A DNA stretch of 64,000 nt, taken from Bacteroidales bacterium. Its GTDB lineage: Bacteria; Bacteroidota; Bacteroidia; Bacteroidales; UBA932. Where the stretch lies: contig JAFVOX010000004.1 in the NCBI GenBank assembly GCA_017505605.1, positions 18,479-82,478 of the forward strand, written 5' to 3'. How positions within the stretch are numbered: position 1 is the stretch's first letter; the number at the start of each line of letters is the position of its first letter. A program made the translations under genes and the position numbers. The notes beneath the pieces were generated by a model, which was given only the letters and a program-made list of their open reading frames with translations, was not told the origin of the DNA and made no database searches. Of this stretch, positions 1-64,000 are shown in pieces.

Positions 1-1
1 A

Positions 2-166
2 CCTGTAGAGGAGTGGGATGGAATTCTCGTGAATGATTTTGAGGAGACGGTCTTTGCAAAGTACCCGGAACTGGCTGCAATCAAGCGCTCGCTCTATGAC
101 TGTGGAGCCGCTTATGCGAGTATGTCAGGCTCAGGATCTGCGTTGTTTGCTCTTTACAAGGCGTAA
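2..166 (+). CDS. ispE: 4-diphosphocytidyl-2-C-methyl-D-erythritol kinase, 3' end (partial)
   Basis: Manual translation: [58 protein letters not shown] and MSGSGS are IspE C-terminal motifs. Confidence 0.9.
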
Positions 167-283
167 AAACGTTAAAGAAAAAGCAAAAGTTTAAAGAAAA
201 AGAAATTTGTGACGAAAGGCCGGAATATGTGACGAACATATTTCAGCCTTTCTGCTTTATTGACTTCCTTTGATGAAAAAAGA

Positions 284-1501
284 ATGGGAAGATCTGTTTT
301 TGTATTGGGTGCGGGGCTGATGCTGGCAGCTTGTGGTATCCACGAATTGGGAGAGAGTGTGAGAGATACATCGGAAGGTGTCTGGACTGGTCCTGGAATG
401 AATGTGGGGTCTGCGGATCCTGCCAAGACTGTCTGTTATATAACTGCCTTGGACTATCAGGACGGATACGACTGGCGTTCAGACAAGGAAAAGGGAAGTG
501 TCAAATGTTCCCTTGTGGTGTTTGCAGATGGGGTTCCTATGATGAAGGTCCCGGTGGGGGACGCCTACCACATAAGTTCGGATGTGGATTCGCACAGGAT
601 GATAGACGGCCATCTTTACACTGATTTCTCCACAGATGACGAGACTGTCATAAAGAAGGACGGAAGGGAGGTGTTCCGCTATCCCGGCAGGGAGTTTCTG
701 CAAGGGATGCTTGTAGACGGTGAGGATATATATACATTAGGCCATTCCCGCGAAGGAGATGGGTTTTCATATAGGAAAAATGGCGAAATCCTGCTTGAAA
801 AGGCCTCCGGCCGCACCTTTTCCCGCCTTCATCGTGACGACGGCCATATATGCTTCGCTTATTCCGAGCTCATTTCATCTGCCGGCGGAAGTGTGGAACG
901 GTACTATTGCGTAGTGGACGGTGTGCCGCAGCAGGCTGCGTTGAGGGAGGATGTCAAGAAGGTCTGGGACCTGATGTCGTCCGACGGGGAGGTGTGTTAC
1001 CTTGCTTCATTGGTCGGGGTGCAGGGACCTGTGCTTTTCCAGGGAGAAACCAAGTCTGTGCTGACTCTGTCTCAAGGGGCATCTCTCCTGACAGGGCGCC
1101 TGTCCGTGTCGCAAGGTGTGGTCTGTGTAGAGGGAGTGCTTTCCTGCCGCAATCTTGCTTTGGCCGGCATATTATGGAGATGCGATGAGCATCTGTACAC
1201 TTTCAGTCCGGGAACTACTGTAGCGTCGTGGTGTGTAGATGGAGACGGAGTGTTCTGCGTTCTGAATTCGAAGTCGCCGTCAGTGAATGGTGTCATATAC
1301 CGCTGCGGGGACATCTTCGAAGTCCCTCTCGGTTATGTCTCGGTGGGAGAAAACACTATGGCTCTGGCAAATGGCATACTGACGGTGGGACTGTCTTCTG
1401 TCAATGGCGGCTGGCCTGTCATCTGGAAGGATGGGGCCCTTGATACGATCAAGGTCAACGGCTACATTTCGTCTGTAACTGCAGGGAAACGTACGGACTG
1501 A
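284..1501 (+). CDS. Hypothetical lipoprotein, beta-rich
   Basis: Within ORF 260..1501. ATG at 284 gives MGRSVFVLGAGLMLAA-C, a lipobox. No family recognised. Confidence 0.7.
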   Translation: MGRSVFVLGAGLMLAACGIHELGESVRDTSEGVWTGPGMNVGSADPAKTVCYITALDYQDGYDWRSDKEKGSVKCSLVVFADGVPMMKVPVGDAYHISSDVDSHRMIDGHLYTDFSTDDETVIKKDGREVFRYPGREFLQGMLVDGEDIYTLGHSREGDGFSYRKNGEILLEKASGRTFSRLHRDDGHICFAYSELISSAGGSVERYYCVVDGVPQQAALREDVKKVWDLMSSDGEVCYLASLVGVQGPVLFQGETKSVLTLSQGASLLTGRLSVSQGVVCVEGVLSCRNLALAGILWRCDEHLYTFSPGTTVASWCVDGDGVFCVLNSKSPSVNGVIYRCGDIFEVPLGYVSVGENTMALANGILTVGLSSVNGGWPVIWKDGALDTIKVNGYISSVTAGKRTD

Positions 1502-1504
1502 TCC

Positions 1505-1574
1505 CGGTTGGTCGAATAAAACGGGGTGTCCGTCGAAAGAGGATGTCCTGGAAAGGGTACTTGTCTTATTTTTG
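1505..1574 (+). promoter_or_regulatory. Putative LytTR direct-repeat box plus -7 promoter of the TonB receptor gene
   Basis: GTCGAA at 1511 and 1532 (21-bp period); TATTTTTG (TAnnTTTG) at 1567-1574; LytS/LytTR pair encoded just downstream. Confidence 0.5.
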
Positions 1575-1589
1575 AAAAGCTTTAAAGAT

Positions 1590-3845
1590 ATGACAGGTAT
1601 GAAACGTATTCTATTTATGCTCGCAGCTGTATTTGCTGCTTCGGTTGTTTACGCACAGACGGATGTGGAGACGGATATAGAGGCGGAAGAAGTGGAGATT
1701 CTGGAGGCAAGTGCCGTGACAGCCCAGAAGACCCTTGTGGTTATGGACATCGACAAGATCACCTACAAGGTGGAGGATGATGTGGATTCCAGGACCAGCA
1801 CTGTTCTGGATATGCTCAGGAAGGTGCCGATGGTGTCAGTGGACGGTCAGGACAATATAACCGTGAACGGAAGTTCAAGCTTCCAGGTCTATGTTGACGG
1901 CAAGCTGAATCCGATGATATCAAGCAATCCGTCGCAGATCCTCAAGCTGATGCCGGCAAGTATGGTGAAGAATATAGAGGTAATGACAAATCCGGGTGCC
2001 AGATATGATGCCGAAGGCGTGGGTGGAGTACTTAATATCACCACCAAGACTTCGCCGGCAGGAAAATCTTCATTTGCGGATGGCCAATATGCCAGCCTGA
2101 CCCTTCAAGGGACCACAAGGGGCTATGCGGGAGGCCTGTTTTATAGCAGGCAGAAAGGGAAATGGGCCTTCAGCGTCAATGGAAATGCAACCCGTACCAG
2201 AACGGAAGGTGCGACATCGCTGATAGAAAGGATACAGAAGACGGATGCCGGAGATTTTATCACGACAGCCTCAGGGGACGCTGATGTGAGAACACCTGCA
2301 TATATAGGAAATATGAACCTGAGTTACGAGATTGATTCCTTGAATCTTATCTCAGTCAGAGCAGGATATCTGGAAAGCGACATAGTATCCAACACTATCT
2401 TCAATACCAGTTTCCGCAGTCCCGGGTTCGAGTACTCAAGCAACGGAAACAACCTTTCCGAGATACTGACAAGAGATATGACCGCAAATGTGGACTATCA
2501 GCATTCCTGGGCAGACAACCCTATGAGGTCGCTGGTATTGTCCTACCAGCTTTCCGGTACACCATATGACAATATCAATACAAATTACTTCGACAATCCT
2601 TCATCCGAGGCTTTCGGATTCGTCAGCAGCAGGTCGGACGGATACACGAATTCGGTCACTCATATAGTCCAGGCCGACTTCTCGACCCCGTTGGGCACAG
2701 ATGCTTCACACACATTGAATGTGGGGGCAAAGCTTACTGCCCGTCACAATCTTTCGGATCAGAGCAATTTTGTCTTTGACGGAAAAGACTTTGTGCACTC
2801 CTCGGACGGAAGTCTTGAGTATGACTTCTATAATGATATAGGCGCCGTCTATGCCGAATATGCAGGAAATATCGGTGCTTTCGGCTTGAAGGCGGGAGCC
2901 AGATATGAGCACACCTGGCAGAATGTCACCTATTCTGAAGGACAGGGAAAAGAATTCCGTCTGGATTATGGCAACCTTGTGCCGGTTGCAAGTGTCCAGT
3001 ACAACATCAGTCCTATGCAGAATGTCGGTCTTTCCTATAATATGAATATAAGCCGTCCGGGCATCACCTATCTCAATCCTTATGTGGACAACATTTCCAA
3101 TCCTACCACAAAGACTTATGGAAATCCGGACCTTGAGGCAGAGACCGGTCACACGATGAATGCGATATATAACTACTTCAGTCCCAAGTGGATAGTCAGT
3201 ATGACCCTGCGTCACGAATTCAAGGGGAACGGCATTTCCCAATACAGCTTCTATGACGGGGAACACATCCTGAATACGACCTATGGCAATATAGTCTCCA
3301 CTTCCACAACGGGTCTTAACGGTTTTGTGACCTGGATCCCGGGACAGAAGACTAGGGTCATCTTCAACGGTGGAGGAAGCCACACTGACATCTGGAGCAG
3401 ATCCCTGGACCAACGCAATTCGGGATGGACCTATAATGCCCTCCTGGGCTTCCAGCAGACTCTTCCCCTGGATCTGCGCTTCAGTACCAACCTGATTGCC
3501 TCTGGACGTACCGTTTCACTTCAGGGATGGACTTCCGGAATGATGATAGGTACGTTAGGTATTACGAAGAGCTTTCTTGAAGACAGGCTCAGTCTGAGTC
3601 TGACAGGACTCTCCGGTCTTACAAAGGAGATGGGAGTGAAGATAGTGAGTGTTTCGGAAGGAAAGGATTTCGTCAGCCGTACGACCACGGGTATTCCGTT
3701 GAGGCTGCTCTCCCTTAACTTGAGCTTCTCTTTTGGAAAGCAGGACAATGTAAATGTAAAGAAATCCAGAAAGACCATAGAACAGGATACCCAGCTTAAT
3801 TCGAAATCAGTGTCCGAGAGTATAGGAAGTCTTGGACAGATGTAA
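1590..3845 (+). CDS. TonB-dependent receptor / outer membrane beta-barrel protein
   Basis: Signal peptide; plug motifs LDMLRKVPMVSVDGQDNI and IEVMTNPGARYDAEGVGGVLNI; GNPDL near the barrel. Start at 1590 or 1599. Confidence 0.85.
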   Translation: MTGMKRILFMLAAVFAASVVYAQTDVETDIEAEEVEILEASAVTAQKTLVVMDIDKITYKVEDDVDSRTSTVLDMLRKVPMVSVDGQDNITVNGSSSFQVYVDGKLNPMISSNPSQILKLMPASMVKNIEVMTNPGARYDAEGVGGVLNITTKTSPAGKSSFADGQYASLTLQGTTRGYAGGLFYSRQKGKWAFSVNGNATRTRTEGATSLIERIQKTDAGDFITTASGDADVRTPAYIGNMNLSYEIDSLNLISVRAGYLESDIVSNTIFNTSFRSPGFEYSSNGNNLSEILTRDMTANVDYQHSWADNPMRSLVLSYQLSGTPYDNINTNYFDNPSSEAFGFVSSRSDGYTNSVTHIVQADFSTPLGTDASHTLNVGAKLTARHNLSDQSNFVFDGKDFVHSSDGSLEYDFYNDIGAVYAEYAGNIGAFGLKAGARYEHTWQNVTYSEGQGKEFRLDYGNLVPVASVQYNISPMQNVGLSYNMNISRPGITYLNPYVDNISNPTTKTYGNPDLEAETGHTMNAIYNYFSPKWIVSMTLRHEFKGNGISQYSFYDGEHILNTTYGNIVSTSTTGLNGFVTWIPGQKTRVIFNGGGSHTDIWSRSLDQRNSGWTYNALLGFQQTLPLDLRFSTNLIASGRTVSLQGWTSGMMIGTLGITKSFLEDRLSLSLTGLSGLTKEMGVKIVSVSEGKDFVSRTTTGIPLRLLSLNLSFSFGKQDNVNVKKSRKTIEQDTQLNSKSVSESIGSLGQM

Positions 3846-3857
3846 TACATTTGCAAT

Positions 3858-4928
3858 ATGACAGACAAGAAGACAAGATTATATACTGACCTGATACAGA
3901 TTCCTGTGTGGATCTGTGTTCTTGCGGCTCTCTCGGTAGGTTTCTTCTTTATGAGCGGCGGCACCCTGTCGATGTGGACTGCCCTGAAGGCCGGTGTCCA
4001 GAGCATCTTCTACCCCTTTGCCATATATGTGGTCAACTATTATTACCTCATCCCGAATCATTTCTTTGCCGGCAGGAAAAGAAGGTTCTATCTTGTCAAT
4101 ATTGTCATCATATTGATGATATTGTTTGTTCCGGTGCTGTTCTCATCGGATATGAAGTCCTTTGAAAAAACCGGTATAGAAGGGCTTGTCAATGGTTTTT
4201 CCATCACGAGGTTCCTGATAGGTGCGGTTGTCATAAGGATACTGCTGTATGTATGTGTGATCGCTCTGGCCATAGGAATGAAATATATGCGAAGATGGTA
4301 TGAGGAGAAGAAAAAGATAGAGGAAGACAGAAGGCGCAACATCGAGGCGGAACTTCACTGGTTGAAGAATCAGCTCAATCCTCATTTTCTTTTCAACACC
4401 CTGAACAACATATCCTCATTGGTCCGGATAGACGCCGATAAGGCACAGGAAAGCATCGCCCAACTGAGCGAACTGCTCAGATATGCCCTTTATGAAAGCA
4501 ATGTCGCAAAGGTGAAGGTGGTCGACGAGGTGGAATTTATGAGGAATTATATCAGTCTGATGTCTCTCAGATGCAGTGATAAGACCAAGGTCAACGTCAG
4601 ACTTGATCAGTTTGACGAATCGATACAGATTTCTCCGTTACTGTTCATATCATTGGTGGAGAATGCCTTCAAGCACGGCGCTTCCGCACATCTTGATTCC
4701 TTTGTCAGGATGGAGATGGGAATGGATGGAGATGATGTGATCTTCTCGTGCGAGAACTCAATAGTGCCGAAAAAGACTCAGGATTACAGTGGCTCCGGAG
4801 TGGGGCTTGAAAATCTTCGCAGAAGGCTGGAGCTCCTCTATCCGGGCAGACATTCCTTTGAGAGCTTTACCGAAGGGGAAATATATGTGGTTGTAGTAAG
4901 AATCAAAAATGTAAGGTCAGATGGGTAA
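3858..4928 (+). CDS. LytS/YehU-family sensor histidine kinase
   Basis: N-terminal TM helices; LKNQLNPHFLFNTLNNI, LVENAFKHG, GSGVGLENL. Confidence 0.92.
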   Translation: MTDKKTRLYTDLIQIPVWICVLAALSVGFFFMSGGTLSMWTALKAGVQSIFYPFAIYVVNYYYLIPNHFFAGRKRRFYLVNIVIILMILFVPVLFSSDMKSFEKTGIEGLVNGFSITRFLIGAVVIRILLYVCVIALAIGMKYMRRWYEEKKKIEEDRRRNIEAELHWLKNQLNPHFLFNTLNNISSLVRIDADKAQESIAQLSELLRYALYESNVAKVKVVDEVEFMRNYISLMSLRCSDKTKVNVRLDQFDESIQISPLLFISLVENAFKHGASAHLDSFVRMEMGMDGDDVIFSCENSIVPKKTQDYSGSGVGLENLRRRLELLYPGRHSFESFTEGEIYVVVVRIKNVRSDG

Positions 4929-5658
4929 GATAAGGTGTATAGTGGTGGATGATGAACCGCTGGCAGTGGAAATGATAGCAGGTTACGTGCGCAGAACTCC
5001 TTCCCTTGAACTTTGCGGCTGCTACACCGACTCGGTGTTGGCACTGTCGGAGGTGGGAGCGTTGAAACCGGACATAGTCTTTCTGGACATTCAGATGCCG
5101 GATATCAACGGTCTGGAGCTCTCGCGTATGCTGCCTAAGGAGACACGTGTCATCTTTACGACAGCCTTCCGCCAGTATGCCTATGAAAGCTATGAGGTGG
5201 AGGCGATAGACTATCTTCTCAAGCCTGTGCGCTACCAGAAGTTTCTTGAAGCAGTGCTCAAAGCCGAAAGGTGGGTGCAGATGCGTGACGCTTCAGCTGT
5301 ACAGCAGAATGTTTCTGAAGAGCGCAGTTCGGCCTTCCTGAAAGTTGAGGGACAGTTCCGCAACGTCGATTTCTCTGATATATTATATGTCTCGGCGATG
5401 AAAGATTATGTGATATTCAAGCTTCAGAGTGTCCCGAATCCGATCGTCGTACATATGACAATGGAAAACGTCGAAGAAATGCTTCCTTCGACGCGTTTTA
5501 TGAGAGTCCACCGTTCCTATATAGTGGCGTTGGACAAGATTTCATCCATTGACGGTAATGAGGGGATAATGATAGGAGACGAACTCATCCCTGTTTCTGA
5601 ATCCTATCGCAAGAATGTGGATGCCTTTCTGTCAGAGCATCTCTACACATCACGATAA
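4921..5658 (+). CDS. LytTR-family response regulator
   Basis: Receiver VDDEPLA...FLDIQMP...DYLLKP; LytTR FMRVHRSYIV. Confidence 0.93.
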   Translation: MGKIRCIVVDDEPLAVEMIAGYVRRTPSLELCGCYTDSVLALSEVGALKPDIVFLDIQMPDINGLELSRMLPKETRVIFTTAFRQYAYESYEVEAIDYLLKPVRYQKFLEAVLKAERWVQMRDASAVQQNVSEERSSAFLKVEGQFRNVDFSDILYVSAMKDYVIFKLQSVPNPIVVHMTMENVEEMLPSTRFMRVHRSYIVALDKISSIDGNEGIMIGDELIPVSESYRKNVDAFLSEHLYTSR

Positions 5659-6084
5659 CTGAGGATCTTCCCAAGTCAGTGTCCTGGACTGGTCAGGATT
5701 CACTTTTATGCTCACCCTCAGAGTCTCTTCCGGAAGAAGGTCTTCGATGTTCTCCGGCCACTCCATTATGCAGAGGCAACCGCTGTCAAGGTAGTCGTAG
5801 AGACCGATTTCGATTGCTTCCTGCAGCTTGTTTATCCTGTAAAAGTCGAAATGGTACATCGGGTCGCCGTCTGCCCTCATATATTCGTTGACGATGGCGA
5901 ACGTCGGTGAACCGACAGGGTCGGTCACTCCGAGAACCTTGCATATTGCTGTCGTGAATGTAGTCTTGCCTGAGCCCATAGGCGCGAAGAAGGCCACAAG
6001 AGTGTTCTCTCCGATCTTTTCGAGGAATTCCTTCGCTGCTCTGTCGAGGTCTTCTATGCCTCTTATTGTAACTTCCTGTTTCAT
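5650..6084 (-). CDS. tsaE: tRNA t6A37 biosynthesis ATPase TsaE
   Basis: MGSGKTT, SPTFAIVNEY, YHFDFYRI, EWPE motifs. Confidence 0.95.
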   Translation of the reverse strand: MKQEVTIRGIEDLDRAAKEFLEKIGENTLVAFFAPMGSGKTTFTTAICKVLGVTDPVGSPTFAIVNEYMRADGDPMYHFDFYRINKLQEAIEIGLYDYLDSGCLCIMEWPENIEDLLPEETLRVSIKVNPDQSRTLTWEDPQLS

Positions 6085-6103
6085 TCTGCAAAGATAGGAA
6101 AAA

Positions 6104-7663
6104 TCACAATAACTGCTGCTTGTCCAGGAAACGGTATGATGCCGCTTCGGTCAGGTGAGATGCAGTTATATTCTCAGCACCTTCCAGGTCGGCGATGGTT
6201 CGTGCTAACTTCAGGATACGGGAGCACGCTCTGGCCGAAAGGCCCATATGTTCTATGATTCTTTCCAGAAGCTGCTGACATTCTTTGTTCAGCGGGCAGT
6301 ACTTGTCTATCATACGGTTGGTCATTCCGGCGTTGCAGAATATTCCTTCGTCGCGGAACCTCTCCTTTTGTATTTCACGGGCCTTCATCACCCTTTCTGC
6401 GACGACGGCACTGGCTTCCGCGGGGGCCCTATTTACAAGTTTCTTCGGGTCGATGGGCTTCATCCACAGCTGTATGTCGATGCGGTCCATAATTGGGCCT
6501 GAGAGTTTGGACAGGTAGGCTATGCGTCTTGACGGGGTGCAGGTGCATTTGTCGCCTTCTCCGTAGAAGCCACAGGGACAAGGGTTTGTAGCTGCTACCA
6601 GCATAAAGTCTGCCGGGTACTCGACCTTTGTCTTCAGACGTGAAATTGTAACTTTACGGTCTTCCATAGGGGCTCTGAGTACTTCCAGGACCTTTTTTGG
6701 CGCTTCGCAGAACTCGTCTATCATCAGTATTCCGTTGTGGGCAAGCGAGATTTCTCCCGGCAGGATGTTGTCTGAGCCTCCTCCTATGAGGGCGGCGACA
6801 GAGGCACTGTAATGAGGGGCCCTGAAGGGGCGCTGCTTCATCAGACCTCTGAGTGGACTGCCCTTGCCGGCTACGGAGTAGATCTTACTTGTCTGGACAG
6901 ACTCCCGAAGACTCATTTTCGGGAGGATGGAGGCCATTGCTTTGGCCAGGGAGCTCTTTCCGGAGCCTGGAGGACCGATCATTATGACGTTGTGGCCACC
7001 GGCGGCTGCTATCTCTACTCCTCGTTTTGCTCCCTCCTGTCCTATGATTTCAGAGAAGTCCATCACGCGACCCGGGGAATCGCAGCTGTCTTCATCCTGG
7101 GGTTTTATTCCTTTTCTTTCCAGTATGCTTTCTGCAAGAAGATCCTTGCAGTCTTCTTCTCCGGATAGTATTCTCAGTACATCATCAAGATTTTCCACTC
7201 CATAGACTTCGCTGCTGCTGTACTCCACTGCTTCAAGAGCGGATGCCTGCGGGAGGATGCAGCCGCGCAGGCCCGACCGCTCGGCAAGCTCGACGGTCGG
7301 CAGCGCCCCCGGCACCTCCCTTATGGTCCCGTCCAGACCAAGTTCTCCCATTATTATATACTTGTCCAGCAGAGGAAGATCCCTCTGTCCGGAAGCAGCG
7401 ATGATTCCGAGGGCTATGGGCACATCATAGCCACTGCCCTTCTTGTGCATATCGGCAGGAGCCAGATTGATGACTATCTTTCTTCCGGGGATCTTGAACC
7501 CGAGCGACTGCAGCGAAGTGATTGTACGCAGCAGGCTTTCCTTTACAGCAGCATCAGCCAACCCCACCAGATGAATCCCTATACCCTGGGCGACATCTAC
7601 CTCAACAATGACCTTCACAGCATCAATCCCGATACACTTCGCAGAATAAATGTTTATAAGCAT
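6104..7663 (-). CDS. comM: YifB/ComM-family Mg-chelatase-like AAA+ ATPase
   Basis: INLAPAD, GELGLDG, GPPGSGKS, RPFRAPH, PGEISLAHNG, NPCPCG. Confidence 0.92.
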   Translation of the reverse strand: MLINIYSAKCIGIDAVKVIVEVDVAQGIGIHLVGLADAAVKESLLRTITSLQSLGFKIPGRKIVINLAPADMHKKGSGYDVPIALGIIAASGQRDLPLLDKYIIMGELGLDGTIREVPGALPTVELAERSGLRGCILPQASALEAVEYSSSEVYGVENLDDVLRILSGEEDCKDLLAESILERKGIKPQDEDSCDSPGRVMDFSEIIGQEGAKRGVEIAAAGGHNVIMIGPPGSGKSSLAKAMASILPKMSLRESVQTSKIYSVAGKGSPLRGLMKQRPFRAPHYSASVAALIGGGSDNILPGEISLAHNGILMIDEFCEAPKKVLEVLRAPMEDRKVTISRLKTKVEYPADFMLVAATNPCPCGFYGEGDKCTCTPSRRIAYLSKLSGPIMDRIDIQLWMKPIDPKKLVNRAPAEASAVVAERVMKAREIQKERFRDEGIFCNAGMTNRMIDKYCPLNKECQQLLERIIEHMGLSARACSRILKLARTIADLEGAENITASHLTEAASYRFLDKQQLL

Positions 7664-7675
7664 ATCCTTTCTCTC

Positions 7676-8272
7676 CTATTTACTGTTCTGACTCTTGAAT
7701 CCTATTTTCTTTCTTGGGGTGCTGTCTGAGGATGTATTTACTGCAAGTGCAGCGATAGCTTGATAGATTGTATCAATCTCTTTACGAACATCTTCTGACA
7801 CATCGTTAATAGCAGCCAGGTTTTCTTCGTCGTTACGCTCAAGGAGTTCCAGTTTGGATTTGATTACTTCTAGTTCGGCATTTAGAATTTGAGACGTATA
7901 AATACTTTTTCTGATAAAGACAAAGGTTCGGATTATTCTGATGTTGATTTCAATAGCAGAGTCTGATTTCAATACACTGCTCAACATTGCAACACCTTGT
8001 TCCGTAAATGCATAGGGCATATATTTAAGATGATGCCCTTGTCTTGTGTTTAAGGTCACAATTTGTGACCTTAAACACTCTTCGTGCGTAAGTTGAAACA
8101 TAAAATCTTCAGGGAACCTGTTTATGTTTCTTTTGACTGCCTGATTCAAGACCTTTGTCTCGACTCCATAGAGTTTTGCCAGATCCTTGTCCAGCATTAC
8201 TTTCTGTCCTCTGATCTCATATATCAATGTTTCGATTGATATATCAGTTAATTCCTTTTTTTCCTTTTCCAT
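7676..8272 (-). CDS. ORF6N (KilA-N-like) domain DNA-binding protein
   Basis: IYEIRGQKVMLDKDLAKLYGVETKVLNQAVKRNINRFPEDFMFQL...PYAFTEQGVAMLSSVL; C-terminal RKKIGF. Confidence 0.9.
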   Translation of the reverse strand: MEKEKKELTDISIETLIYEIRGQKVMLDKDLAKLYGVETKVLNQAVKRNINRFPEDFMFQLTHEECLRSQIVTLNTRQGHHLKYMPYAFTEQGVAMLSSVLKSDSAIEINIRIIRTFVFIRKSIYTSQILNAELEVIKSKLELLERNDEENLAAINDVSEDVRKEIDTIYQAIAALAVNTSSDSTPRKKIGFKSQNSK

Positions 8273-8370
8273 ACACAGACTTTTCTTTTTCCGTCAAATG
8301 TCTGCATCAAATTCGACAATTTGTTAAAGAAAAAGAAAAATGTGACGAAAAATTTGTTAAAAATAAATTT

Positions 8371-9822
8371 TTAACGTTTTATGAGGAGTTGATTATCAGG
8401 TAGATAGCTCTTTCTGTACCAGGATATGAACCAGATCAGTGCGATTATTGTGCAGGTACCTCCGATAATGTAGGACAGGGTGTGAGGGAGCGACAAACCT
8501 TCCGGAGCGATGCAGATGTAGGTCGAGCAGACCAGTGTCATCAGCAGAGCCGGCAGCAGGGCGATGTAGAAATTCTTCTTTTCACGTACAAGATAAACTG
8601 TGATTGCCCAAAGTGTGAATACCGACAGGGTCTGGTTGCACCAGGCGAAGTAGCGCCAGATGATCTTGAAACCCTCCGCGTCTTTTAGGCTGTACACCAG
8701 CACGCCGATTGTCAGCAGGAAGATAGGAATGCAGATGAGCAGTCGCTTGCCTACAGGACGCTGGTCCACCTTCAGGAAGTCGGCGGCTATCAGGCGGGCA
8801 GAACGAAGTGCGGTGTCACCGCTGGTGATAGGGGCCGCAACGATACCGAGGATAGCCAACACGCCTCCGAATGCTCCGAGCCACTCCTTCGAGATGCTTG
8901 TAGCCACAGCAGCACCCGAAAAGGCCTTGCCGGTGACCTGGTCAATGATGCCGTTCTCCTGGAAGAAGGCAGTTGCAGCTGCAGCCCAGATAAGTGCAAC
9001 TATTCCCTCGGCCACCATCGCTCCGTAGAAGATAGGTCGGCAATGCTTTTCCTTTGTGATGCAACGTGCCATAAGAGGGGACTGCGTGGCGTGGAAGCCG
9101 CTGATGGCACCGCAGGCGATGGATATGAACATCATCGGGAATATCGGATTGGACTCGTACTTGGTACCGAACCCGTTCCACATCTCAGGAAGATCAGGGT
9201 TCTTCACATATAACATCACAAGGATACCAGCCGCCATAAACAGCAGCGCTCCCGCGAAGAGGGGATACACCTTGCCTATGATCTTGTCGACGGGCAGCAA
9301 GGTCGCGAGGATATAATAAAGGAATATGACGATGATCCAGAAATATGAATTCATCCAGTCCGGAGTCATACCGGCGATGAGCTCAGCCGGACCGCTCACA
9401 AAGACAGCTCCTACCAGGATCATAAGAATCAGGGTGAAGACACCCACCACCTTCTTTGTCCTGCCGCCCAGATAGCGTCCGATGATTTCCGGAAGGCTTT
9501 CGCCACCGTTGCGGATGGACAGGGTGCCTGAAAAGAAATCGTGCACGGCACCGGCGAAAATGGTACCGAACACAATCCAGAGGTAAGATGCAGTGCCGAA
9601 CTGCGCACCCATTATCGCTCCGAAGATAGGTCCCAGACCTGCAATGTTCAGGAACTGGATCATAAAGATCTTCCAGGTAGGAAGAGGGATGTAGTCTACT
9701 CCATCCGCCATCGTTACAGCCGGAGTCTTGCGATCATCCGGACCGAAGACCTTATTGACGTAAGCACCATAAATGAAATATCCGCCTATCAGCAGCAACA
9801 GAGCAAGTGTAAAAGTAACCAT
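8371..9822 (-). CDS. cstA: Carbon starvation protein CstA-family transporter
   Basis: DGVDYIP, IAGLGPIFG, IACGAISGFHATQSP, ITSGDTA; multi-TM. Confidence 0.9.
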   Translation of the reverse strand: MVTFTLALLLLIGGYFIYGAYVNKVFGPDDRKTPAVTMADGVDYIPLPTWKIFMIQFLNIAGLGPIFGAIMGAQFGTASYLWIVFGTIFAGAVHDFFSGTLSIRNGGESLPEIIGRYLGGRTKKVVGVFTLILMILVGAVFVSGPAELIAGMTPDWMNSYFWIIVIFLYYILATLLPVDKIIGKVYPLFAGALLFMAAGILVMLYVKNPDLPEMWNGFGTKYESNPIFPMMFISIACGAISGFHATQSPLMARCITKEKHCRPIFYGAMVAEGIVALIWAAAATAFFQENGIIDQVTGKAFSGAAVATSISKEWLGAFGGVLAILGIVAAPITSGDTALRSARLIAADFLKVDQRPVGKRLLICIPIFLLTIGVLVYSLKDAEGFKIIWRYFAWCNQTLSVFTLWAITVYLVREKKNFYIALLPALLMTLVCSTYICIAPEGLSLPHTLSYIIGGTCTIIALIWFISWYRKSYLPDNQLLIKR

Positions 9823-9882
9823 ATATCCCTACTTGATGAAAAACAGACCAAATTTAAGATTTATTTCTCAAAAAAAAGAGTC

Positions 9883-11127
9883 TTAGAGATTAACTCTAAG
9901 ACCCATTTCAAATCCGAACATCAATGGTTGTACTGTTCGTATGCTTTCAGGCTGACCGTTATCGAAGTAGTAGCGGAGACTCGGATCGAGGTAGATTCCT
10001 AAATTCTTTCCGATGGCGAACTCCACTCCGAATCCGGCATTTGCCGAGAACTGGAGGCCGTCGACCTTTTCCTTATGGGAGATCGCTGTGCTGAGGACAT
10101 TGTAGTCATCGCTTATGCACTTTTCTACACTTCCTCCTCCGTAGGCATAGAGGCTTACTCTATCCTGGGAGATGATGTTGTAGTAGGCGTTTACAGGGAT
10201 TCCTACATAGTGCTGTGTGTTTCTGATGTCAGATGAGGTGGAGCTTGCGATTGTTCCGTCAGGATTTACCTTGGTGTACTTTCCGTAGAATGTCCTGGTC
10301 AGCATAGTGTAATTTGCTCCGATTCCCACAGCCCAGCGTGGTGAAAGTCCTATCTTCACTCCGAGTCCCGCTGAGACAGGGATCCCGTATGTGGACTTGG
10401 TGCTGGTCTCTTCTATTCCTGTCTTATCCGGTGCAGGTGTCACAACCGGAGCCTTCTGTGGGCCCAGCCTGTTCTGTCCCTGTGCACTGTTTGTGCCGGC
10501 AAGACCTGAAAGAACGATAGATGTCGAAGGTCTGTATGTTTCCTTCTCTTTGCCCCAGTCTTCAGGGAAATATATCCTTTCTTCCTCTACCTTGTCCTGC
10601 TCTTTGGCCTGTGGCTGAGCGGTAGCGGTTTCTTCAACCTTCCGAGTGGGCTCCCGGACAGGCTCTTCAACAGTTTCGACAGGACTGTCCGTAACCTGAT
10701 TTTCAATGAACTCCTGTGCTGTTGCCGGGATCTCGGCAACCGGCTTGCGGACTATGGAAGTCTTGGCGGCATCGGCCAACATTGTTACGGCTTCCGCCCT
10801 TTCCTCCACTGTTACAGCGTGATCCTCTGCGCTGGTCTCCTGCTCTACCACTGCAACGAGTGAACTGTCTCCAGTGTCTGGAAGAAGCATCTCTTCCGTA
10901 CCGTGATTCAGCACCACGCCGACCGCAATCGCTGCCGCAGCTGCCGCCGCAGCGATGCCGGCCCTTCTGAACCATATTACCGCTGCCGGCTTCTTCTCTG
11001 AAGCTGCCACCTTGTCAAGACCTTCTGACACACGCTCCCAGACGCCTGCAGGAACTTCCTCCCTGCCTTCGTCCAGAATCGACTTCATCATAAGGTCGAA
11101 CTCATTTATATTCTTGTCTTCAAACAT
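9883..11127 (-). CDS. Anti-sigma-like N-terminus fused to a PorT-like outer membrane beta-barrel
   Basis: VPAGVWERV, one TM segment, acidic linker, then barrel motifs (HYVGIPVN, YLDPSLRYYF, C-terminal GLRVNL). Overlaps the ECF sigma stop codon. Confidence 0.7.
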   Translation of the reverse strand: MFEDKNINEFDLMMKSILDEGREEVPAGVWERVSEGLDKVAASEKKPAAVIWFRRAGIAAAAAAAAIAVGVVLNHGTEEMLLPDTGDSSLVAVVEQETSAEDHAVTVEERAEAVTMLADAAKTSIVRKPVAEIPATAQEFIENQVTDSPVETVEEPVREPTRKVEETATAQPQAKEQDKVEEERIYFPEDWGKEKETYRPSTSIVLSGLAGTNSAQGQNRLGPQKAPVVTPAPDKTGIEETSTKSTYGIPVSAGLGVKIGLSPRWAVGIGANYTMLTRTFYGKYTKVNPDGTIASSTSSDIRNTQHYVGIPVNAYYNIISQDRVSLYAYGGGSVEKCISDDYNVLSTAISHKEKVDGLQFSANAGFGVEFAIGKNLGIYLDPSLRYYFDNGQPESIRTVQPLMFGFEMGLRVNL

Positions 11128-11662
11128 TTTCTCTTTCCTTGATTTTGTTCTGTAACCATATCCTTGCCCTGCTCAGCTGTGTCCTTGACGTCGTTTCCGT
11201 TATTCCCAAGGCGTCTGCGATCTCCTTGTGGGTGTAGCCTTCGATCGCGTACATATTGAACACAGTCCTGAATCCGGGCGGGAGCGACATCACCAGAGTC
11301 ATAAGCTCCTTGTAGCCGATGTTTTCTCCCTGCGAAGGTATGTCCGCCTTCATTCCCCGGGCCTGGTCTATCTCCTCACTCATCTTAAGGGCATCCTTCT
11401 TCCTCAGGCTCATAAGTGCCGTCGTGACGAAGATCCTTCTGGCCCATCCCTCAAAGGAACCATCCCCCTTATAGCTTTCAAGCTTGGTGAACAAGGTCAC
11501 GAAGCCGTCCTGAAGAATGTCCTCGGCCTGAACCCTGTCACCGATGTAGCGTATGCACAAAGGGAACATACGGGGTGCCAAACGGTCGTAAAGGACCTTC
11601 TGGGACGCCCGATCTCCTTTTATGCAAGACTTAATCAGTTGTAATTCAATAATATCAGCCAC
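11120..11662 (-). CDS. ECF-family RNA polymerase sigma factor
   Basis: AEDILQDGF, SFEGWARRI, LPPGFRTVFNMYAIEGYTHKEIA...SRTQLSRAR. GTG start. Confidence 0.93.
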   Translation of the reverse strand: MADIIELQLIKSCIKGDRASQKVLYDRLAPRMFPLCIRYIGDRVQAEDILQDGFVTLFTKLESYKGDGSFEGWARRIFVTTALMSLRKKDALKMSEEIDQARGMKADIPSQGENIGYKELMTLVMSLPPGFRTVFNMYAIEGYTHKEIADALGITETTSRTQLSRARIWLQNKIKERENV

Positions 11663-11711
11663 GGTCTTCAGTGTCAGGCCCCTCAGGTCCGTTAATTTTT
11701 CGTGCGCGACA

Positions 11712-11740
11712 TAGATGCAGACAGGGCCTGTATTGTTGCA
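11712..11740 (-). promoter_or_regulatory. Putative autoregulated ECF promoter
   Basis: Minus strand reads TGCAAC-N16-GCATCTA upstream of the sigma gene, similar to ECF -35/-10 geometry. Confidence 0.4.
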
Positions 11741-11812
11741 TTATCGGCACATTTTTTTCAAAATTATGCATTTTCCCGAAATTGAGTGTTATTTTTGTAT
11801 GTTTCTTATCCT

Positions 11813-13531
11813 ATGAATATGAAGAACATATATATATATCTGATCATATCCCTTTCCTTGTTCGCCGGATACTTCGTCGCCTCGGCGCAGAATGACACGA
11901 GACCCGGGTCAAGGCACGAAAATATGATCATCGACGTTGTCAGTGCGTATAATTCCGGAAAGATCGAGGAAGCCAGGCGAATGGCAGACGGAATCATTGC
12001 CGAGGATCCGGACAACGATGCGGCCTGGTACTATCTTGCCCAGTGCGCTGTCCGTGTCAAGGACCTCGCTCTGGCGGAGCAGTGCTACCGTGTGGCGGCG
12101 GAGCTTGACCCGGATAACTTCTGGTACAGGTACAGACTCGCAAGGCTTTACTCTGTCACGTCCCGTCCGGAACTCACTATGGAGATGTACGAGAAGCTTC
12201 TTGACGACTTCCCTAAGAAGAATGATATATATTTCGACCTTGTCGAGATCTATGTGGCCCAGAAGGAATATGACAAGGCGCTCGAAGTGCTGAAGGAGAT
12301 CGAGACCGTGTTCGGTATGACTGAGTCTATTGCAATGTACCGCTTCAATCTTCTTCGTGTCCTGAACAGACCTGAAGAGGCCTACGAGTCGCTTGAGAAG
12401 TACAACCGCCAGTACTCGTCTCCGTTTGTGCTGACTACTTTGGCTGACTATCAGATGTCGATGTACAACGATTCCACAGCCGTTGCCTACTATGATGAAG
12501 CCCTTGACCTTGCTCCGGACTATTTCCCTGCTATGCTTGGCAAGGCGGAGACATACAGACTGACAAGAAAATATGACGATTACTTCTCGGTCCTTGGAGA
12601 CTATGTGCAGTCGGATGATTCTCCAGCCGCCAAGAGCGACTATCTTATGGCAGTCATCCAGAGGACTGATCCGATGTTCATACGAAACTTCCTGCCTCAG
12701 ATAGACACAGTAGTCACAAAGGCGCTGGAATCCCATCCGTCTGACAGCACTCTCCTGCAGACCGCGGCTGTCTACTATTATTCGACTGACAGGATGGACG
12801 GAGCCAAGAAGTATTTCAAGGAAAATATGACAGCCTGGCCACAGAGCTTTTCCGCAAGGGCCGGCTACGTGGAGTTCCTTATGTATGCCGAGGAGTGGGA
12901 AGAACTTTCCTATGCCGGCCGCGAGGCCTTCAAGCTTTTCCCGAAAGAGACCGCCTTCCTGGAGATGGCAAGTGTGGGGGACTACAACCTGGCGGCCTAC
13001 GACAAGGTTCTGGAAATATGCGAAAAGGTCCTCGAAGTAGCTCCGGCAGACAGCTCGAGCAACCTAAGGGCGTGGTCGACAATGGGTGACATCTATCATC
13101 AGCTCGGCGACAGCAAGAAGGCCTACAAGGCTTACGATGAGGCCTTGAAGATAAATCCTGACTATGTATATGTCCTGAACAACTATGCCTATTACTTGAG
13201 TGAAGAAGGCAGGAAACTCAAGAAGGCATATAAGATGAGCAGGAAGACCATCGAGGCTGAACCGAACAATGCAACCTACCTCGACACATTCGGATGGATA
13301 CTCTATCTTATGGGCAAGCCGCTTGAAGCAAAGCCTCATTTCAAGCAGGCTATGCTGTACGGAGGAAAGGACAGCGCCGTGATAATGGACCATTATGCGG
13401 AAGTCCTGTATGCCTTAAAGGAATATGACCTTGCAATGGTCTACTGGAATCTTGCAATGCACAAGAATCAGGACAAGATTCCGGGCCTCGAGGAAAAAGT
13501 GAATGCCAGAAAGGCCGCAATAAAGAAATAA
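11813..13531 (+). CDS. Exported tetratricopeptide-repeat protein
   Basis: Signal peptide and many TPR-like repeats (LNNYAYYL, YLDTFGWILY). TATTTTTG at 11790 supports the ATG at 11813. Confidence 0.88.
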   Translation: MNMKNIYIYLIISLSLFAGYFVASAQNDTRPGSRHENMIIDVVSAYNSGKIEEARRMADGIIAEDPDNDAAWYYLAQCAVRVKDLALAEQCYRVAAELDPDNFWYRYRLARLYSVTSRPELTMEMYEKLLDDFPKKNDIYFDLVEIYVAQKEYDKALEVLKEIETVFGMTESIAMYRFNLLRVLNRPEEAYESLEKYNRQYSSPFVLTTLADYQMSMYNDSTAVAYYDEALDLAPDYFPAMLGKAETYRLTRKYDDYFSVLGDYVQSDDSPAAKSDYLMAVIQRTDPMFIRNFLPQIDTVVTKALESHPSDSTLLQTAAVYYYSTDRMDGAKKYFKENMTAWPQSFSARAGYVEFLMYAEEWEELSYAGREAFKLFPKETAFLEMASVGDYNLAAYDKVLEICEKVLEVAPADSSSNLRAWSTMGDIYHQLGDSKKAYKAYDEALKINPDYVYVLNNYAYYLSEEGRKLKKAYKMSRKTIEAEPNNATYLDTFGWILYLMGKPLEAKPHFKQAMLYGGKDSAVIMDHYAEVLYALKEYDLAMVYWNLAMHKNQDKIPGLEEKVNARKAAIKK

Positions 13532-13537
13532 CCACAG

Positions 13538-14725
13538 ATGCACCTACGTATAAGACAATTCATAATATCAGCCTTTCTTCTGCTGATTCCGGCAGGAGTG
13601 TACGCGCAGGATGTCAGTACCCAGCAGCAGCGCAGGGAAAAGCTCGAGCGCGAGATCGCCATCATCGACAAGCAGCTGGCAGCCAATGCTTCCCAGAGCC
13701 GTTCGCTGGACAACGACCTGGTGCTTATAAGGAAGAAGATCTCCAACAGAAAGGCCCTGGTGGCGGATTCCGACCGTCAGATCAGACAGTACTCCGACAG
13801 CATCTACCTCACCCAGCTTTCAATCAACAGGTTGAATGCCAGGATCGACACCCTTACTGCCCACTACTCGCGACTTGTCCTGAGTGCCTACAGGAACAGG
13901 GACACGAGGGTGTGGTATATGTATATGTTCGCAAGCGAAAACCTCGGCCAGGCCTTCCGCCGTTTCGGCTACTTCCGCAATCTCTCCACAACGATGAAGA
14001 ATGAGGCCACAAGGATCAAGGAGATGAAGGAGGAGCTGAGGCTGAAGAAGGAACGTCTTGCCGTGATGAAGAAGGAGGCAGAATCCGTAAAGGTCGAAAG
14101 GGTCAAGGAACTCGAAAGGCTCAAGCAGGATGAGGCGAAGGCGAATGGAGTGATCAAGAAGCTGCAGAAGGACAAGAAGAGCTATCAGAAGCAGATCGAG
14201 GCAAAGAAGAAGGAAATCAACAAGATCAATAAGGAGATAGCCCGCATCATCGCCGAGGCAATGAAGACGGATGATCAGAAGGCAAAGGACAAGAAGAAGA
14301 CTGAGGTCGATATGAAGCTCGATGCCGAGTTCTCCAAGAACAAGGGCAAGCTGCCTTGGCCTGTAGACGGACCGGTGGTAGGACGCTTCGGAAAGCATTA
14401 TCATCCTGTCTACAAGAATCTCCAGCTGCCGCCTAACAATGGTGTGGACATCGCGGTGTCAAAGGGCTCAGGCGTGAATGCTGTCTTTGAAGGCACTGTG
14501 ACACAGGTGTTTGTGATGCCTGGCTACAATCAGTGCGTCCTGATCCAGCACGGAAACTATTTCACCCTCTACTGCAAGCTGAAGACAGTTTCGGTGAAGG
14601 CGGGTGACAAGGTGAAGGTCGGTCAGGAGATCGGAAAGATCGACACAATCAACAACCAGACCCAGCTCCACTTCGAGGTGTGGAAAGGCAAGACCCCTCA
14701 GGATCCGGAGACCTGGCTCAAATAA
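13538..14725 (+). CDS. envC: Murein hydrolase activator EnvC-like (coiled coil plus M23 domain)
   Basis: Long coiled coil; NKGKLPWPVDG; NNGVDI (degenerate Zn site); LHFEVW. Confidence 0.85.
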   Translation: MHLRIRQFIISAFLLLIPAGVYAQDVSTQQQRREKLEREIAIIDKQLAANASQSRSLDNDLVLIRKKISNRKALVADSDRQIRQYSDSIYLTQLSINRLNARIDTLTAHYSRLVLSAYRNRDTRVWYMYMFASENLGQAFRRFGYFRNLSTTMKNEATRIKEMKEELRLKKERLAVMKKEAESVKVERVKELERLKQDEAKANGVIKKLQKDKKSYQKQIEAKKKEINKINKEIARIIAEAMKTDDQKAKDKKKTEVDMKLDAEFSKNKGKLPWPVDGPVVGRFGKHYHPVYKNLQLPPNNGVDIAVSKGSGVNAVFEGTVTQVFVMPGYNQCVLIQHGNYFTLYCKLKTVSVKAGDKVKVGQEIGKIDTINNQTQLHFEVWKGKTPQDPETWLK

Positions 14726-15843
14726 TGGATATGAAGAAGACCGTATTCTTGACCGGAGGCACCGGCAATATGGGCTGGGCAGGTTTCCAGGAACTCTACA
14801 GCCGTCGCGAACGCTTCAACATAAGGCTCCTTGCCCGCGACAGCCGCAAGAACCGCAGGATGCTGGGCCGCTATGCGGCGGATCCGTCGGTTGAGGTGAT
14901 ATGGGGCGACCTGATGTGCTACGAAGATGTCCTCAGGGGCGTAACGGGGGCCGATTATGTACTTCACGTAGGAGGAATGGTGTCGCCCGCAGCGGACTAT
15001 TATCCCGAAAAGACCCTCAAAGTAAATGTAGGATCGGCCGAAAACATAGTGAAGGCCGTACTCGCTCAACCGGATTCATCAGATATAAAGGTTATATATA
15101 TAGGGTCGGTCGCCCAATACGGCGACCGAAATCCGCCGCACCATATAGGTGGCGTCGGGGATCCGCAGGTTCCTGCGGAATATGATATGTATGCCCTGTC
15201 CAAGATCCGTTCGGAGGAGGTTTTTGCAAATGCCGGCCTGAAGCATTGGGTCTCGTTGAGGCAGAGCGGAATCCTGTATCCCGGCATACTCAAGGTGGTG
15301 AATCCCACGGCCTTCCACGTCCCGATGAGGGGAGTTCTGGAATGGGCTACCATAGAGGATTCTGGCCGTCTTCTGGCTCAGGTCTGCGAAGACTGGGTGC
15401 CGGAATCTTTCTGGAACAAGGCCTATAACATCAGCAGTGGAGTGCAGTACCGTATGACCAACTACGAATTTATGAACAGGATGCTTGGCTCGCTTGGTCT
15501 TCCTTCTCCTGAGAAAGTGTTTGAGCCACAGTGGTTTGCATTGAAGAACTTCCACGGAATGTGGTACAGGGATGCAGATGTGCTGGAAGACATCCTTCAT
15601 TTCAGGGCCAACGTGCCGGTGGATGACTACTTTGCGTCAATGAAGTCAAAGCTTCCCTGGTACTTCAGACTGGCCTTTCTGGCTCCTGCCTGGGCAGTGA
15701 AGATGTTTATGAAGCCATATGCCTTTGAAAAAGGCCTGGGCACCCAGTGGTGGGTCGAAAACGACGAGGCCAGGTTCAAGGCCTACTACGGCTCCCGCGA
15801 AGCCTACGACGCGATAAAGTCCTGGGACGACATCCGTCCTTAA
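14725..15843 (+). CDS. NAD-dependent epimerase/dehydratase (extended SDR)
   Basis: TGGTGNMG Rossmann motif and YALSK. The ATG overlaps the envC stop (TAATG). Confidence 0.85.
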   Translation: MDMKKTVFLTGGTGNMGWAGFQELYSRRERFNIRLLARDSRKNRRMLGRYAADPSVEVIWGDLMCYEDVLRGVTGADYVLHVGGMVSPAADYYPEKTLKVNVGSAENIVKAVLAQPDSSDIKVIYIGSVAQYGDRNPPHHIGGVGDPQVPAEYDMYALSKIRSEEVFANAGLKHWVSLRQSGILYPGILKVVNPTAFHVPMRGVLEWATIEDSGRLLAQVCEDWVPESFWNKAYNISSGVQYRMTNYEFMNRMLGSLGLPSPEKVFEPQWFALKNFHGMWYRDADVLEDILHFRANVPVDDYFASMKSKLPWYFRLAFLAPAWAVKMFMKPYAFEKGLGTQWWVENDEARFKAYYGSREAYDAIKSWDDIRP

Positions 15844-15864
15844 AAGAAGATAACCCTCTATTAT

Positions 15865-15978
15865 GCGGCGACGCAGGTTTTTTGCCGGATTTCCTTGCGT
15901 CGCTGCAAGAAATCTGATCAAATATATCCTTATGCTGTCACGACGCAAGTATTTTGATCGATTTTCTTGCGTCGCTGC
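15865..15978. repeat. Doublet of CGACGCA(A)G...CTTGCGTCG hairpins, 72-bp period
   Basis: Cores at 15869-15902 and 15941-15974. Confidence 0.8.
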
Positions 15979-16001
15979 ACTTTTGGGTGGAGTCCGGGAA
16001 G

Positions 16002-16110
16002 CACTGTGACGTTTTTGCAACCAAATATGACACAGTGGTTGCTAAAATGATGATAAAATGTGGTTTTGGGCTACCACTGTGTCGATTCTTGTCTGAGAAA
16101 TGACACAGTG
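16002..16110. repeat. Orphan doublet of 36-bp CACTGTG...CACAGTG hairpins (REP-like)
   Basis: Units 16002-16037 and 16075-16110, 73-bp period; same family as the units flanking the transposase at 42.4-43.7 kb. Confidence 0.88.
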
Positions 16111-16257
16111 GTGATTTTGGAATGCCGCACAGGTAAGATGAAAATGCCATAGTGGTCACAGGAATCCCGAAGTCTATGGCTGAAAGAGGATAATGAAAGG
16201 CCTTTCAGTGTATGACGCTATTTAGACAAGCTACAAAATCATCTGATCAGTGCCCTA

Positions 16258-16347
16258 TACTACATTGATATACAGTAGCTTACGCTAGATGCCTGCTGCA
16301 TCTTGACAGCAGGCATCTGACCTAAGTTGGTGAATATTAGGTTTTTA
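16258..16347. repeat. 90-bp 25-40-25 dyad element, copy A
   Basis: Boxes 16258-16282 and 16323-16347; centred 12-bp stem AGATGCCTGCTG/CAGCAGGCATCT. Confidence 0.75.
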
Positions 16348-16416
16348 CGGTTTTGAATGTCGGGACACGCGCGGGGAGTTCTCCGCGATCCCATCTTTTC
16401 CCCGGTGCGACCATAT

Positions 16417-16454
16417 AAAGAAAAGAGACTGACTAATCAGCTTTAGTCAGTCTC
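16417..16454 (-). terminator. Intrinsic terminator of the PPTase gene
   Basis: 12-bp stem GAGACTGACTAA/TTAGTCAGTCTC followed by a T-rich tract on the minus strand. Confidence 0.7.
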
Positions 16455-16476
16455 CTATGCTATATTTCAGGATTGA

Positions 16477-17112
16477 TTATCCTACGAGCCATACGAGTAC
16501 GTGGCGGTCGAACATCATATATTCAAGTTCGAACTCCTCCTCGTGCTCATCCTTGTGAATGAATGTAGCCTCGAGCTCGCCCTCTTTTCTGAGGTTGAAC
16601 TTTTCGACCTCGATCTGCTCGGCGAAATCTACGCGGTTCTGAGACATTCTCTTGAAGATGGCTTCTTTTGCACACCAGTAGATTGCGAGCTGCTCGTTTC
16701 TCTTGTCCTTCTCCAGGTCATCGATCTCATCCTCTGAGAGAGCTTTCTGCTCTACTACAGAGAAATCTCTGTCGAGAGACTCGATGTCGATACCGAGCTC
16801 CTCCTCGTCGTGGATGATGATAGCCACATACTTGTCTGTGTGGGTGATGCTGATGTTGGTGATGCAGTTCTCGAGGTAAGGCTGTCCGTTGTCGTGGTGG
16901 TTCAGGTACATCTTCTCCTCGAACACTTCGTTAAGGAGTGCCCTTACTGCAAGCTTCTGCCTTCTCTGGCTCTCGCTTCTGAAAAGTGAAATCTCTTCAA
17001 GTTCATCTGTCGGAATGGAGATGAGGTTCATCAGTTCCTCTTCCGTCTCGGTTACCTGCCATACGGCGATTTCCGCTTTGTTGTCAAGTTTCTTTCTTAA
17101 ATATAGTGCCAT
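16477..17112 (-). CDS. 4'-phosphopantetheinyl transferase (Sfp/ACPS superfamily)
   Basis: GQPYL, ISITHT, LGIDIE, WCAKEAIFK. Confidence 0.88.
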   Translation of the reverse strand: MALYLRKKLDNKAEIAVWQVTETEEELMNLISIPTDELEEISLFRSESQRRQKLAVRALLNEVFEEKMYLNHHDNGQPYLENCITNISITHTDKYVAIIIHDEEELGIDIESLDRDFSVVEQKALSEDEIDDLEKDKRNEQLAIYWCAKEAIFKRMSQNRVDFAEQIEVEKFNLRKEGELEATFIHKDEHEEEFELEYMMFDRHVLVWLVG

Positions 17113-17140
17113 ATTTTATAAATGTTCCGCTTATGATAGA

Positions 17141-17325
17141 GTGTTGCTCGGTGTTCCTATATACGACAGACCCGTGCGCGCCGACCAGGCACACACGGAA
17201 ACAACCCCATCGCTTTCGCCTGAGGTCTCGCCCATAATCATAAATATGCTGTTGGACAACGGATCGTCAGAACTGTGATCCGCAGCGATTTTCTGATCTG
17301 TTACTATAGGACTGGGAGGTTCCAC
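17141..17325 (-). ncRNA. Probable 6S-like RNA (resembles the Bacteroidales-1 RNA motif)
   Basis: About 185 nt. On the minus strand the 5' CCTATAGTAACAGATC pairs with the 3' GGTCTGTCGTATATAGG, closing a rod. -7 promoter TATCTTTG at 17360-17353. Family match is from memory, not searched. Confidence 0.65.
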
Positions 17326-17467
17326 TGTCTTAACATTCTAATAATTAGGCTGCAAAGATAGTAAAGACTTTTGATATCTCAAAATTCGGGCATTATTGTT
17401 ACTACTCTATGGGCCGCATTTTAATCCTCGCATAAGAAATGCCTCTTTTTTGTGCAAGGATTGCTGA

Positions 17468-17638
17468 AATCATTCCGATCTTTCGGATGGCACGAAGCTG
17501 AGTGCACTGGACGGTAGCGGAGAGGGCCTTGTGTATAGGGGACCGTTCAAGTACAGGAAGAGTTCCGGCGGCAGCGTCAGGGCTGTGGTCAACGGCAGTA
17601 CCCCGGCACACCCGCTTGCGACAAATGTGAATGTTTGA
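17468..17638 (+). pseudogene. Degenerate fragment of an RHS/YD-repeat protein
   Basis: Start-less frame NHSDLSDGTKLSALDGSGEGLVYRGPFKYRKSSGGS..., resembling the Y-x-Y-L-x-DGTKL...Y-x-G-x-F-x-Y segment of Bacteroidales RHS cores. Confidence 0.55.
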
Positions 17639-17698
17639 TTTCACACCGGAGCCAGATGAGCGGATTTTTCATTATCTTGCAGGCAATAGTGAAATATT

Positions 17699-18790
17699 AT
17701 GATGAAGCTGGTGTTTCTTTTGATTCCGCTGGTTTATCTGGCTGGGAACGGATATCTGTACTGGAGGGTGCTGCAGATGGCAGGAGCCCTGCCGGTGTGG
17801 GTCAGGTGTGTTGTCTCGGTGCTGTTCTGGATTGCGGCATTTTCGCTTTTCATATCCGTCGGCCTCCGTGATTCGGGTCTTCCCGGAGCTTTTCTGAAGG
17901 CTATGTACCTCATAGGCTCGGTATGGATGGTCTTCCTTCTGTATTCGGTGCTGCTGCTCATAATATCTGACGTGGCCAGGATCTTCATCCCGTCGCTTGG
18001 ACCTGCCTTGAAATATGCAGCTCCTCTTGCTGCGTGTATCCTTCTTTATGGATATGTCAATTACAGGAATCCGAAGGTGGAGCATATCGACATCGTCCTG
18101 GATAAGCCTGCAGACGGGATTACGGCCGTTGCAATCAGCGATGTGCATCTTGGCTATGGCACGGGAGTGCGGGCCTTGAAGAAGTATGTGGATCTGATAA
18201 ACGGGCAGAAGCCGGATGTGGTGTTCATAGTCGGAGACCTCATCGACAACAGTGTCGAACTTCTGCTGGACGAACCTTTTGCCGAGGCATTGGATGGCCT
18301 CAAGGCCCCGATGGGGGTCTATATGGTTCCGGGCAATCACGAATTCATAAGCGGAATCGAGGCGTGTGAGTCCTTCCTTGCAGGTACGGAGATCCATATG
18401 CTGCGTGACAGCGTGGAATCCTTGCCTTGCGGCCTTCAGGTCATCGGCCGTGACGATCGCTCCAATCCGCATCGGCTTTCCCTTGAGGAACTGCTTGAAA
18501 AGACCGATACATCACGTCCGCTGCTGGTGCTTGACCATCAGCCATACGGGCTGGCACAGGCGGATTCGCTGGGCGTGGACATACAGGTCAGCGGGCATAC
18601 CCACAGGGGACAGATATGGCCTTTGAACTGGCTGACAGATGTTCTTTTTGAGCAGAGCCACGGCTATCGCAAGTGGGACAATGCCCATATCTACGTCTCC
18701 AGCGGACTCTCTCTCTGGGGACCTCCCTTCCGTATAGGAACACGCAGCGATATGGCGGTACTTCACATTTATGGCTCTGAACAGGAATAA
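17699..18790 (+). CDS. Membrane-anchored metallophosphoesterase (YkuE-like)
   Basis: Four N-terminal TM segments; SDVHLG, GDLID, PGNHE, HQP, SGHTHRGQ. Confidence 0.9.
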   Translation: MMKLVFLLIPLVYLAGNGYLYWRVLQMAGALPVWVRCVVSVLFWIAAFSLFISVGLRDSGLPGAFLKAMYLIGSVWMVFLLYSVLLLIISDVARIFIPSLGPALKYAAPLAACILLYGYVNYRNPKVEHIDIVLDKPADGITAVAISDVHLGYGTGVRALKKYVDLINGQKPDVVFIVGDLIDNSVELLLDEPFAEALDGLKAPMGVYMVPGNHEFISGIEACESFLAGTEIHMLRDSVESLPCGLQVIGRDDRSNPHRLSLEELLEKTDTSRPLLVLDHQPYGLAQADSLGVDIQVSGHTHRGQIWPLNWLTDVLFEQSHGYRKWDNAHIYVSSGLSLWGPPFRIGTRSDMAVLHIYGSEQE

Positions 18791-18893
18791 AAAACAAATT
18801 CTTTTTAACACGGTAATGATTTTAAACCGGAATACCATTAAATTTATTATATTTGCCAAGATTTGAAAACAACGCTAACATTATAGAATAATT

Positions 18894-19880
18894 ATGGAAT
18901 TTTTGACTAACGACAAGCTCGTGATCGTAGGTGCCGGTGGCGCTATCGGATCAAACATGGCTCAGACAGCTCTTATGCTCGGCCTTACTCCAAACATCTG
19001 CCTTTATGACATTTATGGACCAGGCGTAAACGGTGTTGCAGAGGAACTCTATCACTGCGCATTCGAGGGTGCCAACATCACTTGGACAACAGATCCTGAG
19101 GTTGCTTTCACAGGTGCAAAGTACATCATCTCTTCAGGTGGAGCTCCACGTAAGGAGGGTATGACTCGTGAGGACCTCCTCAAGGGTAACTGCCAGATCG
19201 CTGCTGAGTTCGGTGACAACATCAGAAAGTATTGCCCAGATGTAAACCACGTTGTTGTGATCTTCAACCCGGCTGACGTAACAGCTCTTACAGCTCTCAT
19301 CCGTTCAGGTCTCAAGCCAAGCCAGCTTACTTCACTTGCTGCTCTCGACTCAACTCGTCTGCAGTCAGCTATCGCTAAGGAGCTCGGTGTTCCTCAGTAC
19401 AAGGTAGAGAACGCTCGTACTTACGGTGGTCACGGTGAGGCAATGGCAGTGTTCGCTTCTAAGATCACTGTTGACGGCAAGCCGCTCGCAGAGTACAACA
19501 TCCCTGAGGACAAGTGGGCTGAGATCAAGCACGCTACTATCCAGGGTGGTTCAAACATCATCAAGCTCCGTGGACGTTCTTCATTCCAGAGCCCATCTTA
19601 CCAGTCAGTTCTTATGATCCAGGCTGCTATGGGTGGTCCTGAGTTCCACTGGCCGGCAGGATGCTATGTAAACACTGAGAAGTATCAGAACGTTCTTATG
19701 GCTATGCCTACAACAATCGACGCTACAGGTGTTCATTTCGGTGAGGTTGAGGGTACTGCAGAGGAGATCGCTGCTCTCGATGCTTCTTACGCACACCTCC
19801 AGGTTATGCGTGATGAGATCATCTCTCTCGGCATCATCCCACCGGTATCAGAGTGGAAGACTATCAATCCTAACCTCTAA
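18894..19880 (+). CDS. mdh: Malate dehydrogenase
   Basis: GAGGAIG, PRKEGMTREDLL, NPAD, LDSTR, GGHGE; strong codon bias. Confidence 0.92.
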   Translation: MEFLTNDKLVIVGAGGAIGSNMAQTALMLGLTPNICLYDIYGPGVNGVAEELYHCAFEGANITWTTDPEVAFTGAKYIISSGGAPRKEGMTREDLLKGNCQIAAEFGDNIRKYCPDVNHVVVIFNPADVTALTALIRSGLKPSQLTSLAALDSTRLQSAIAKELGVPQYKVENARTYGGHGEAMAVFASKITVDGKPLAEYNIPEDKWAEIKHATIQGGSNIIKLRGRSSFQSPSYQSVLMIQAAMGGPEFHWPAGCYVNTEKYQNVLMAMPTTIDATGVHFGEVEGTAEEIAALDASYAHLQVMRDEIISLGIIPPVSEWKTINPNL

Positions 19881-19905
19881 TAGAGATTGCTAAGCATTTA
19901 ATAAT

Positions 19906-19938
19906 GGCGATGTTCGGTGCTCCGATACATCGCCTTTT
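19906..19938 (+). terminator. Hairpin with short T-tract after mdh
   Basis: GGCGATGT-TCGG...CCGA-T-ACATCGCC followed by TTTT. Confidence 0.55.
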
Positions 19939-19954
19939 ACTGAATATAAAGACT

Positions 19955-22168
19955 ATGACCAGGAAAATTACAACACTTATTTCAGCAGCTGCGCTTCTGC
20001 TGGTTGCTTCCTGCTCTCCGAAGAGCGAAATCGACAGGAAGGTTGACGACCTTCTCAGCCAGATGACCCTCCGTGAGAAGATCGGTCAGATGAATCAGGT
20101 CTCAGGCGGTGCCTGGGTTGCAGAGGCTGCTGCCAAGGGAGAGGTAGGATCTATCCTCAACTGTGCAGACGCAAAGGAAATCAATGCTGTTCAGCGTGCG
20201 GCTGTAGAGGAAAGCCGTCTTGGTATTCCTATCATTGCGTCGCGTGACGTGATCCACGGTTTTCACACTATGTTCCCTATTCCACTCGGTCAGGCTGCTA
20301 CATTCAACCCTGAGCTTGTGGAGAAGGGTGCGCGTATTTCAGCTGTAGAGGCAACTGCTGCCGGTATCAGATGGACATTCTCTCCAATGCTTGACGTTGC
20401 CCGTGACCCACGTTGGGGCCGTGTAGCAGAGGGCTCGGGTGAAGACCCTTATCTAGATGTCCAGATGGGTGTCGCAATGGTAAAGGGTTATCAGGGAGAT
20501 GACCTGAGCGATCCTACAGCACTTGCTGCCTGCATCAAGCACTTTGTAGGTTACGGTGCTGCAGAAGGTGGACGTGACTACAACAGCACAATGATTTCTG
20601 AGCGCTCGCTCCGCAACACTTATTTCCCTGCGTTCAAGGCTACTGCAGAGGCTGGTGCCGCTACTCTTATGACTTCTTTCAACGAAATCGACGGTATTCC
20701 TTCTACAGGTAACAAGTGGCTCCTCAAGGATGTCCTCCGTGACGAGTGGGGCTGGGACGGTATGGTCGTTACCGACTGGAATTCTGCAGGCGAGATGATC
20801 GCTCACGGATTCTCACGTGACCTCAAGCACACAGCGGAGCAGGCTATCAACGCCGGTGTGGATATGGATATGATGTCATATGGCTTCATCGAGTATGCCG
20901 AGGCTCTCGTAAAGGAGGGCAAGGTTTCAGAGAAGGAGATCGACCGTGCTGTCCGCAACATCCTCAAGCTCAAGTTCGAGCTTGGTCTCTTTGAGAACCC
21001 ATATGCTGACGAGACTCTCTCGGCGCAGGTTGACTATGCTCCAGAGCATCTTGCAGCAGCAAAAGAGGCTGCCGTACAGTCTGCTATCCTTCTTCAGAAC
21101 AACAACAATGTCCTTCCTTTGGACAAGGCAAAGACTATCCTCGTGACAGGTCCTCTTGCAGATGCTCCATACGAACAGATGGGTACCTGGTCTTTCGACG
21201 GCCAGAAGGAGCACACAGTGACTCCTCTTGCTGCACTCAGAGAAGAATACAATGTAATCTGGGTTCCAGGTCTTGAGTACAGTCGTGACAAGAGTACTGC
21301 ACAGTTCTCTAAGGTGCGTTCTGCAGCTGCCAATGCCGACGCTGTGGTAGTGTGCGTAGGTGAGGAGGCTATTCTCTCAGGTGAGGCTCACTCGCTCTCT
21401 AACCTCAATCTTCAGGGTGCTCAGAGCGAACTTATTGCAGAGGCAAAGAAGACAGGAAAGCCAGTTGTTGTAGTTGTGATTGCAGGCCGTCCTCTTACAA
21501 TCGAGCGTGACCTTGCAAACTGCGATGCTATGCTTTACTCTTTCCATCCGGGAACTATGGGTGGTCCTGCACTTGCTGACCTTATCAAGGGTAAGGCTGT
21601 CCCTTCAGGAAAGACTCCTATGACCTTCCTCCGTGAAGCAGGACAGGCTCCTTTCTATTACAACCACAACAACACCGGCCGTCCGAACAACGGTTCAGAG
21701 ACTCTTATCGACGACATTCCTATCGCAGCAGGCCAGACTTCGCTCGGCTGTACTTCGTACTACCTCGACTCAGGCTACGGCCCGCTCTTCCCATTCGGTT
21801 ATGGTCTCAGCTACACAACTTTCGAGTATGGTGCACCGGTGCTTGAGAAGGCAGAGCTTTCTGAGGATGATGTGATCCGTGTAAGCTTCGACCTCAAGAA
21901 CACAGGCAAGGTTGCCGGTACAGAGATCGCTCAGCTCTATGTCCAGGACTGTGTGGGCTCTGTTGTACGTCCTGTCAAGGAACTCAAGAGATTTGCTCGC
22001 GTGGAGCTTGCAGCAGGTGAGACCAAGACAGTGACATTCGAGCTTCCTGTAGCGGAACTCGCATTCTGGAACATAGATATGGAGTACGTTGTCGAACCAG
22101 GTGATTTCCGTCTCTGGGTAGCGGGTGACTCTGCATCAGGTGAGCCTGTAAACTTCGTAGTGAAATAA
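19955..22168 (+). CDS. GH3 beta-glucosidase (BglX-like), lipoprotein
   Basis: Lipobox LVASC; DVIHG, RDPRWGR, KHFVGYG, VVTDW (nucleophile), PLFPFGYGLSYT, C-terminal Fn3-like domain. Confidence 0.92.
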   Translation: MTRKITTLISAAALLLVASCSPKSEIDRKVDDLLSQMTLREKIGQMNQVSGGAWVAEAAAKGEVGSILNCADAKEINAVQRAAVEESRLGIPIIASRDVIHGFHTMFPIPLGQAATFNPELVEKGARISAVEATAAGIRWTFSPMLDVARDPRWGRVAEGSGEDPYLDVQMGVAMVKGYQGDDLSDPTALAACIKHFVGYGAAEGGRDYNSTMISERSLRNTYFPAFKATAEAGAATLMTSFNEIDGIPSTGNKWLLKDVLRDEWGWDGMVVTDWNSAGEMIAHGFSRDLKHTAEQAINAGVDMDMMSYGFIEYAEALVKEGKVSEKEIDRAVRNILKLKFELGLFENPYADETLSAQVDYAPEHLAAAKEAAVQSAILLQNNNNVLPLDKAKTILVTGPLADAPYEQMGTWSFDGQKEHTVTPLAALREEYNVIWVPGLEYSRDKSTAQFSKVRSAAANADAVVVCVGEEAILSGEAHSLSNLNLQGAQSELIAEAKKTGKPVVVVVIAGRPLTIERDLANCDAMLYSFHPGTMGGPALADLIKGKAVPSGKTPMTFLREAGQAPFYYNHNNTGRPNNGSETLIDDIPIAAGQTSLGCTSYYLDSGYGPLFPFGYGLSYTTFEYGAPVLEKAELSEDDVIRVSFDLKNTGKVAGTEIAQLYVQDCVGSVVRPVKELKRFARVELAAGETKTVTFELPVAELAFWNIDMEYVVEPGDFRLWVAGDSASGEPVNFVVK

Positions 22169-22189
22169 ATCCAAATAAACATATACACA

Positions 22190-23584
22190 ATGAGAAAAAT
22201 ACATTCGTTTATTTTTGCGGCATCAGCTGCCCTTCTTTCAGTGGTTTCCTGCCAGGAGCCTGTAGAGGAAGTAAAGCCTTTGGAAATCGCCGCTTACACA
22301 ATTGCAGAGTCTGCCGAGTTTGGTGACAAGGTGGACTTTACAGTAACATCAGAAGTTGCACAGAATGTGACTGTAGCCATCGTGAAGGATGGAAAGCAGT
22401 TTGCGTCGGCAACTGTAAGAGAGGCACAGGAAGGCGTTTTTGCAGGCAGCCTTGACATTCCGTATCAGAAGAACATCGAGGACGGCCAGTATGACGTAAT
22501 GGTTATGGCTATGGGCGCAGGTACAGACCGTGCTGAGAAGACTCTCAAGATTGCGCTTGCTCATCCGACATTCACTTCTGTGGACTTCGTTGCGGGTTCT
22601 GACAGATTTGCGCTTTCATCATCAGATGCAGCTTCTCCACTTGAGGCTTACACCTGGTCCTATGTAGGAAAGCTTCCTGCAGCGCTTTCAGGCTATTTTG
22701 AGGCAAAGACCGCAGACGGTTCTGTGTACAGCTTCGGTGGCAGCAATGTAGACAACATCGAGTTCGGCAACACAACTGCTGTAGTGCTTTACAATTATGA
22801 GTCTGAAATCCTCGAAGGTACCATTACTTTCGATGTGAAGTCATTCCAGGTCAAGTACCCTCTTGAGGCTATGTGGGTTGAGGTGCCTGAGACTACAGAT
22901 CCTGCATATCCGGGTACAGCGGATGTTGAGTTCAAGAAAGGACAGGTTGTAAGTTTCGCAGGTCTTGGAAACCTCTGGGTTGACATCGACTTCTTCGACA
23001 ACAACGGTGACGGCACTTACACATTCCGTGCGGAGGGTGGCCTTTACAGACTTACAAACCAGGCTGACTGGGGCTCACTCAGAATCGAAAGACTTTCTGC
23101 AACTACAGGCGACCTCGGTACCTTCACTTGGGATGAGATGGGCAACATCACTTCAAATGAGGCCATCTGGTGTCTTGGAAACTACAATTTCGGAAAGCCT
23201 GACAAGCGTGCCGTGCGTGACGGAAGAATATTCTCGGATTGGGAAACATTCGACGGCTACTGTATGGCTAAGATAGATGACTACAAGTATCAGATCACCC
23301 TTCGTGTGTACAACTACGCTTCATTGAAGTTCTTCCAGACAAAGCTCAACTGGGGTGACATCTACAGTGCAAACTATGACACTGCCAACAGTACATTCGA
23401 GAACTGCTACCTCATCAGCACAGCAGGTTCAGACGGAAACATCCAGCAGGGCCAGGGTATCACAGACCCTAACAAGTTCGAGTATCCTACAACAGGTGTA
23501 GTGCTTCGCTTCACTTTTGATGTTACAGATCCTCTCGGAATCAAGGCCACTGTCGAGGATATCACTGACCAGAACGTTATGTAG
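22190..23584 (+). CDS. PUL-associated lipoprotein, probable surface glycan-binding protein (DUF5121/DUF5125-like)
   Basis: Lipobox VVSC; aromatic beta-rich modules (WVDIDFF, IWCLG, LKFFQTKLNWG); lies inside the PUL. Confidence 0.6.
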   Translation: MRKIHSFIFAASAALLSVVSCQEPVEEVKPLEIAAYTIAESAEFGDKVDFTVTSEVAQNVTVAIVKDGKQFASATVREAQEGVFAGSLDIPYQKNIEDGQYDVMVMAMGAGTDRAEKTLKIALAHPTFTSVDFVAGSDRFALSSSDAASPLEAYTWSYVGKLPAALSGYFEAKTADGSVYSFGGSNVDNIEFGNTTAVVLYNYESEILEGTITFDVKSFQVKYPLEAMWVEVPETTDPAYPGTADVEFKKGQVVSFAGLGNLWVDIDFFDNNGDGTYTFRAEGGLYRLTNQADWGSLRIERLSATTGDLGTFTWDEMGNITSNEAIWCLGNYNFGKPDKRAVRDGRIFSDWETFDGYCMAKIDDYKYQITLRVYNYASLKFFQTKLNWGDIYSANYDTANSTFENCYLISTAGSDGNIQQGQGITDPNKFEYPTTGVVLRFTFDVTDPLGIKATVEDITDQNVM

Positions 23585-23592
23585 ATTCTTCT

Positions 23593-25611
23593 ATGAAGAG
23601 ATTGATGTTGATTATGACTTTCCTGGGTCTTGCGCTTTCTGCAACGGCCCAGGAAGGTTGGATTATGGAGGCAACCTCACGTAAGGACTACAACGGTGCG
23701 ACTATGGCAAACGGCCGTATCGGTGTGGTGACTGACGATGTGCCTTTCTCTGCGCGAGAGATTGTACTTGCGGGAGTTTTTGATAAGGAGGGATATAACG
23801 GAGTCAGCCGCGTGGCCCGTGGCCCGGTGTTCCTCAATATGGAACTGACTGTTGACGGAAAGAAGGTATCGGACAAGGACTTCAGCGGTTGGAACCAGGT
23901 GTTCGACATCCGCAAGGCCCAGCTTACTACGAATGTGGAACTCAAAGGTAAGGCCTCATTCAAGTACACCGTACTTGCCCTAAGACATCTGCCTTACAAC
24001 GCTATGTCCATTGTTGAGGTTGTCCCTCATAAGGACATTACACTCAAGGTTGAGAACATCTACGGCATTCCGGAGGAGATGAGCGATGTGCAGTCAAGTT
24101 TCGGAGAGGGTGCTCAACTGGTGTACCAGCTCAATGCTGCGACCCGAACCAAGATGCACAGGGTGAGTTCGTCTTCTATGTTTATGTTTGACGGGGAGGA
24201 ACCAGAGGTTAAGCGTATCGAGGCTGAAGGCCGCGACGGTATGTGGTTCTCTGCAAAGTTGAAGAAGGGACAGACCTATCGTTTTGCCCTTGTAGGAGCT
24301 GTGTGCTCTACACAGGATTTCAAGGATCCGGTGAACGAGTCCAAGCGTTTCGCGACGTTCGCATATAAGTCAAGTATCGATTACCTCCTAGAGAAACATC
24401 GTGCGGCGTGGGAAGAACTCTGGCAGGGCGATGTGATCATCGAGGGTGATCCTGAATCGCAGCTTGACATCCGCCACGCATTGTACCAGCTGTACTCCAT
24501 CACTCGTGACAATTGTCCTGTAGGCATTGCTCCTATGGGTCTTTCTTCAAGTGAGGGCTACAATGGACACTACTTCTGGGACACAGAACTTTGGATGTAC
24601 CCACCGATTCTTGTGATGAATCCTGCGGCGGGACGTTCGCTGATGGATTATCGTGCAGGCTGCCTGCCTCAGGCTATGCAGAATGCTCAGAATCACGGTT
24701 ACAGGGGAGCGCAGTACCCTTGGGAGGCTGACACTTCGGGTGAGGAATGCACTCCGGTGTGGGCGCTCACAGGTACCTACGAGCACCATATCACAGCCGA
24801 TGTAGGTATCGCGATGTGGCAGTACTACTGCGTGACAGGCGACAAGGAATGGCTTGAGGAAACAGCCTGGCCTGTGCTCAAGGCAGTGGCTGAGTTCTGG
24901 GTGAGCCGCGTGCAGAAGAACCAGGACGGAAGCTACTCGATAATCAATGTCGTAGGTGCTGATGAATATGCGGAAAATGTGGATGACAACGCCTTCACCA
25001 ACGGTGCGGCGAAGCGCGTTCTTCAGGACGTGGCCGCAGCTGCCGAGGTGCTCGGCAAGAAGGTCGACCCGATGTGGAAGGAGGTTGCGGACAACCTTGT
25101 CTTCACATATAATACAGAGAGAGTGACAATGGAATATACAGGCTACAACGGTCAGCTCATCAAGCAGACCGATGTGAATATGCTTGCATATCCGCTTGGA
25201 GTCATCACCGACCGCGACCACATTCTCCGTGACATAGAGTACTATTTTGACAGAATCGATCCTAACGGTCCTGCTATGAGCAACGCCATCATAGCAGTGC
25301 TTTATGCCCGTCTTGGTGACCCTGATATGGCTTTCAAGGTGTTCAAGAAGAGTTATACAGACAAGTTGAGGCCTCCGTTCGGAGTCCTCTCGGAAAATGC
25401 GAACAACAGCAGGGTGTCGTTCGCGACAGGCCTGGGAGGCATTCTTCAGAGTGTCATATTCGGCTTTGCAGGAGTGGAGATCACTGAGGAGGGCATAATT
25501 CAGCTTCCGACCAAGCTGCCATCTCATTGGAAATCCCTGACCGTTACAGGTGCAGGACCTCAGAAACAGGACTTCAGAGTAGAAAATCCTGAATATAATC
25601 CTAATAAATAA
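23593..25611 (+). CDS. GH65 family glycoside hydrolase/phosphorylase (secreted)
   Basis: YNGHYFWDTELW, GAQYPWE, EHHITADV, GADEY..VDDNAFTN, KQTDV. Confidence 0.9.
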   Translation: MKRLMLIMTFLGLALSATAQEGWIMEATSRKDYNGATMANGRIGVVTDDVPFSAREIVLAGVFDKEGYNGVSRVARGPVFLNMELTVDGKKVSDKDFSGWNQVFDIRKAQLTTNVELKGKASFKYTVLALRHLPYNAMSIVEVVPHKDITLKVENIYGIPEEMSDVQSSFGEGAQLVYQLNAATRTKMHRVSSSSMFMFDGEEPEVKRIEAEGRDGMWFSAKLKKGQTYRFALVGAVCSTQDFKDPVNESKRFATFAYKSSIDYLLEKHRAAWEELWQGDVIIEGDPESQLDIRHALYQLYSITRDNCPVGIAPMGLSSSEGYNGHYFWDTELWMYPPILVMNPAAGRSLMDYRAGCLPQAMQNAQNHGYRGAQYPWEADTSGEECTPVWALTGTYEHHITADVGIAMWQYYCVTGDKEWLEETAWPVLKAVAEFWVSRVQKNQDGSYSIINVVGADEYAENVDDNAFTNGAAKRVLQDVAAAAEVLGKKVDPMWKEVADNLVFTYNTERVTMEYTGYNGQLIKQTDVNMLAYPLGVITDRDHILRDIEYYFDRIDPNGPAMSNAIIAVLYARLGDPDMAFKVFKKSYTDKLRPPFGVLSENANNSRVSFATGLGGILQSVIFGFAGVEITEEGIIQLPTKLPSHWKSLTVTGAGPQKQDFRVENPEYNPNK

Positions 25612-25615
25612 CTTT

Positions 25616-28600
25616 ATGAATATTAGAAACTATCTCACTGCCTTGGCAGTTGCGATATTTGCTCTTGCGGGTTCTTTGGCTGCAGCAGCGGCCGAAGGCC
25701 CGAAAGACGTGAAGGTGTCGGGTAAGATTGTGGATGAAGCCGGCGTGCCGATCATCGGTATTGCAGTCATTTCATCCGACGGTTCCAATGGAACCATCAC
25801 CAACGATGCCGGACTCTTTTCCATTACAGTTCCCTCTGACGACGTGCTCACGGTGACCGGAATCGGCTATCAGGATGAGAAGATTGCTCTGGAAGGACGC
25901 ACGGAACTGCTTGTCAGAATGAAGACAGACACCGTCCTCGAGGAGGCGGTGCTCGTCGGATTCGGTACGCAGAAGAAGGAGAGTGTGATCGGTGCCATTG
26001 CGTCCATAGCCCCGGAGACCCTTGCTACAAATCAGACAGCCAATCTTTCCAATGCCTTGGCCGGACAGATTGCCGGTGTGATCGGAGTGCAGCGTTCAGG
26101 TGAGCCTGGTTACGACGCGTCAGACTTCTGGATCCGTGGTATCAACACCTTTGGAGCAAGCTCAAACCCGCTGGTGATTGTGGATGGAGTGGAGCGCTCG
26201 CTTGACCAGCTTTCTCCTGAGGAGATCGAGTCTTTCTCGGTTCTGAAAGATGCCTCTGCAACAGCTATTTACGGTGTGCGTGGAGCCAATGGAGCCATTG
26301 TAGTAAAGACAAAGCGTGGTTCTGTCGGAAAGGCAAAGGTCAACATCAAGGCCGATTATGGAGTCACAACACCTCTCCAGATTGCCGATTTTGTTGACGG
26401 TGCCAAGCATATGGAAGTGGTCAATGCGGCAGCAGCACTCTCGGGAATGTCTGCTCCGTACTCACAGACACAGATCGACAAGACCCGCAGCGGCGAGGAT
26501 CCTGACCTCTATCCTTCTACAGACTGGCTTGACCTTGTCACCAACGATTTTGCAACCAATTCGCACATCAGCGCAGACGTAAGCGGCGGTACAGAACTTC
26601 TTCGCTACCGTTTCATTCTCGGTGTATATAACGAATCCGGAATCATCGCGACAGACCCGACAGCAGCCTTTGACTCAGAACTCAAGCTCACCAAGTACAA
26701 CGTGCGAAGCAACATTGACTTGAACCTGACAAAGTCGACCCTCTTTACCTTCAGCCTTGGAGGCTATATGCAGGACAGACACGCTCCGGGTTCTAATGTC
26801 AGCAGCATTCTTCAGTATGCGCTCGAGATCCCGCCTATAGTACACCCGGCAGTGTACTCAAACGGCAGATTCCCTATCCAGTCCAACCGCGCCAACCCTT
26901 ATGTAATGGCGACTCAGACCGGTTATAAGGATAATTATAAGTCTCAGCTTCAGAGTGTTGCAACCCTTGATCAGGACTTCGGAATGTTGTGGGAACCTCT
27001 TCAGGGACTTCACGCGAAGGTTACCTTCTCGTTCGACGTATTCCAGGACTACTGGTCTGAGCGTACAAGAAGGCCTACCTATTACTATGCGACAGGTCGT
27101 GATGATAACGGCGATCTGATTATGGAGATCGTCTCGACAGGAGACGAGTTCCTTGGTTTCTCGAAGTCATTCGGCGGAAGCCGAAGCACCTATTTCGAGG
27201 CACCGGTGTCATATAACCGTACCTTTGGAAAACACAGCGTCGATGCGCTCCTTCTCTGGAATATGCGCAGCTACGTGGATCAGAACGCTTCATCTGCCAT
27301 ATATTCATTCCCTTACCGTCACGCCGGTCTTGCCGGCCGCGTGGCCTATGACTACGACAGCCGCTATTTCGCCGAGTTCAATTTCGGTTACAACGGTTCC
27401 GAGAACTTCGCGAAGAAGTACCGTTACGGTTTCTTCCCTTCAGGAGCTGTCGGCTGGATGGTTTCCAACGAGCCTTGGATGGAGGATTATAAGCATATAG
27501 TGAACCAGCTCCGTGTACGCGGATCTATGGGTATAGCAGGAAATGACCAGATCTCAGGCGGCCGTCGATTCGGCTATCTTACTACAATCAACGGCAACGC
27601 AGGCGGCCATAGCTTCGGTGACAACAACAGTGTGTCTTATCCGGGAGTGGCGGAGGACCAGTTCGGTGTTCCGGATCTGACTTGGGAGACAGCGACAAAG
27701 TCCAATATCGGTTTTGATCTAGGTCTCTTCGATGCATTCAGCCTTACCGTGGACTACTTCACCGAGCTTCGCAAGGACATCTTTATGCAGAGGAAGATAT
27801 TCCCTGAAACTTCAGGCTTCCAGAATGCTCCGTATGCCAACTACGGCAAGGTGTTCAACAGGGGAGTGGACGCGTCGATGACCTTCAACAAGGCCTTCTC
27901 GCGTGACACTTACCTCTCGGTTATGGCCAACTTCACCTACGCCCACAATACGATTCTGGAATATGATGAGGCTGCCGGCATAGTAGGCACTACACGTGCA
28001 CGCACAGGCAACAGCATCAACCAGAACTACGGACTCCAGTCTCTCGGACTCTATACTGATGACGACTTCCTTGATCCGGTTTCGGGTACATTGAAGCCTG
28101 GCCTTCCTCTTCCTTCGTGGGGTAAGGTAAGACCTGGAGACATCAAGTATGCGGACCTTACAAATGACGGAAAGATCAACGATGAGGACGTGACTGCAAT
28201 CGGCGGCTCGTCTGTGCCGGAGATTGTCTATGGATTCGGATTCTCGTTCCGTCACAAGGGTTTTGACATCAGTGCCCTTTTCCAGGGAGTGGCCTTGACC
28301 GATTTTGTGGTCGGAGGTGACTATGATGACGCAAGAAACCAGTACTACATTCCTGGTGCCGGCTCAGGTGCTGTTGCAAACATCCTTGCCAATGCAGATG
28401 ACCGCTGGACTCCGGAAAATCCTTCTCAGGACGTGTTCTGGCCAAGACTTTCGCTCGGAGTGAACGAAAACAACAGCCAGTCTTCAAGCTGGTGGCTCAA
28501 GGACGGATCCTTTATGCGTCTGAAGAATTTTGAAATGGGCTACACCTTCCTCAGAAAGGGAACGGGTAAGGAAAGACCGGTGAACAACCTCCGTCTTTTC

Positions 28601-28729
28601 TTCAGAGGAACCAACCTCTTCACCATCTCTGACTTCAAACTCTGGGACCCTGAGCTTTCAGGTTACGGTTTTGCAGCTTATCCTATTTCAAGAGTGGTTT
28701 CACTCGGTCTCGACATTTCATTCAACTAA
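25616..28729 (+). CDS. susC: SusC/RagA-family TonB-dependent transporter
   Basis: GTQKKESVIGAI, IESFSVLKDASATAIYGVRGANG, LTWETATK, PGDIKYAD; terminal Phe-Asn. Confidence 0.95.
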   Translation: MNIRNYLTALAVAIFALAGSLAAAAAEGPKDVKVSGKIVDEAGVPIIGIAVISSDGSNGTITNDAGLFSITVPSDDVLTVTGIGYQDEKIALEGRTELLVRMKTDTVLEEAVLVGFGTQKKESVIGAIASIAPETLATNQTANLSNALAGQIAGVIGVQRSGEPGYDASDFWIRGINTFGASSNPLVIVDGVERSLDQLSPEEIESFSVLKDASATAIYGVRGANGAIVVKTKRGSVGKAKVNIKADYGVTTPLQIADFVDGAKHMEVVNAAAALSGMSAPYSQTQIDKTRSGEDPDLYPSTDWLDLVTNDFATNSHISADVSGGTELLRYRFILGVYNESGIIATDPTAAFDSELKLTKYNVRSNIDLNLTKSTLFTFSLGGYMQDRHAPGSNVSSILQYALEIPPIVHPAVYSNGRFPIQSNRANPYVMATQTGYKDNYKSQLQSVATLDQDFGMLWEPLQGLHAKVTFSFDVFQDYWSERTRRPTYYYATGRDDNGDLIMEIVSTGDEFLGFSKSFGGSRSTYFEAPVSYNRTFGKHSVDALLLWNMRSYVDQNASSAIYSFPYRHAGLAGRVAYDYDSRYFAEFNFGYNGSENFAKKYRYGFFPSGAVGWMVSNEPWMEDYKHIVNQLRVRGSMGIAGNDQISGGRRFGYLTTINGNAGGHSFGDNNSVSYPGVAEDQFGVPDLTWETATKSNIGFDLGLFDAFSLTVDYFTELRKDIFMQRKIFPETSGFQNAPYANYGKVFNRGVDASMTFNKAFSRDTYLSVMANFTYAHNTILEYDEAAGIVGTTRARTGNSINQNYGLQSLGLYTDDDFLDPVSGTLKPGLPLPSWGKVRPGDIKYADLTNDGKINDEDVTAIGGSSVPEIVYGFGFSFRHKGFDISALFQGVALTDFVVGGDYDDARNQYYIPGAGSGAVANILANADDRWTPENPSQDVFWPRLSLGVNENNSQSSSWWLKDGSFMRLKNFEMGYTFLRKGTGKERPVNNLRLFFRGTNLFTISDFKLWDPELSGYGFAAYPISRVVSLGLDISFN

Positions 28730-28741
28730 AATCCGGCTGTT

Positions 28742-30568
28742 ATGAAAAAGATACTATATATAATATGTATGACGCTCGCGCTTTCATTCGCTGCGGGCTG
28801 TGGCTACCTTGACCAGGAGCCGGATGACCTTATCACAGAAGAAATGGTCTTCAATGATGTGGTCAAGACAAACGGATGGCTTGCCAACATCTACAGCTAT
28901 CTTCCGGATCCATATATGGGCTGGAATATGAAATATGGCCTGAACACCCTCGTGGATGATGTACAGATTCCTCTGGAGTGGTCCGGCTTCGGCTGGTGGT
29001 CTGCTTCTGCGATGAAGGGCAACTGGAGTGCTACATCAAACTATTTCGACCTCTGGGGAGATGTGTACAAGGCGGTACGTGCTTCGTACATTTTCCAGGA
29101 GAAGGTAAAACCTCTCGGATCTGAACTCACAGAGGAAGATGTGGCTTATATGAAGCTGCAGGCGCGTTTTCTTGTAGCATATTACTATGCCCAGATGCTC
29201 GAATTCTATGGTTCGTTCCCTCTTGTCACCGAGTACTACGGCATTGATTCCACCTATGAGGAACTTATGCTCGAGCGTACTCCGTTTGAGGAGATCGTCG
29301 AGTGGCTTGACACCGAACTCACTGAATTGGCAGAGCTTCTCCCGCTCCAGATGAAGAACATCAGCGAGGATCACGGAAGGGCGACCAAGGGTATGGCCCT
29401 GGCGGTGCGCGCACACGTGCATATGCTTGCGGCAAGCCCGCTGTTCAACGGCAACAAGATGTATGCGGATGTGCAGAACGCGGACGGCACTCCACTTTTC
29501 CCTCAGGAGTACGACAAGGAAAAGTGGAAGAGGGCAGCAGATGCGATAAAGGACATCTTCGATCTTGGCGTATATTCATTGTATAAGCAATATAATGAAA
29601 AGGGTGAGATCGATCCTTTCCTTTCATATATGAACATCCATTTTGCCACCGGCGACAGCAACCCGGAGCTGATCTTCATCAACAACAACTGCAACTACGC
29701 AGAGGCTGATCAGAATATGGCTCCGCACGGCTATGGCGACGGTAATGGTGCATATGGCGCGACTCAGAACCTCGTTGACGCATTCTTCACACGCAACGGT
29801 CTCCCGATAGATGAAGACCCGTCCTATGTGGCCAAAGGATATAGTACAGAGGATATACACTATCCTGGTACAGCCTGGACCCGTTCGAACTCAAAGGATG
29901 TCAAAGGTCTCATAACCGAGGCAGGCACACCTAATATGTACTGCAACCGTGAGCCTCGTTTCTATGTTTCGATTATGTGGCACAAGGAATGGTCAAGCCA
30001 GATGGGCGGATTCGTGGATTTTCTCTACGGAGGAGCAAACGGTGGCCCGACATATGACTCTCCGCAGTGCGGCTACCTGATGCGCAAGCGTCAGCACCCG
30101 CAGGCCACAGAGATTGGAAACCAGAACCACCCTTACCGTCACGGAATCATCTTCCGTCTGGGAGAGTTCTACCTCAGCTATGCGGAGGCACTTAATGAGT
30201 ACTATGGTACTTCAGCTCATCCGGAAGCACTTGATTACCTCAACGCGATACGCGAGAGAGCAGGTATCCCGGCTTATGAAGGCTCCTACACCCAGGAGCA
30301 GATGCGTGAAATGATCCGCAGGGAGCGTCGTATCGAGCTTCTTGATGAAGGAAAGCGCTACACTGACCTTCGTCGCTGGCTCCTGTCAAAGGATGTTTTC
30401 AAGGAACCTATCAGGGGCTTGAATGTCAAGGCGACAACAGATGATGCGTACTTCTTTACTCAAAGAAACTTTATGACCCGTTCGTTCGAGGACAAGAACT
30501 ACCTGTGGCCAATTCGACAGACTTACATCGACAATAACCCTAAACTTGTACAGAACTTGGGCTATTAA
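28742..30568 (+). CDS. susD: SusD/RagB-family lipoprotein
   Basis: Lipobox AAGC; GRATKGMALA, FRLGEFYLSYAEALNE, IRRERRIEL..EGKRYTDLRRW, LVQNLGY. Confidence 0.95.
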   Translation: MKKILYIICMTLALSFAAGCGYLDQEPDDLITEEMVFNDVVKTNGWLANIYSYLPDPYMGWNMKYGLNTLVDDVQIPLEWSGFGWWSASAMKGNWSATSNYFDLWGDVYKAVRASYIFQEKVKPLGSELTEEDVAYMKLQARFLVAYYYAQMLEFYGSFPLVTEYYGIDSTYEELMLERTPFEEIVEWLDTELTELAELLPLQMKNISEDHGRATKGMALAVRAHVHMLAASPLFNGNKMYADVQNADGTPLFPQEYDKEKWKRAADAIKDIFDLGVYSLYKQYNEKGEIDPFLSYMNIHFATGDSNPELIFINNNCNYAEADQNMAPHGYGDGNGAYGATQNLVDAFFTRNGLPIDEDPSYVAKGYSTEDIHYPGTAWTRSNSKDVKGLITEAGTPNMYCNREPRFYVSIMWHKEWSSQMGGFVDFLYGGANGGPTYDSPQCGYLMRKRQHPQATEIGNQNHPYRHGIIFRLGEFYLSYAEALNEYYGTSAHPEALDYLNAIRERAGIPAYEGSYTQEQMREMIRRERRIELLDEGKRYTDLRRWLLSKDVFKEPIRGLNVKATTDDAYFFTQRNFMTRSFEDKNYLWPIRQTYIDNNPKLVQNLGY

Positions 30569-30621
30569 AGATCTGTTTTGGCTGATTGTCTATAAAAAAC
30601 TGCAAAATTTTGTGAAAAAGT

Positions 30622-30652
30622 TTTGCAGTTTTATTTTTTGTCTCTATATTTG
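30622..30652 (+). promoter_or_regulatory. Bacteroidetes primary-sigma promoter of tRNA-Pro
   Basis: TTTG (30622) - N19 - TATATTTG (30645) matches the -33/-7 consensus. Confidence 0.75.
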
Positions 30653-30672
30653 CAGTCCCAAATGAGGGAAAA

Positions 30673-30746
30673 CGGGGTGTGGCGCAGTTGGCTAGCGCAT
30701 CTGGTTTGGGACCAGAGGGTCCTGTGTTCGAGTCACAGTACCCCGA
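30673..30746 (+). tRNA. tRNA-Pro (TGG)
   Basis: Acceptor CGGGGTG/TACCCCG; anticodon arm TCTGG-TT-TGG-GA-CCAGA; T arm CTGTG-TTCGAGT-CACAG. CCA not encoded. Confidence 0.96.
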
Positions 30747-30750
30747 CAAG

Positions 30751-30779
30751 AGGCTGATCTTCGGATCAGCCTTTTTTTT
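30751..30779 (+). terminator. Intrinsic terminator after tRNA-Pro
   Basis: AGGCTGATC-TTCG-GATCAGCCT followed by a T-tract. Confidence 0.9.
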
Positions 30780-30839
30780 ATTTTCCTATTATCTTAAAAA
30801 TCGATACCTTTGCTGAAACTGTCACAATGTTGTGCAACC

Positions 30840-30929
30840 TAAACCACTGTCTCACAGGCTTTTAAGCTGAATCACCTGTGGCAGATGGAGCAGGTGATTC
30901 AGTGTAATTATTTGATAGGTAATCATTTA
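30840..30929. repeat. 90-bp 25-40-25 dyad element, copy B (lolD leader)
   Basis: Boxes 30840-30864 and 30905-30929; centred stem CTGAATCACCTG/CAGGTGATTCAG. Confidence 0.75.
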
Positions 30930-30935
30930 GAGAAT

Positions 30936-31589
30936 ATGATGATACAGGCAAAAGGAATAGAAAAGTCGTTCGGATCTTTGAAGGTGCTCAAGGGTCTTGA
31001 TTTCAGTGCGGAAAAGGCGGAAGTCGTGTCCATTATGGGTGCTTCCGGCGCAGGTAAGTCCACCTTGCTCCAGATTTTAGGTACCTTGTCCACTCCGGAT
31101 GCCGGTTCTCTTATAATTGACGGCACGGATGTCCTCAAGCTCACAGGCAAGGCTCTGGCGGAGTTCCGCAACCGCAAACTCGGTTTTGTCTTTCAGTTTC
31201 ATCATCTTCTTCCTGAGTTCAATGCACTGGAAAATGTTATGATTCCGGCCTTCATTGCAGGTCGTTCTAAGAAGGATGCTCAGGCTGCGGCTGAAGCGCT
31301 GCTGGCAGACCTTGGTCTGGCCCAGCGACTGACGCACAAGCCTTCGGAACTTTCGGGAGGAGAGCAGCAGAGAGTGGCTATCGCAAGAGCTCTGATCAAC
31401 AATCCGGCTGTCCTCTTTGCGGATGAGCCATCGGGCAACCTCGACACCAAGACAAAGGAGGAGATCCACAAGCTCTTCTTCGATCTCAGGGACAAATACG
31501 GCCAGACAGTGGTGATCGTCACACACGACCCGGACTTGGCAAAGATGTGCGACCGTTCGCTTTATATGATCGACGGTGTCTTTGTTTAA
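30936..31589 (+). CDS. lolD: Lipoprotein-releasing ABC transporter ATP-binding protein
   Basis: [18 protein letters not shown] (LolD motif), [24 protein letters not shown]. Confidence 0.85.
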
Positions 31590-31598
31590 TATAAAGAT

Positions 31599-32315
31599 AT
31601 GGGAGTCTTCCGTTTTAAAGAGTTTGATGTCGTGAATGAACGCAGTGCGATGAAGGTAAATACCGACGGCGTGCTGCTTGGGGCGGCTATGACCATATTG
31701 CCCGGGGACAGGAGGTTTCTGGATATAGGAACAGGGACGGGTACAATTGCCTTGATGGCGGCGCAAAGGGCGTCTGATTGTGTCAGAATCGACGCTATCG
31801 ATGTTGATGAGGCTTCGGCTGATGAAGCGGGAATGAATTTCAGGAACTCTCCGTGGGCAGACTGCCTTTATGCGTACAACCTGCCGCTGGACAAGTTTGG
31901 CGAGCAGACAGACGCAAAGTACGATCTTATATTTTCAAATCCACCATATTTCGAGGATTCGCTGACGGCGCCAAACGAGAGGAAGAGCACCGCCCGCCAC
32001 ACAACAGACGGACTTTCCTACAGGGATATATTGGAGTTCGCAAGGGAGCGCCTGACAGAGTCAGGACGCGTGTCCTTTGTGCTTCCGGCAGAGCAGGAAG
32101 CAGCACTCTGCCGCTACGCAAGGATGTGCGGACTGCATCTGTTCAATATTCTGCGCGTAAGGACTGTAGAAAGAAAGCAGCCGGCCAGGATAATAGCTGA
32201 ATTCTCACGTGAAAGGTGCGAGAATCCTAAAGATGAGATTCTTACTATACAAAACAAAGGACAGTATACCCGAGAGTATCTGTCCTTGACTCACAATTTC
32301 TACCTTTTCGCCTGA
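31599..32315 (+). CDS. tRNA1(Val) A37 N6-methyltransferase (YfiC/TrmN6 family)
   Basis: FRFKEF...AMKVNTDGVLLGA, LDIGTGTG, SNPPYF, ARH. Confidence 0.88.
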   Translation: MGVFRFKEFDVVNERSAMKVNTDGVLLGAAMTILPGDRRFLDIGTGTGTIALMAAQRASDCVRIDAIDVDEASADEAGMNFRNSPWADCLYAYNLPLDKFGEQTDAKYDLIFSNPPYFEDSLTAPNERKSTARHTTDGLSYRDILEFARERLTESGRVSFVLPAEQEAALCRYARMCGLHLFNILRVRTVERKQPARIIAEFSRERCENPKDEILTIQNKGQYTREYLSLTHNFYLFA

Positions 32316-32786
32316 CTATTTCTTCTGACCCTGCATATCACGCAGTTTGCGGATGTGCTGACGTCTGAACTTTTCTTCTCCGATGTAGAGCTTTGCCACT
32401 TTTGTTGTAGAAAGTACTTTCTTGTACTTTTCGGCGGCATCTTCATCAATCTTTCTCTGCTTTTCCTGAGCTTCCAGGTACTTGTCCAATAAAGACTTGA
32501 TCTCCTTTTCAGACTTTCCGGCCTCGATGGCTTTGCTCATTTCCCAGTAGTACTTGATGACCTCGTACATAGCCTGGTCCTTTTCCTCATTGATCTCATT
32601 ATAAACTGGCCAGAAAACCTGAGCCTCCTGAGGTGTAAGTCCTATTTCCATTGTAAGGAAAGCAATCTTTTCGCTCTGGATCTTTTCCTTCCAGTCTTCC
32701 TTTGTCTCATTGTTTGCAAAGGCATTTGCCGCTCCGAAAACAAGGGTGGCGGCAATGATCATTATCTTTCTGATATCGGTTTTCAT
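32316..32786 (-). CDS. Periplasmic Spy/CpxP-like helical protein associated with an ECF sigma
   Basis: Signal peptide; KIAFLT..IGLTPQEAQVFWPVYNE; third gene of the ECF operon. Confidence 0.7.
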   Translation of the reverse strand: MKTDIRKIMIIAATLVFGAANAFANNETKEDWKEKIQSEKIAFLTMEIGLTPQEAQVFWPVYNEINEEKDQAMYEVIKYYWEMSKAIEAGKSEKEIKSLLDKYLEAQEKQRKIDEDAAEKYKKVLSTTKVAKLYIGEEKFRRQHIRKLRDMQGQKK

Positions 32787-32792
32787 ATGGTG

Positions 32793-33182
32793 TTATTCTG
32801 ATATTTCGATTTCTTCCGCGGTTATACCTGTGTATATAAGGTATTCTATGATGTCACTGTCACCGATCTCAGCATCTGCAATCTGATAGGTGTCTTCCAT
32901 CTCATAGGTTTCCAGGAAATTCTCCGAGAACAGGAAGTAGTCTTCCTGGGTGATTTCTAATTCGTTGCGATCAAACAGGAGTGAGCCGGCAACGAACACA
33001 GAAACAAAGACAGCAGCAAGCGACGCATACGGCGCCAGCCTGCCCCAAAGCGTTACTGTCTGCTCCTTGTGCGGCCTTCTCACCTGTGCCTTGAGGTCGT
33101 TGAAATGACCTTCAGGAACGGTGTAAGGGTTCTGACGGAGCGTCGTGATTTCCGCTAATATGTCTTTCTTGTTTTTGTCCAT
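32793..33182 (-). CDS. Putative anti-sigma factor (single TM)
   Basis: NPYTVPEGHF N-terminus, one TM segment, acidic tail; follows the ECF sigma. Start at 33182 or 33191. Confidence 0.65.
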   Translation of the reverse strand: MDKNKKDILAEITTLRQNPYTVPEGHFNDLKAQVRRPHKEQTVTLWGRLAPYASLAAVFVSVFVAGSLLFDRNELEITQEDYFLFSENFLETYEMEDTYQIADAEIGDSDIIEYLIYTGITAEEIEISE

Positions 33183-33190
33183 ACCTTCCA

Positions 33191-33217
33191 TTAGACACAA
33201 TTAATTGTTAAAGGTTT
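33191..33217 (-). promoter_or_regulatory. Putative ECF promoter of the anti-sigma gene
   Basis: AACC-N14-GTGTCTAA, same geometry as the motif at 33774-33800. Confidence 0.6.
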
Positions 33218-33225
33218 AGAATCTG

Positions 33226-33765
33226 TTATAATATTTTCAAAAGGTCTTCTTTCACTTTGTTGTAGGCGTGGTGATATGATGCTTTCAGGGCTCCTACCGT
33301 CGTGTCGGTGATTTCTGATATCTCCTCATATTTCATTTCGTCGAAGTAGCGGAGGCTGAATACGATCCTCTGTTTTTCCGGGAGTCTCTGGATTGCCTTG
33401 TGGAGTTCCCTCTGAAGGTGGTCTCCGTTGAAATGAGGGTCTTCGTCTATTTTCCTGCAGAATACTTCCGAGGCTGAATCCAGTGATATCAAGGCTTTGA
33501 ATTTCTGTTTTCGCAGATGGTTGAGGACTTCGTTGGTGGCTATTCTGTAAATCCAGGTAAAGAGTTGAGATTCCTTTCTGAATGTCGGCAGAGCTGCCCA
33601 GATCTTGATGAATATGTCCTGCACAAGGTCGTTGGTGTCTTCGTGGCAGCCCAGGAATCTGCGGACGTGCCAGTAGAGTCTTTCCGTGTAGGCATCTACG
33701 ATGCCGTTGAAAGCCTCTTCTTCGCGTCCGTCCGAATATAATTGTATGATTTCCTTGTCTGTCAC
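33226..33765 (-). CDS. ECF-family RNA polymerase sigma factor
   Basis: DLVQDIFIKIW, LFTWIYRIATNE, LPEKQRIVFSLRYFDEMKYEEIS. Confidence 0.93.
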   Translation of the reverse strand: MTDKEIIQLYSDGREEEAFNGIVDAYTERLYWHVRRFLGCHEDTNDLVQDIFIKIWAALPTFRKESQLFTWIYRIATNEVLNHLRKQKFKALISLDSASEVFCRKIDEDPHFNGDHLQRELHKAIQRLPEKQRIVFSLRYFDEMKYEEISEITDTTVGALKASYHHAYNKVKEDLLKIL

Positions 33766-33773
33766 AGCGTTAT

Positions 33774-33800
33774 TTAGACACTTAAAATCGATGTAGGTTA
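33774..33800 (-). promoter_or_regulatory. Putative autoregulated ECF promoter
   Basis: AACC-N14-GTGTCTAA, 8 nt upstream of the GTG start. Confidence 0.6.
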
Positions 33801-33859
33801 AACAAAAGTAGCGAAAAAATTGCTTAATTTGCTATCTTTGCAGCGATTATACACGTACA

Positions 33860-35647
33860 ATGAAGAAAACAAGAAATTTTTGCATCATCGCGCACATCGA
33901 CCACGGTAAGAGTACGCTTGCAGACAGAATGCTGGAAGTGACAAACACTCTCAATGCGCGTGATATGGAGAATCAGGTCCTTGACTCTATGGACCTTGAG
34001 AAAGAGAAGGGAATTACCATCAAGAGTCACGCAATCCAGATGGATTATATGTATAAGGGTGAGCAGTACACCCTTAATCTTATTGACACTCCGGGCCACG
34101 TGGACTTCTCCTATGAGGTGTCAAGAGCTATCGCTTCCTGCGAGGGAGCCCTGCTCGTTGTAGACGCAACTCAGGGAATCCAGGCACAGACAATATCAAA
34201 CCTTTATCTTGCAATCGATCACGACCTTGAGATCGTTCCGGTTCTTAACAAGATCGATGTGGATTCTGCAATGGTAGATGTTGTGACAGACCAGGTTGTA
34301 GACCTGATCGGCTGCAAACCGGAGGATATCCTTCTTGCCTCAGGTAAGACAGGGCAGGGTGTGAAGGAGGTCCTTGACGCTATCGTGGAAAGGATTCCAG
34401 CTCCTGCGGGAGACCCGGAAGCACCTCTTCAGGCCCTCATCTTTGACTCTGTATTCAACTCATTCAGAGGAATCATCGCTTATTTCAAGGTGCTGAATGG
34501 AACCATTAAGAAAGGTGACAAGGTAAAATTCTTCAACACAGGTAAGGAATATGAGGCCGACGAGATCGGAGTCCTCAAGATGAAGATGCACCCTCGTGAC
34601 GAGATTCCTTGCGGGAGTGTAGGTTACATCATATCCGGAATCAAGTCAGCAGTTGAGGTGAAGGTCGGTGACACCATCACCCATCTTGCAAATCCTTGCA
34701 GCGAGGCTATTGCAGGTTTCGAGGAAGTGAAGCCTATGGTCTTCGCCGGTCTTTATCCTGTAGAGACAGACCAGTACGAGGAGCTTCGTGCTTCGCTGGA
34801 GAAGTTCCAGCTCAACGATGCTTCTCTCGTGTTCGAGCCTGAGTCGTCGCTGGCCCTTGGCTTCGGTTTCCGTTGCGGATTCCTTGGTCTGCTCCATCTC
34901 GAGATCGTACAAGAGCGTCTTTTCAGAGAATTCAATATGGACGTCATCACGACAGTTCCGAACGTTTCTTATAAGGTATATACAACCCAGGGAGAGTGCC
35001 TTGATGTGCATAACCCTTCCGGACTTCCAGCAGCTACCCTCATCGACAAGATCGAGGAGCCTTACATCAGGGCGCAGGTGATTTCAAGATCTGACTATTA
35101 TGGTCCGATTATGAAACTCTGTCTGGAAAAGAGAGGAATCCTGATCAACCAGCATTACCTTACTGCAGACCGTCTGGAACTTACTTACGAGATGCCTTTG
35201 TCAGAGATTGTCTTTGACTTCTACGACAAACTCAAGTCCATTTCAAAAGGATATGCTTCATTTGATTATCACGTCGTCGGCTTCAAGGAAGCTAAGCTCG
35301 TGAAACTCGACATCCTTCTTAACGGCGACCCGGCTGATGCGCTTTCTACATTGATTCACGCAGATCACGCTTATGACTTCGGCCGCAAGATGTGTGAGAA
35401 GCTCAAGGAACTCATCCCAAGACAGCAGTTCGACATCGCAATCCAGGCTGCAATCGGAGCGAAGATCATCGCGCGTGAGACTGTAAAGGCTGTCCGCAAG
35501 GATGTGACCGCAAAATGTTATGGTGGTGACATCTCAAGAAAGAGAAAGCTCCTGGAAAAACAGAAGCAGGGTAAGAAGCGAATGAGACAGATCGGAACTG
35601 TCGAAGTTCCTCAAAGCGCCTTTATGGCAGTACTTAAGCTCGATTAA
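33860..35647 (+). CDS. lepA: Translation elongation factor 4
   Basis: [48 protein letters not shown]. Confidence 0.98.
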
Positions 35648-35878
35648 AAAAGGAAAAGGGAAACTTCACAGCTTCCCTTAACTTTTCTTTCTCCGGTCCG
35701 ACTAGAATTGCACACATTAATCTGATGCCGGCCCATCGAAAGAGACGAATAAGATTCTTAACCGAGAACAAAGGTCGCTAGAAGACTCAAGAAACAGGTT
35801 GTACTTTTTGTTGTTTTTGACGTTGTTTTTACTGTTGTACGCCTCAGAAACGTTGTTTTTGTACATATAGAAAAATAG

Positions 35879-36541
35879 ATGATGACATTTTTATCTAAAA
35901 TAAGACCTGACCGTATGAGTTTGTCCCTGGCAGGTGCCCTGCTTGGAACACTGCTGGCAGCTGCGGATTTTCACATATCTCCCTGGGCTGCAATCTTCCT
36001 TGTGCTGGCGGTAATCTCTCTCCAATGGGACTCGATGATCCTTACTATCGCACTTTCGCTGCCGATGATATATTTCTCATTCGGTACCTTGCTCTCCATC
36101 GAGTCTTTTGTGATTGTCTTCCTTGTGTATTTCCTGCTCAAGATGATCCGAGGGTTTGCCGCAGGTTTCGCTCTGTCGAGAAACAGATGGAAGGAGTATG
36201 CCGCTGCCTTTTTCGCATATGGCCCGCTGGCTGTATATATACCTTATTATATATGTTCACATTCCTTCGGCACCTGGCTGCTGCTCTTTCCCTCGCTTGC
36301 GGCAGGCGCGCTGGTGCTGTCCTCATATATTGAGGATAAATCAAAACTTGTGGACAGGGTGCTGGTGTTTGCAGGATTTGCAGCGATGACGGTGTACTCG
36401 TGCCTGAGGATGTTCGACATCTGGCACTTTATGTACCTGCTTTCGCTTCCGATGTTCTTCCTCGGCAGCCGTGTACGCCCTTATGCTGTTCTTGCTTTTG
36501 GCGTCCTTGCAGGAGCGGGTTATCTAGTCTTTCTTCTTTAG
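35879..36541 (+). CDS. Membrane protein, shortened MenA/UbiA-like
   Basis: The N-terminus [23 protein letters not shown] resembles MenA; multi-TM; only 220 aa; no Asp-rich motifs seen. Confidence 0.55.
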
Positions 36542-36805
36542 TCTCCAGGAAAATTCTTCGGGAACCGGGTCGTAGCCGCTTCCGCCCCAAGGGTGGCAGC
36601 GCAAGATTCTACGTGCAGTAAGGTAGAACCCTTTTATGGGTCCGTGCTTTTTGAAGGCCTGAAGTCCATAAGCGGAACAGGTGGGTGTGAAACGGCAGGT
36701 AGGTGGCTTCAGAGGTGATATGCACACCTGGTAGAACCTTATCAGGAACACGAAAGGGGAGACGGCAATCTTCTTGAGTGTCTCAAGGAACTTATTCTGA
36801 CTCAT
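36524..36805 (-). CDS. yidD: Membrane protein insertion efficiency factor
   Basis: [10 protein letters not shown]...[17 protein letters not shown]. Confidence 0.95.
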
Positions 36806-37160
36806 TTATCTTCCTGATGATCTGTCCGACTGTCTTGTAGATCTCCTCATAGCTGAGGACCTCTTTTGTGGAATACATAAAAAGCAGGTCGACCCCACTC
36901 TTGAGATTGAGGTCGTGCTTCTGCTTTCTGTAGCTTTCTCTGATTCGTCTTTTCAGAAGGTTACGCTTGACCGCGCGTTTGAAAAGCTTCTTCGGCACAG
37001 ACACCATAATGCGGTTGAACTCCTTGCCGTTGTTCGTCAGGCATAGATAGCGCATATTTGGCACATTGCCGTGCCTTCCTTTGGCAAGAAGATGCGAGAT
37101 GCCTGTCTTGCCGCACAATCTTTCCTCCTTGGGAAGAGTATTGGTCTGTGCTGTTTCCAC
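36792..37160 (-). CDS. rnpA: Ribonuclease P protein component
   Basis: [33 protein letters not shown]. Confidence 0.93.
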
Positions 37161-37901
37161 TTAATTCTTTGAGAGGTAGAGCTCAAGTGCTTTTGCCACC
37201 GATGGTGCTTCTGCAGTAGGAGCCGAAATCTCTATTGTAAGACCTGCTTCCTCCATAGTCTTCACGATGGATCTTCCGTATGAGACAAACCTGATGTCGC
37301 CCTGGGTGAAGTCAGGCTGGTTCTCGTAGAGGGACTTCACGTCTGCAGGGTTGAACAGTACGATGAGGTCGTAAGAGTGAAGGTCCACATCCTTGATGTC
37401 CTGAGACACAGGCTTTACGAACACAGCTGTCTCGAACTCGAACTTCTGAGTCTCGAATTCCTTTGTGATTGCATCCTTTGATGATGATTCTGCTGTAGCG
37501 ATAAGGAACTTCTCGCCCTTGTGCTTGGTTCCGATGAGTCCGATTACAGACGATGGAGTACCGTCACCGAAGAAGATCTTTCTCTTGCGGTAAACGATGT
37601 GCTTCTGCAGATAGTTTGCAACTGCCTCCGAAGTACAGAAATACTTCATAGTTTCAGGCACTTTCACGCGAAGCTCCTCGCAAAGAAGGAAGAAGGCGTC
37701 AATTGTTGAACGTGCTGAAAATACGATTGCAGTATGGTCAAGGATGTTGATTCGCTGAGCACGGAACTCGCGTGAGCTCAGAGGTGAAATCTTATAGAAA
37801 GGCTTGAAGTCAAAGTTGACTCCGAATTTTTCTGCAATGCTGGTATAAGGCGAGGCCGTCGACGGCTGCTGCTGTGAAATCAGGATGTTTTTTACACTCA
37901 T
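37161..37901 (-). CDS. hemD: Uroporphyrinogen-III synthase-like protein
   Basis: ILISQ..SPY, MKYFCTSEAVANYLQKHIVYRKRKIFFG; usual Bacteroidetes position upstream of rnpA-yidD. Confidence 0.8.
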   Translation of the reverse strand: MSVKNILISQQQPSTASPYTSIAEKFGVNFDFKPFYKISPLSSREFRAQRINILDHTAIVFSARSTIDAFFLLCEELRVKVPETMKYFCTSEAVANYLQKHIVYRKRKIFFGDGTPSSVIGLIGTKHKGEKFLIATAESSSKDAITKEFETQKFEFETAVFVKPVSQDIKDVDLHSYDLIVLFNPADVKSLYENQPDFTQGDIRFVSYGRSIVKTMEEAGLTIEISAPTAEAPSVAKALELYLSKN

Positions 37902-37907
37902 TCTAAC

Positions 37908-38525
37908 CTAAAAAATTAATGCTGGAACAACCAGTATTCCAGTCGGAAAAATTTCGAGGGCGCAAAGGTACAAAAATCCTGCGAAAACCGAGCAGGAAGA
38001 GCAGAAAATTTCGAATTTTCTTATAAGCATCAGGGCATATATGGCTGCTGATATCCAAATGATTGCGCTCCTGACCACCTCTGGGGCCGCTCCGAAGAAC
38101 GTCATCGCGCTGCCGGCTCCAAGGACGCACAAGGTCAGAATTATGAAATATGTGAACGAGATTCTTCCGGCCGCCTTCCTTGTCTTTTGGTTCAGTTTCT
38201 TAGGGTAGCTAACTCTGGCTGCAGCAGCACGTACGAGGATATATGCCAGGAATATTCCGATGTAAGCGGCAAGCCGCAGGTTTTCGCCAAGGCTCTGAAG
38301 GGGAGAGATGTCGTATATGCCGAACCGGTATGCCGCGAGGCAGAACGGCAGGATCATCGTCACGGCGCATATGTCGCGGTCGATGCTGTGCTTTACGCTT
38401 GCCTCAAGGTTGATGTTCTCCTTTGCTCTGAACATACATCCGATAAGTGATGGCAACACGACGATCAGCTTCCTCAATGAAGTGATCACTGTCAATGTAG
38501 CTATGAGTGCAAGGATATCAAACAT
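37908..38525 (-). CDS. Membrane protein (DUF4271-like)
   Basis: Multi-TM; C-terminal FLYLCALEIFP; lies upstream of hemD. Confidence 0.7.
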   Translation of the reverse strand: MFDILALIATLTVITSLRKLIVVLPSLIGCMFRAKENINLEASVKHSIDRDICAVTMILPFCLAAYRFGIYDISPLQSLGENLRLAAYIGIFLAYILVRAAAARVSYPKKLNQKTRKAAGRISFTYFIILTLCVLGAGSAMTFFGAAPEVVRSAIIWISAAIYALMLIRKFEIFCSSCSVFAGFLYLCALEIFPTGILVVPALIF

Positions 38526-38526
38526 A

Positions 38527-38871
38527 TCAGTTGCCTCTTTTTGCCTTATATCCCATATCCTTGAGAAGGGTCACGACCCTGTCGCGGAAGTCGCCCTGGA
38601 TTGTGATTTCTCCATCCTTGGCACTTCCTCCCACTCCGCACTTGACCTTGAGTGTCCTTCCGAGCTCAGAAAGGTCGTCGGCGGTACCGACAAATCCGGT
38701 CACCAGGGTGACCTGCTTGCCGCCCCTTCCCTTCCTGTCTATGCTTACGATAAGATTCTGCCTGCAGGGTTCGAGCGTCTGCTCTTCCTGCTCGGCCTCT
38801 TCCTCATATGTAAAATCCGGATTTGTGGAAAATACCACTCCGAGACGCTTCTTCCAGTCGTTCTCTGCCAT
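38527..38871 (-). CDS. yciH: SUI1/YciH-family translation initiation factor
   Basis: WKKRLGVVFSTNPDF, RGGKQVTLV, LKVKCGVGGSAKDGEITIQGD. Confidence 0.9.
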   Translation of the reverse strand: MAENDWKKRLGVVFSTNPDFTYEEEAEQEEQTLEPCRQNLIVSIDRKGRGGKQVTLVTGFVGTADDLSELGRTLKVKCGVGGSAKDGEITIQGDFRDRVVTLLKDMGYKAKRGN

Positions 38872-38957
38872 AGGTATGTGATTTGCAGTTAATTTATTTT
38901 TGCAAATATACTGATTACTTTCTTATATTTGTCGGTTTATTGAAAGTATTGACACAT

Positions 38958-39017
38958 CGTCATTCCCGGCTCGACCGGGAATCTCTTATAAGGTTGCCGA
39001 TAGAGTCGGCAATGACG
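38958..39017. repeat. Inverted dimer of CGTC-tagged REP-like palindromes
   Basis: CGTCATTCCCGGCTCGACCGGGAATCT on + and CGTCATTGCCGACTCTATCGGCAACCT on -. Confidence 0.8.
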
Positions 39018-39049
39018 TTCTGGTGAAATGAGAAAATAGTTTCCAAAGT

Positions 39050-42000
39050 ATGGATAATAAGAAATTTACATTATGGAACAGGATCACTGCTGTCATCGTG
39101 TTTGCGATCGCTGCCGTGACCTATCTCCTGACCATCGAACCGACCGCCTCGTTCTGGGATTGCGGTGAGTTCATCGCTTCTTCGTACAAGCTTGAAGTCG
39201 GCCACCCGCCGGGAAACCCTGTCTTCCAGCTTTTTGCAAGACTTTTCACAATGTTTACGGACAATATGCACGCTGCTGTGGCCGTAAACGCCTTCAGTGC
39301 AATATGTTCTGCATTGACCATATTCCTGCTTTATCTGACTGTCGTATTCCTTGCCAAGAGGCTTGTAAAGCCTTCTGAGGACGGCACTTACTCTGTTGCC
39401 AAGGCCATTGCGATCTTCGGTTCAGGTGCTGTCGGAGCCCTCGCATATACATTCAGCGACACCTTCTGGTTCTCTGCTGTCGAGGGTGAGGTGTACGCGA
39501 TGTCGTCCCTTTTCACTGCCCTCGTATTCTGGGCGATGACCAAGTGGTACGACCAAGCTGACACACCATATGCCAACAGATGGATCGTCCTCATATCCTT
39601 CCTTATGGGACTTTCGATCGGTATCCACCTCCTCAACCTCCTTGCCATTCCGGCCCTCGTATTCCTTTTCTATTACAAGAGGCGTGAAGATGGTCATTAC
39701 ACAATGAAGGAGTATGTGAAGATATTCGCAGTTTCGGTGGTTATCCTTGCGGTCATACTCTTTGTGATCATACCATATCTCCCTAAGGTCGCGGCTTATT
39801 TTGACCTCTTCTTTGTCAATAAACTGGGACTTCCGTTCAACTCCGGTGCGGCCTTCTTTATGGCGGCCCTTCTGGCAGTTTGTTTTGTGGGACTTTTCCG
39901 CACTATGAAGCAGGAGAAGGTGTTTGCGAACACTGTGCTTCTTTGCTTCACTATGATTGTCATCGGATTCTCGCTTTTCACTATCGTGATCATCCGTTCA
40001 AGTGCAAAGACTCCGACCAACGAGTACCAGCCTGACAATCCTTTCACACTCGTGAGATACCTCGGACGTGAGCAGTATGGAAGCAATCCTCTTGTTTATG
40101 GCGAGTATTTCGGTGCTCCTTATGACATCGAGGAGACTGAGTACTGGGCGCCTATGGGTGACAAGTACATACAGACTCCGGGTCCTGGCAAGGTGATATA
40201 TGACTCTGAGGGAAAGATGTTCTTCCCTCGTATGTGGAGCGGAAGCAGCCCGAGCCATATAGCTGTGTATAAGTCATATATGGGCAAGGGAGGTGTGTCT
40301 GTTGCAGGAGCTGAGCACAAGAAGCCTACTTTCTTCCAGAACCTCGCCTTCTTCTTTGACTATCAGATGAACTGGATGTACTGGCGTTATTTTATGTGGA
40401 ATTTCGCAGGACGTCAGAACGACATACACAGTCCGTCACCGGGAGATCTCTTTGCAGGAAACTGGGAAAGCGGAATCAAGGTGATTGACTCTCTGCGTCT
40501 GGGCGACCAGTCTGACGCGCCGGGCTATCTCAAGGACAACAAGGCGAAGAACCATTATTATATGTTTCCTCTCCTTCTTGGTCTGATCGGTCTGTTCTTC
40601 CAGTTTGCGCGTGACAAGAGGGGCTGCTGGCTGACCTTCATTATGTTCTTTATGACGGGAATAGCCATTGTGATCTACCTCAACCAGCCACCGCTTCAGG
40701 TGCGTGAGCGTGATTATGCGTACGCGGGTTCCTTCTATTCATTCTCTATCTGGATCGGTCTCGCGGTGGCAGCTGTATATTCCTGGATATCAGACAAGAG
40801 CGCCGGTAAGTCTGAGGTAGTGGCAGCGTCTGCAACCGTAGTCCTGATGCTTGGAGTGCCTGCCCTTATGGCAGCCGAGAACTGGGACGACCACGACCGC
40901 AGCAACCGCTACACTGCAGTGGAGATGGCATCGAACTACCTCAACTCAGTAGGAGAGAATGGCATCCTTATTACACACGGTGACAATGACACCTTCCCGC
41001 TCTGGTATGCCCAGGAGGTGGAAAATGTCCGTCCTGACGTGCGTATCGCCAACACATCGCTTCTTGGAACAGACTGGCACATCGATCAGATGAAATGGGC
41101 GATGAACGAGTCCAAGCCTCTCGACCTTACCGTAGGTCCGAAACAGTACCTTTATGGAACGAATGAGTTTGTATATATATATGATACCCGCGACACAGCC
41201 CTCCTCCTTTCGGATGTTATGAGGATATTCAAGCATCCAGATGCAAAGCTGCCGCTTTCAAGCGGAAAGATGGTGGACTACATTATGTCAAGGAAGTTCA
41301 TCGTTCCGGTAAACAAGGAAAATGTCATCAAGTACGGTATTCTGGACGAGAAGTACGAGTCTATGATTCCGGAGTACATAACTCTCACTATTCCTAAGGA
41401 CAAGGATTATCTCACAAAGCCAGAGATCTTTATGCTCGACCTCCTGTCGAACTATCAGTGGGACAGGCCGATCAATCTCCTGAGTATGGGTGGAGACATC
41501 AACATCGGCATCAAGGAGTACCTTATGTATGAGGGATTCTCGTACAAGTTTGTTCCGATAAAGAACAAGATGAAGAGCACGGACATCGGCTTTGCGGATC
41601 CTGAGGACCTCTACTACAAGATGAAGAACGTCTACAAGTGGGATGCTCTAAAGAGACAGGACTATTTCGTTGATTATCAGAATTATTACACATTCTGTGG
41701 TGTTCTCTCCCAGAGAAACCTCTTTGTCAATGCTGCAAAGGAGATGCTCAAGATCGGTGACAAGGAAAGGGCGGTTGAACTCCTTGATATGTGTCAGGAG
41801 AATGTCCCTGCAGAGAACTATCCTCTCGATCTGACCTACCTCGGCTTCTCGAATGAGTATATGGTCATAGATATGATAGAGACCTACTACGATGCGGGTG
41901 CTCCGGACAAGGCCCTTGATCTCGCACAGAGATTCATAGACGAGCTTTTCAACTCGACAATCTTCTTCCTCGAGTACTATGACCTCGCCCAGAAAGAATT

Positions 42001-42118
42001 CGAAAGCTGCTACAACTGCATATCTTACATCGCAGACCTCACCGAGCATTTCGGAGACACCGAGTACGCGGAATCCGTCCGCAACCGCTTCAACTCCCTG
42101 CTTGACATAGAAGAATAG
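39050..42118 (+). CDS. DUF2723-domain membrane protein (TMEM260-like GT-C glycosyltransferase)
   Basis: SFWDCGEFI...LEVGHPPG, FWFSAVEGEVY, RERDYAY, GDNDTFPLWY; many TM segments. Confidence 0.85.
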   Translation: MDNKKFTLWNRITAVIVFAIAAVTYLLTIEPTASFWDCGEFIASSYKLEVGHPPGNPVFQLFARLFTMFTDNMHAAVAVNAFSAICSALTIFLLYLTVVFLAKRLVKPSEDGTYSVAKAIAIFGSGAVGALAYTFSDTFWFSAVEGEVYAMSSLFTALVFWAMTKWYDQADTPYANRWIVLISFLMGLSIGIHLLNLLAIPALVFLFYYKRREDGHYTMKEYVKIFAVSVVILAVILFVIIPYLPKVAAYFDLFFVNKLGLPFNSGAAFFMAALLAVCFVGLFRTMKQEKVFANTVLLCFTMIVIGFSLFTIVIIRSSAKTPTNEYQPDNPFTLVRYLGREQYGSNPLVYGEYFGAPYDIEETEYWAPMGDKYIQTPGPGKVIYDSEGKMFFPRMWSGSSPSHIAVYKSYMGKGGVSVAGAEHKKPTFFQNLAFFFDYQMNWMYWRYFMWNFAGRQNDIHSPSPGDLFAGNWESGIKVIDSLRLGDQSDAPGYLKDNKAKNHYYMFPLLLGLIGLFFQFARDKRGCWLTFIMFFMTGIAIVIYLNQPPLQVRERDYAYAGSFYSFSIWIGLAVAAVYSWISDKSAGKSEVVAASATVVLMLGVPALMAAENWDDHDRSNRYTAVEMASNYLNSVGENGILITHGDNDTFPLWYAQEVENVRPDVRIANTSLLGTDWHIDQMKWAMNESKPLDLTVGPKQYLYGTNEFVYIYDTRDTALLLSDVMRIFKHPDAKLPLSSGKMVDYIMSRKFIVPVNKENVIKYGILDEKYESMIPEYITLTIPKDKDYLTKPEIFMLDLLSNYQWDRPINLLSMGGDINIGIKEYLMYEGFSYKFVPIKNKMKSTDIGFADPEDLYYKMKNVYKWDALKRQDYFVDYQNYYTFCGVLSQRNLFVNAAKEMLKIGDKERAVELLDMCQENVPAENYPLDLTYLGFSNEYMVIDMIETYYDAGAPDKALDLAQRFIDELFNSTIFFLEYYDLAQKEFESCYNCISYIADLTEHFGDTEYAESVRNRFNSLLDIEE

Positions 42119-42120
42119 CT

Positions 42121-42158
42121 AAAGAGGGCGACTAATAAGTGATTTAGTCGCCTTCTTT
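42121..42158 (+). terminator. Intrinsic terminator after the DUF2723 gene
   Basis: AAAGAGGGCGACTAA/TTAGTCGCCTTCTTT stem. Confidence 0.7.
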
Positions 42159-42181
42159 CGTATTTATATGGACATGATGAC

Positions 42182-42317
42182 AGTGGCGGTAGGGTAAGTT
42201 TGGCTTGGTTTCGTCGGAACGAGTTCCGACTTCATCCCTCCCACGACTTCGTCGCGGGCCCCTCCCGTTCACGAGGCCACGGGCGGCCACGCCATCCAAA
42301 CTTACCCTACCGCCACT
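42182..42317. repeat. 136-bp palindromic element with perfect 22-bp terminal inverted repeats
   Basis: AGTGGCGGTAGGGTAAGTTTGG / CCAAACTTACCCTACCGCCACT enclosing three internal hairpins. Confidence 0.8.
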
Positions 42318-42363
42318 TCAAATCTTTTCCCATTGCTCTATCTTCAAATGAGCTTTTCTGGAC

Positions 42364-42472
42364 AACTGCGCAGTTTTTTATATGAAAAATGACACAGTGG
42401 TGGGGCTAAAAGGCAGTTTCGCTTGAAAACTAGGACCACTGTGTCGATTTTAGGGTTGAAAATGACACAGTG
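42364..42472. repeat. 36-bp hairpin doublet downstream of the RAYT-like gene
   Basis: Units 42364-42399 (degenerate left arm) and 42437-42472; 73-bp period. Confidence 0.85.
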
Positions 42473-42495
42473 GTGAAGCTGGTGTGTAAAATTTG

Positions 42496-43422
42496 CTAAA
42501 ATGGATAGGACATTGCAAGACATCTTCGTATTTGTGCTTCACTGAGGTGTCTGGTACGGTGCAATTCCAGAGCTGTCAGCTGCTTCTCCCTTTCTGTGAG
42601 CTGGTAGACAGAATGTCTCCCGTACCTGCTGCGTGCAAGTTGATCTAATTCTGTACAAAGATCTATGTCAGACACTTTCCTGTAGTCCGCTTTGCCCGCT
42701 TCGAAGGAAACCATTCTGTCGATGCTGTGTAGTCTTATTCCGTTCTCTATCTCGGTCATAGTGACAGGTAAGTTTCCATCTCCGTCTTTTCTCTGTTCTT
42801 CTTTCCATTCTTCAGAAGACCTGCGGGTCATATAATAGTTGAATGCACGAGGAGAAATGAACAGATCTTCGACTTGGGGAATGTCAAGAACTGTTTCTCT
42901 GAGGAACACCCCGCTTTCGGACATCTTGTAACTATCGGGATACTCAGCCCGTCTTCCGATGTGCTTTGAATAATGGCACTCAAGAAGGAGGTCCTCCTTA
43001 TGGAACTTTCCCATTTCTGATCTGAAGATTGCGTTTGCGGAGCAGTGAGGATAGGCATATGGAATGGACACTACCCCGTGGTGCACAGCATTTCTGAGAG
43101 TGTAGCTCATAGCTGCCAGTTTGTGATGGTGCCCGACGACTTCAAGTGTGAAGTGCTGGTTTTCGCCAAGTCTGCCATCTCTTTGGTACTTGTTGTTGAA
43201 ATACATACTATATGGCTGCCTGAAATGCCACATAAATTCTTTGGGATCAGAAGTCTGGATGACCTGATGTGTATGTGTTGCCATAAAAGCCTCGACAAGA
43301 CCAGTAGATCCGGTCTTATGTAACGCCAATGCAAAACAATTGAATCCTCGGTTGTAATCTTCCAGATCACGGAACATTATCTCATCTCCTGCCGAAAGGC
43401 AGACGTGGTAGGTCTTTTTCAT
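42496..43422 (-). mobile_element. REP-associated tyrosine transposase-like (RAYT / Y1 HUH) with C-terminal extension
   Basis: YHV..IMFRDLEDY; HUH-like FMATHTH; YSMYFNNKYQRDGRL; catalytic Tyr in SYTLRNAVHHG; YPHCS. Hairpin repeats on both sides. Confidence 0.82.
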
Positions 43423-43559
43423 ATCATTTTATCCTTTACTCGTTCCTTCTCAACGTTCTTTCCCCACATCTCTCTCGAAATGTATGAAGTAGTGAACAAA
43501 TGTATGAAAAAAGCTGTAAGAGTGATTGTGGTTTTATGTTTTTCTGCATTTTTTGCCAC

Positions 43560-43668
43560 CACTGTGTCAATTATTACTATAAAAATGGTACAGTGATAGG
43601 CTAATAGCGTGTTTTTGAGTGAATTGTATGAGCACTGTGTCGATTTTAGGGGTGAAAATGACACAGTG
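43560..43668. repeat. 36-bp hairpin doublet upstream of the RAYT-like gene
   Basis: Units 43560-43595 and 43633-43668; the second is 35/36 identical to 42437-42472. Confidence 0.88.
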
Positions 43669-43681
43669 GTTGACCGGCAAG

Positions 43682-43720
43682 AAAAGTGTGTGCTCTGGAT
43701 TATGCAGAACACACACTTTT
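43682..43720 (-). terminator. Probable terminator of the methyltransferase gene
   Basis: AAAAGTGTGTG/CACACACTTTT stem. Confidence 0.55.
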
Positions 43721-43798
43721 TATCCGTAAATTCGGCTTATATCTGTAATCGCGAGTTTGTTGACGAATCTCTGTCATTTCCGTCTTGCCGGAACGTCA

Positions 43799-44734
43799 TT
43801 ATCGTGCGAGGCGGACGAAGACGCTCAGGGGCAGGTTTTTGCCGTAGGAGTCGCGCAGGACGAGTTCTCCGAAGTCGAGCGACCTGTAGGCGTTCTTGAG
43901 GCAGAAGTTCTGTTTTACGATTGTCTCTCCCAGGACTGCCGAGTAACCGTTTGAGTAGAGGTTCAGGACCATAAAGCTGTCCTGAGGGGCGAGGATGGCT
44001 GCAACGCACTGGAGCATTTCGTTCAGGCATTCGTCCAGTTTCCATTTCTCTCCGTCAGGGCCGTGGCCGTATGCCGGCGGGTCGAGGATGATGCCCTGGT
44101 AGGTGTTTCCTCTCTTGGCTTCTCTGCGTGCGAACTTGAGTGCGTCCTCTACTATCCATCTGATGTTGTCCAGGCGGCTTGCCTCCATATTTCCACGTGC
44201 CCAGGTCACGACCTGACGTACAGAGTCGAGGTGTGTCACGTCAGCGCCTGCGGCCTTGGCGGCGAGCGACGCTGCTCCGGTATATGCAAAGAGATTCAGC
44301 ACCTTAGGCTTCGGCTTTCCTTCTGCCTCTGCCTTTTCTACAAGGGCGCGGGTCTGTCTGTATATATATTCCCAGTTGGCTGACTGCTCCGGGAAAACTC
44401 CTACGTGCTTGAACGAGGTGAGTCCGAGTCTGAGCGAGAAGTCGAGACCTTCCTGTGCGCCTTTGTAGCGGATGTACCACTGGTCGTCCATCTTCTTGCG
44501 GCGCTCCCAGGTACCGCTGTCCTCCTTGCCTGCCTTGCCGAAGCCTGCACCTGTCTTGAAACGGGTGTGGATCAGCTTGTTCCACTCTCCTTCAGAGAGG
44601 GACTTTTCCCACAGGGCCTTAGGCTCGGGGCGTGCCATAATGAACGGTCCGAACCTTTCGAGTTTTTCGAAATTGCCTGAATCAATGAGTTCGTAGTCTT
44701 TCCAGAATGCACCTGGACTTTCAATGGTCATCAT
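43799..44734 (-). CDS. Class I SAM-dependent RNA methyltransferase (RlmI/RlmK-like)
   Basis: YELIDSGNFEKLERFG, FKHVGVFPEQ, VLNLFAYTG, ILDPPAYG. Confidence 0.85.
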   Translation of the reverse strand: MMTIESPGAFWKDYELIDSGNFEKLERFGPFIMARPEPKALWEKSLSEGEWNKLIHTRFKTGAGFGKAGKEDSGTWERRKKMDDQWYIRYKGAQEGLDFSLRLGLTSFKHVGVFPEQSANWEYIYRQTRALVEKAEAEGKPKPKVLNLFAYTGAASLAAKAAGADVTHLDSVRQVVTWARGNMEASRLDNIRWIVEDALKFARREAKRGNTYQGIILDPPAYGHGPDGEKWKLDECLNEMLQCVAAILAPQDSFMVLNLYSNGYSAVLGETIVKQNFCLKNAYRSLDFGELVLRDSYGKNLPLSVFVRLAR

Positions 44735-44838
44735 AAAGGGTATATTTTTACCTCGCAAAGATAGGTAAATTCTTGTATTTCCACGAAAATTGCTAAATTT
44801 GCTCGGATTTAGAAAACAACAAACATTACTATACAATT

Positions 44839-46089
44839 ATGCAACAGTTTATTGACACTTACGATTTCGCCGGCAAGAAAGCTATTGTCCGCGTAGACTT
44901 CAACGTTCCTCTCAATGAGAAGATGGAGATCACTGATGACACACGTATCCGTGCTGCTATCCCTACACTTAAGAAAGTTCTTGAGAAGGGTGGTGCTGTG
45001 ATCGTTATGTCACACCTTGGCCGTCCAAAGGGCGTTACTGAGAAATTCTCTCTCAAGCACATCCTCGGCCGCGTTGAGGAGCTCCTCGGAGCACCTGTCA
45101 AGTTCGCTGACGACTGCCAGGCTGCAGACGAGCAGGTAGCTGCCCTCAAGATGGGTGAGTGCCTCGTACTCGAGAACCTCCGTTTCTACGCTGAGGAGGA
45201 GGGCAAGCCAAGAGGCGAGTTCGCTACAGACGAAGAGAAGAAGGCTGCCAAGGCAGTTGTGAAGGAGAACCAGAAGGAGTTCGTGAAGAAGCTTGCTTCT
45301 TACGCTGACTGCTACATCAACGACGCATTCGGTACTGCACACCGTGCACACGCATCTACAGCCCTCATCGCTGACTACTTCCCTAATGACAAGATGTTCG
45401 GTTATGTGATGGAAGGCGAGATCAAGGCTATCGACCACGTCCTCAAGACTCCTGAGCACCCTGTAACTGCTATCGTAGGTGGTGCAAAGGTTTCTTCAAA
45501 GATCACTATCATCGAGAAACTCTTCGATGCAGTTGACAATATGATCATCGGTGGTGGTATGGTTTACACATTCAAGAAGGCTCAGGGTGGTCAGATCGGC
45601 CGTTCACTCTGTGAGGACGACCAGATGCAGCTCGCTCTCGACACTCTCAAGAAGGCAGAGGAGAAGGGCGTGAAGATCTATCTCTCTAAGGAGGTTGTGA
45701 TCGCTGACGATTTCTCTAACGACGCTAACACCAAGATCTGCCTCAACTCAGAGATTCCTGACGGTTGGGAAGGTATGGACGCAGCTCCAAGCACTCTCGC
45801 TATGTGGGAGGAGGTTCTTATGAACTCTAAGACTATCCTTTGGAACGGTCCTGTAGGTGTGTTCGAGATTCCTGCATTCGCTAAGGGTACAAACCGCATC
45901 GCTGAGATCCTTGCTAAGGCAACAGCAGAGAACGGCGCATTCACCCTCGTAGGTGGTGGTGACTCAGTGGCAGCTGTAACTCAGATGGGTTACGCAAACA
46001 AGGTAAGCTACGTTTCAACAGGTGGTGGCGCTATGCTCGAGTACCTCGAGGGCAAGGAGCTCCCAGGTATCGCAGCAATCCGCAAGTAA
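44839..46089 (+). CDS. pgk: Phosphoglycerate kinase
   Basis: [43 protein letters not shown]. Confidence 0.98.
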
Positions 46090-46126
46090 TCTGAACAACA
46101 GACAGCCAATATTGGCATATATTACG

Positions 46127-46156
46127 CAATTGGTGGGCAAATTTGCTCACCAATTG
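46127..46156 (+). terminator. Near-perfect palindrome after pgk (probable terminator)
   Basis: CAATTGGTGGGCAAATTTGCTCACCAATTG. Confidence 0.55.
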
Positions 46157-46231
46157 TCGTTTAATGCGCTTGTGTTAGGGATTTAGTTTCGTAAATGTTA
46201 TCTTTGCAGGTTGATTTAATACTATAAGACT

Positions 46232-47113
46232 ATGTTAGAGACATTGGTGGTTAACTGGCATACGAATCCGGAACTCTTTTCTATAGGTCCGATCTCACTC
46301 AGATGGTATTCGTTGCTTTTCATTTCAGGATTTATCCTTGGCTGGTACATCTTCAAGTGGTTCTTCAAGAGAGAGGGAGTCCCTCAGACTCTTCTGGATC
46401 CGCTTCTCTATACTCTCCTTATCGGTACGATCGTAGGCGCCCGACTCGGACACTGTCTGTTCTATCAGCCTGACTACTATCTTGGCAGCTGGCAGGGCTT
46501 CTGGGAGATCTTTATGCCTTGGAAGGGAGGACTTGCAAGTCACGGAGGTACCATCGCTCTGTTTATTGCAATGATCTGGTTTGCAAGGCATTATGGCCGT
46601 AAGTATGACTTCGATTTTGTGTGGATTCTTGACCATCTTGCCATCGCTGTGTGCTTTGCAGCTACATTCATCCGTCTTGGCAATCTCTTCAATTCGGAGA
46701 TTTACGGTGATGTGACCAGCCTTCCTTGGGGATTCATATTTGAACTCAGGGGAGAGACAGAGCCTAAGCATCCGACCCAGCTTTATGAGGCTCTCAGCTA
46801 CTTCCTTCTCGGAGTCTTCCAGATCCTTATGTACAAGTGCAGACTGCCAAAACTTCACCGCGGATTCTTCATCGGAACCTTCTTCATCGGATGTTTCGGA
46901 ATGCGTTTCCTCATAGAGTTCATCAAGGAACCTCAGGTAGGTTTCGAGCAGGATATGGTGCTCAATATGGGACAGTGGCTCAGTGTGCCGTTCATCCTCC
47001 TGGGAATAGGATTCCTGATTTACAGTCAGATAAAGAAACAGCCGGCAGCAATCGTGCATCCGGAGAAGAAGAAAGCTGCGCCTACAAATTATGCAAAGAG
47101 CCTTGTCAAATAG
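46232..47113 (+). CDS. lgt: Prolipoprotein diacylglyceryl transferase
   Basis: LRWYS, GARLGHCLFY, GGLASHGG, IRLGNLFNSEIYG, HPTQLYEA, MGQWLS. Confidence 0.95.
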   Translation: MLETLVVNWHTNPELFSIGPISLRWYSLLFISGFILGWYIFKWFFKREGVPQTLLDPLLYTLLIGTIVGARLGHCLFYQPDYYLGSWQGFWEIFMPWKGGLASHGGTIALFIAMIWFARHYGRKYDFDFVWILDHLAIAVCFAATFIRLGNLFNSEIYGDVTSLPWGFIFELRGETEPKHPTQLYEALSYFLLGVFQILMYKCRLPKLHRGFFIGTFFIGCFGMRFLIEFIKEPQVGFEQDMVLNMGQWLSVPFILLGIGFLIYSQIKKQPAAIVHPEKKKAAPTNYAKSLVK

Positions 47114-47672
47114 CAGGATAGAAAAGGTGCTGGACTTTCTTGAGAAGAACGGTCTGGCTTATCAGATGCACACGCATCCGCCCCTTCCGACCATTGAACT
47201 GGCCCTGGAGTATTGGAAGAATATAGATTCTACACATTGCAAGAACCTGTTCTTCCGTAACCACAAGGGAAACCGCCATTATCTGGTGGTCTTCGAATGT
47301 CACAAGGTGCTTGACATCCATTCCCTTGAGCATAAACTCCGTCAGGGAAAGCTGTCATTTGCATCTTCCGAGAGGATGGAGCGCTGTCTGGGACTTCTTC
47401 CCGGTTCGGTGTCGCCTCTGGGACTGATCAATGACATAGGCCTTGCCGAAACCGATGACACCGGAGTAGTCTCAGCCGCTGAAGGTGTGGCTGCAAAAGA
47501 GCTCTTCCCTAACGGACATAGAGTCAAGCTTTTCCTTGACCAGGATCTCAGGGAAGCGGAGAGGGTGAGCTTTCATCCTTGTGACAACACGGCAAGCGTA
47601 GTGCTCTCAAATGCCGATTTTATGAAATTCCTCGAATTGTGGGGTGGAGAGTACGAGTGGCTTGATTTTTGA
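47091..47672 (+). CDS. YbaK/ProXp-ala-like aminoacyl-tRNA editing domain protein
   Basis: HPPLPT, CKNLFFRNHKG, LSFAS, PGSVSPLGLIND, FHPCDNTAS. Confidence 0.88.
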   Translation: MQRALSNSRIEKVLDFLEKNGLAYQMHTHPPLPTIELALEYWKNIDSTHCKNLFFRNHKGNRHYLVVFECHKVLDIHSLEHKLRQGKLSFASSERMERCLGLLPGSVSPLGLINDIGLAETDDTGVVSAAEGVAAKELFPNGHRVKLFLDQDLREAERVSFHPCDNTASVVLSNADFMKFLELWGGEYEWLDF

Positions 47673-47716
47673 TAGAAAATCGCGCCTTTGAACTAAATTA
47701 TATTACAATCATATTT

Positions 47717-49252
47717 ATGAAGAAATCAGTAGTGTTAATTCCTGCAGTCATTGCAGCCCTCGCTGTTTCTCTTCCGGCGTCAGCCCAGTATAGGGAGGAT
47801 GTCCCAAAGAGTGATGTCGAGGCCATTCTCGATGAGGCTGGCTCGGCAGAGGAGCCTGTGGTGATTACATTGGAGCAGGCGTTGGAGATCGCCTTGAGTG
47901 AAAATATATCGGTAAAAGTGGCCGATATGGAGATTGAAAGGTCTGAATATGCAAAGAAGGGCTCCTACGCAGCCCTCTGGCCGCAGATCGATGCGTCCGG
48001 AGCATATCAGAGAACCATCAAGAAGCAGGTGATGTATATGGACTTCGATATGAGCTCGCTCGGCGGAATGCTCGGCGGCGGTACCGGTGAAGGGGAAGGA
48101 ACGGAGCTTCCTGACGGTGTGGAACTTCCGGACGGAATGGAGATTCCAGGTGGAGCGGGTTCGTCAACAGAAGACAAGCCATCTTCTTCAAACGGCGGCG
48201 GAATGGAAGTCGGCCGTTGGAACACCTGGAGCACCGGAGTGTCGGCAGCGATGCCTCTTGTAAACGCTCAGCTGTGGCAGAGCCTCAAGATCTCCGGAAT
48301 GGATGTGGAGCTTGCAGTCGAGAAGGCCCGTGCCTCACGTCTTGATATGGTGACACAGGTAAAGCAGGCATATTACAGCGTCCTCCTTTCGAAGCAGGCC
48401 TTCGATGTGTACAAGCAGGTTTATGAGAATGCGGTGAGAAACTACGAGGAGACCCAGAAGAAGTACGACGCCGAGAAGGCTTCGGAAATGGAGCTTATCC
48501 GTTCGAAGACTACCGTAGCTAACGCAATACCTAATGTCTACAATGCCGAGAGTTCGGTCATTCTGGCCTTGTGGCAGCTCAAGGCTGTCCTGGGAGTGGA
48601 TCTTGAGATGAACATCGACGTGGCAGGTGCCCTTGAGGACTACGGCCAGCAGATGTTTTACGACATCCACAGTCACGACGGGGCAACCCTTGAGGACAAC
48701 ACAACGATGAAGCAGCTCGCCATCCAGACAGAGCAGCTTGCCCAGATGGTGAAGATGCAGAAGTTCGCCAACATTCCATCTCTTGCCCTCGCATTCAACT
48801 ATTCGATCAATGCGATGACAAACGACTTCAACTTCAGCGAGTACAAGTGGACTCCATATTCATATGTAGGACTCAGCCTCAGCATCCCTATCTTCGCAGG
48901 TGGAAAGCGCTATAACGCAATCCGTCAGTCAGAAAATCAGTACAAGCAGGTTCAGCTCCAGAGCCTCAACACAGAGCGACAGCTCAAGATAGTCATCCGT
49001 CAGCATCTCACCACAATGGAGATGAATATGAAGAGCTATTATGCAGCGCAGGATGCAGTAGCATCAGCTCAGAAGGGTTACGACATTATGGAGATGTCCT
49101 ACCAGGTGGGCCGCGGAACCCTCATTGAGCTCAATGACGCCCAGCTCGCCCTTACACAGGCCCAGCTTGCCGAGTCGCAGGCAATATATAACTTCCTCAA
49201 CGCCAAGGCTCAGCTCGAGCAGACTTTGGGACAGGATTTCATCGTAGAATAA
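47717..49252 (+). CDS. TolC-family outer membrane efflux protein
   Basis: Signal peptide; ITLEQALEIAL; GLSLSIPIFAGG; GRGTLIELNDAQ. Confidence 0.9.
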   Translation: MKKSVVLIPAVIAALAVSLPASAQYREDVPKSDVEAILDEAGSAEEPVVITLEQALEIALSENISVKVADMEIERSEYAKKGSYAALWPQIDASGAYQRTIKKQVMYMDFDMSSLGGMLGGGTGEGEGTELPDGVELPDGMEIPGGAGSSTEDKPSSSNGGGMEVGRWNTWSTGVSAAMPLVNAQLWQSLKISGMDVELAVEKARASRLDMVTQVKQAYYSVLLSKQAFDVYKQVYENAVRNYEETQKKYDAEKASEMELIRSKTTVANAIPNVYNAESSVILALWQLKAVLGVDLEMNIDVAGALEDYGQQMFYDIHSHDGATLEDNTTMKQLAIQTEQLAQMVKMQKFANIPSLALAFNYSINAMTNDFNFSEYKWTPYSYVGLSLSIPIFAGGKRYNAIRQSENQYKQVQLQSLNTERQLKIVIRQHLTTMEMNMKSYYAAQDAVASAQKGYDIMEMSYQVGRGTLIELNDAQLALTQAQLAESQAIYNFLNAKAQLEQTLGQDFIVE

Positions 49253-49269
49253 ATAAAAAGAAGACATAA

Positions 49270-50295
49270 ATGAAGACTATCATCAGATCAATGTTCATTG
49301 CCGGTGCTGTCGTTATGGCAGCAGGTTGCGGCAGCAAAGGTGCTCAGCAGGCCGCTGTTGAAGTGGTGGACACTACTCCGGTAGTGGCTGTAACCAAGGT
49401 TTCCGTACGTGAGGTTCCGCAGGATGCGACATACACCTCTACAGTCCAGGCCTATGTAAAGAACAACATCACTCCGCAGACAGGAGGCCGTATCTCTGTA
49501 ATCAAGGCTGACATCGGTGACTTTGTGACTGAGGGTCAGGTACTTGCAGAGATTGATAAGGCTCAGCTCCAGCAGGCCCAGCTCCAGCTCGCCAACCAGG
49601 AGGTTGAGCTCGGACGTCTCAAATCCCTCTACCAGGCGGGCGGACTTTCAAAGTCAGACCTCGATGCAATCGAACTTCAGTATAATGTTACCAAGACTCA
49701 GGTGGAGAACCTTCTTGAGAACACAGTGCTCCGCAGCCCTATCAACGGTGTCGTTACAGCACGTAACTATGATGTGGGAGATATGTGCTCGGTAAGCGCT
49801 CCTATCTTCACTGTAGAGCAGATCGTACCTGTGAAGCTGCTTGTAGCCATTTCGGAGTCAGACTATACTAAAGTAAAGAAAGGTGATTCAGTGGAGCTCG
49901 TCGCTGATGCCATCCCAGGCAAGACATTCTACGGCAAGATCAAGAAGATCTATCCGACAATCGACCCTGCAACACGTACATTCAATGTTGAGGTTGTAGT
50001 GGACAATAACTATAAGACTCTCCGTCCGGGAATGTTCGTAAGAGCTACAGTGAACTTCGGAGTGAACAACAGCGTGGTGATTCCCGACGTGGCTGTAGTG
50101 AAGCAGCAGGGCTCGGGAGAGAGATTTGTATATGTCCTCAATTCAGATAACACCGTAACCTACACAAAGGTGGTTCTCGGACGTCGTATGGGTACAGAAT
50201 ATGAGGTTCTTGAAGGAATCGAGGACGGCGCAACCATCGTCACAGGAGGTCAGATCCGCCTCAAGGATGGAATCAAGGTCAATGTAAACGAGTAA
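49270..50295 (+). CDS. RND efflux periplasmic adaptor (MFP), lipoprotein
   Basis: Lipobox AAGC; GDFVTEGQVL, LRSPINGVV, IDPATRT, LRPGMF. Confidence 0.92.
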   Translation: MKTIIRSMFIAGAVVMAAGCGSKGAQQAAVEVVDTTPVVAVTKVSVREVPQDATYTSTVQAYVKNNITPQTGGRISVIKADIGDFVTEGQVLAEIDKAQLQQAQLQLANQEVELGRLKSLYQAGGLSKSDLDAIELQYNVTKTQVENLLENTVLRSPINGVVTARNYDVGDMCSVSAPIFTVEQIVPVKLLVAISESDYTKVKKGDSVELVADAIPGKTFYGKIKKIYPTIDPATRTFNVEVVVDNNYKTLRPGMFVRATVNFGVNNSVVIPDVAVVKQQGSGERFVYVLNSDNTVTYTKVVLGRRMGTEYEVLEGIEDGATIVTGGQIRLKDGIKVNVNE

Positions 50296-50299
50296 TCAT

Positions 50300-53200
50300 A
50301 TGAGCATATATAGAAAAGCGGTCAATAACCCGGTGACAACAGCACTGATCTTCATCGCCCTGGCGATCTTCGGTGTGTTTTCACTGATAAACCTGTCCCT
50401 TGACAGATTCCCTAAGTTCGATGCCAACGTCGTGATGGTGATGTCATCGTATTCGGGAGCAAGTGCGCAGGACATCGAGACAAACCTTACAAAGGTGCTC
50501 GAGAACTCCCTCAACGGAGTGAGTGACCTCAAGAACATTACCTCTACTTCGAAGGAGAATGTGTCTTTGATTACCCTCGAATTCGTGGAGGGTGTGGATA
50601 TCGACGTCGCAACCAATGACGTGCGAGACAAACTGGATATGGTGAACTCTGTCCTTCCTGACGGAGCGTCACTTCCGATCATCTTCAAGTTCAGCGCTGA
50701 CGATATGCCTATTATGATTATGTCGGCGACAGCAAACCAGAGCTACACTGCCCTTGAGAAGATTCTCGACGAGAAGGTGGCGACACCTCTGGCACGTGTC
50801 TCAGGTGTGGGAACTGTCTCTGTGTCAGGAGCTCCGCAGCGCGAGATTCAGGTCTATTGCGACCCGAACAAGCTCGAGGCCTATGGCCTTACAATCGCTG
50901 GAATATCCAATATCATCGCATCTGAGAACCGAAATATCCCTAGCGGATCCATCGATATCGGATCGAACGCATATTCACTCCGCGTCGAAAAGGAATTTAC
51001 AGGTGCCGATGAACTCCTCGATGTAGTGGTTGCCCATTATAACGGCAGGTCCATATATCTTCGTGACGTCGCACGAGTGATCGACGGAGTCGAGGAAAGA
51101 TATCAGGAGTCGTACATCAATGGAAATCAGGGTGCGCAGATCGTTATCCAGAAACAGGCGGATGCCAACACCGTGAATGTGATCAAAGGTGTACAGAAAG
51201 AGATGGAGAAGATCAAGAAGACTCTTCCTTCCGACATCAACATTACTACAGTCGTAGACGGATCAGAGAACATCATCAACACTCTCAACTCCTTGAAGGA
51301 GACAATTGTACTTACATTCCTCATCGTGATGCTCGTGGTTTACCTCTTCCTTGGAAGATGGAGGGCTACATTCATCATCGTTCTTGCGATTCCGATCTCA
51401 CTCCTTGCTTCATTGATGTATCTCTGGGCCACAGGAAATACCTTGAACATCGTGTCGATGTCAGCCCTTTCCATTGCTATCGGTATGGTCGTCGACGATG
51501 CCATCGTGGTGCTGGAGAACATCTCTACCCACCTGGAGAGAGGTGCAAAGCCTAAGGAAGCCGCAGTCCACGCCACTCAGGAGGTGGGTATATCCGTAAT
51601 TGCTTCAACTCTTACAATGCTTGCCGTGTTCCTTCCTTTGACAATGATCAAGGGTATGGCGGGTCTTATGTTCAAACAGCTCGGATGGATTGTCAGCATC
51701 ATTATGATCGTGTCGACTGTGGGTGCGCTTACGCTCATCCCTATGCTTTGCTCGCAGTTCCTTCGCTTCAAGCCTAAGACAGGAAAGATTCACGATCTGA
51801 TTTTCGGCAACTTCAATAAGCTTATCGATCTTATTTCAAGCGGATATGGAAAACTCATCAACTGGTGTGTTACTCACAGAACTGTAGTTGTGGTGACTTC
51901 GCTCGTTGTCTTCTTCGGTGTCGTGGGTGTGTTTGCCCCTGGCATCAAGACCGAGTTCTTCCCTAAGTCGGATGACGGCCGTATTACAATCCAGCTTGAG
52001 CTTCCTGCAGGTACAGGCCAGTCAGTTACACGTTCGCTTGCACACGAGATCTACGCAAAGATCGAGGCGGCTGTGCCGGAAATCGTGAACTGCTCGTACA
52101 CTCTCGGACAGGCTGACTCAGACAATGCTTTTGCATCTATGCAGACCAACGGTACTCACGTGATGTCCTATAACATCAACGTAGGAAGTATGGAGGAGCG
52201 TGAGCGTTCTTCAGGCCAGATCGCCGGAGTTATCCGCGGAATCCTCGCCGACTATCCTGAATTCAAGAAGGTGCGTGTCACAGAAGGTGGCGGAATGGGA
52301 ATGGGTGGTGCATCTACCGTTGATGTCGAGGTCTATGGCTACGATTTCGCGACTACAGACCGTGTTGCAAAGGAAATTCAGGCTAAGATGCTTGCTGACG
52401 GAGGATGCTCTCAGGTCATCATCAGCCGCGATGAGTACACACCTGAATATGAGGTTGACTTTGATCGTGAAAAGCTGGCTATCAATGGGTTGAATACCAC
52501 TACGGCGGCTTCTTACCTTAGCGCTGCAATCAACGGTTCCACAATGTCATACTATCGTGAAGACGGAGACGAGTACGGAATCCGCGTACGTTATGCTCCT
52601 GAGTTCAGACAGGGCATTGAGGACATCGAGAACATTATGATCTATAACAATTCCGGCAGAGGAGTCAGAATCAAGGATGTGGGTACTGTTGTCGAGATCC
52701 TCACACCTCCTTCGATCCAGAGAAAGAACAGAGAGCGTCTTATCACTGTTTCAGGTATCGTGAGCGACGGTTATGCGTTGTCAGATGTAGTGGCGATGAC
52801 TCAGAAGTCCATCTCGGAGGTTGACATTCCTTCAGAGGTGATGGTGGAGATAGGTGGTTCGTTCGAGGATCAGCAGGAGACCTTCGGTGACCTCATCCTC
52901 CTTCTTGCGATGATCATCATCCTTGTGTACATTGTGATGGCTTCGCAGTTCGAGTCGTTTATGAGTCCGTTCGTGATTATGTTCTCTATTCCGTTTGCAT
53001 TCGTCGGAGTCATTCTCGGTCTTACAGTCAGCGGAACACCTCTGGGAGTTATGGGACTCATCGGTGTGCTCATCCTTATGGGTGTGGTTGTGAAGAACGG
53101 TATCGTGCTCATTGACTACACCATCCTTCAGCAGGAGAGGGGCAAGTCAGTGAATGAGGCTTGTGTGATTGCAGCCAATTCACGTCTGCGTCCTATCCTT

Positions 53201-53407
53201 ATGACCACACTTACAACCGTCCTCGGTATGCTTCCGATGGCATTGGGCAAGGGCGAAGGTTCGGAAATGTGGCGTTCGCTCGGTATGGTCGTGGCCTGGG
53301 GTCTTTCGATCTCTACCCTCGTGACCCTCGTCATCATCCCTACCGTATATGCTTCAATGGCATCTTGGCAGGAGCGCCGCAGAGCAAAGAAAGCAATGAA
53401 GAATTAA
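50300..53407 (+). CDS. AcrB/AcrD/AcrF-family RND permease
   Basis: GMVVDDAIVVLEN, GVVVKNGIVL, RLRPILMT. Confidence 0.95.
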   Translation: MSIYRKAVNNPVTTALIFIALAIFGVFSLINLSLDRFPKFDANVVMVMSSYSGASAQDIETNLTKVLENSLNGVSDLKNITSTSKENVSLITLEFVEGVDIDVATNDVRDKLDMVNSVLPDGASLPIIFKFSADDMPIMIMSATANQSYTALEKILDEKVATPLARVSGVGTVSVSGAPQREIQVYCDPNKLEAYGLTIAGISNIIASENRNIPSGSIDIGSNAYSLRVEKEFTGADELLDVVVAHYNGRSIYLRDVARVIDGVEERYQESYINGNQGAQIVIQKQADANTVNVIKGVQKEMEKIKKTLPSDINITTVVDGSENIINTLNSLKETIVLTFLIVMLVVYLFLGRWRATFIIVLAIPISLLASLMYLWATGNTLNIVSMSALSIAIGMVVDDAIVVLENISTHLERGAKPKEAAVHATQEVGISVIASTLTMLAVFLPLTMIKGMAGLMFKQLGWIVSIIMIVSTVGALTLIPMLCSQFLRFKPKTGKIHDLIFGNFNKLIDLISSGYGKLINWCVTHRTVVVVTSLVVFFGVVGVFAPGIKTEFFPKSDDGRITIQLELPAGTGQSVTRSLAHEIYAKIEAAVPEIVNCSYTLGQADSDNAFASMQTNGTHVMSYNINVGSMEERERSSGQIAGVIRGILADYPEFKKVRVTEGGGMGMGGASTVDVEVYGYDFATTDRVAKEIQAKMLADGGCSQVIISRDEYTPEYEVDFDREKLAINGLNTTTAASYLSAAINGSTMSYYREDGDEYGIRVRYAPEFRQGIEDIENIMIYNNSGRGVRIKDVGTVVEILTPPSIQRKNRERLITVSGIVSDGYALSDVVAMTQKSISEVDIPSEVMVEIGGSFEDQQETFGDLILLLAMIIILVYIVMASQFESFMSPFVIMFSIPFAFVGVILGLTVSGTPLGVMGLIGVLILMGVVVKNGIVLIDYTILQQERGKSVNEACVIAANSRLRPILMTTLTTVLGMLPMALGKGEGSEMWRSLGMVVAWGLSISTLVTLVIIPTVYASMASWQERRRAKKAMKN

Positions 53408-53422
53408 TATCGACGAGAATAT

Positions 53423-53716
53423 ATGAAAGGTATATTTATATCATATAACCAGGCCTATAATATGGAGGTCGTAGACATCCTCGAGAACCTCGGATGTCGT
53501 GGATATACAATGTGGAACGACATTGCGGGACGTGGCAGCGAATCCGGCGAGCCGCACCTGGGCAGCCACGCCTGGCCGACGATGAACAATGCGCTGCTTG
53601 CTTTTGTTCCGGCAGAAAAGGTGGATGAAATCCTTAACGAGATACGTCTCAAGGATGAGGAGACACCGGCTTTGGGAATCAGAGCTTTTGTGTGGAATGT
53701 AGAACGTTCGTATTAG
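53423..53716 (+). CDS. PII-like transporter-associated protein (PG0541-like)
   Basis: RGYTMW..IAGRGS.SGEPHLGSHAWP; last gene of the RND operon. Confidence 0.8.
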   Translation: MKGIFISYNQAYNMEVVDILENLGCRGYTMWNDIAGRGSESGEPHLGSHAWPTMNNALLAFVPAEKVDEILNEIRLKDEETPALGIRAFVWNVERSY

Positions 53717-53738
53717 AATATATTCCCATATATATTGT

Positions 53739-53775
53739 ATTCGACCCACAAATTTTTTATATTTGCGGGTCGAAT
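53739..53775 (+). promoter_or_regulatory. Hairpin overlapping a -7 promoter (RND terminator and promoter of the next operon)
   Basis: ATTCGACCCACAAAT/ATTTGCGGGTCGAAT stem containing TATATTTG at 53758-53765. Confidence 0.55.
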
Positions 53776-53812
53776 GCCTTTTTATATAGGTTATTAGTAC
53801 TGATTTAATATA

Positions 53813-54469
53813 ATGCTTATGAAAAAAATTATTGCAACAATTCTAGTCTTGATGATAGCTTCAGCTTCAGCTGCCACCATAGAAGCAAAGCGTTTTGGTA
53901 TCAAGGGAGGAGTAAATGTAACCGACCTTAATTTTGAAAATGGAAGGACTCCGGGTGCGCTTGGCTATCAGCTTGGTCTTTCCTGGCAGTATGACCTTCC
54001 GCTCGGATTTTCAATTCAGCCGGACATCCTCTACCACGTAAAGGCTACAAAGTTTGAGCAGATAGAGTCGCAGCTTGGACTTGGATATGTTGAGGTCCCT
54101 GTAAATGTACAGTGGGGCTTGAGATTTGCAGACAAGAACATCCGCGTATTTGCACAGGCTTCGCCATTTGTAGGCTATGCGATTGCGCAGACAGGAAATG
54201 AAACTGGAAACTCAATTTTTGGAGAGTATAAGGACCTTGCTGACAAGATCGGCATTGAAACAGACAAGTGGGAAGGCATCAACAGGTTCTCGTATGGTGC
54301 AGGCGTCGGAGCCGGTGTTCAGTTCGGCATCCTTCAGCTTACTGCCCAGTACAACTGGAACTTCGGTAATCTCCTTGACCTCAAGGACACAGATTGGGAG
54401 ACCATAAAGGGACAATTCAATGAGGCAAATCACTCAGGTTACACAATTTCGCTTGGAATCCTGTTCTAA
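53813..54469 (+). CDS. PorT-like small outer membrane beta-barrel protein
   Basis: Signal peptide; FGIKGGVN, IQPDILY, YVEVPVNVQWG; terminal Phe. Confidence 0.8.
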   Translation: MLMKKIIATILVLMIASASAATIEAKRFGIKGGVNVTDLNFENGRTPGALGYQLGLSWQYDLPLGFSIQPDILYHVKATKFEQIESQLGLGYVEVPVNVQWGLRFADKNIRVFAQASPFVGYAIAQTGNETGNSIFGEYKDLADKIGIETDKWEGINRFSYGAGVGAGVQFGILQLTAQYNWNFGNLLDLKDTDWETIKGQFNEANHSGYTISLGILF

Positions 54470-54501
54470 AACAGAACGTAATTAACTTAAATTTTATAGA
54501 T

Positions 54502-54816
54502 ATGGCAAAAGTATTGACAGATGCGAATTTCGCGGAGACCCTTAATACAGACATCCCTGTAGTAGTGGATTTCTGGGCTACTTGGTGCGGCCCTTGCAAG
54601 GCGATCGCTCCTATCGTTGAGGAAGTTGCTGCTGAGTATGAAGGCAAGGCTGCCGTGTGCAAATGCAATGTAGATGATTGCGACGATGTTCCTATGACAT
54701 ACGGCATCAGAAGCATCCCTACTCTTCTTTTCTTCAAGAATGGTGAGCTTGTTGACAGACACGTAGGTGTGATCTCAAAGGCTGACCTTTCTGCAAAAAT
54801 CGATTCACTTCTTTAA
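54502..54816 (+). CDS. trxA: Thioredoxin
   Basis: VDFWATWCGPCK, GIRSIPTLLFFKNG. Confidence 0.96.
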   Translation: MAKVLTDANFAETLNTDIPVVVDFWATWCGPCKAIAPIVEEVAAEYEGKAAVCKCNVDDCDDVPMTYGIRSIPTLLFFKNGELVDRHVGVISKADLSAKIDSLL

Positions 54817-54828
54817 TTTTTTTATAGT

Positions 54829-55446
54829 ATGAAAAAGATTCTTATGGCCGCAGCAATGCTTGTGGCAGGACTTATGACGGCAGGTACAGCTTCAGCACGT
54901 GGTTTCGGTGTTACAGGAGGACTTAACTTCAATTCAGTAACTGTCGAGGATCTCCAGATGGACACAAAGGCAGGATTCAATTTAGGTGTTACTTATCTTC
55001 TGGATCTTCCGCTTGGACTTTCTGTGCAGCCTTCACTCCTATACTCGCAGAATTCACTCGATTATTCAACTCTTGAGAGTATCGAGGCTATGCAGAAGGT
55101 TGGTTCTGTAAAACTCCCCGTATCAGTGCAGTGGGGACCGGACCTTATCATTGCAAGACCTTTCATTGATGTTACTCCTTACGTGGGTTACACTCTTTCA
55201 AACAAGCTTGAGGGTGGCCTTAAGGGTGTTGTAAGCGGTGAGACTTCTCTTGAGAACACATTCGAGTATGGTGTAGGTCTTGGTGCCGGTGTCAACATCT
55301 GGAAGCTTCAGGCTATCGTGCGTTACAACTGGAACTTCGGTCTTCTTGGCAAACTTGATGATTTCAAGGACCTTGGCATCGGAGACTTCAAGACAGAAAA
55401 CGACACTTACGGAGGCGTAACAGTTTCTGTAGCCTACTTCTTCTAA
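54829..55446 (+). CDS. PorT-like small outer membrane beta-barrel protein
   Basis: Signal peptide; FGVTGGLN, VQPSLLY, LPVSVQWG, RYNWNFG; terminal Phe. Paralogue of 53813..54469. Confidence 0.8.
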   Translation: MKKILMAAAMLVAGLMTAGTASARGFGVTGGLNFNSVTVEDLQMDTKAGFNLGVTYLLDLPLGLSVQPSLLYSQNSLDYSTLESIEAMQKVGSVKLPVSVQWGPDLIIARPFIDVTPYVGYTLSNKLEGGLKGVVSGETSLENTFEYGVGLGAGVNIWKLQAIVRYNWNFGLLGKLDDFKDLGIGDFKTENDTYGGVTVSVAYFF

Positions 55447-55466
55447 GATTTTAACAGAACGATTGG

Positions 55467-56000
55467 ATGAAGGGGAAAATAGCAGTTTTCTGCTCAGCAA
55501 GTTATACAATAGATCCAAAGTACAACAAAGTCGCCCGTGAATTTGTCCGGGCGGCTTCGTTGCGTGGATACGGCATTGTTTCCGGAGGTACGGTAAAGGG
55601 TACAATGGGAGAGATTTCTGAAGAGCTCCGCGACTGTGGAGGCTGGCATCTTGGAGTCATTCCGCGTTTTATGAAGCAGTATGTGTATCCGGATCTTTCA
55701 GAGGTTATCTGGACAGACACGATGGCCGAAAGGAAGACACTTCTTCGTGAAGGTACAACAGCTGTCGTAGCTCTTCCGGGTGGCATCGGAACACTTGATG
55801 AAGTCATTGAGACTTATGCTCTCCTGCATCTGAAACAGTACGACGGAAGGATTTTCCTTTTGAACCACGAAGGTTTCTATGAGCCTCTCAGAGCGCTTCT
55901 GCAGCACTATGTGAACGTGAATATGCTCAGTCCGGAGACCTTTGCACGTATTGAGATTCTTGAGACTCCAGAGGCTATTCTGGAGGCATTGGAGAAATAG
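55467..56000 (+). CDS. LOG-family nucleotide phosphoribohydrolase (TIGR00730-like)
   Basis: VFCSAS, GVIPRFM, MAERK, LPGGIGTLDE. Confidence 0.88.
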   Translation: MKGKIAVFCSASYTIDPKYNKVAREFVRAASLRGYGIVSGGTVKGTMGEISEELRDCGGWHLGVIPRFMKQYVYPDLSEVIWTDTMAERKTLLREGTTAVVALPGGIGTLDEVIETYALLHLKQYDGRIFLLNHEGFYEPLRALLQHYVNVNMLSPETFARIEILETPEAILEALEK

Positions 56001-56002
56001 TA

Positions 56003-56992
56003 ATGGACCTTAAGGCGATCAAGGAATATCTAGGGAATGACTGGGTGGCGGTGCAGAAGCATATTACTTCTGCGCTGCGCAGTGACATTGACCTTCTCAA
56101 TGCGACAAATGATTCCATCCTGTCGCATTCGGGAAAGCAGTTACGTCCTCTTCTGACGGTGCTTTTTGCACGCGCCTGCAACCCGGCATTGGCTGCCCTT
56201 CCGGCATCCTCAGCCGGCTATGCCGCCGCTTCGGAGCTTCTGCACAACGCTACGCTTCTGCACGACGATGTGGCTGACGACAGCCACCAGCGCCGAGGTG
56301 TGCCGACCATTATGTCCTTGATGGGACCTTCGGTGTCTGTTCTTGTGGGTGACTACTGGCTCGTAAAGGCTATGGAACTCATCCTGGACGGTTCCGGAGA
56401 TGACACTACGGTGATCCGACTGTTCTCCCGCACATTGAGCGATCTGGCTGAAGGAGAGATGCTTCAGCTCCAGAAGGCGCAGAAGGGAGACACCAATGAG
56501 CAGGACTATCTCAGGATAATCTACAACAAGACAGGCTCGCTTTTCGTGGCTGCCTGTATGTCTGGAGCCATTTCTGTAGGCGCGACTGAAGAATACAGAA
56601 ATGTGGCGCGTGAATATGCAAGGACTTTGGGCCTGGCATTCCAGATCAAGGATGACATCCTTGATTATGCCGGCACCGAGTCTGTCGGAAAGCCTCTGGG
56701 TGTGGACATTCTTGAGCAGAAGATCACTATGCCTCTTCTTGGCGCTTTCGTAAATGCAGGTGCAGATGAGGAGAAGCGTGTCCGTGCTATGGTGCGTGAC
56801 ATCCTTGATCACCCTGAGTACCGTGACGACATAGTAGCGTTTGTAAAAGAGAACGGAGGCCTCGAATATGCGGTCGAGCGTCTCGATGATTATGTGAACC
56901 AGGCAGTCAAGGTGCTTGAAGTCCTTCCGGATTCGAAAGAGAAGGAACTCCTTGTCCAGCTTGCGTATTTCACAGCTAAAAGAGTAATGTAA
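56003..56992 (+). CDS. ispB: Polyprenyl diphosphate synthase
   Basis: GKQLRP, LLHDDVAD..RRG, FQIKDDILD, GKPLGVD. Confidence 0.88.
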   Translation: MDLKAIKEYLGNDWVAVQKHITSALRSDIDLLNATNDSILSHSGKQLRPLLTVLFARACNPALAALPASSAGYAAASELLHNATLLHDDVADDSHQRRGVPTIMSLMGPSVSVLVGDYWLVKAMELILDGSGDDTTVIRLFSRTLSDLAEGEMLQLQKAQKGDTNEQDYLRIIYNKTGSLFVAACMSGAISVGATEEYRNVAREYARTLGLAFQIKDDILDYAGTESVGKPLGVDILEQKITMPLLGAFVNAGADEEKRVRAMVRDILDHPEYRDDIVAFVKENGGLEYAVERLDDYVNQAVKVLEVLPDSKEKELLVQLAYFTAKRVM

Positions 56993-58048
56993 ATGAGGTT
57001 TGCTGATGTCATAGGAAATGCGGAGGTCGCCCGTACGCTGGTCAATATGGCCGACAGCGGAAGGGTGGCTCACGCTATGCTGATGTACGAGAACGAGGGC
57101 TGCGGCGCCCTTGCTCTTGCATTGGCTTATGTACAGTACCTGAACTGCAGCAATCCTTCAGGCGGTGACTCCTGCGGCGAATGTCCTTCCTGCCGTCAGA
57201 TGTCCAAGCTGATCCATCCGGATGTGCATTTCGTCTTTCCTGTAAACAAGGGACCTAAGACTTCTGATGACAAGCCGACATCCGAATCATATATAAAGTA
57301 CTGGAGGGAACTGGCTGTTGCAGATCCGTATTTTACGGAATCAGATCTGCAGAAAGCCATTGGAATTGAAAGCAAAAACGGCCTTATAGCTGTTGCTGAG
57401 GCCAAATCCATAATAAATAAGCTGTCTCTGACTGCTGTTGGTGACGGCTACAAGGCGGTAATCTTTTATCTGCCTGAGAAAATGAATCAGGAGACTGCCA
57501 ACAGACTTCTGAAGATGGTGGAGGAACCACCTGTGCAGACGTTGTTCATATTCATAACTCACGCACCGGAGAAGGTCCTTCAGACCATATTTTCGCGATG
57601 CCAGAGTGTGCGTGTGATGCCTCTGACGAAGGAGGAGGCGGCCCGCGTCAACGCTCTGAAGCCGCAGTCGGAAGATTCGGATGCCGATGTGTTCCAGGAA
57701 CTTTTCTATGACCTGATGAACAGTATCGTGTCACGTGACCTTATGGCTGCCCTTGAGTGCGGCGAGGCAATAGCTGCATTGGATTCCCGTGAGAAGCAGA
57801 AGGCTTTCTGTGCCTATGCGGGAGATTGTATGAGAAAGATATTTATGATTCAGCGGAATATGCCGCAGATCGCTGGTGTTGAGGATGGGGAACAGGAGTT
57901 CTACGCCTCCCTGGCACAGAAATGCGGACAGGAATTCTGCTCGAAATCAATGACTAATATAGAGAAGGTGGTGGCGATGATCGACAGGAACGTAAATTCC
58001 AAGATCCTCTTCTGCGACCTTGTCAACCGAATGTTTTTAAGCATTTGA
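56993..58048 (+). CDS. holB: DNA polymerase III subunit delta'
   Basis: CGECPSC, HPDVHFVFP, ANRLLKMVEEPP, TIFSRCQ; adjacent to ricT. Confidence 0.9.
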   Translation: MRFADVIGNAEVARTLVNMADSGRVAHAMLMYENEGCGALALALAYVQYLNCSNPSGGDSCGECPSCRQMSKLIHPDVHFVFPVNKGPKTSDDKPTSESYIKYWRELAVADPYFTESDLQKAIGIESKNGLIAVAEAKSIINKLSLTAVGDGYKAVIFYLPEKMNQETANRLLKMVEEPPVQTLFIFITHAPEKVLQTIFSRCQSVRVMPLTKEEAARVNALKPQSEDSDADVFQELFYDLMNSIVSRDLMAALECGEAIAALDSREKQKAFCAYAGDCMRKIFMIQRNMPQIAGVEDGEQEFYASLAQKCGQEFCSKSMTNIEKVVAMIDRNVNSKILFCDLVNRMFLSI

Positions 58049-58077
58049 TACCTTTTAAAATTGCGAAACTTAAGTGT

Positions 58078-59247
58078 ATGAGTGAAAGTAAGATATATGA
58101 CTGCTCACGCGGCTGTGAGGTAGAGAGGAACGAAGCAGGGGAGGTGGAGTGTACCTACCGAAGAGGCTGCTGCAAGCTTGAGGTATATGATTGGCTTGAA
58201 GGAGTAAACCAGGAGCAGTACAACGACTATTTCGAGGTCCGTTTCAAGAACACCCGCAAGGGAATCTACAAGAACGGATCTGGACAGAGCATAAAGACCG
58301 GAGACCTCGTCATCGTAGAAGCGGCAAACGGACACGACTTGGGCATCGTTACCCTTGAAGGACCTATTGTCGGACGTCAGATGAAGAGCAAGAGGATAAA
58401 TCCAGAGACCTTTGAGTTCAAGAGGATCTACCGCAAGGCCAAGCTTTTCGACATCGAAAGATGGCAGGAAGCGATTGCCCGCGAGCACGAGACTATGATC
58501 CGCTCGCGTCAGATCGCTGCTGAGCTCGGTCTTGATATGAAGATCGGTGATGTGGAGTTCCAGGGAGACGGATCAAAAGCTATATTTTACTATATCGCTG
58601 ACGGTCGTGTGGACTTCCGACAGCTTATCAAGGTCTTTGCTGAGGAGTTCCGTATCAGGATCGAGATGAAGCAGATCGGAGCCCGCCAGGAAGCCGGCCT
58701 CATCGGAGGCCTGGGCGTCTGCGGCCGCGAGCTCTGCTGTTCCAACTACATTTCCAGTTTCCAGTCCATTACAACTTCTGCTGCACGCTGCCAGGATCTA
58801 TCTCTGAATCCGACCAAGCTTGCAGGCCAGTGCGGCAAGCTCAAATGCTGTCTGAACTACGAGACAGCAGCATATATGGATGCTCAGACACGAATCCCTA
58901 AGGTACACAATCCTCTTGAGTTTGAAGATGGTCTTGCATATCTGATGAAGACAGACATTCTTCGTGAGATTATGTACTTCTCGTATGACCCGTCGTCACT
59001 TGCAAACCTCTATCCTCTTTATGCTGAGGATGTCTGGGATATCATAAGGATGAACCGTAACGGTGAGAAACCTGCATCTCTGAAGAATGAAGAGCCTGCA
59101 ATGCCGGAGTTCGTGACAGCAGTGGGAGATGACAGCATCAGCCGTTTCGACGAGACACGCAAGCGCAAGAACAAGAGAAAGAAGAAGTCAGGCAACAAGA
59201 ACAAGTCAAAAGGAGAACCGAAATCAAATGGGAAAGGACAAGCTTAG
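58078..59247 (+). CDS. ricT: PSP1-domain protein RicT/YaaT
   Basis: RVDFRQLIK, GVCGRELCC, KLAGQCGKLKCCLNYE. Confidence 0.9.
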   Translation: MSESKIYDCSRGCEVERNEAGEVECTYRRGCCKLEVYDWLEGVNQEQYNDYFEVRFKNTRKGIYKNGSGQSIKTGDLVIVEAANGHDLGIVTLEGPIVGRQMKSKRINPETFEFKRIYRKAKLFDIERWQEAIAREHETMIRSRQIAAELGLDMKIGDVEFQGDGSKAIFYYIADGRVDFRQLIKVFAEEFRIRIEMKQIGARQEAGLIGGLGVCGRELCCSNYISSFQSITTSAARCQDLSLNPTKLAGQCGKLKCCLNYETAAYMDAQTRIPKVHNPLEFEDGLAYLMKTDILREIMYFSYDPSSLANLYPLYAEDVWDIIRMNRNGEKPASLKNEEPAMPEFVTAVGDDSISRFDETRKRKNKRKKKSGNKNKSKGEPKSNGKGQA

Positions 59248-60052
59248 AAAATTCCGTGAGAATGAGACCTTCAAGTGTCTCATCCAGCCTTCGACTTCTG
59301 AGGTCCTGAACTGTGACCACCCTCTGAAAGGCAACTGGGGCCGCGAGGTGTTCGGCAATGACAACCCTATCGTAGTCGAGCTCGGCTGCGGCAAGGGTGA
59401 CTACACTGTGGATCTTGCCGAGCGCAACCCTTCGTGCAACTACATCGGAGTGGACATCAAGGGCGCCCGTCTGTGGAAAGGAGCAAAATATGCCACTGAA
59501 CACGCTCTGGGCAATGTTGCCTTCCTTCGTACACGTATAGAATTCATCGAATCATTGTTTGCAGAAAACGAGATTTCGGAAATATGGATCACTTTCGCCG
59601 ATCCTCAGATCGGCCGTGAAAAGAAGCGCCTGACGGCTCCTCTCTTTATGAACCGCTACCGCAACTTCCTCTGCAAGGGTGGTATAATTCATCTCAAGAC
59701 CGACAGCCGCTATCTCCACGAGTACTCGCTGGCTATGGCTCAGCAGAATGACCTGCACATCCTTGCAGCAGCTACAGACATATACGGTGCTGACCGTGAG
59801 AGACTCTATGACAGCGAGCTTTCGTCAATATGCGGACGTGCCGCTGTGGATGCCCTCTTCGAGGTGCAGACCTTCTACGAATCACAGTACCTTGCTCAGG
59901 GCTTTCCGATCACCTACCTGTCTTTCCTGGCAGACCACGATGGCGACTACCTCTCTCCTGAATGGGCTGAAGACCTCTGGAAGGATGAGGGCCATCATTT
60001 CGTCATCCCTTCAGGTCTCGCAGTAGCTTCAAAATTCTACCCCGAAGGATAA
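59228..60052 (+). CDS. trmB: tRNA (guanine46-N7)-methyltransferase
   Basis: MGKDKLRKF, ELGCGKGDY, GVDIKGARLW, WITFADPQ, HLKTD. Confidence 0.93.
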   Translation: MGKDKLRKFRENETFKCLIQPSTSEVLNCDHPLKGNWGREVFGNDNPIVVELGCGKGDYTVDLAERNPSCNYIGVDIKGARLWKGAKYATEHALGNVAFLRTRIEFIESLFAENEISEIWITFADPQIGREKKRLTAPLFMNRYRNFLCKGGIIHLKTDSRYLHEYSLAMAQQNDLHILAAATDIYGADRERLYDSELSSICGRAAVDALFEVQTFYESQYLAQGFPITYLSFLADHDGDYLSPEWAEDLWKDEGHHFVIPSGLAVASKFYPEG

Positions 60053-60067
60053 TAGCCAAGTGTAGCG

Positions 60068-60157
60068 TAACAACTTGAATACTAACACCTTATAGAATAT
60101 GCCTGCTGTCTTCTGTCAGCAGGCATATTTGATATATTGTTGATTTTCAGGTGATTG
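60068..60157. repeat. 90-bp 25-40-25 dyad element, copy C (trmB/miaA convergent gap)
   Basis: Boxes 60068-60092 and 60133-60157; centred 13-bp stem AATATGCCTGCTG/CAGCAGGCATATT. Confidence 0.75.
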
Positions 60158-60161
60158 TTGG

Positions 60162-61241
60162 TTACACTGCGGTCCAGTGGATGGTTATGCCTTTGCGTTC
60201 CATACCGCGGAACCAGGTCATCTGGCGTTTTGCAAACTGGTGGATGGCTGTGGCAAGCTGTGTGCGCATCTGGTCGAAGGTAAGCTCTCCTGTTATGTAC
60301 TGGGTCACGAACTTGTACTCCAGGCCGTAGTAGATAAGGTCTTCTGCAGGAATCGGTTTGTGGCCCGGTGCCAATGCGGGATGGGTTCCGTCAATCAATC
60401 CTTTGATTTCCTCTACCATACCTTCTTCGAGTCGGGCATCCAAGCGCTTGTCAATCTTTGCATTTCGGACTTCTCTGTTTACCAGGGTGCCTATGTAGTA
60501 AGTGTTTTTAGGAAGATAGCACGAGCGCTGGACAGGATGTCCGGCTTCGTAAGTCGCTATCTCCAAAGCGCGGATGAGGCGCTTGCGGGTGTCGTAGTCG
60601 GTGTTGTTGTGCAGTGGCTTCAGAGAGGCCAGTTGGGCGATAAGTTCTTCATCGGATTTTTTTTCAAGTTCCTCCCTCAGCTGCGGATCCGGCGGAACTT
60701 CCGGCAGGGAGTAGCCGCAGGTGGCCGCTTCTATATAAAGACCGCTTCCTCCGCAAAGGATAGGGATTCCACCTCTGTCGACTATGTCCTTATATGCCTT
60801 TTCGAAATCCCTTTGATATTCGAAGATATTGTACTTTGTGCCGGCATCCACTATATCCATAAGATGGTATGGAATCTCCTCATATTCAGACAGATCCTTT
60901 CCTGTACCGATGTCCATTCCCCTATATACCTGCCTTGAATCCGCTGAAATGATCTCCGCGCCTGACTGAGGCTTTCGGAGAGGGTGCGGCAAGAACCCCT
61001 GCGGCCAGGGGGGTAGCACGCTTCCCGCACCCTCTCCGAAAGCTTCGCAGGAGAGGAGTTTGTTGATCTGGCGGGCGAGTTGGACTGCATAGCGGGTCTT
61101 TCCGGATGCTGTCGGTCCGAGGACGCAGATCAGGTCAATCTCTCCGGAGAGGTATTTGTCGAGAAGTTCCCTGACATTTATTTCTTCTGCAGGAGGTAAC
61201 TCTGCCATCGGGGGTATCGGAGTGAATGGTTTCTTTGCCAT
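60162..61241 (-). CDS. miaA: tRNA dimethylallyltransferase, with in-frame palindromic insertion
   Basis: GPTASGKT, IISADSRQVYRGMDIGTGK, CGGSGLY, FAKRQMTWFR. The -7 promoter at 61273-61266 supports the start at 61241. Confidence 0.93.
   Translation of the reverse strand: MAKKPFTPIPPMAELPPAEEINVRELLDKYLSGEIDLICVLGPTASGKTRYAVQLARQINKLLSCEAFGEGAGSVLPPWPQGFLPHPLRKPQSGAEIISADSRQVYRGMDIGTGKDLSEYEEIPYHLMDIVDAGTKYNIFEYQRDFEKAYKDIVDRGGIPILCGGSGLYIEAATCGYSLPEVPPDPQLREELEKKSDEELIAQLASLKPLHNNTDYDTRKRLIRALEIATYEAGHPVQRSCYLPKNTYYIGTLVNREVRNAKIDKRLDARLEEGMVEEIKGLIDGTHPALAPGHKPIPAEDLIYYGLEYKFVTQYITGELTFDQMRTQLATAIHQFAKRQMTWFRGMERKGITIHWTAV
60971..61043. repeat. Palindromic element inside the miaA coding sequence
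   Basis: Perfect 19-bp IR GCTTTCGGAGAGGGTGCGG / CCGCACCCTCTCCGAAAGC with an internal CCCCT-GCGGCC-AGGGG hairpin. Confidence 0.85.
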
Positions 61242-61346
61242 AGGTTCTTGATTAGCCTTCATATGCAAAGATAGTATTTTATGCAGCATTTTGGAAAAAA
61301 GCACTACATTTGCATTCTTGAGTAATAATTTTTGAATATACAGGAT

Positions 61347-61796
61347 ATGCCGAAAGCAAAGAGCAGTGTAGAGATAAAGAACAGGAGGGCTTCGTTTGAC
61401 TATGAGTTCATCGAGACCTTCCAGGCGGGAATTGTGCTGACCGGCACAGAGATAAAGTCCATCAGGGCAGGCAAGGCCTCGCTTGTGGACACATTCTGCT
61501 ATTTCAACAACAACGAGCTGTATGTCAAGAATATGCACATCGCCGAGTACTGGTGGGGAAGCTGGGGAAAGCACGATCCGCGCCGCGACCGCAAGCTGCT
61601 TCTGACCCGCAAGGAGCTGAACAAGCTTCAGCGTGCGGTGAAGGAAAAGGGTCTTACCATTGTCGGAGTGAAACTGTATATAGCGGATAACGGATATGCC
61701 AAGATCCTGATAGCCCTGGCGCGAGGAAAGAAGGAGTACGACAAGCGTGCTTCCATAAAGGAAAAGGACCTCCGCCGAGAAATGGAAAGGATATAA
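61347..61796 (+). CDS. smpB: SsrA-binding protein
   Basis: [37 protein letters not shown]. Confidence 0.96.
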
Positions 61797-61834
61797 AAAC
61801 ATTAAAGGAAGCCGCTCGGCTTCCTTTAATGTTT
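61797..61834. terminator. Bidirectional terminator between smpB and metK
   Basis: Perfect 18-bp IR AAACATTAAAGGAAGCCG / CGGCTTCCTTTAATGTTT. Confidence 0.75.
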
Positions 61835-61837
61835 ACA

Positions 61838-61863
61838 GTCATTCCCGGCCTGACCGGGAATCT
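61838..61863. repeat. Single (C)GTC-type REP-like palindrome
   Basis: GTCATTCCCGGCCTGACCGGGAATCT, 24/26 identical to 38959-38984. Confidence 0.8.
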
Positions 61864-61872
61864 CATATATCC

Positions 61873-63192
61873 TTAAAGTCCGAAGGACTCTTTGATCATA
61901 TCCACTGAGTCGAGGAGTTCCCATCCGAAGAACTGTACGAGTTCCTGAACCATCTTGCCGTCTTTGCGGATGGCTACGCTTGCCTTGTAAGGGTCGCGTC
62001 CCACGTGGCCGTATGAGGCTGTTGGCTCGTAGATAGGCTTCTTGAGGTTGAACTTCTCGATGATCTTTGCAGGACGGAGGTCGAAGAGGGAGTTGATCTT
62101 CTCTGCGATCTCTGCGTCGCTCAGACCGTTGACTGCTGTGCCGTAAGTGTTTACGTAGATACTTACAGGACGTGCGACGCCGATTGCATATGAGAGCTGT
62201 ACAAGCATTTCGCGTGCTACGCCTGCAGCTACCATATTCTTTGCGATGTAACGTGCTGCGTATGCTGCAGAACGGTCAACCTTTGAAGGATCCTTTCCTG
62301 AGAATGCTCCACCACCGTGTGCTCCCTTTCCGCCGTAAGTGTCAACGATGATCTTACGTCCTGTAAGACCTGTGTCACCGTGAGGACCACCGATCACGAA
62401 CTTGCCTGTAGGGTTTACGTGAAGGATGTGGTCACCCTTGAAAAGAGCTGCCTCCTCAGGGCTGAGTGACTCGATGAGCATAGGAAGAAGGATATTCTGG
62501 ACATCCTCGCGGATCTTTGCCTGCATAGCCTCGTCCACACGCTTCTGACCGAACTGCGAGCAGCCGTCCTCATAGCTCATATTGCCGAGGGAAGCCGGAG
62601 TGAACTCATCGTGCTGTGTAGAGATCACTATTGTGTGTACTCTTACAGGCTGGTTAGTCTCGCCGTCGTACTCGATAGTGAACTGTGACTTAGAGTCCGG
62701 ACGGAGGTAAGGCATAAGCTCCGGAGTCTGCTTGCGGATCTTGGCAAGGAGAAGGAGGGCCTGGTGTGAGAGTGCGAGCGGAAGCGGCATATACTCCTTT
62801 GTATCGCCGCAGGCATAACCGAACATCATACCCTGGTCGCCGGCACCCTGTGCGTCAGCGTCTTCGCCGACTACACCGCGGTTGATGTCCACGCTCTGCT
62901 CGTGAAGAGCCGAGAGGATACCGCAAGAGTTGCCGTCGAACATATACTCTGCCTTGTTGTAGCCGATCTTGTTGATTACCCGGCGGACTGTCTTAGGAAT
63001 GTCCACATAGGCGTCCTCTGAGCGTACTTCGCCACCTACAACTACGAGTCCGGTGCTGCAGAATGTCTCGCAAGCCACCTTTGATTCAGGATCCTGGCGG
63101 AGGAATTCGTCGAGGATCGCGTCTGAAATCTGGTCGGACACCTTGTCTGGATGTCCTTCTGATACTGATTCTGATGTAAACAGATAATTCAT
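61873..63192 (-). CDS. metK: S-adenosylmethionine synthetase
   Basis: [49 protein letters not shown]. Confidence 0.98.
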
Positions 63193-63205
63193 ATTCTTAA
63201 AATTT

Positions 63206-63295
63206 TAAACACTTATCTATCAATGTGTTGCTATAAATCACCTGCTCCAAATGCCGCAGGTGATTCAGCGTAAGCTGCTGGGAGACAGGGGATTG
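63206..63295. repeat. 90-bp 25-40-25 dyad element, copy D (metK leader)
   Basis: Boxes 63206-63230 and 63271-63295; centred stem AATCACCTGC/GCAGGTGATT. Close to copy B in reverse orientation. Confidence 0.75.
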
Positions 63296-63311
63296 TGCTT
63301 CACAGCCTGGC

Positions 63312-63340
63312 AAAACAAAAGCCCCACAAGAATGCGGAGC
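63312..63340 (-). terminator. Attenuator-like intrinsic terminator in the metK leader
   Basis: Minus strand GCTCCGCA-TTCT-TGTGGGGC followed by TTTTGTTTT. Confidence 0.55.
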
Positions 63341-63403
63341 CGTCACAAAACACAAAACATTGATATGAAAGCGGCCATCGTGGCGCGATGACCATTGTCA
63401 ACA

Positions 63404-63450
63404 TTTTAGCATTTTTTAACGTGGTTGCAAGCAGCCAAATTTCTCCACAT
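63404..63450 (-). promoter_or_regulatory. SAM-II riboswitch
   Basis: Minus strand GTGG-AGAAATTT-GGCTGC-TTGCAA-CCAC...AAAAAT-GCTAAAA has the SAM-II ATTT, TTGCA and GCTAAA landmarks. Upstream of metK; -7 promoter TACCTTTG at 63497-63490. Confidence 0.8.
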
Positions 63451-63758
63451 ATCTTTTCCCCGAGAGGCAACCTCTCGCTTTTCGGGCGGCAAAGGTATAT
63501 ATAAATTTGATATATTCAAAATTTTATGTATCGACTTAACTATCGCAAGTTTCACCAACCTTCAATAAATCAATAATTAACCACTTGCGAAACTTGAGTA
63601 TATCGATATATCTACTTTTATATCAATAAGGTAATCATTCGTGTCAATAGGTCTTTTGACCGTTAAAAGTGCCCCCAAAATTTCATATCATCGTAAAAAA
63701 AGTGTATCTTCGCGCATTAAAAATTAAAACAACCTTATTATTTTATAACTAATCCATT

Positions 63759-64000
63759 ATGAAACAAACAATTAAGTATCTTGTGGCTGCATTTGCAGCG
63801 ATGCTTATGGTTGTCTCTGCTTTTGCGCAGGTGACAACTTCGGCTCTCGGTGGCCGTGTTGTTGACGCTAACGGTGCGCCGGTGATTGGAGCAGCAGTGG
63901 TTGCTACTCACGTTCCTTCCGGTACAGTTTACGGCGTTATCACAAACAACGACGGACGCTACGCCATCAACGGTATGCGTGCCGGTGGTCCTTACAAGGT
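63759..64000 (+). CDS. TonB-dependent receptor with N-terminal carboxypeptidase-regulatory-like domain (5' part, truncated by the window)
   Basis: MKQTIKYLVAAFAAMLMVVSAFA-QVTTSALGGRVVD...ATHVPSGTVYG..TNNDGRYAINGMRAGGPYK. Confidence 0.85.
   Translation, partial: MKQTIKYLVAAFAAMLMVVSAFAQVTTSALGGRVVDANGAPVIGAAVVATHVPSGTVYGVITNNDGRYAINGMRAGGPYK

Follow-up and report, generated by a model that had tools for sequence, protein, structure and literature searches.

Four palindromic dyad elements, A to D, lie in the window, the whole 64,000-nt stretch analyzed here, which comes from the MAG of an uncultured ruminant-gut Bacteroidales bacterium (2.14 Mb; 82%-complete assembly). Each element consists of a central hairpin with a box on either side (Table 1). 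Elements A and C occupy gaps between convergent genes; the other two stand in 5' leaders, B lying 6 nt upstream of the ATG of a lolD-like gene and D 13 nt upstream of the metK ATG. The coordinates, the contexts and the 25-40-25 layout of all four elements are exactly those of the original prediction. When the central hairpins were folded as single-stranded DNA, their z-scores ranged from -3.7 to -5.3, and none of 200 shuffles was as good. An Rfam scan of the window returned no match to the elements; only the tRNA and the SAM-II riboswitch were matched. Element C has a terminator-like score on the + strand.

Table 1. Dyad elements of the window and their parts
Feature	Positions	Strand	Pattern	z-score	Location
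Element A, A/C-type dyad, 90 bp	16258..16347	.			between convergent genes
A, left 25-bp box	16258..16282	.	TAC-N5-TGA-N3-ACA-N5-TTA		
A, hairpin	16289..16316	.	ATGCCTGCTG-CATCTTGA-CAGCAGGCAT	-5.3	
A, right 25-bp box	16323..16347	.			
Element B, B/D-type dyad	30840..30929	.			between tRNA gene (30673-30746) and lolD-like start codon
B, left box	30840..30864	.			
B, hairpin	30870..30899	.	AATCACCTGT-GGCAGATGGA-GCAGGTGATT	-3.9	
B, right box	30905..30929	.			
Element C, A/C-type dyad	60068..60157	.			between convergent genes
C, left box	60068..60092	.			
C, hairpin	60099..60126	.	ATGCCTGCTG-TCTTCTGT-CAGCAGGCAT	-4.6	
C, right box	60133..60157	.			
Element D, B/D-type dyad	63206..63295	.			between SAM-II riboswitch leader terminator and metK start codon
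D, box adjoining metK	63206..63230	.			
D, hairpin	63236..63265	.	AATCACCTGC-TCCAAATGCC-GCAGGTGATT	-3.7	
D, box adjoining riboswitch	63271..63295	.			

Dispersed family and its architecture

An nhmmer search of the whole MAG revealed 47 dispersed loci of this family, the four window copies included. Two hairpin subtypes were distinguished: (i) the A/C subtype, ATGCCTGCTG-N8-CAGCAGGCAT, at 26 loci, and (ii) the B/D subtype, AATCACCTGC-N10-GCAGGTGATT, at 21 loci. The exact hairpin patterns occur 19 and 18 times in the MAG, respectively, and the reversed patterns do not occur. The copies are located outside genes, chiefly at 3' ends: 20 are in convergent, 23 in tandem and 2 in divergent intergenic regions, and none is inside an ORF.

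Elements of both subtypes are 90 bp long (31+28+31 for A/C and 30+30+30 for B/D), and each arm carries one box, a 25-bp palindrome YAA-N4-YTGA-N3-TCAR-N4-TTA. Because each box sits 5-6 nt off the hairpin, the gap between the boxes is always about 40 bp, whatever the hairpin. A genome-wide scan of box-to-box spacing, proposed together with the original prediction, gave a sharp peak of 166 pairs in three bins over a background of about 17 per bin. This peak is composed solely of the A/C and B/D hairpin types, and no further class of hairpin sharing these arms was found in the MAG. Across 72 arms, the box positions are near-invariant (A1, 68/72; T8, 68/72; A16, 71/72; T23, 70/72), and the intervening bases are essentially random. 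Symmetric box positions do not covary in these arms, and the box was therefore rejected as a small hairpin. Complementarity between the arms of the same element (0.345) is at the background level observed for arms of different elements (0.360); thus, the element is not a canonical REPIN doublet, in which two inverted REPs pair into a long hairpin. The arms were also rejected as a direct target duplication, their similarity being at background. The GTAG/GTGG foot of the canonical REP is absent, and the 5-6-nt spacer between box and hairpin is variable.

The copies had been described as divergent in sequence, and this mostly holds, except that in a few copies one arm is shared at 77-90% identity. 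The partner arms of these pairs are at 0.51, against a background of 0.485. Neither a pair of copies similar over both arms nor a recent full-length duplicate was found in the MAG, and owing to the lack of such duplicates current transposition is only putative. Steady turnover of whole 90-bp copies was rejected as the cause of the conserved stems, because no pair is alike over both arms and the stems are kept in orthologous copies.

RAYT genes and the hairpins beside them

The MAG has a PF01797 match at G000:C7:36994-37272. The 318-aa ORF, RAYT-1 (C7:36925-37881; L011:1432-2388), begins with the final base of a B/D element and stops 5 nt short of a second one. RAYT-1 matches Pfam Y1_Tnp with E=3e-9; its best NCBIfam match, REP_Tyr_transpos, scores 57.5 bits, under the cut-off of 80. 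Residues H69, H71 and Y129 are conserved without exception across 36 homologues. The top structural match of the AlphaFold model of RAYT-1 (pLDDT 88) is 4ER8_A, E. coli TnpA-REP in complex with a REP hairpin (E=5e-6, target TM 0.73), and structures of the IS200/IS605 family are matched with E of about 4e-4. The C-terminal domain gave nothing above threshold in Pfam, and its model folded alone (pLDDT 75, pTM 0.38) had no Foldseek match in the PDB with E <0.8. The end of this domain has a helix-turn-helix look as read from the sequences.

A second paralogue, RAYT-2, is encoded in G497 (C65:16747-17631), a genome about 96% identical to the MAG; it is 47% identical to RAYT-1 and has A/C hairpins on both sides. 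RAYT-2 was not found in the 82%-complete assembly of the MAG, and in G082, which has 13 B/D copies, a RAYT-1 homologue was not found. The two hairpin subtypes distinguished in the original prediction are real and map to two transposase paralogues.

The hairpin changes with the enzyme. A RAYT 75% identical to RAYT-1 retains the B/D hairpin, RAYTs 65-68% identical are accompanied by the hairpin AATCGCCTGCG..CGCAGGCGATT, with a compensatory A:T to G:C change, and RAYTs 35-51% identical are found with unrelated hairpins. The exact hairpins of the MAG did not occur in any of 24 congeners or 16 other families, and in a set of 400 congeners they were found in only 3, in addition to G497. In about 60 other species, the hairpins beside RAYT homologues have unrelated sequences, yet the boxes recur with the 40-bp gap: 40 of 77 distinct hairpins have both boxes, compared with 11 of 385 random axes, and the gap is exactly 40 in 22 and 39-41 in 36 of these 40. 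Thus, the fixed geometry without sequence identity noticed among the four window copies extends to other species.

Several features place the elements among REP-type repeats of RAYT/TnpA-REP (Y1 HUH transposase) systems, which are a described kind (PMC3333891, PMC3116915, PMC6006769): (i) they are short, hairpin-forming, extragenic and multi-copy, (ii) a Y1/HUH gene lies between copies of its own repeat, RAYT-1 between B/D elements in the MAG and RAYT-2 between A/C elements in G497, (iii) the protein has the HUH and catalytic tyrosine motifs and a TnpA-REP-like fold, and (iv) there is one repeat family per RAYT paralogue, the two changing together. The tetranucleotide GTAG/GTGG that marks the 5' foot of a canonical REP hairpin was missing. 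We consider it highly probable that the dyads are REP-type non-autonomous palindromic repeats of two RAYT (Y1/HUH) systems of an uncultured Bacteroidales. The original prediction recognized no named family, which has to be corrected accordingly; among the options that it listed, a non-autonomous mobile unit was the right one.

Solo boxes and orthologous sites

The box is also found on its own, with about 10-fold over-representation, and most solo sites are inside genes. The pattern AA-N5-TGA-N3-TCA-N5-TT occurs 43 times in the MAG, 38 of them outside elements, and the other spacings tested occur 0-12 times. A box PWM had 372 matches of at least 12 bits, compared with about 95 for controls (permuted, reversed and re-spaced matrices), and the counts summed over the genus were 1460 against 381 for the in-phase spacing control. 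Nothing could be concluded from the phylum-wide count: AGT/ACT are less common than TGA/TCA, which makes the reversed control too low by about 3-fold, and spacing controls were therefore used for box counts. The box excess is weakly linked to the presence of the RAYT clade (4.2-fold versus 3.4-fold). In one genome, G072, 63 box sites and no homologue were detected, yet this genome contains elements built in the same way around a different hairpin; therefore, the label 'RAYT-negative' is unreliable. A strict two-box pattern across genomes (7 versus 1-4) was too insensitive as a probe. The IHF consensus is WATCAR-N4-TTR, and the box half-site resembles it in sequence. Only one HU-family gene was found in the MAG.

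Comparison of orthologous loci in related genomes, another check proposed originally, revealed differences in the presence of copies, including between genomes about 96% identical. Element A is within a block of about 575 nt that G497 and G082 lack at the corresponding site. Element B is present in G497 and G287 and absent in G082. Element C is missing in G082, where the stop codons are about 7-16 nt apart, and present in G497 with its loop inverted; loop inversion is seen between close genomes. The site of element D is occupied in G497 and empty in G287 and several congeners. No target duplication was found at four filled/empty junctions. A 67-nt insertion in G082 consists of one arm, the hairpin and 6 nt, and adjoins box-like DNA already present in the empty site of the MAG (G000). 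No box was found where C is missing in G082, D in G287 and G497:C73 in G000; these empty sites differ from the filled ones by a 90-116-nt block with both arms. Whole two-armed elements thus come and go, which limits a one-arm model of mobility.

In 15 orthologous pairs, substitutions were observed at 0 of 300 stem positions, 12 of 450 box motif positions (2.7%) and 34 of 300 other arm positions (11.3%), so that the motif positions change about four times slower than their neighbors. The stems and box motif positions of existing copies are under purifying selection, as the original prediction had proposed for the architecture; hence, the copies are maintained rather than merely decaying.

Possible mechanism, alternatives and known systems

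The mechanism that seems most likely combines recognition of the hairpin by the RAYT with a dimeric protein on the boxes. If the RAYT works like E. coli TnpA-REP and IS608, its catalytic domain would recognize the GC-rich hairpin as single-stranded DNA and cut near its foot. Each box may be a double-stranded site for a dimeric protein, candidate binders being the conserved helical C-terminal half of the RAYT clade or a conserved host protein. With both boxes occupied, the palindrome in the center would be set up, or kept in place, for processing. One arm together with the hairpin could plausibly form the copied unit, in which case a solo box already at the target may supply the other arm. We tentatively suggest, as one possibility, that the box is the site of a conserved dimeric protein and the elements are cassettes that are kept by the host and renewed arm by arm by the RAYT. 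The binder might then be a nucleoid-type host factor or the RAYT C-terminal domain, with hundreds of solo sites, mostly inside genes. The elements would be domesticated nucleoprotein cassettes, with two bound sites around an extrudable palindrome, under host selection, and the RAYT would spread and renew them by docking on existing solo boxes. Were this true, a second protein-DNA interaction would determine the geometry of a REP system, and a transposase would have seeded a family of sites across the chromosome.

Perhaps, instead, only the hairpin and one arm are mobile and land at a fixed distance from a solo box that serves as the second arm, box conservation thereby reflecting target choice and not selection on the copies. 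This account is conceivable, if rather doubtful: solo boxes are abundant, some copies have only one arm in common, and the one-armed insertion in G082 lies beside box-like DNA of the empty site, but the empty sites of C, D and G497:C73 are box-free and differ as a block with both arms, and target choice alone does not explain the slow change of the motif positions. Purifying selection on existing copies, their preference for 3' ends and convergent gaps, and the terminator-like element C would also suit host regulatory sites evolved in place, either bidirectional intrinsic terminators or protein sites, with the transposase-like gene being incidental. We find this improbable, since 28-30-nt hairpins identical at 37 loci cannot have originated independently, genomes with about 96% identity differ in which copies they have, each Y1 paralogue lies between hairpins of its own type, which change together with it across species, and B and D are located in 5' leaders right before start codons.

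Two further explanations are very unlikely. The YAA...TTA ends, the length of about 90 bp, the intergenic location and an IHF-like site as in Correia elements are reminiscent of a MITE of a DDE transposon, of the Correia or Tc1/IS630 type, with TAA...TTA terminal inverted repeats and TA target duplication. However, no duplication was found in the filled/empty comparisons and no DDE parent element was seen, the linked gene encodes a Y1/HUH enzyme, and an invariant center with arms kept at motif positions only is the opposite of the pattern of a decaying MITE. A structured small RNA or cis-regulatory RNA family would account for the stable hairpin and for the two copies in 5' leaders, but not for the lack of an Rfam match, the symmetry of the element on both strands and its occurrence in either orientation, the absence of covariation within boxes or between arms, or the inversion of loops between close genomes.

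The REP-type assignment can be compared with several known systems. In E. coli and other Proteobacteria, REP/BIME and TnpA-REP (RAYT) form the 'REPtron' (PMC3333891, PMC3479197, PMC2817692), which likewise has extragenic hairpins in tens of copies at 3' ends, a Y1/HUH gene bordered by repeats of its own type, a separate repeat family for each paralogue and no target duplication, and the N-terminal fold of RAYT-1 best matches 4ER8. The dyad system differs from it in the Bacteroidales host, the missing GTAG/GTGG foot, the length of RAYT-1, which at 318 aa is roughly double the usual and includes a helical C-terminal half, and the bracketing of the hairpin by two 25-bp palindromic boxes with fixed 40-bp spacing. 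The boxed arms are the distinctive feature relative to known REP systems. REPINs (PMC3116915, PMC8049555) are similar in being palindromic and about 90-110 bp long, in being served by a single-copy, vertically inherited RAYT and in their long persistence. In REPINs, however, the outer REPs are conserved and the center is variable, whereas the dyads have an invariant center and arms that keep only the motif, do not pair together and differ almost entirely at non-motif positions, forming no cloud around a master sequence.

Quentin et al. (2018) described TnpA-Y1 subclass 2.6 from Bacteroidetes, with 'atypical secondary structures', a median length of 179 aa, the motifs NH[LIV]H and YIH[QN]NP, and 24-nt GC hairpins with a GCTAG foot; they reported 'no REP' for subclass 2.1, which has a C-terminal HTH/DnaA-like tail (PMC6006769). 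RAYT-1 has Class 2-like motifs (HuH; Y-x-x-x-N-P; W), a Bacteroidetes host, flanking non-GTAG structures with further genomic copies, and a long C-terminal tail as in subclass 2.1. RAYT-1 does not fit the published description of subclass 2.6, from which it is set apart by the length of 318 aa, DHIH, YLLNNP and other repeats. The IS200/IS605 elements (IS608, ISDra2) also combine a Y1 enzyme with an imperfect single-stranded hairpin and have a conserved TTAC upstream of it. Unlike them, the dyads have no distinct left and right ends, their transposase does not travel with the repeats, and TTA(C) belongs to the palindromic box, on both sides. RIB/RIP (BIME-1) elements, known from E. coli, join REPs to an IHF site (cited in PMC6006769, ref. 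25). Their order is REP-IHF site-REP. They resemble the dyads in having a REP hairpin and a site matching the IHF consensus, and in their location at 3' ends of transcription units; the dyad order is reversed, site-hairpin-site, and the dyad site, a putative IHF/HU site judging from its consensus, is a full palindrome.

It has long been asked whether REPs and RAYTs are selfish repeats or domesticated components of the chromosome, and existing work is almost all on Proteobacteria. In the composite dyads, the enzyme-specific hairpin and the clade-wide, fixed-spacing boxes are separable by sequence alone, comparison of existing copies gives direct evidence of selection at exactly the hairpin stems and the box motif, and the boxes represent a candidate second protein-DNA interaction with solo sites genome-wide. 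For annotation of gut and rumen Bacteroidales MAGs, whose assemblies these repeats probably break, they are to be expected at the ends of genes and in leaders, for instance where element D separates the SAM-II riboswitch from metK.

Box-hairpin-box elements in the source genome

The four 90-bp dyads of the window (elements A, B, C, and D) lie exactly at the positions given in the original prediction, and their anatomy had been correctly described: two 25-bp boxes flanking a 40-bp interval with a central hairpin, a 25-40-25 geometry measured in both hairpin subtypes (A/C and B/D). The source genome, G000, is a MAG of 2.14 Mb in 54 contigs, 82% complete. It contains 19 exact-pattern matches to the A/C hairpin, ATGCCTGCTG-N7/8-CAGCAGGCAT, and 18 to the B/D hairpin, AATCACCTG-N12-CAGGTGATT; the reversed versions of both patterns, searched as a control, gave 0 matches. 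After profile searches the set comprised 47 loci (26 A/C and 21 B/D, with three partial copies counted in). The stability of the central hairpins is far above that of shuffled sequences. A genome-wide plot of box spacing had been suggested with the original prediction; in the histogram of gaps between opposite-strand box matrix matches in G000, a single sharp peak was observed, comprising only the A/C and B/D hairpin types.

Both subtypes share a common 25-nt box that, with the arms on each side read towards the hairpin, has the form Y-A-A, N4, Y-T-G/A-A/T, N3, T/A-C-A-R, N4, T-T-A. Four positions are near-invariant (A1 in 68, T8 in 68, A16 in 71, and T23 in 70 of 72 arms), the positions between them are nearly random, and the outer YAA and TTA form sharp element boundaries. 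The elements are located mostly at the 3' ends of genes: 20 occupy convergent gaps and 23 lie between tandem genes, with just 2 in divergent regions; none of the copies in G000 falls within an ORF, and many touch, or provide, the stop codons of neighboring genes. Clusters of elements were observed on several contigs (C17, C49, and C40).

Coordinates of the elements and associated features (window, G000:C40:18479-82478; G, genome; C, contig; L, locus)
Feature	Location	Strand	Remarks
Element A	window 16258-16347
Element B	window 30840-30929
Element C	window 60068-60157
Element D	window 63206-63295
RAYT-1, 318 aa	G000:C7:36925-37881		between two B/D elements
B/D and A/C elements	G000:C8:26580-26810		50 nt apart in a single convergent gap
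Fourth RAYT-like gene, 308 aa	window 42496-43422	-	HTH-Q motif; missed by the PF01797 genome search
Doublets of a different hairpin, CACTGTGTC...GACACAGTG	window 42364-42480, 43560-43670		flank the fourth RAYT-like gene
Doublet of the same type	window 16002-16156		adjoins element A
Y1 paralogue, 315 aa	G000:C9:458-1405 (L012)		flanked by direct copies of hairpin repeat CTCACGGGTGT-N11-ACACCCGTGAG
Third Y1 paralogue, 316 aa	G000:C2:6710-7660 (L013); L013:2024-2968		adjoins ~900 bp of tandem repeats open in several frames
Tandem box-hairpin-box elements	L032 (G010:C18) 2473-2771		directly downstream of a RAYT homologue
tRNA gene	window 30673-30746	+	own terminator-like hairpin; ~95 nt upstream of element B
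SAM-II (long-loop) riboswitch	window 63396-63454	-	upstream of metK
Terminator-like hairpin	window 63320-63341		with the SAM-II riboswitch upstream of metK
Loop inversion, element C hairpin	window 60099-60126		TCTTCTGT vs ACAGAAGA (G000 vs G497)
Loop inversion	G000:C10:31184		CAGATG vs CATCTG (G000 vs G497)
Example solo AA-N5-TGA-N3-TCA-N5-TT sites	G000:C12:17169, C18:139723, C34:21120

RAYT genes linked to the elements

A search of G000 with PF01797 (Y1 transposase family) identified three genes, the best of which, RAYT-1 (REP-associated tyrosine transposase), is sandwiched by two B/D elements: the element upstream shares its final base with the ATG, and the one downstream starts 5 nt past the stop codon. 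The protein matches Y1_Tnp in Pfam (E=3e-9); among NCBIfam models, REP_Tyr_transpos scores highest, with 57.5 bits against a cut-off of 80. The HUH histidines H69 and H71 and the tyrosine Y129 are invariant across 36 homologues. Its AlphaFold model (pLDDT 88) has 4ER8_A, E. coli TnpA-REP in complex with a REP hairpin, as the best structural match (E=5e-6); the ISDra2 and IS608 transposases rank next. The C-terminal half is conserved and helical (mean column identity 56% in alignment A2); it gave no match in the structural search, and its terminal stretch, judged by eye, resembles a helix-turn-helix. With B/D copies on both sides of a Y1 gene, the elements belong to the REP/RAYT family, which the original prediction had missed; they are a real feature and a variant of this known kind.

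The 82%-complete assembly of G000 contains no A/C-flanked Y1 gene. In G497, a water-buffalo MAG with ~96% nucleotide identity to G000 that holds 17 A/C and 21 B/D copies, a second RAYT paralogue (47% identical) was found with A/C hairpins on either side. Thus, the two predicted hairpin subtypes match two RAYT systems. In another relative, G082, 13 B/D and 2 A/C copies are present, yet a RAYT-1 homologue was not found at E<=1e-30 in this 94% complete genome; these copies could be orphan repeats, or the assembly may lack the gene.

Metagenomes contain >900 homologues of RAYT-1, some of them annotated as 'REP element-mobilizing transposase RayT'. The flanks of a homologue at 75% identity carry the B/D hairpin unchanged; those at 65-68% identity, which adjoin pnp, have the hairpin AATCGCCTGCG...CGCAGGCGATT with a compensated A:T to G:C change; and those at 35-51% identity (30 of 60 sampled congeners and 32 further records) have quite different hairpins. 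The neighbor of RAYT-1 in G000 presumably corresponds to the PNPase C-terminus, as read by eye from its translation. The hairpin changes together with the RAYT; the arms do not. The architecture is conserved across species: among 77 distinct hairpins with stems of 9 bp or longer near RAYT-1 homologues, scored with the matrix from G000 alone, 40 are bracketed by boxes of 8 bits or more, compared with 11 of 385 random axes. In these 40 hairpins the boxes are separated by 40 nt in 22 and by 39-41 nt in 36, for stems of 9 bp as well as 20 bp. Some relatives have an extra short closing stem (TGG...CCA) beyond the boxes. One locus, L032, carries three to four elements in tandem, closed by a CTGGTC...GACCAG stem and nearly identical in their arms; it looks like a young array, in contrast to the G000 copies.

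The elements work like the REP/RAYT 'REPtron' (PMC3333891, PMC3479197, PMC2817692) and share the core features of this kind, whereas the GTAG foot and the REPIN doublet of canonical REP members are both absent from them. Quentin et al. described 'atypical secondary structures' adjoining Bacteroidetes subclass 2.6 genes (PMC6006769); however, proteins of this subclass have ~179 aa, compared with 318 aa in RAYT-1, and the repeats listed for it are 24-nt GC hairpins. The long-tailed subclass 2.1 was reported to lack REPs (PMC6006769). A literature search of incomplete coverage, which does not prove novelty, turned up no account of a box-hairpin-box build, its cross-species conservation, or solo boxes. 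The system is of interest because its two-part architecture is conserved, because there is direct evidence that copies are under selection, and because an unexplained box occurs throughout the genome.

The Y1 paralogues on C9, on C2, and within the window are flanked by other repeats, without boxes. The repeat at the C9 gene has at least 7 copies in G000, all without boxes. Downstream of the C2 gene is an apparent small gene pair that, from reading, we take to be HigB/HigA-like.

The box as an independent motif

Scanned with the box matrix, the genome outside the 47 elements yields 372 sites at 12 bits or more and 90 at 16 bits or more, compared with ~95 and ~12, respectively, for control matrices (reversed, complemented, column-permuted, and re-spaced). 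The pattern AA-N5-TGA-N3-TCA-N5-TT occurs 43 times in G000, and 38 of these sites lie outside elements, mostly within genes; all 79 other combinations of both spacings, including those that keep the codon phase, occur 0-12 times each. Neither the half-site alone nor the TGA-N3-TCA core alone is enriched. Summed over 60 congeners, the box pattern occurs 1460 times vs 381 for an in-phase N6 control, and the excess is seen genus-wide as well as in two genomes from the same order. The box is an independent motif that exists on its own. The excess is 4.2-fold in congeners with the RAYT clade detected vs 3.4-fold in those without detection, where the absence label is unreliable because G072, without a detected homologue, still has elements built in this way around a further hairpin type, along with many solo sites in unique sequence.

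The half-site W-A/T-T-C-A-R-N4-T-T-A agrees in letters and spacing with the IHF consensus, WATCAR-N4-TTR, and the entire box reads as a palindromic form of it, a resemblance at the level of sequence. One HU-family gene is present in G000 (C12:61130-61396).

Gain, copying, and selection

Comparison with relatives revealed gain and loss of copies. Element A belongs to a ~575-nt block missing from both G497 and G082; element B is present in G287 and G497 and absent from G082; element C is absent from G082, where the two stop codons are 7-16 nt apart; and element D is absent from G287 and several congeners, in which the SAM-II riboswitch terminator lies 10-25 nt from the metK ATG. In the reverse case, an A/C element and 26 nt of G497 are missing in G000. 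Target duplication was found at none of the filled/empty junctions compared, which is consistent with a Y1 enzyme and argues against a MITE of the DDE type.

Between the terminator and the metK ATG lies a short hotspot, occupied by element D in G000 and by other, unrelated palindromic inserts in G082, G013, G054, G060, and G066, with no insert in G287, G075, G063, and G065. One B/D copy of G082 adjoins the end of a tRNA gene; element B, too, has a tRNA gene ~95 nt upstream.

Some copies, including a four-member cluster and one 27/30 pair, share one arm at 77-90% identity with the other arms at background (mean partner-arm identity 0.51 vs 0.485 over all arm pairs). At one site where G082 has a B/D copy and G000 is empty (flanks 95% identical), the insertion is 67 nt long and comprises a single arm plus the hairpin and 6 nt; the sequence serving as 'second arm' exists in the empty allele, too. 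Taken with the solo boxes, these observations suggest that an arm with its hairpin can be the unit copied and that it docks at a distance of 5-6 nt from a box already in place, which would account for both the exact geometry and the unrelated arms. One-arm copying is not the whole story, since several empty sites have no box.

By analogy with E. coli TnpA-REP and IS608, the RAYT catalytic domain would recognize the hairpin in DNA that is single-stranded, with the lagging-strand template as the most likely site, and cut close to the hairpin foot. The symmetry of the box and the confinement of its conservation to four or five contact-like positions per half-site suggest that each box, as double-stranded DNA, is bound by a dimer; the binder may be the enzyme's own C-terminal half, which is conserved and helical, or a protein of the host. 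More speculatively, a pair of occupied boxes, possibly bent and with centres 65 bp apart, might favor extrusion of the palindrome or hold it for the enzyme.

Existing copies are under selection at stems and box motif positions. Among 15 orthologous element pairs of G000 and G497 (flank identity 94-100%), substitutions affect 0/300 stem positions (0%) and 12/450 box motif positions (2.7%), compared with 34/300 other arm positions (11.3%), 10/162 linker positions (6.2%), and 12/138 loop positions (8.7%). An intact stem was the criterion of choice for the G497 members of the pairs alone; on the G000 branch, ~17 stem changes are therefore expected at the arm rate, against 0 observed. This constraint exceeds the prediction of selfish copying. 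Pure birth-and-death turnover of entire copies is an unlikely explanation, because no two G000 copies are alike over both arms. Two of the loop differences between G000 and G497 are inversions of the loop with the arms unmoved, so the palindrome undergoes processing or internal recombination at a higher rate than mutation.
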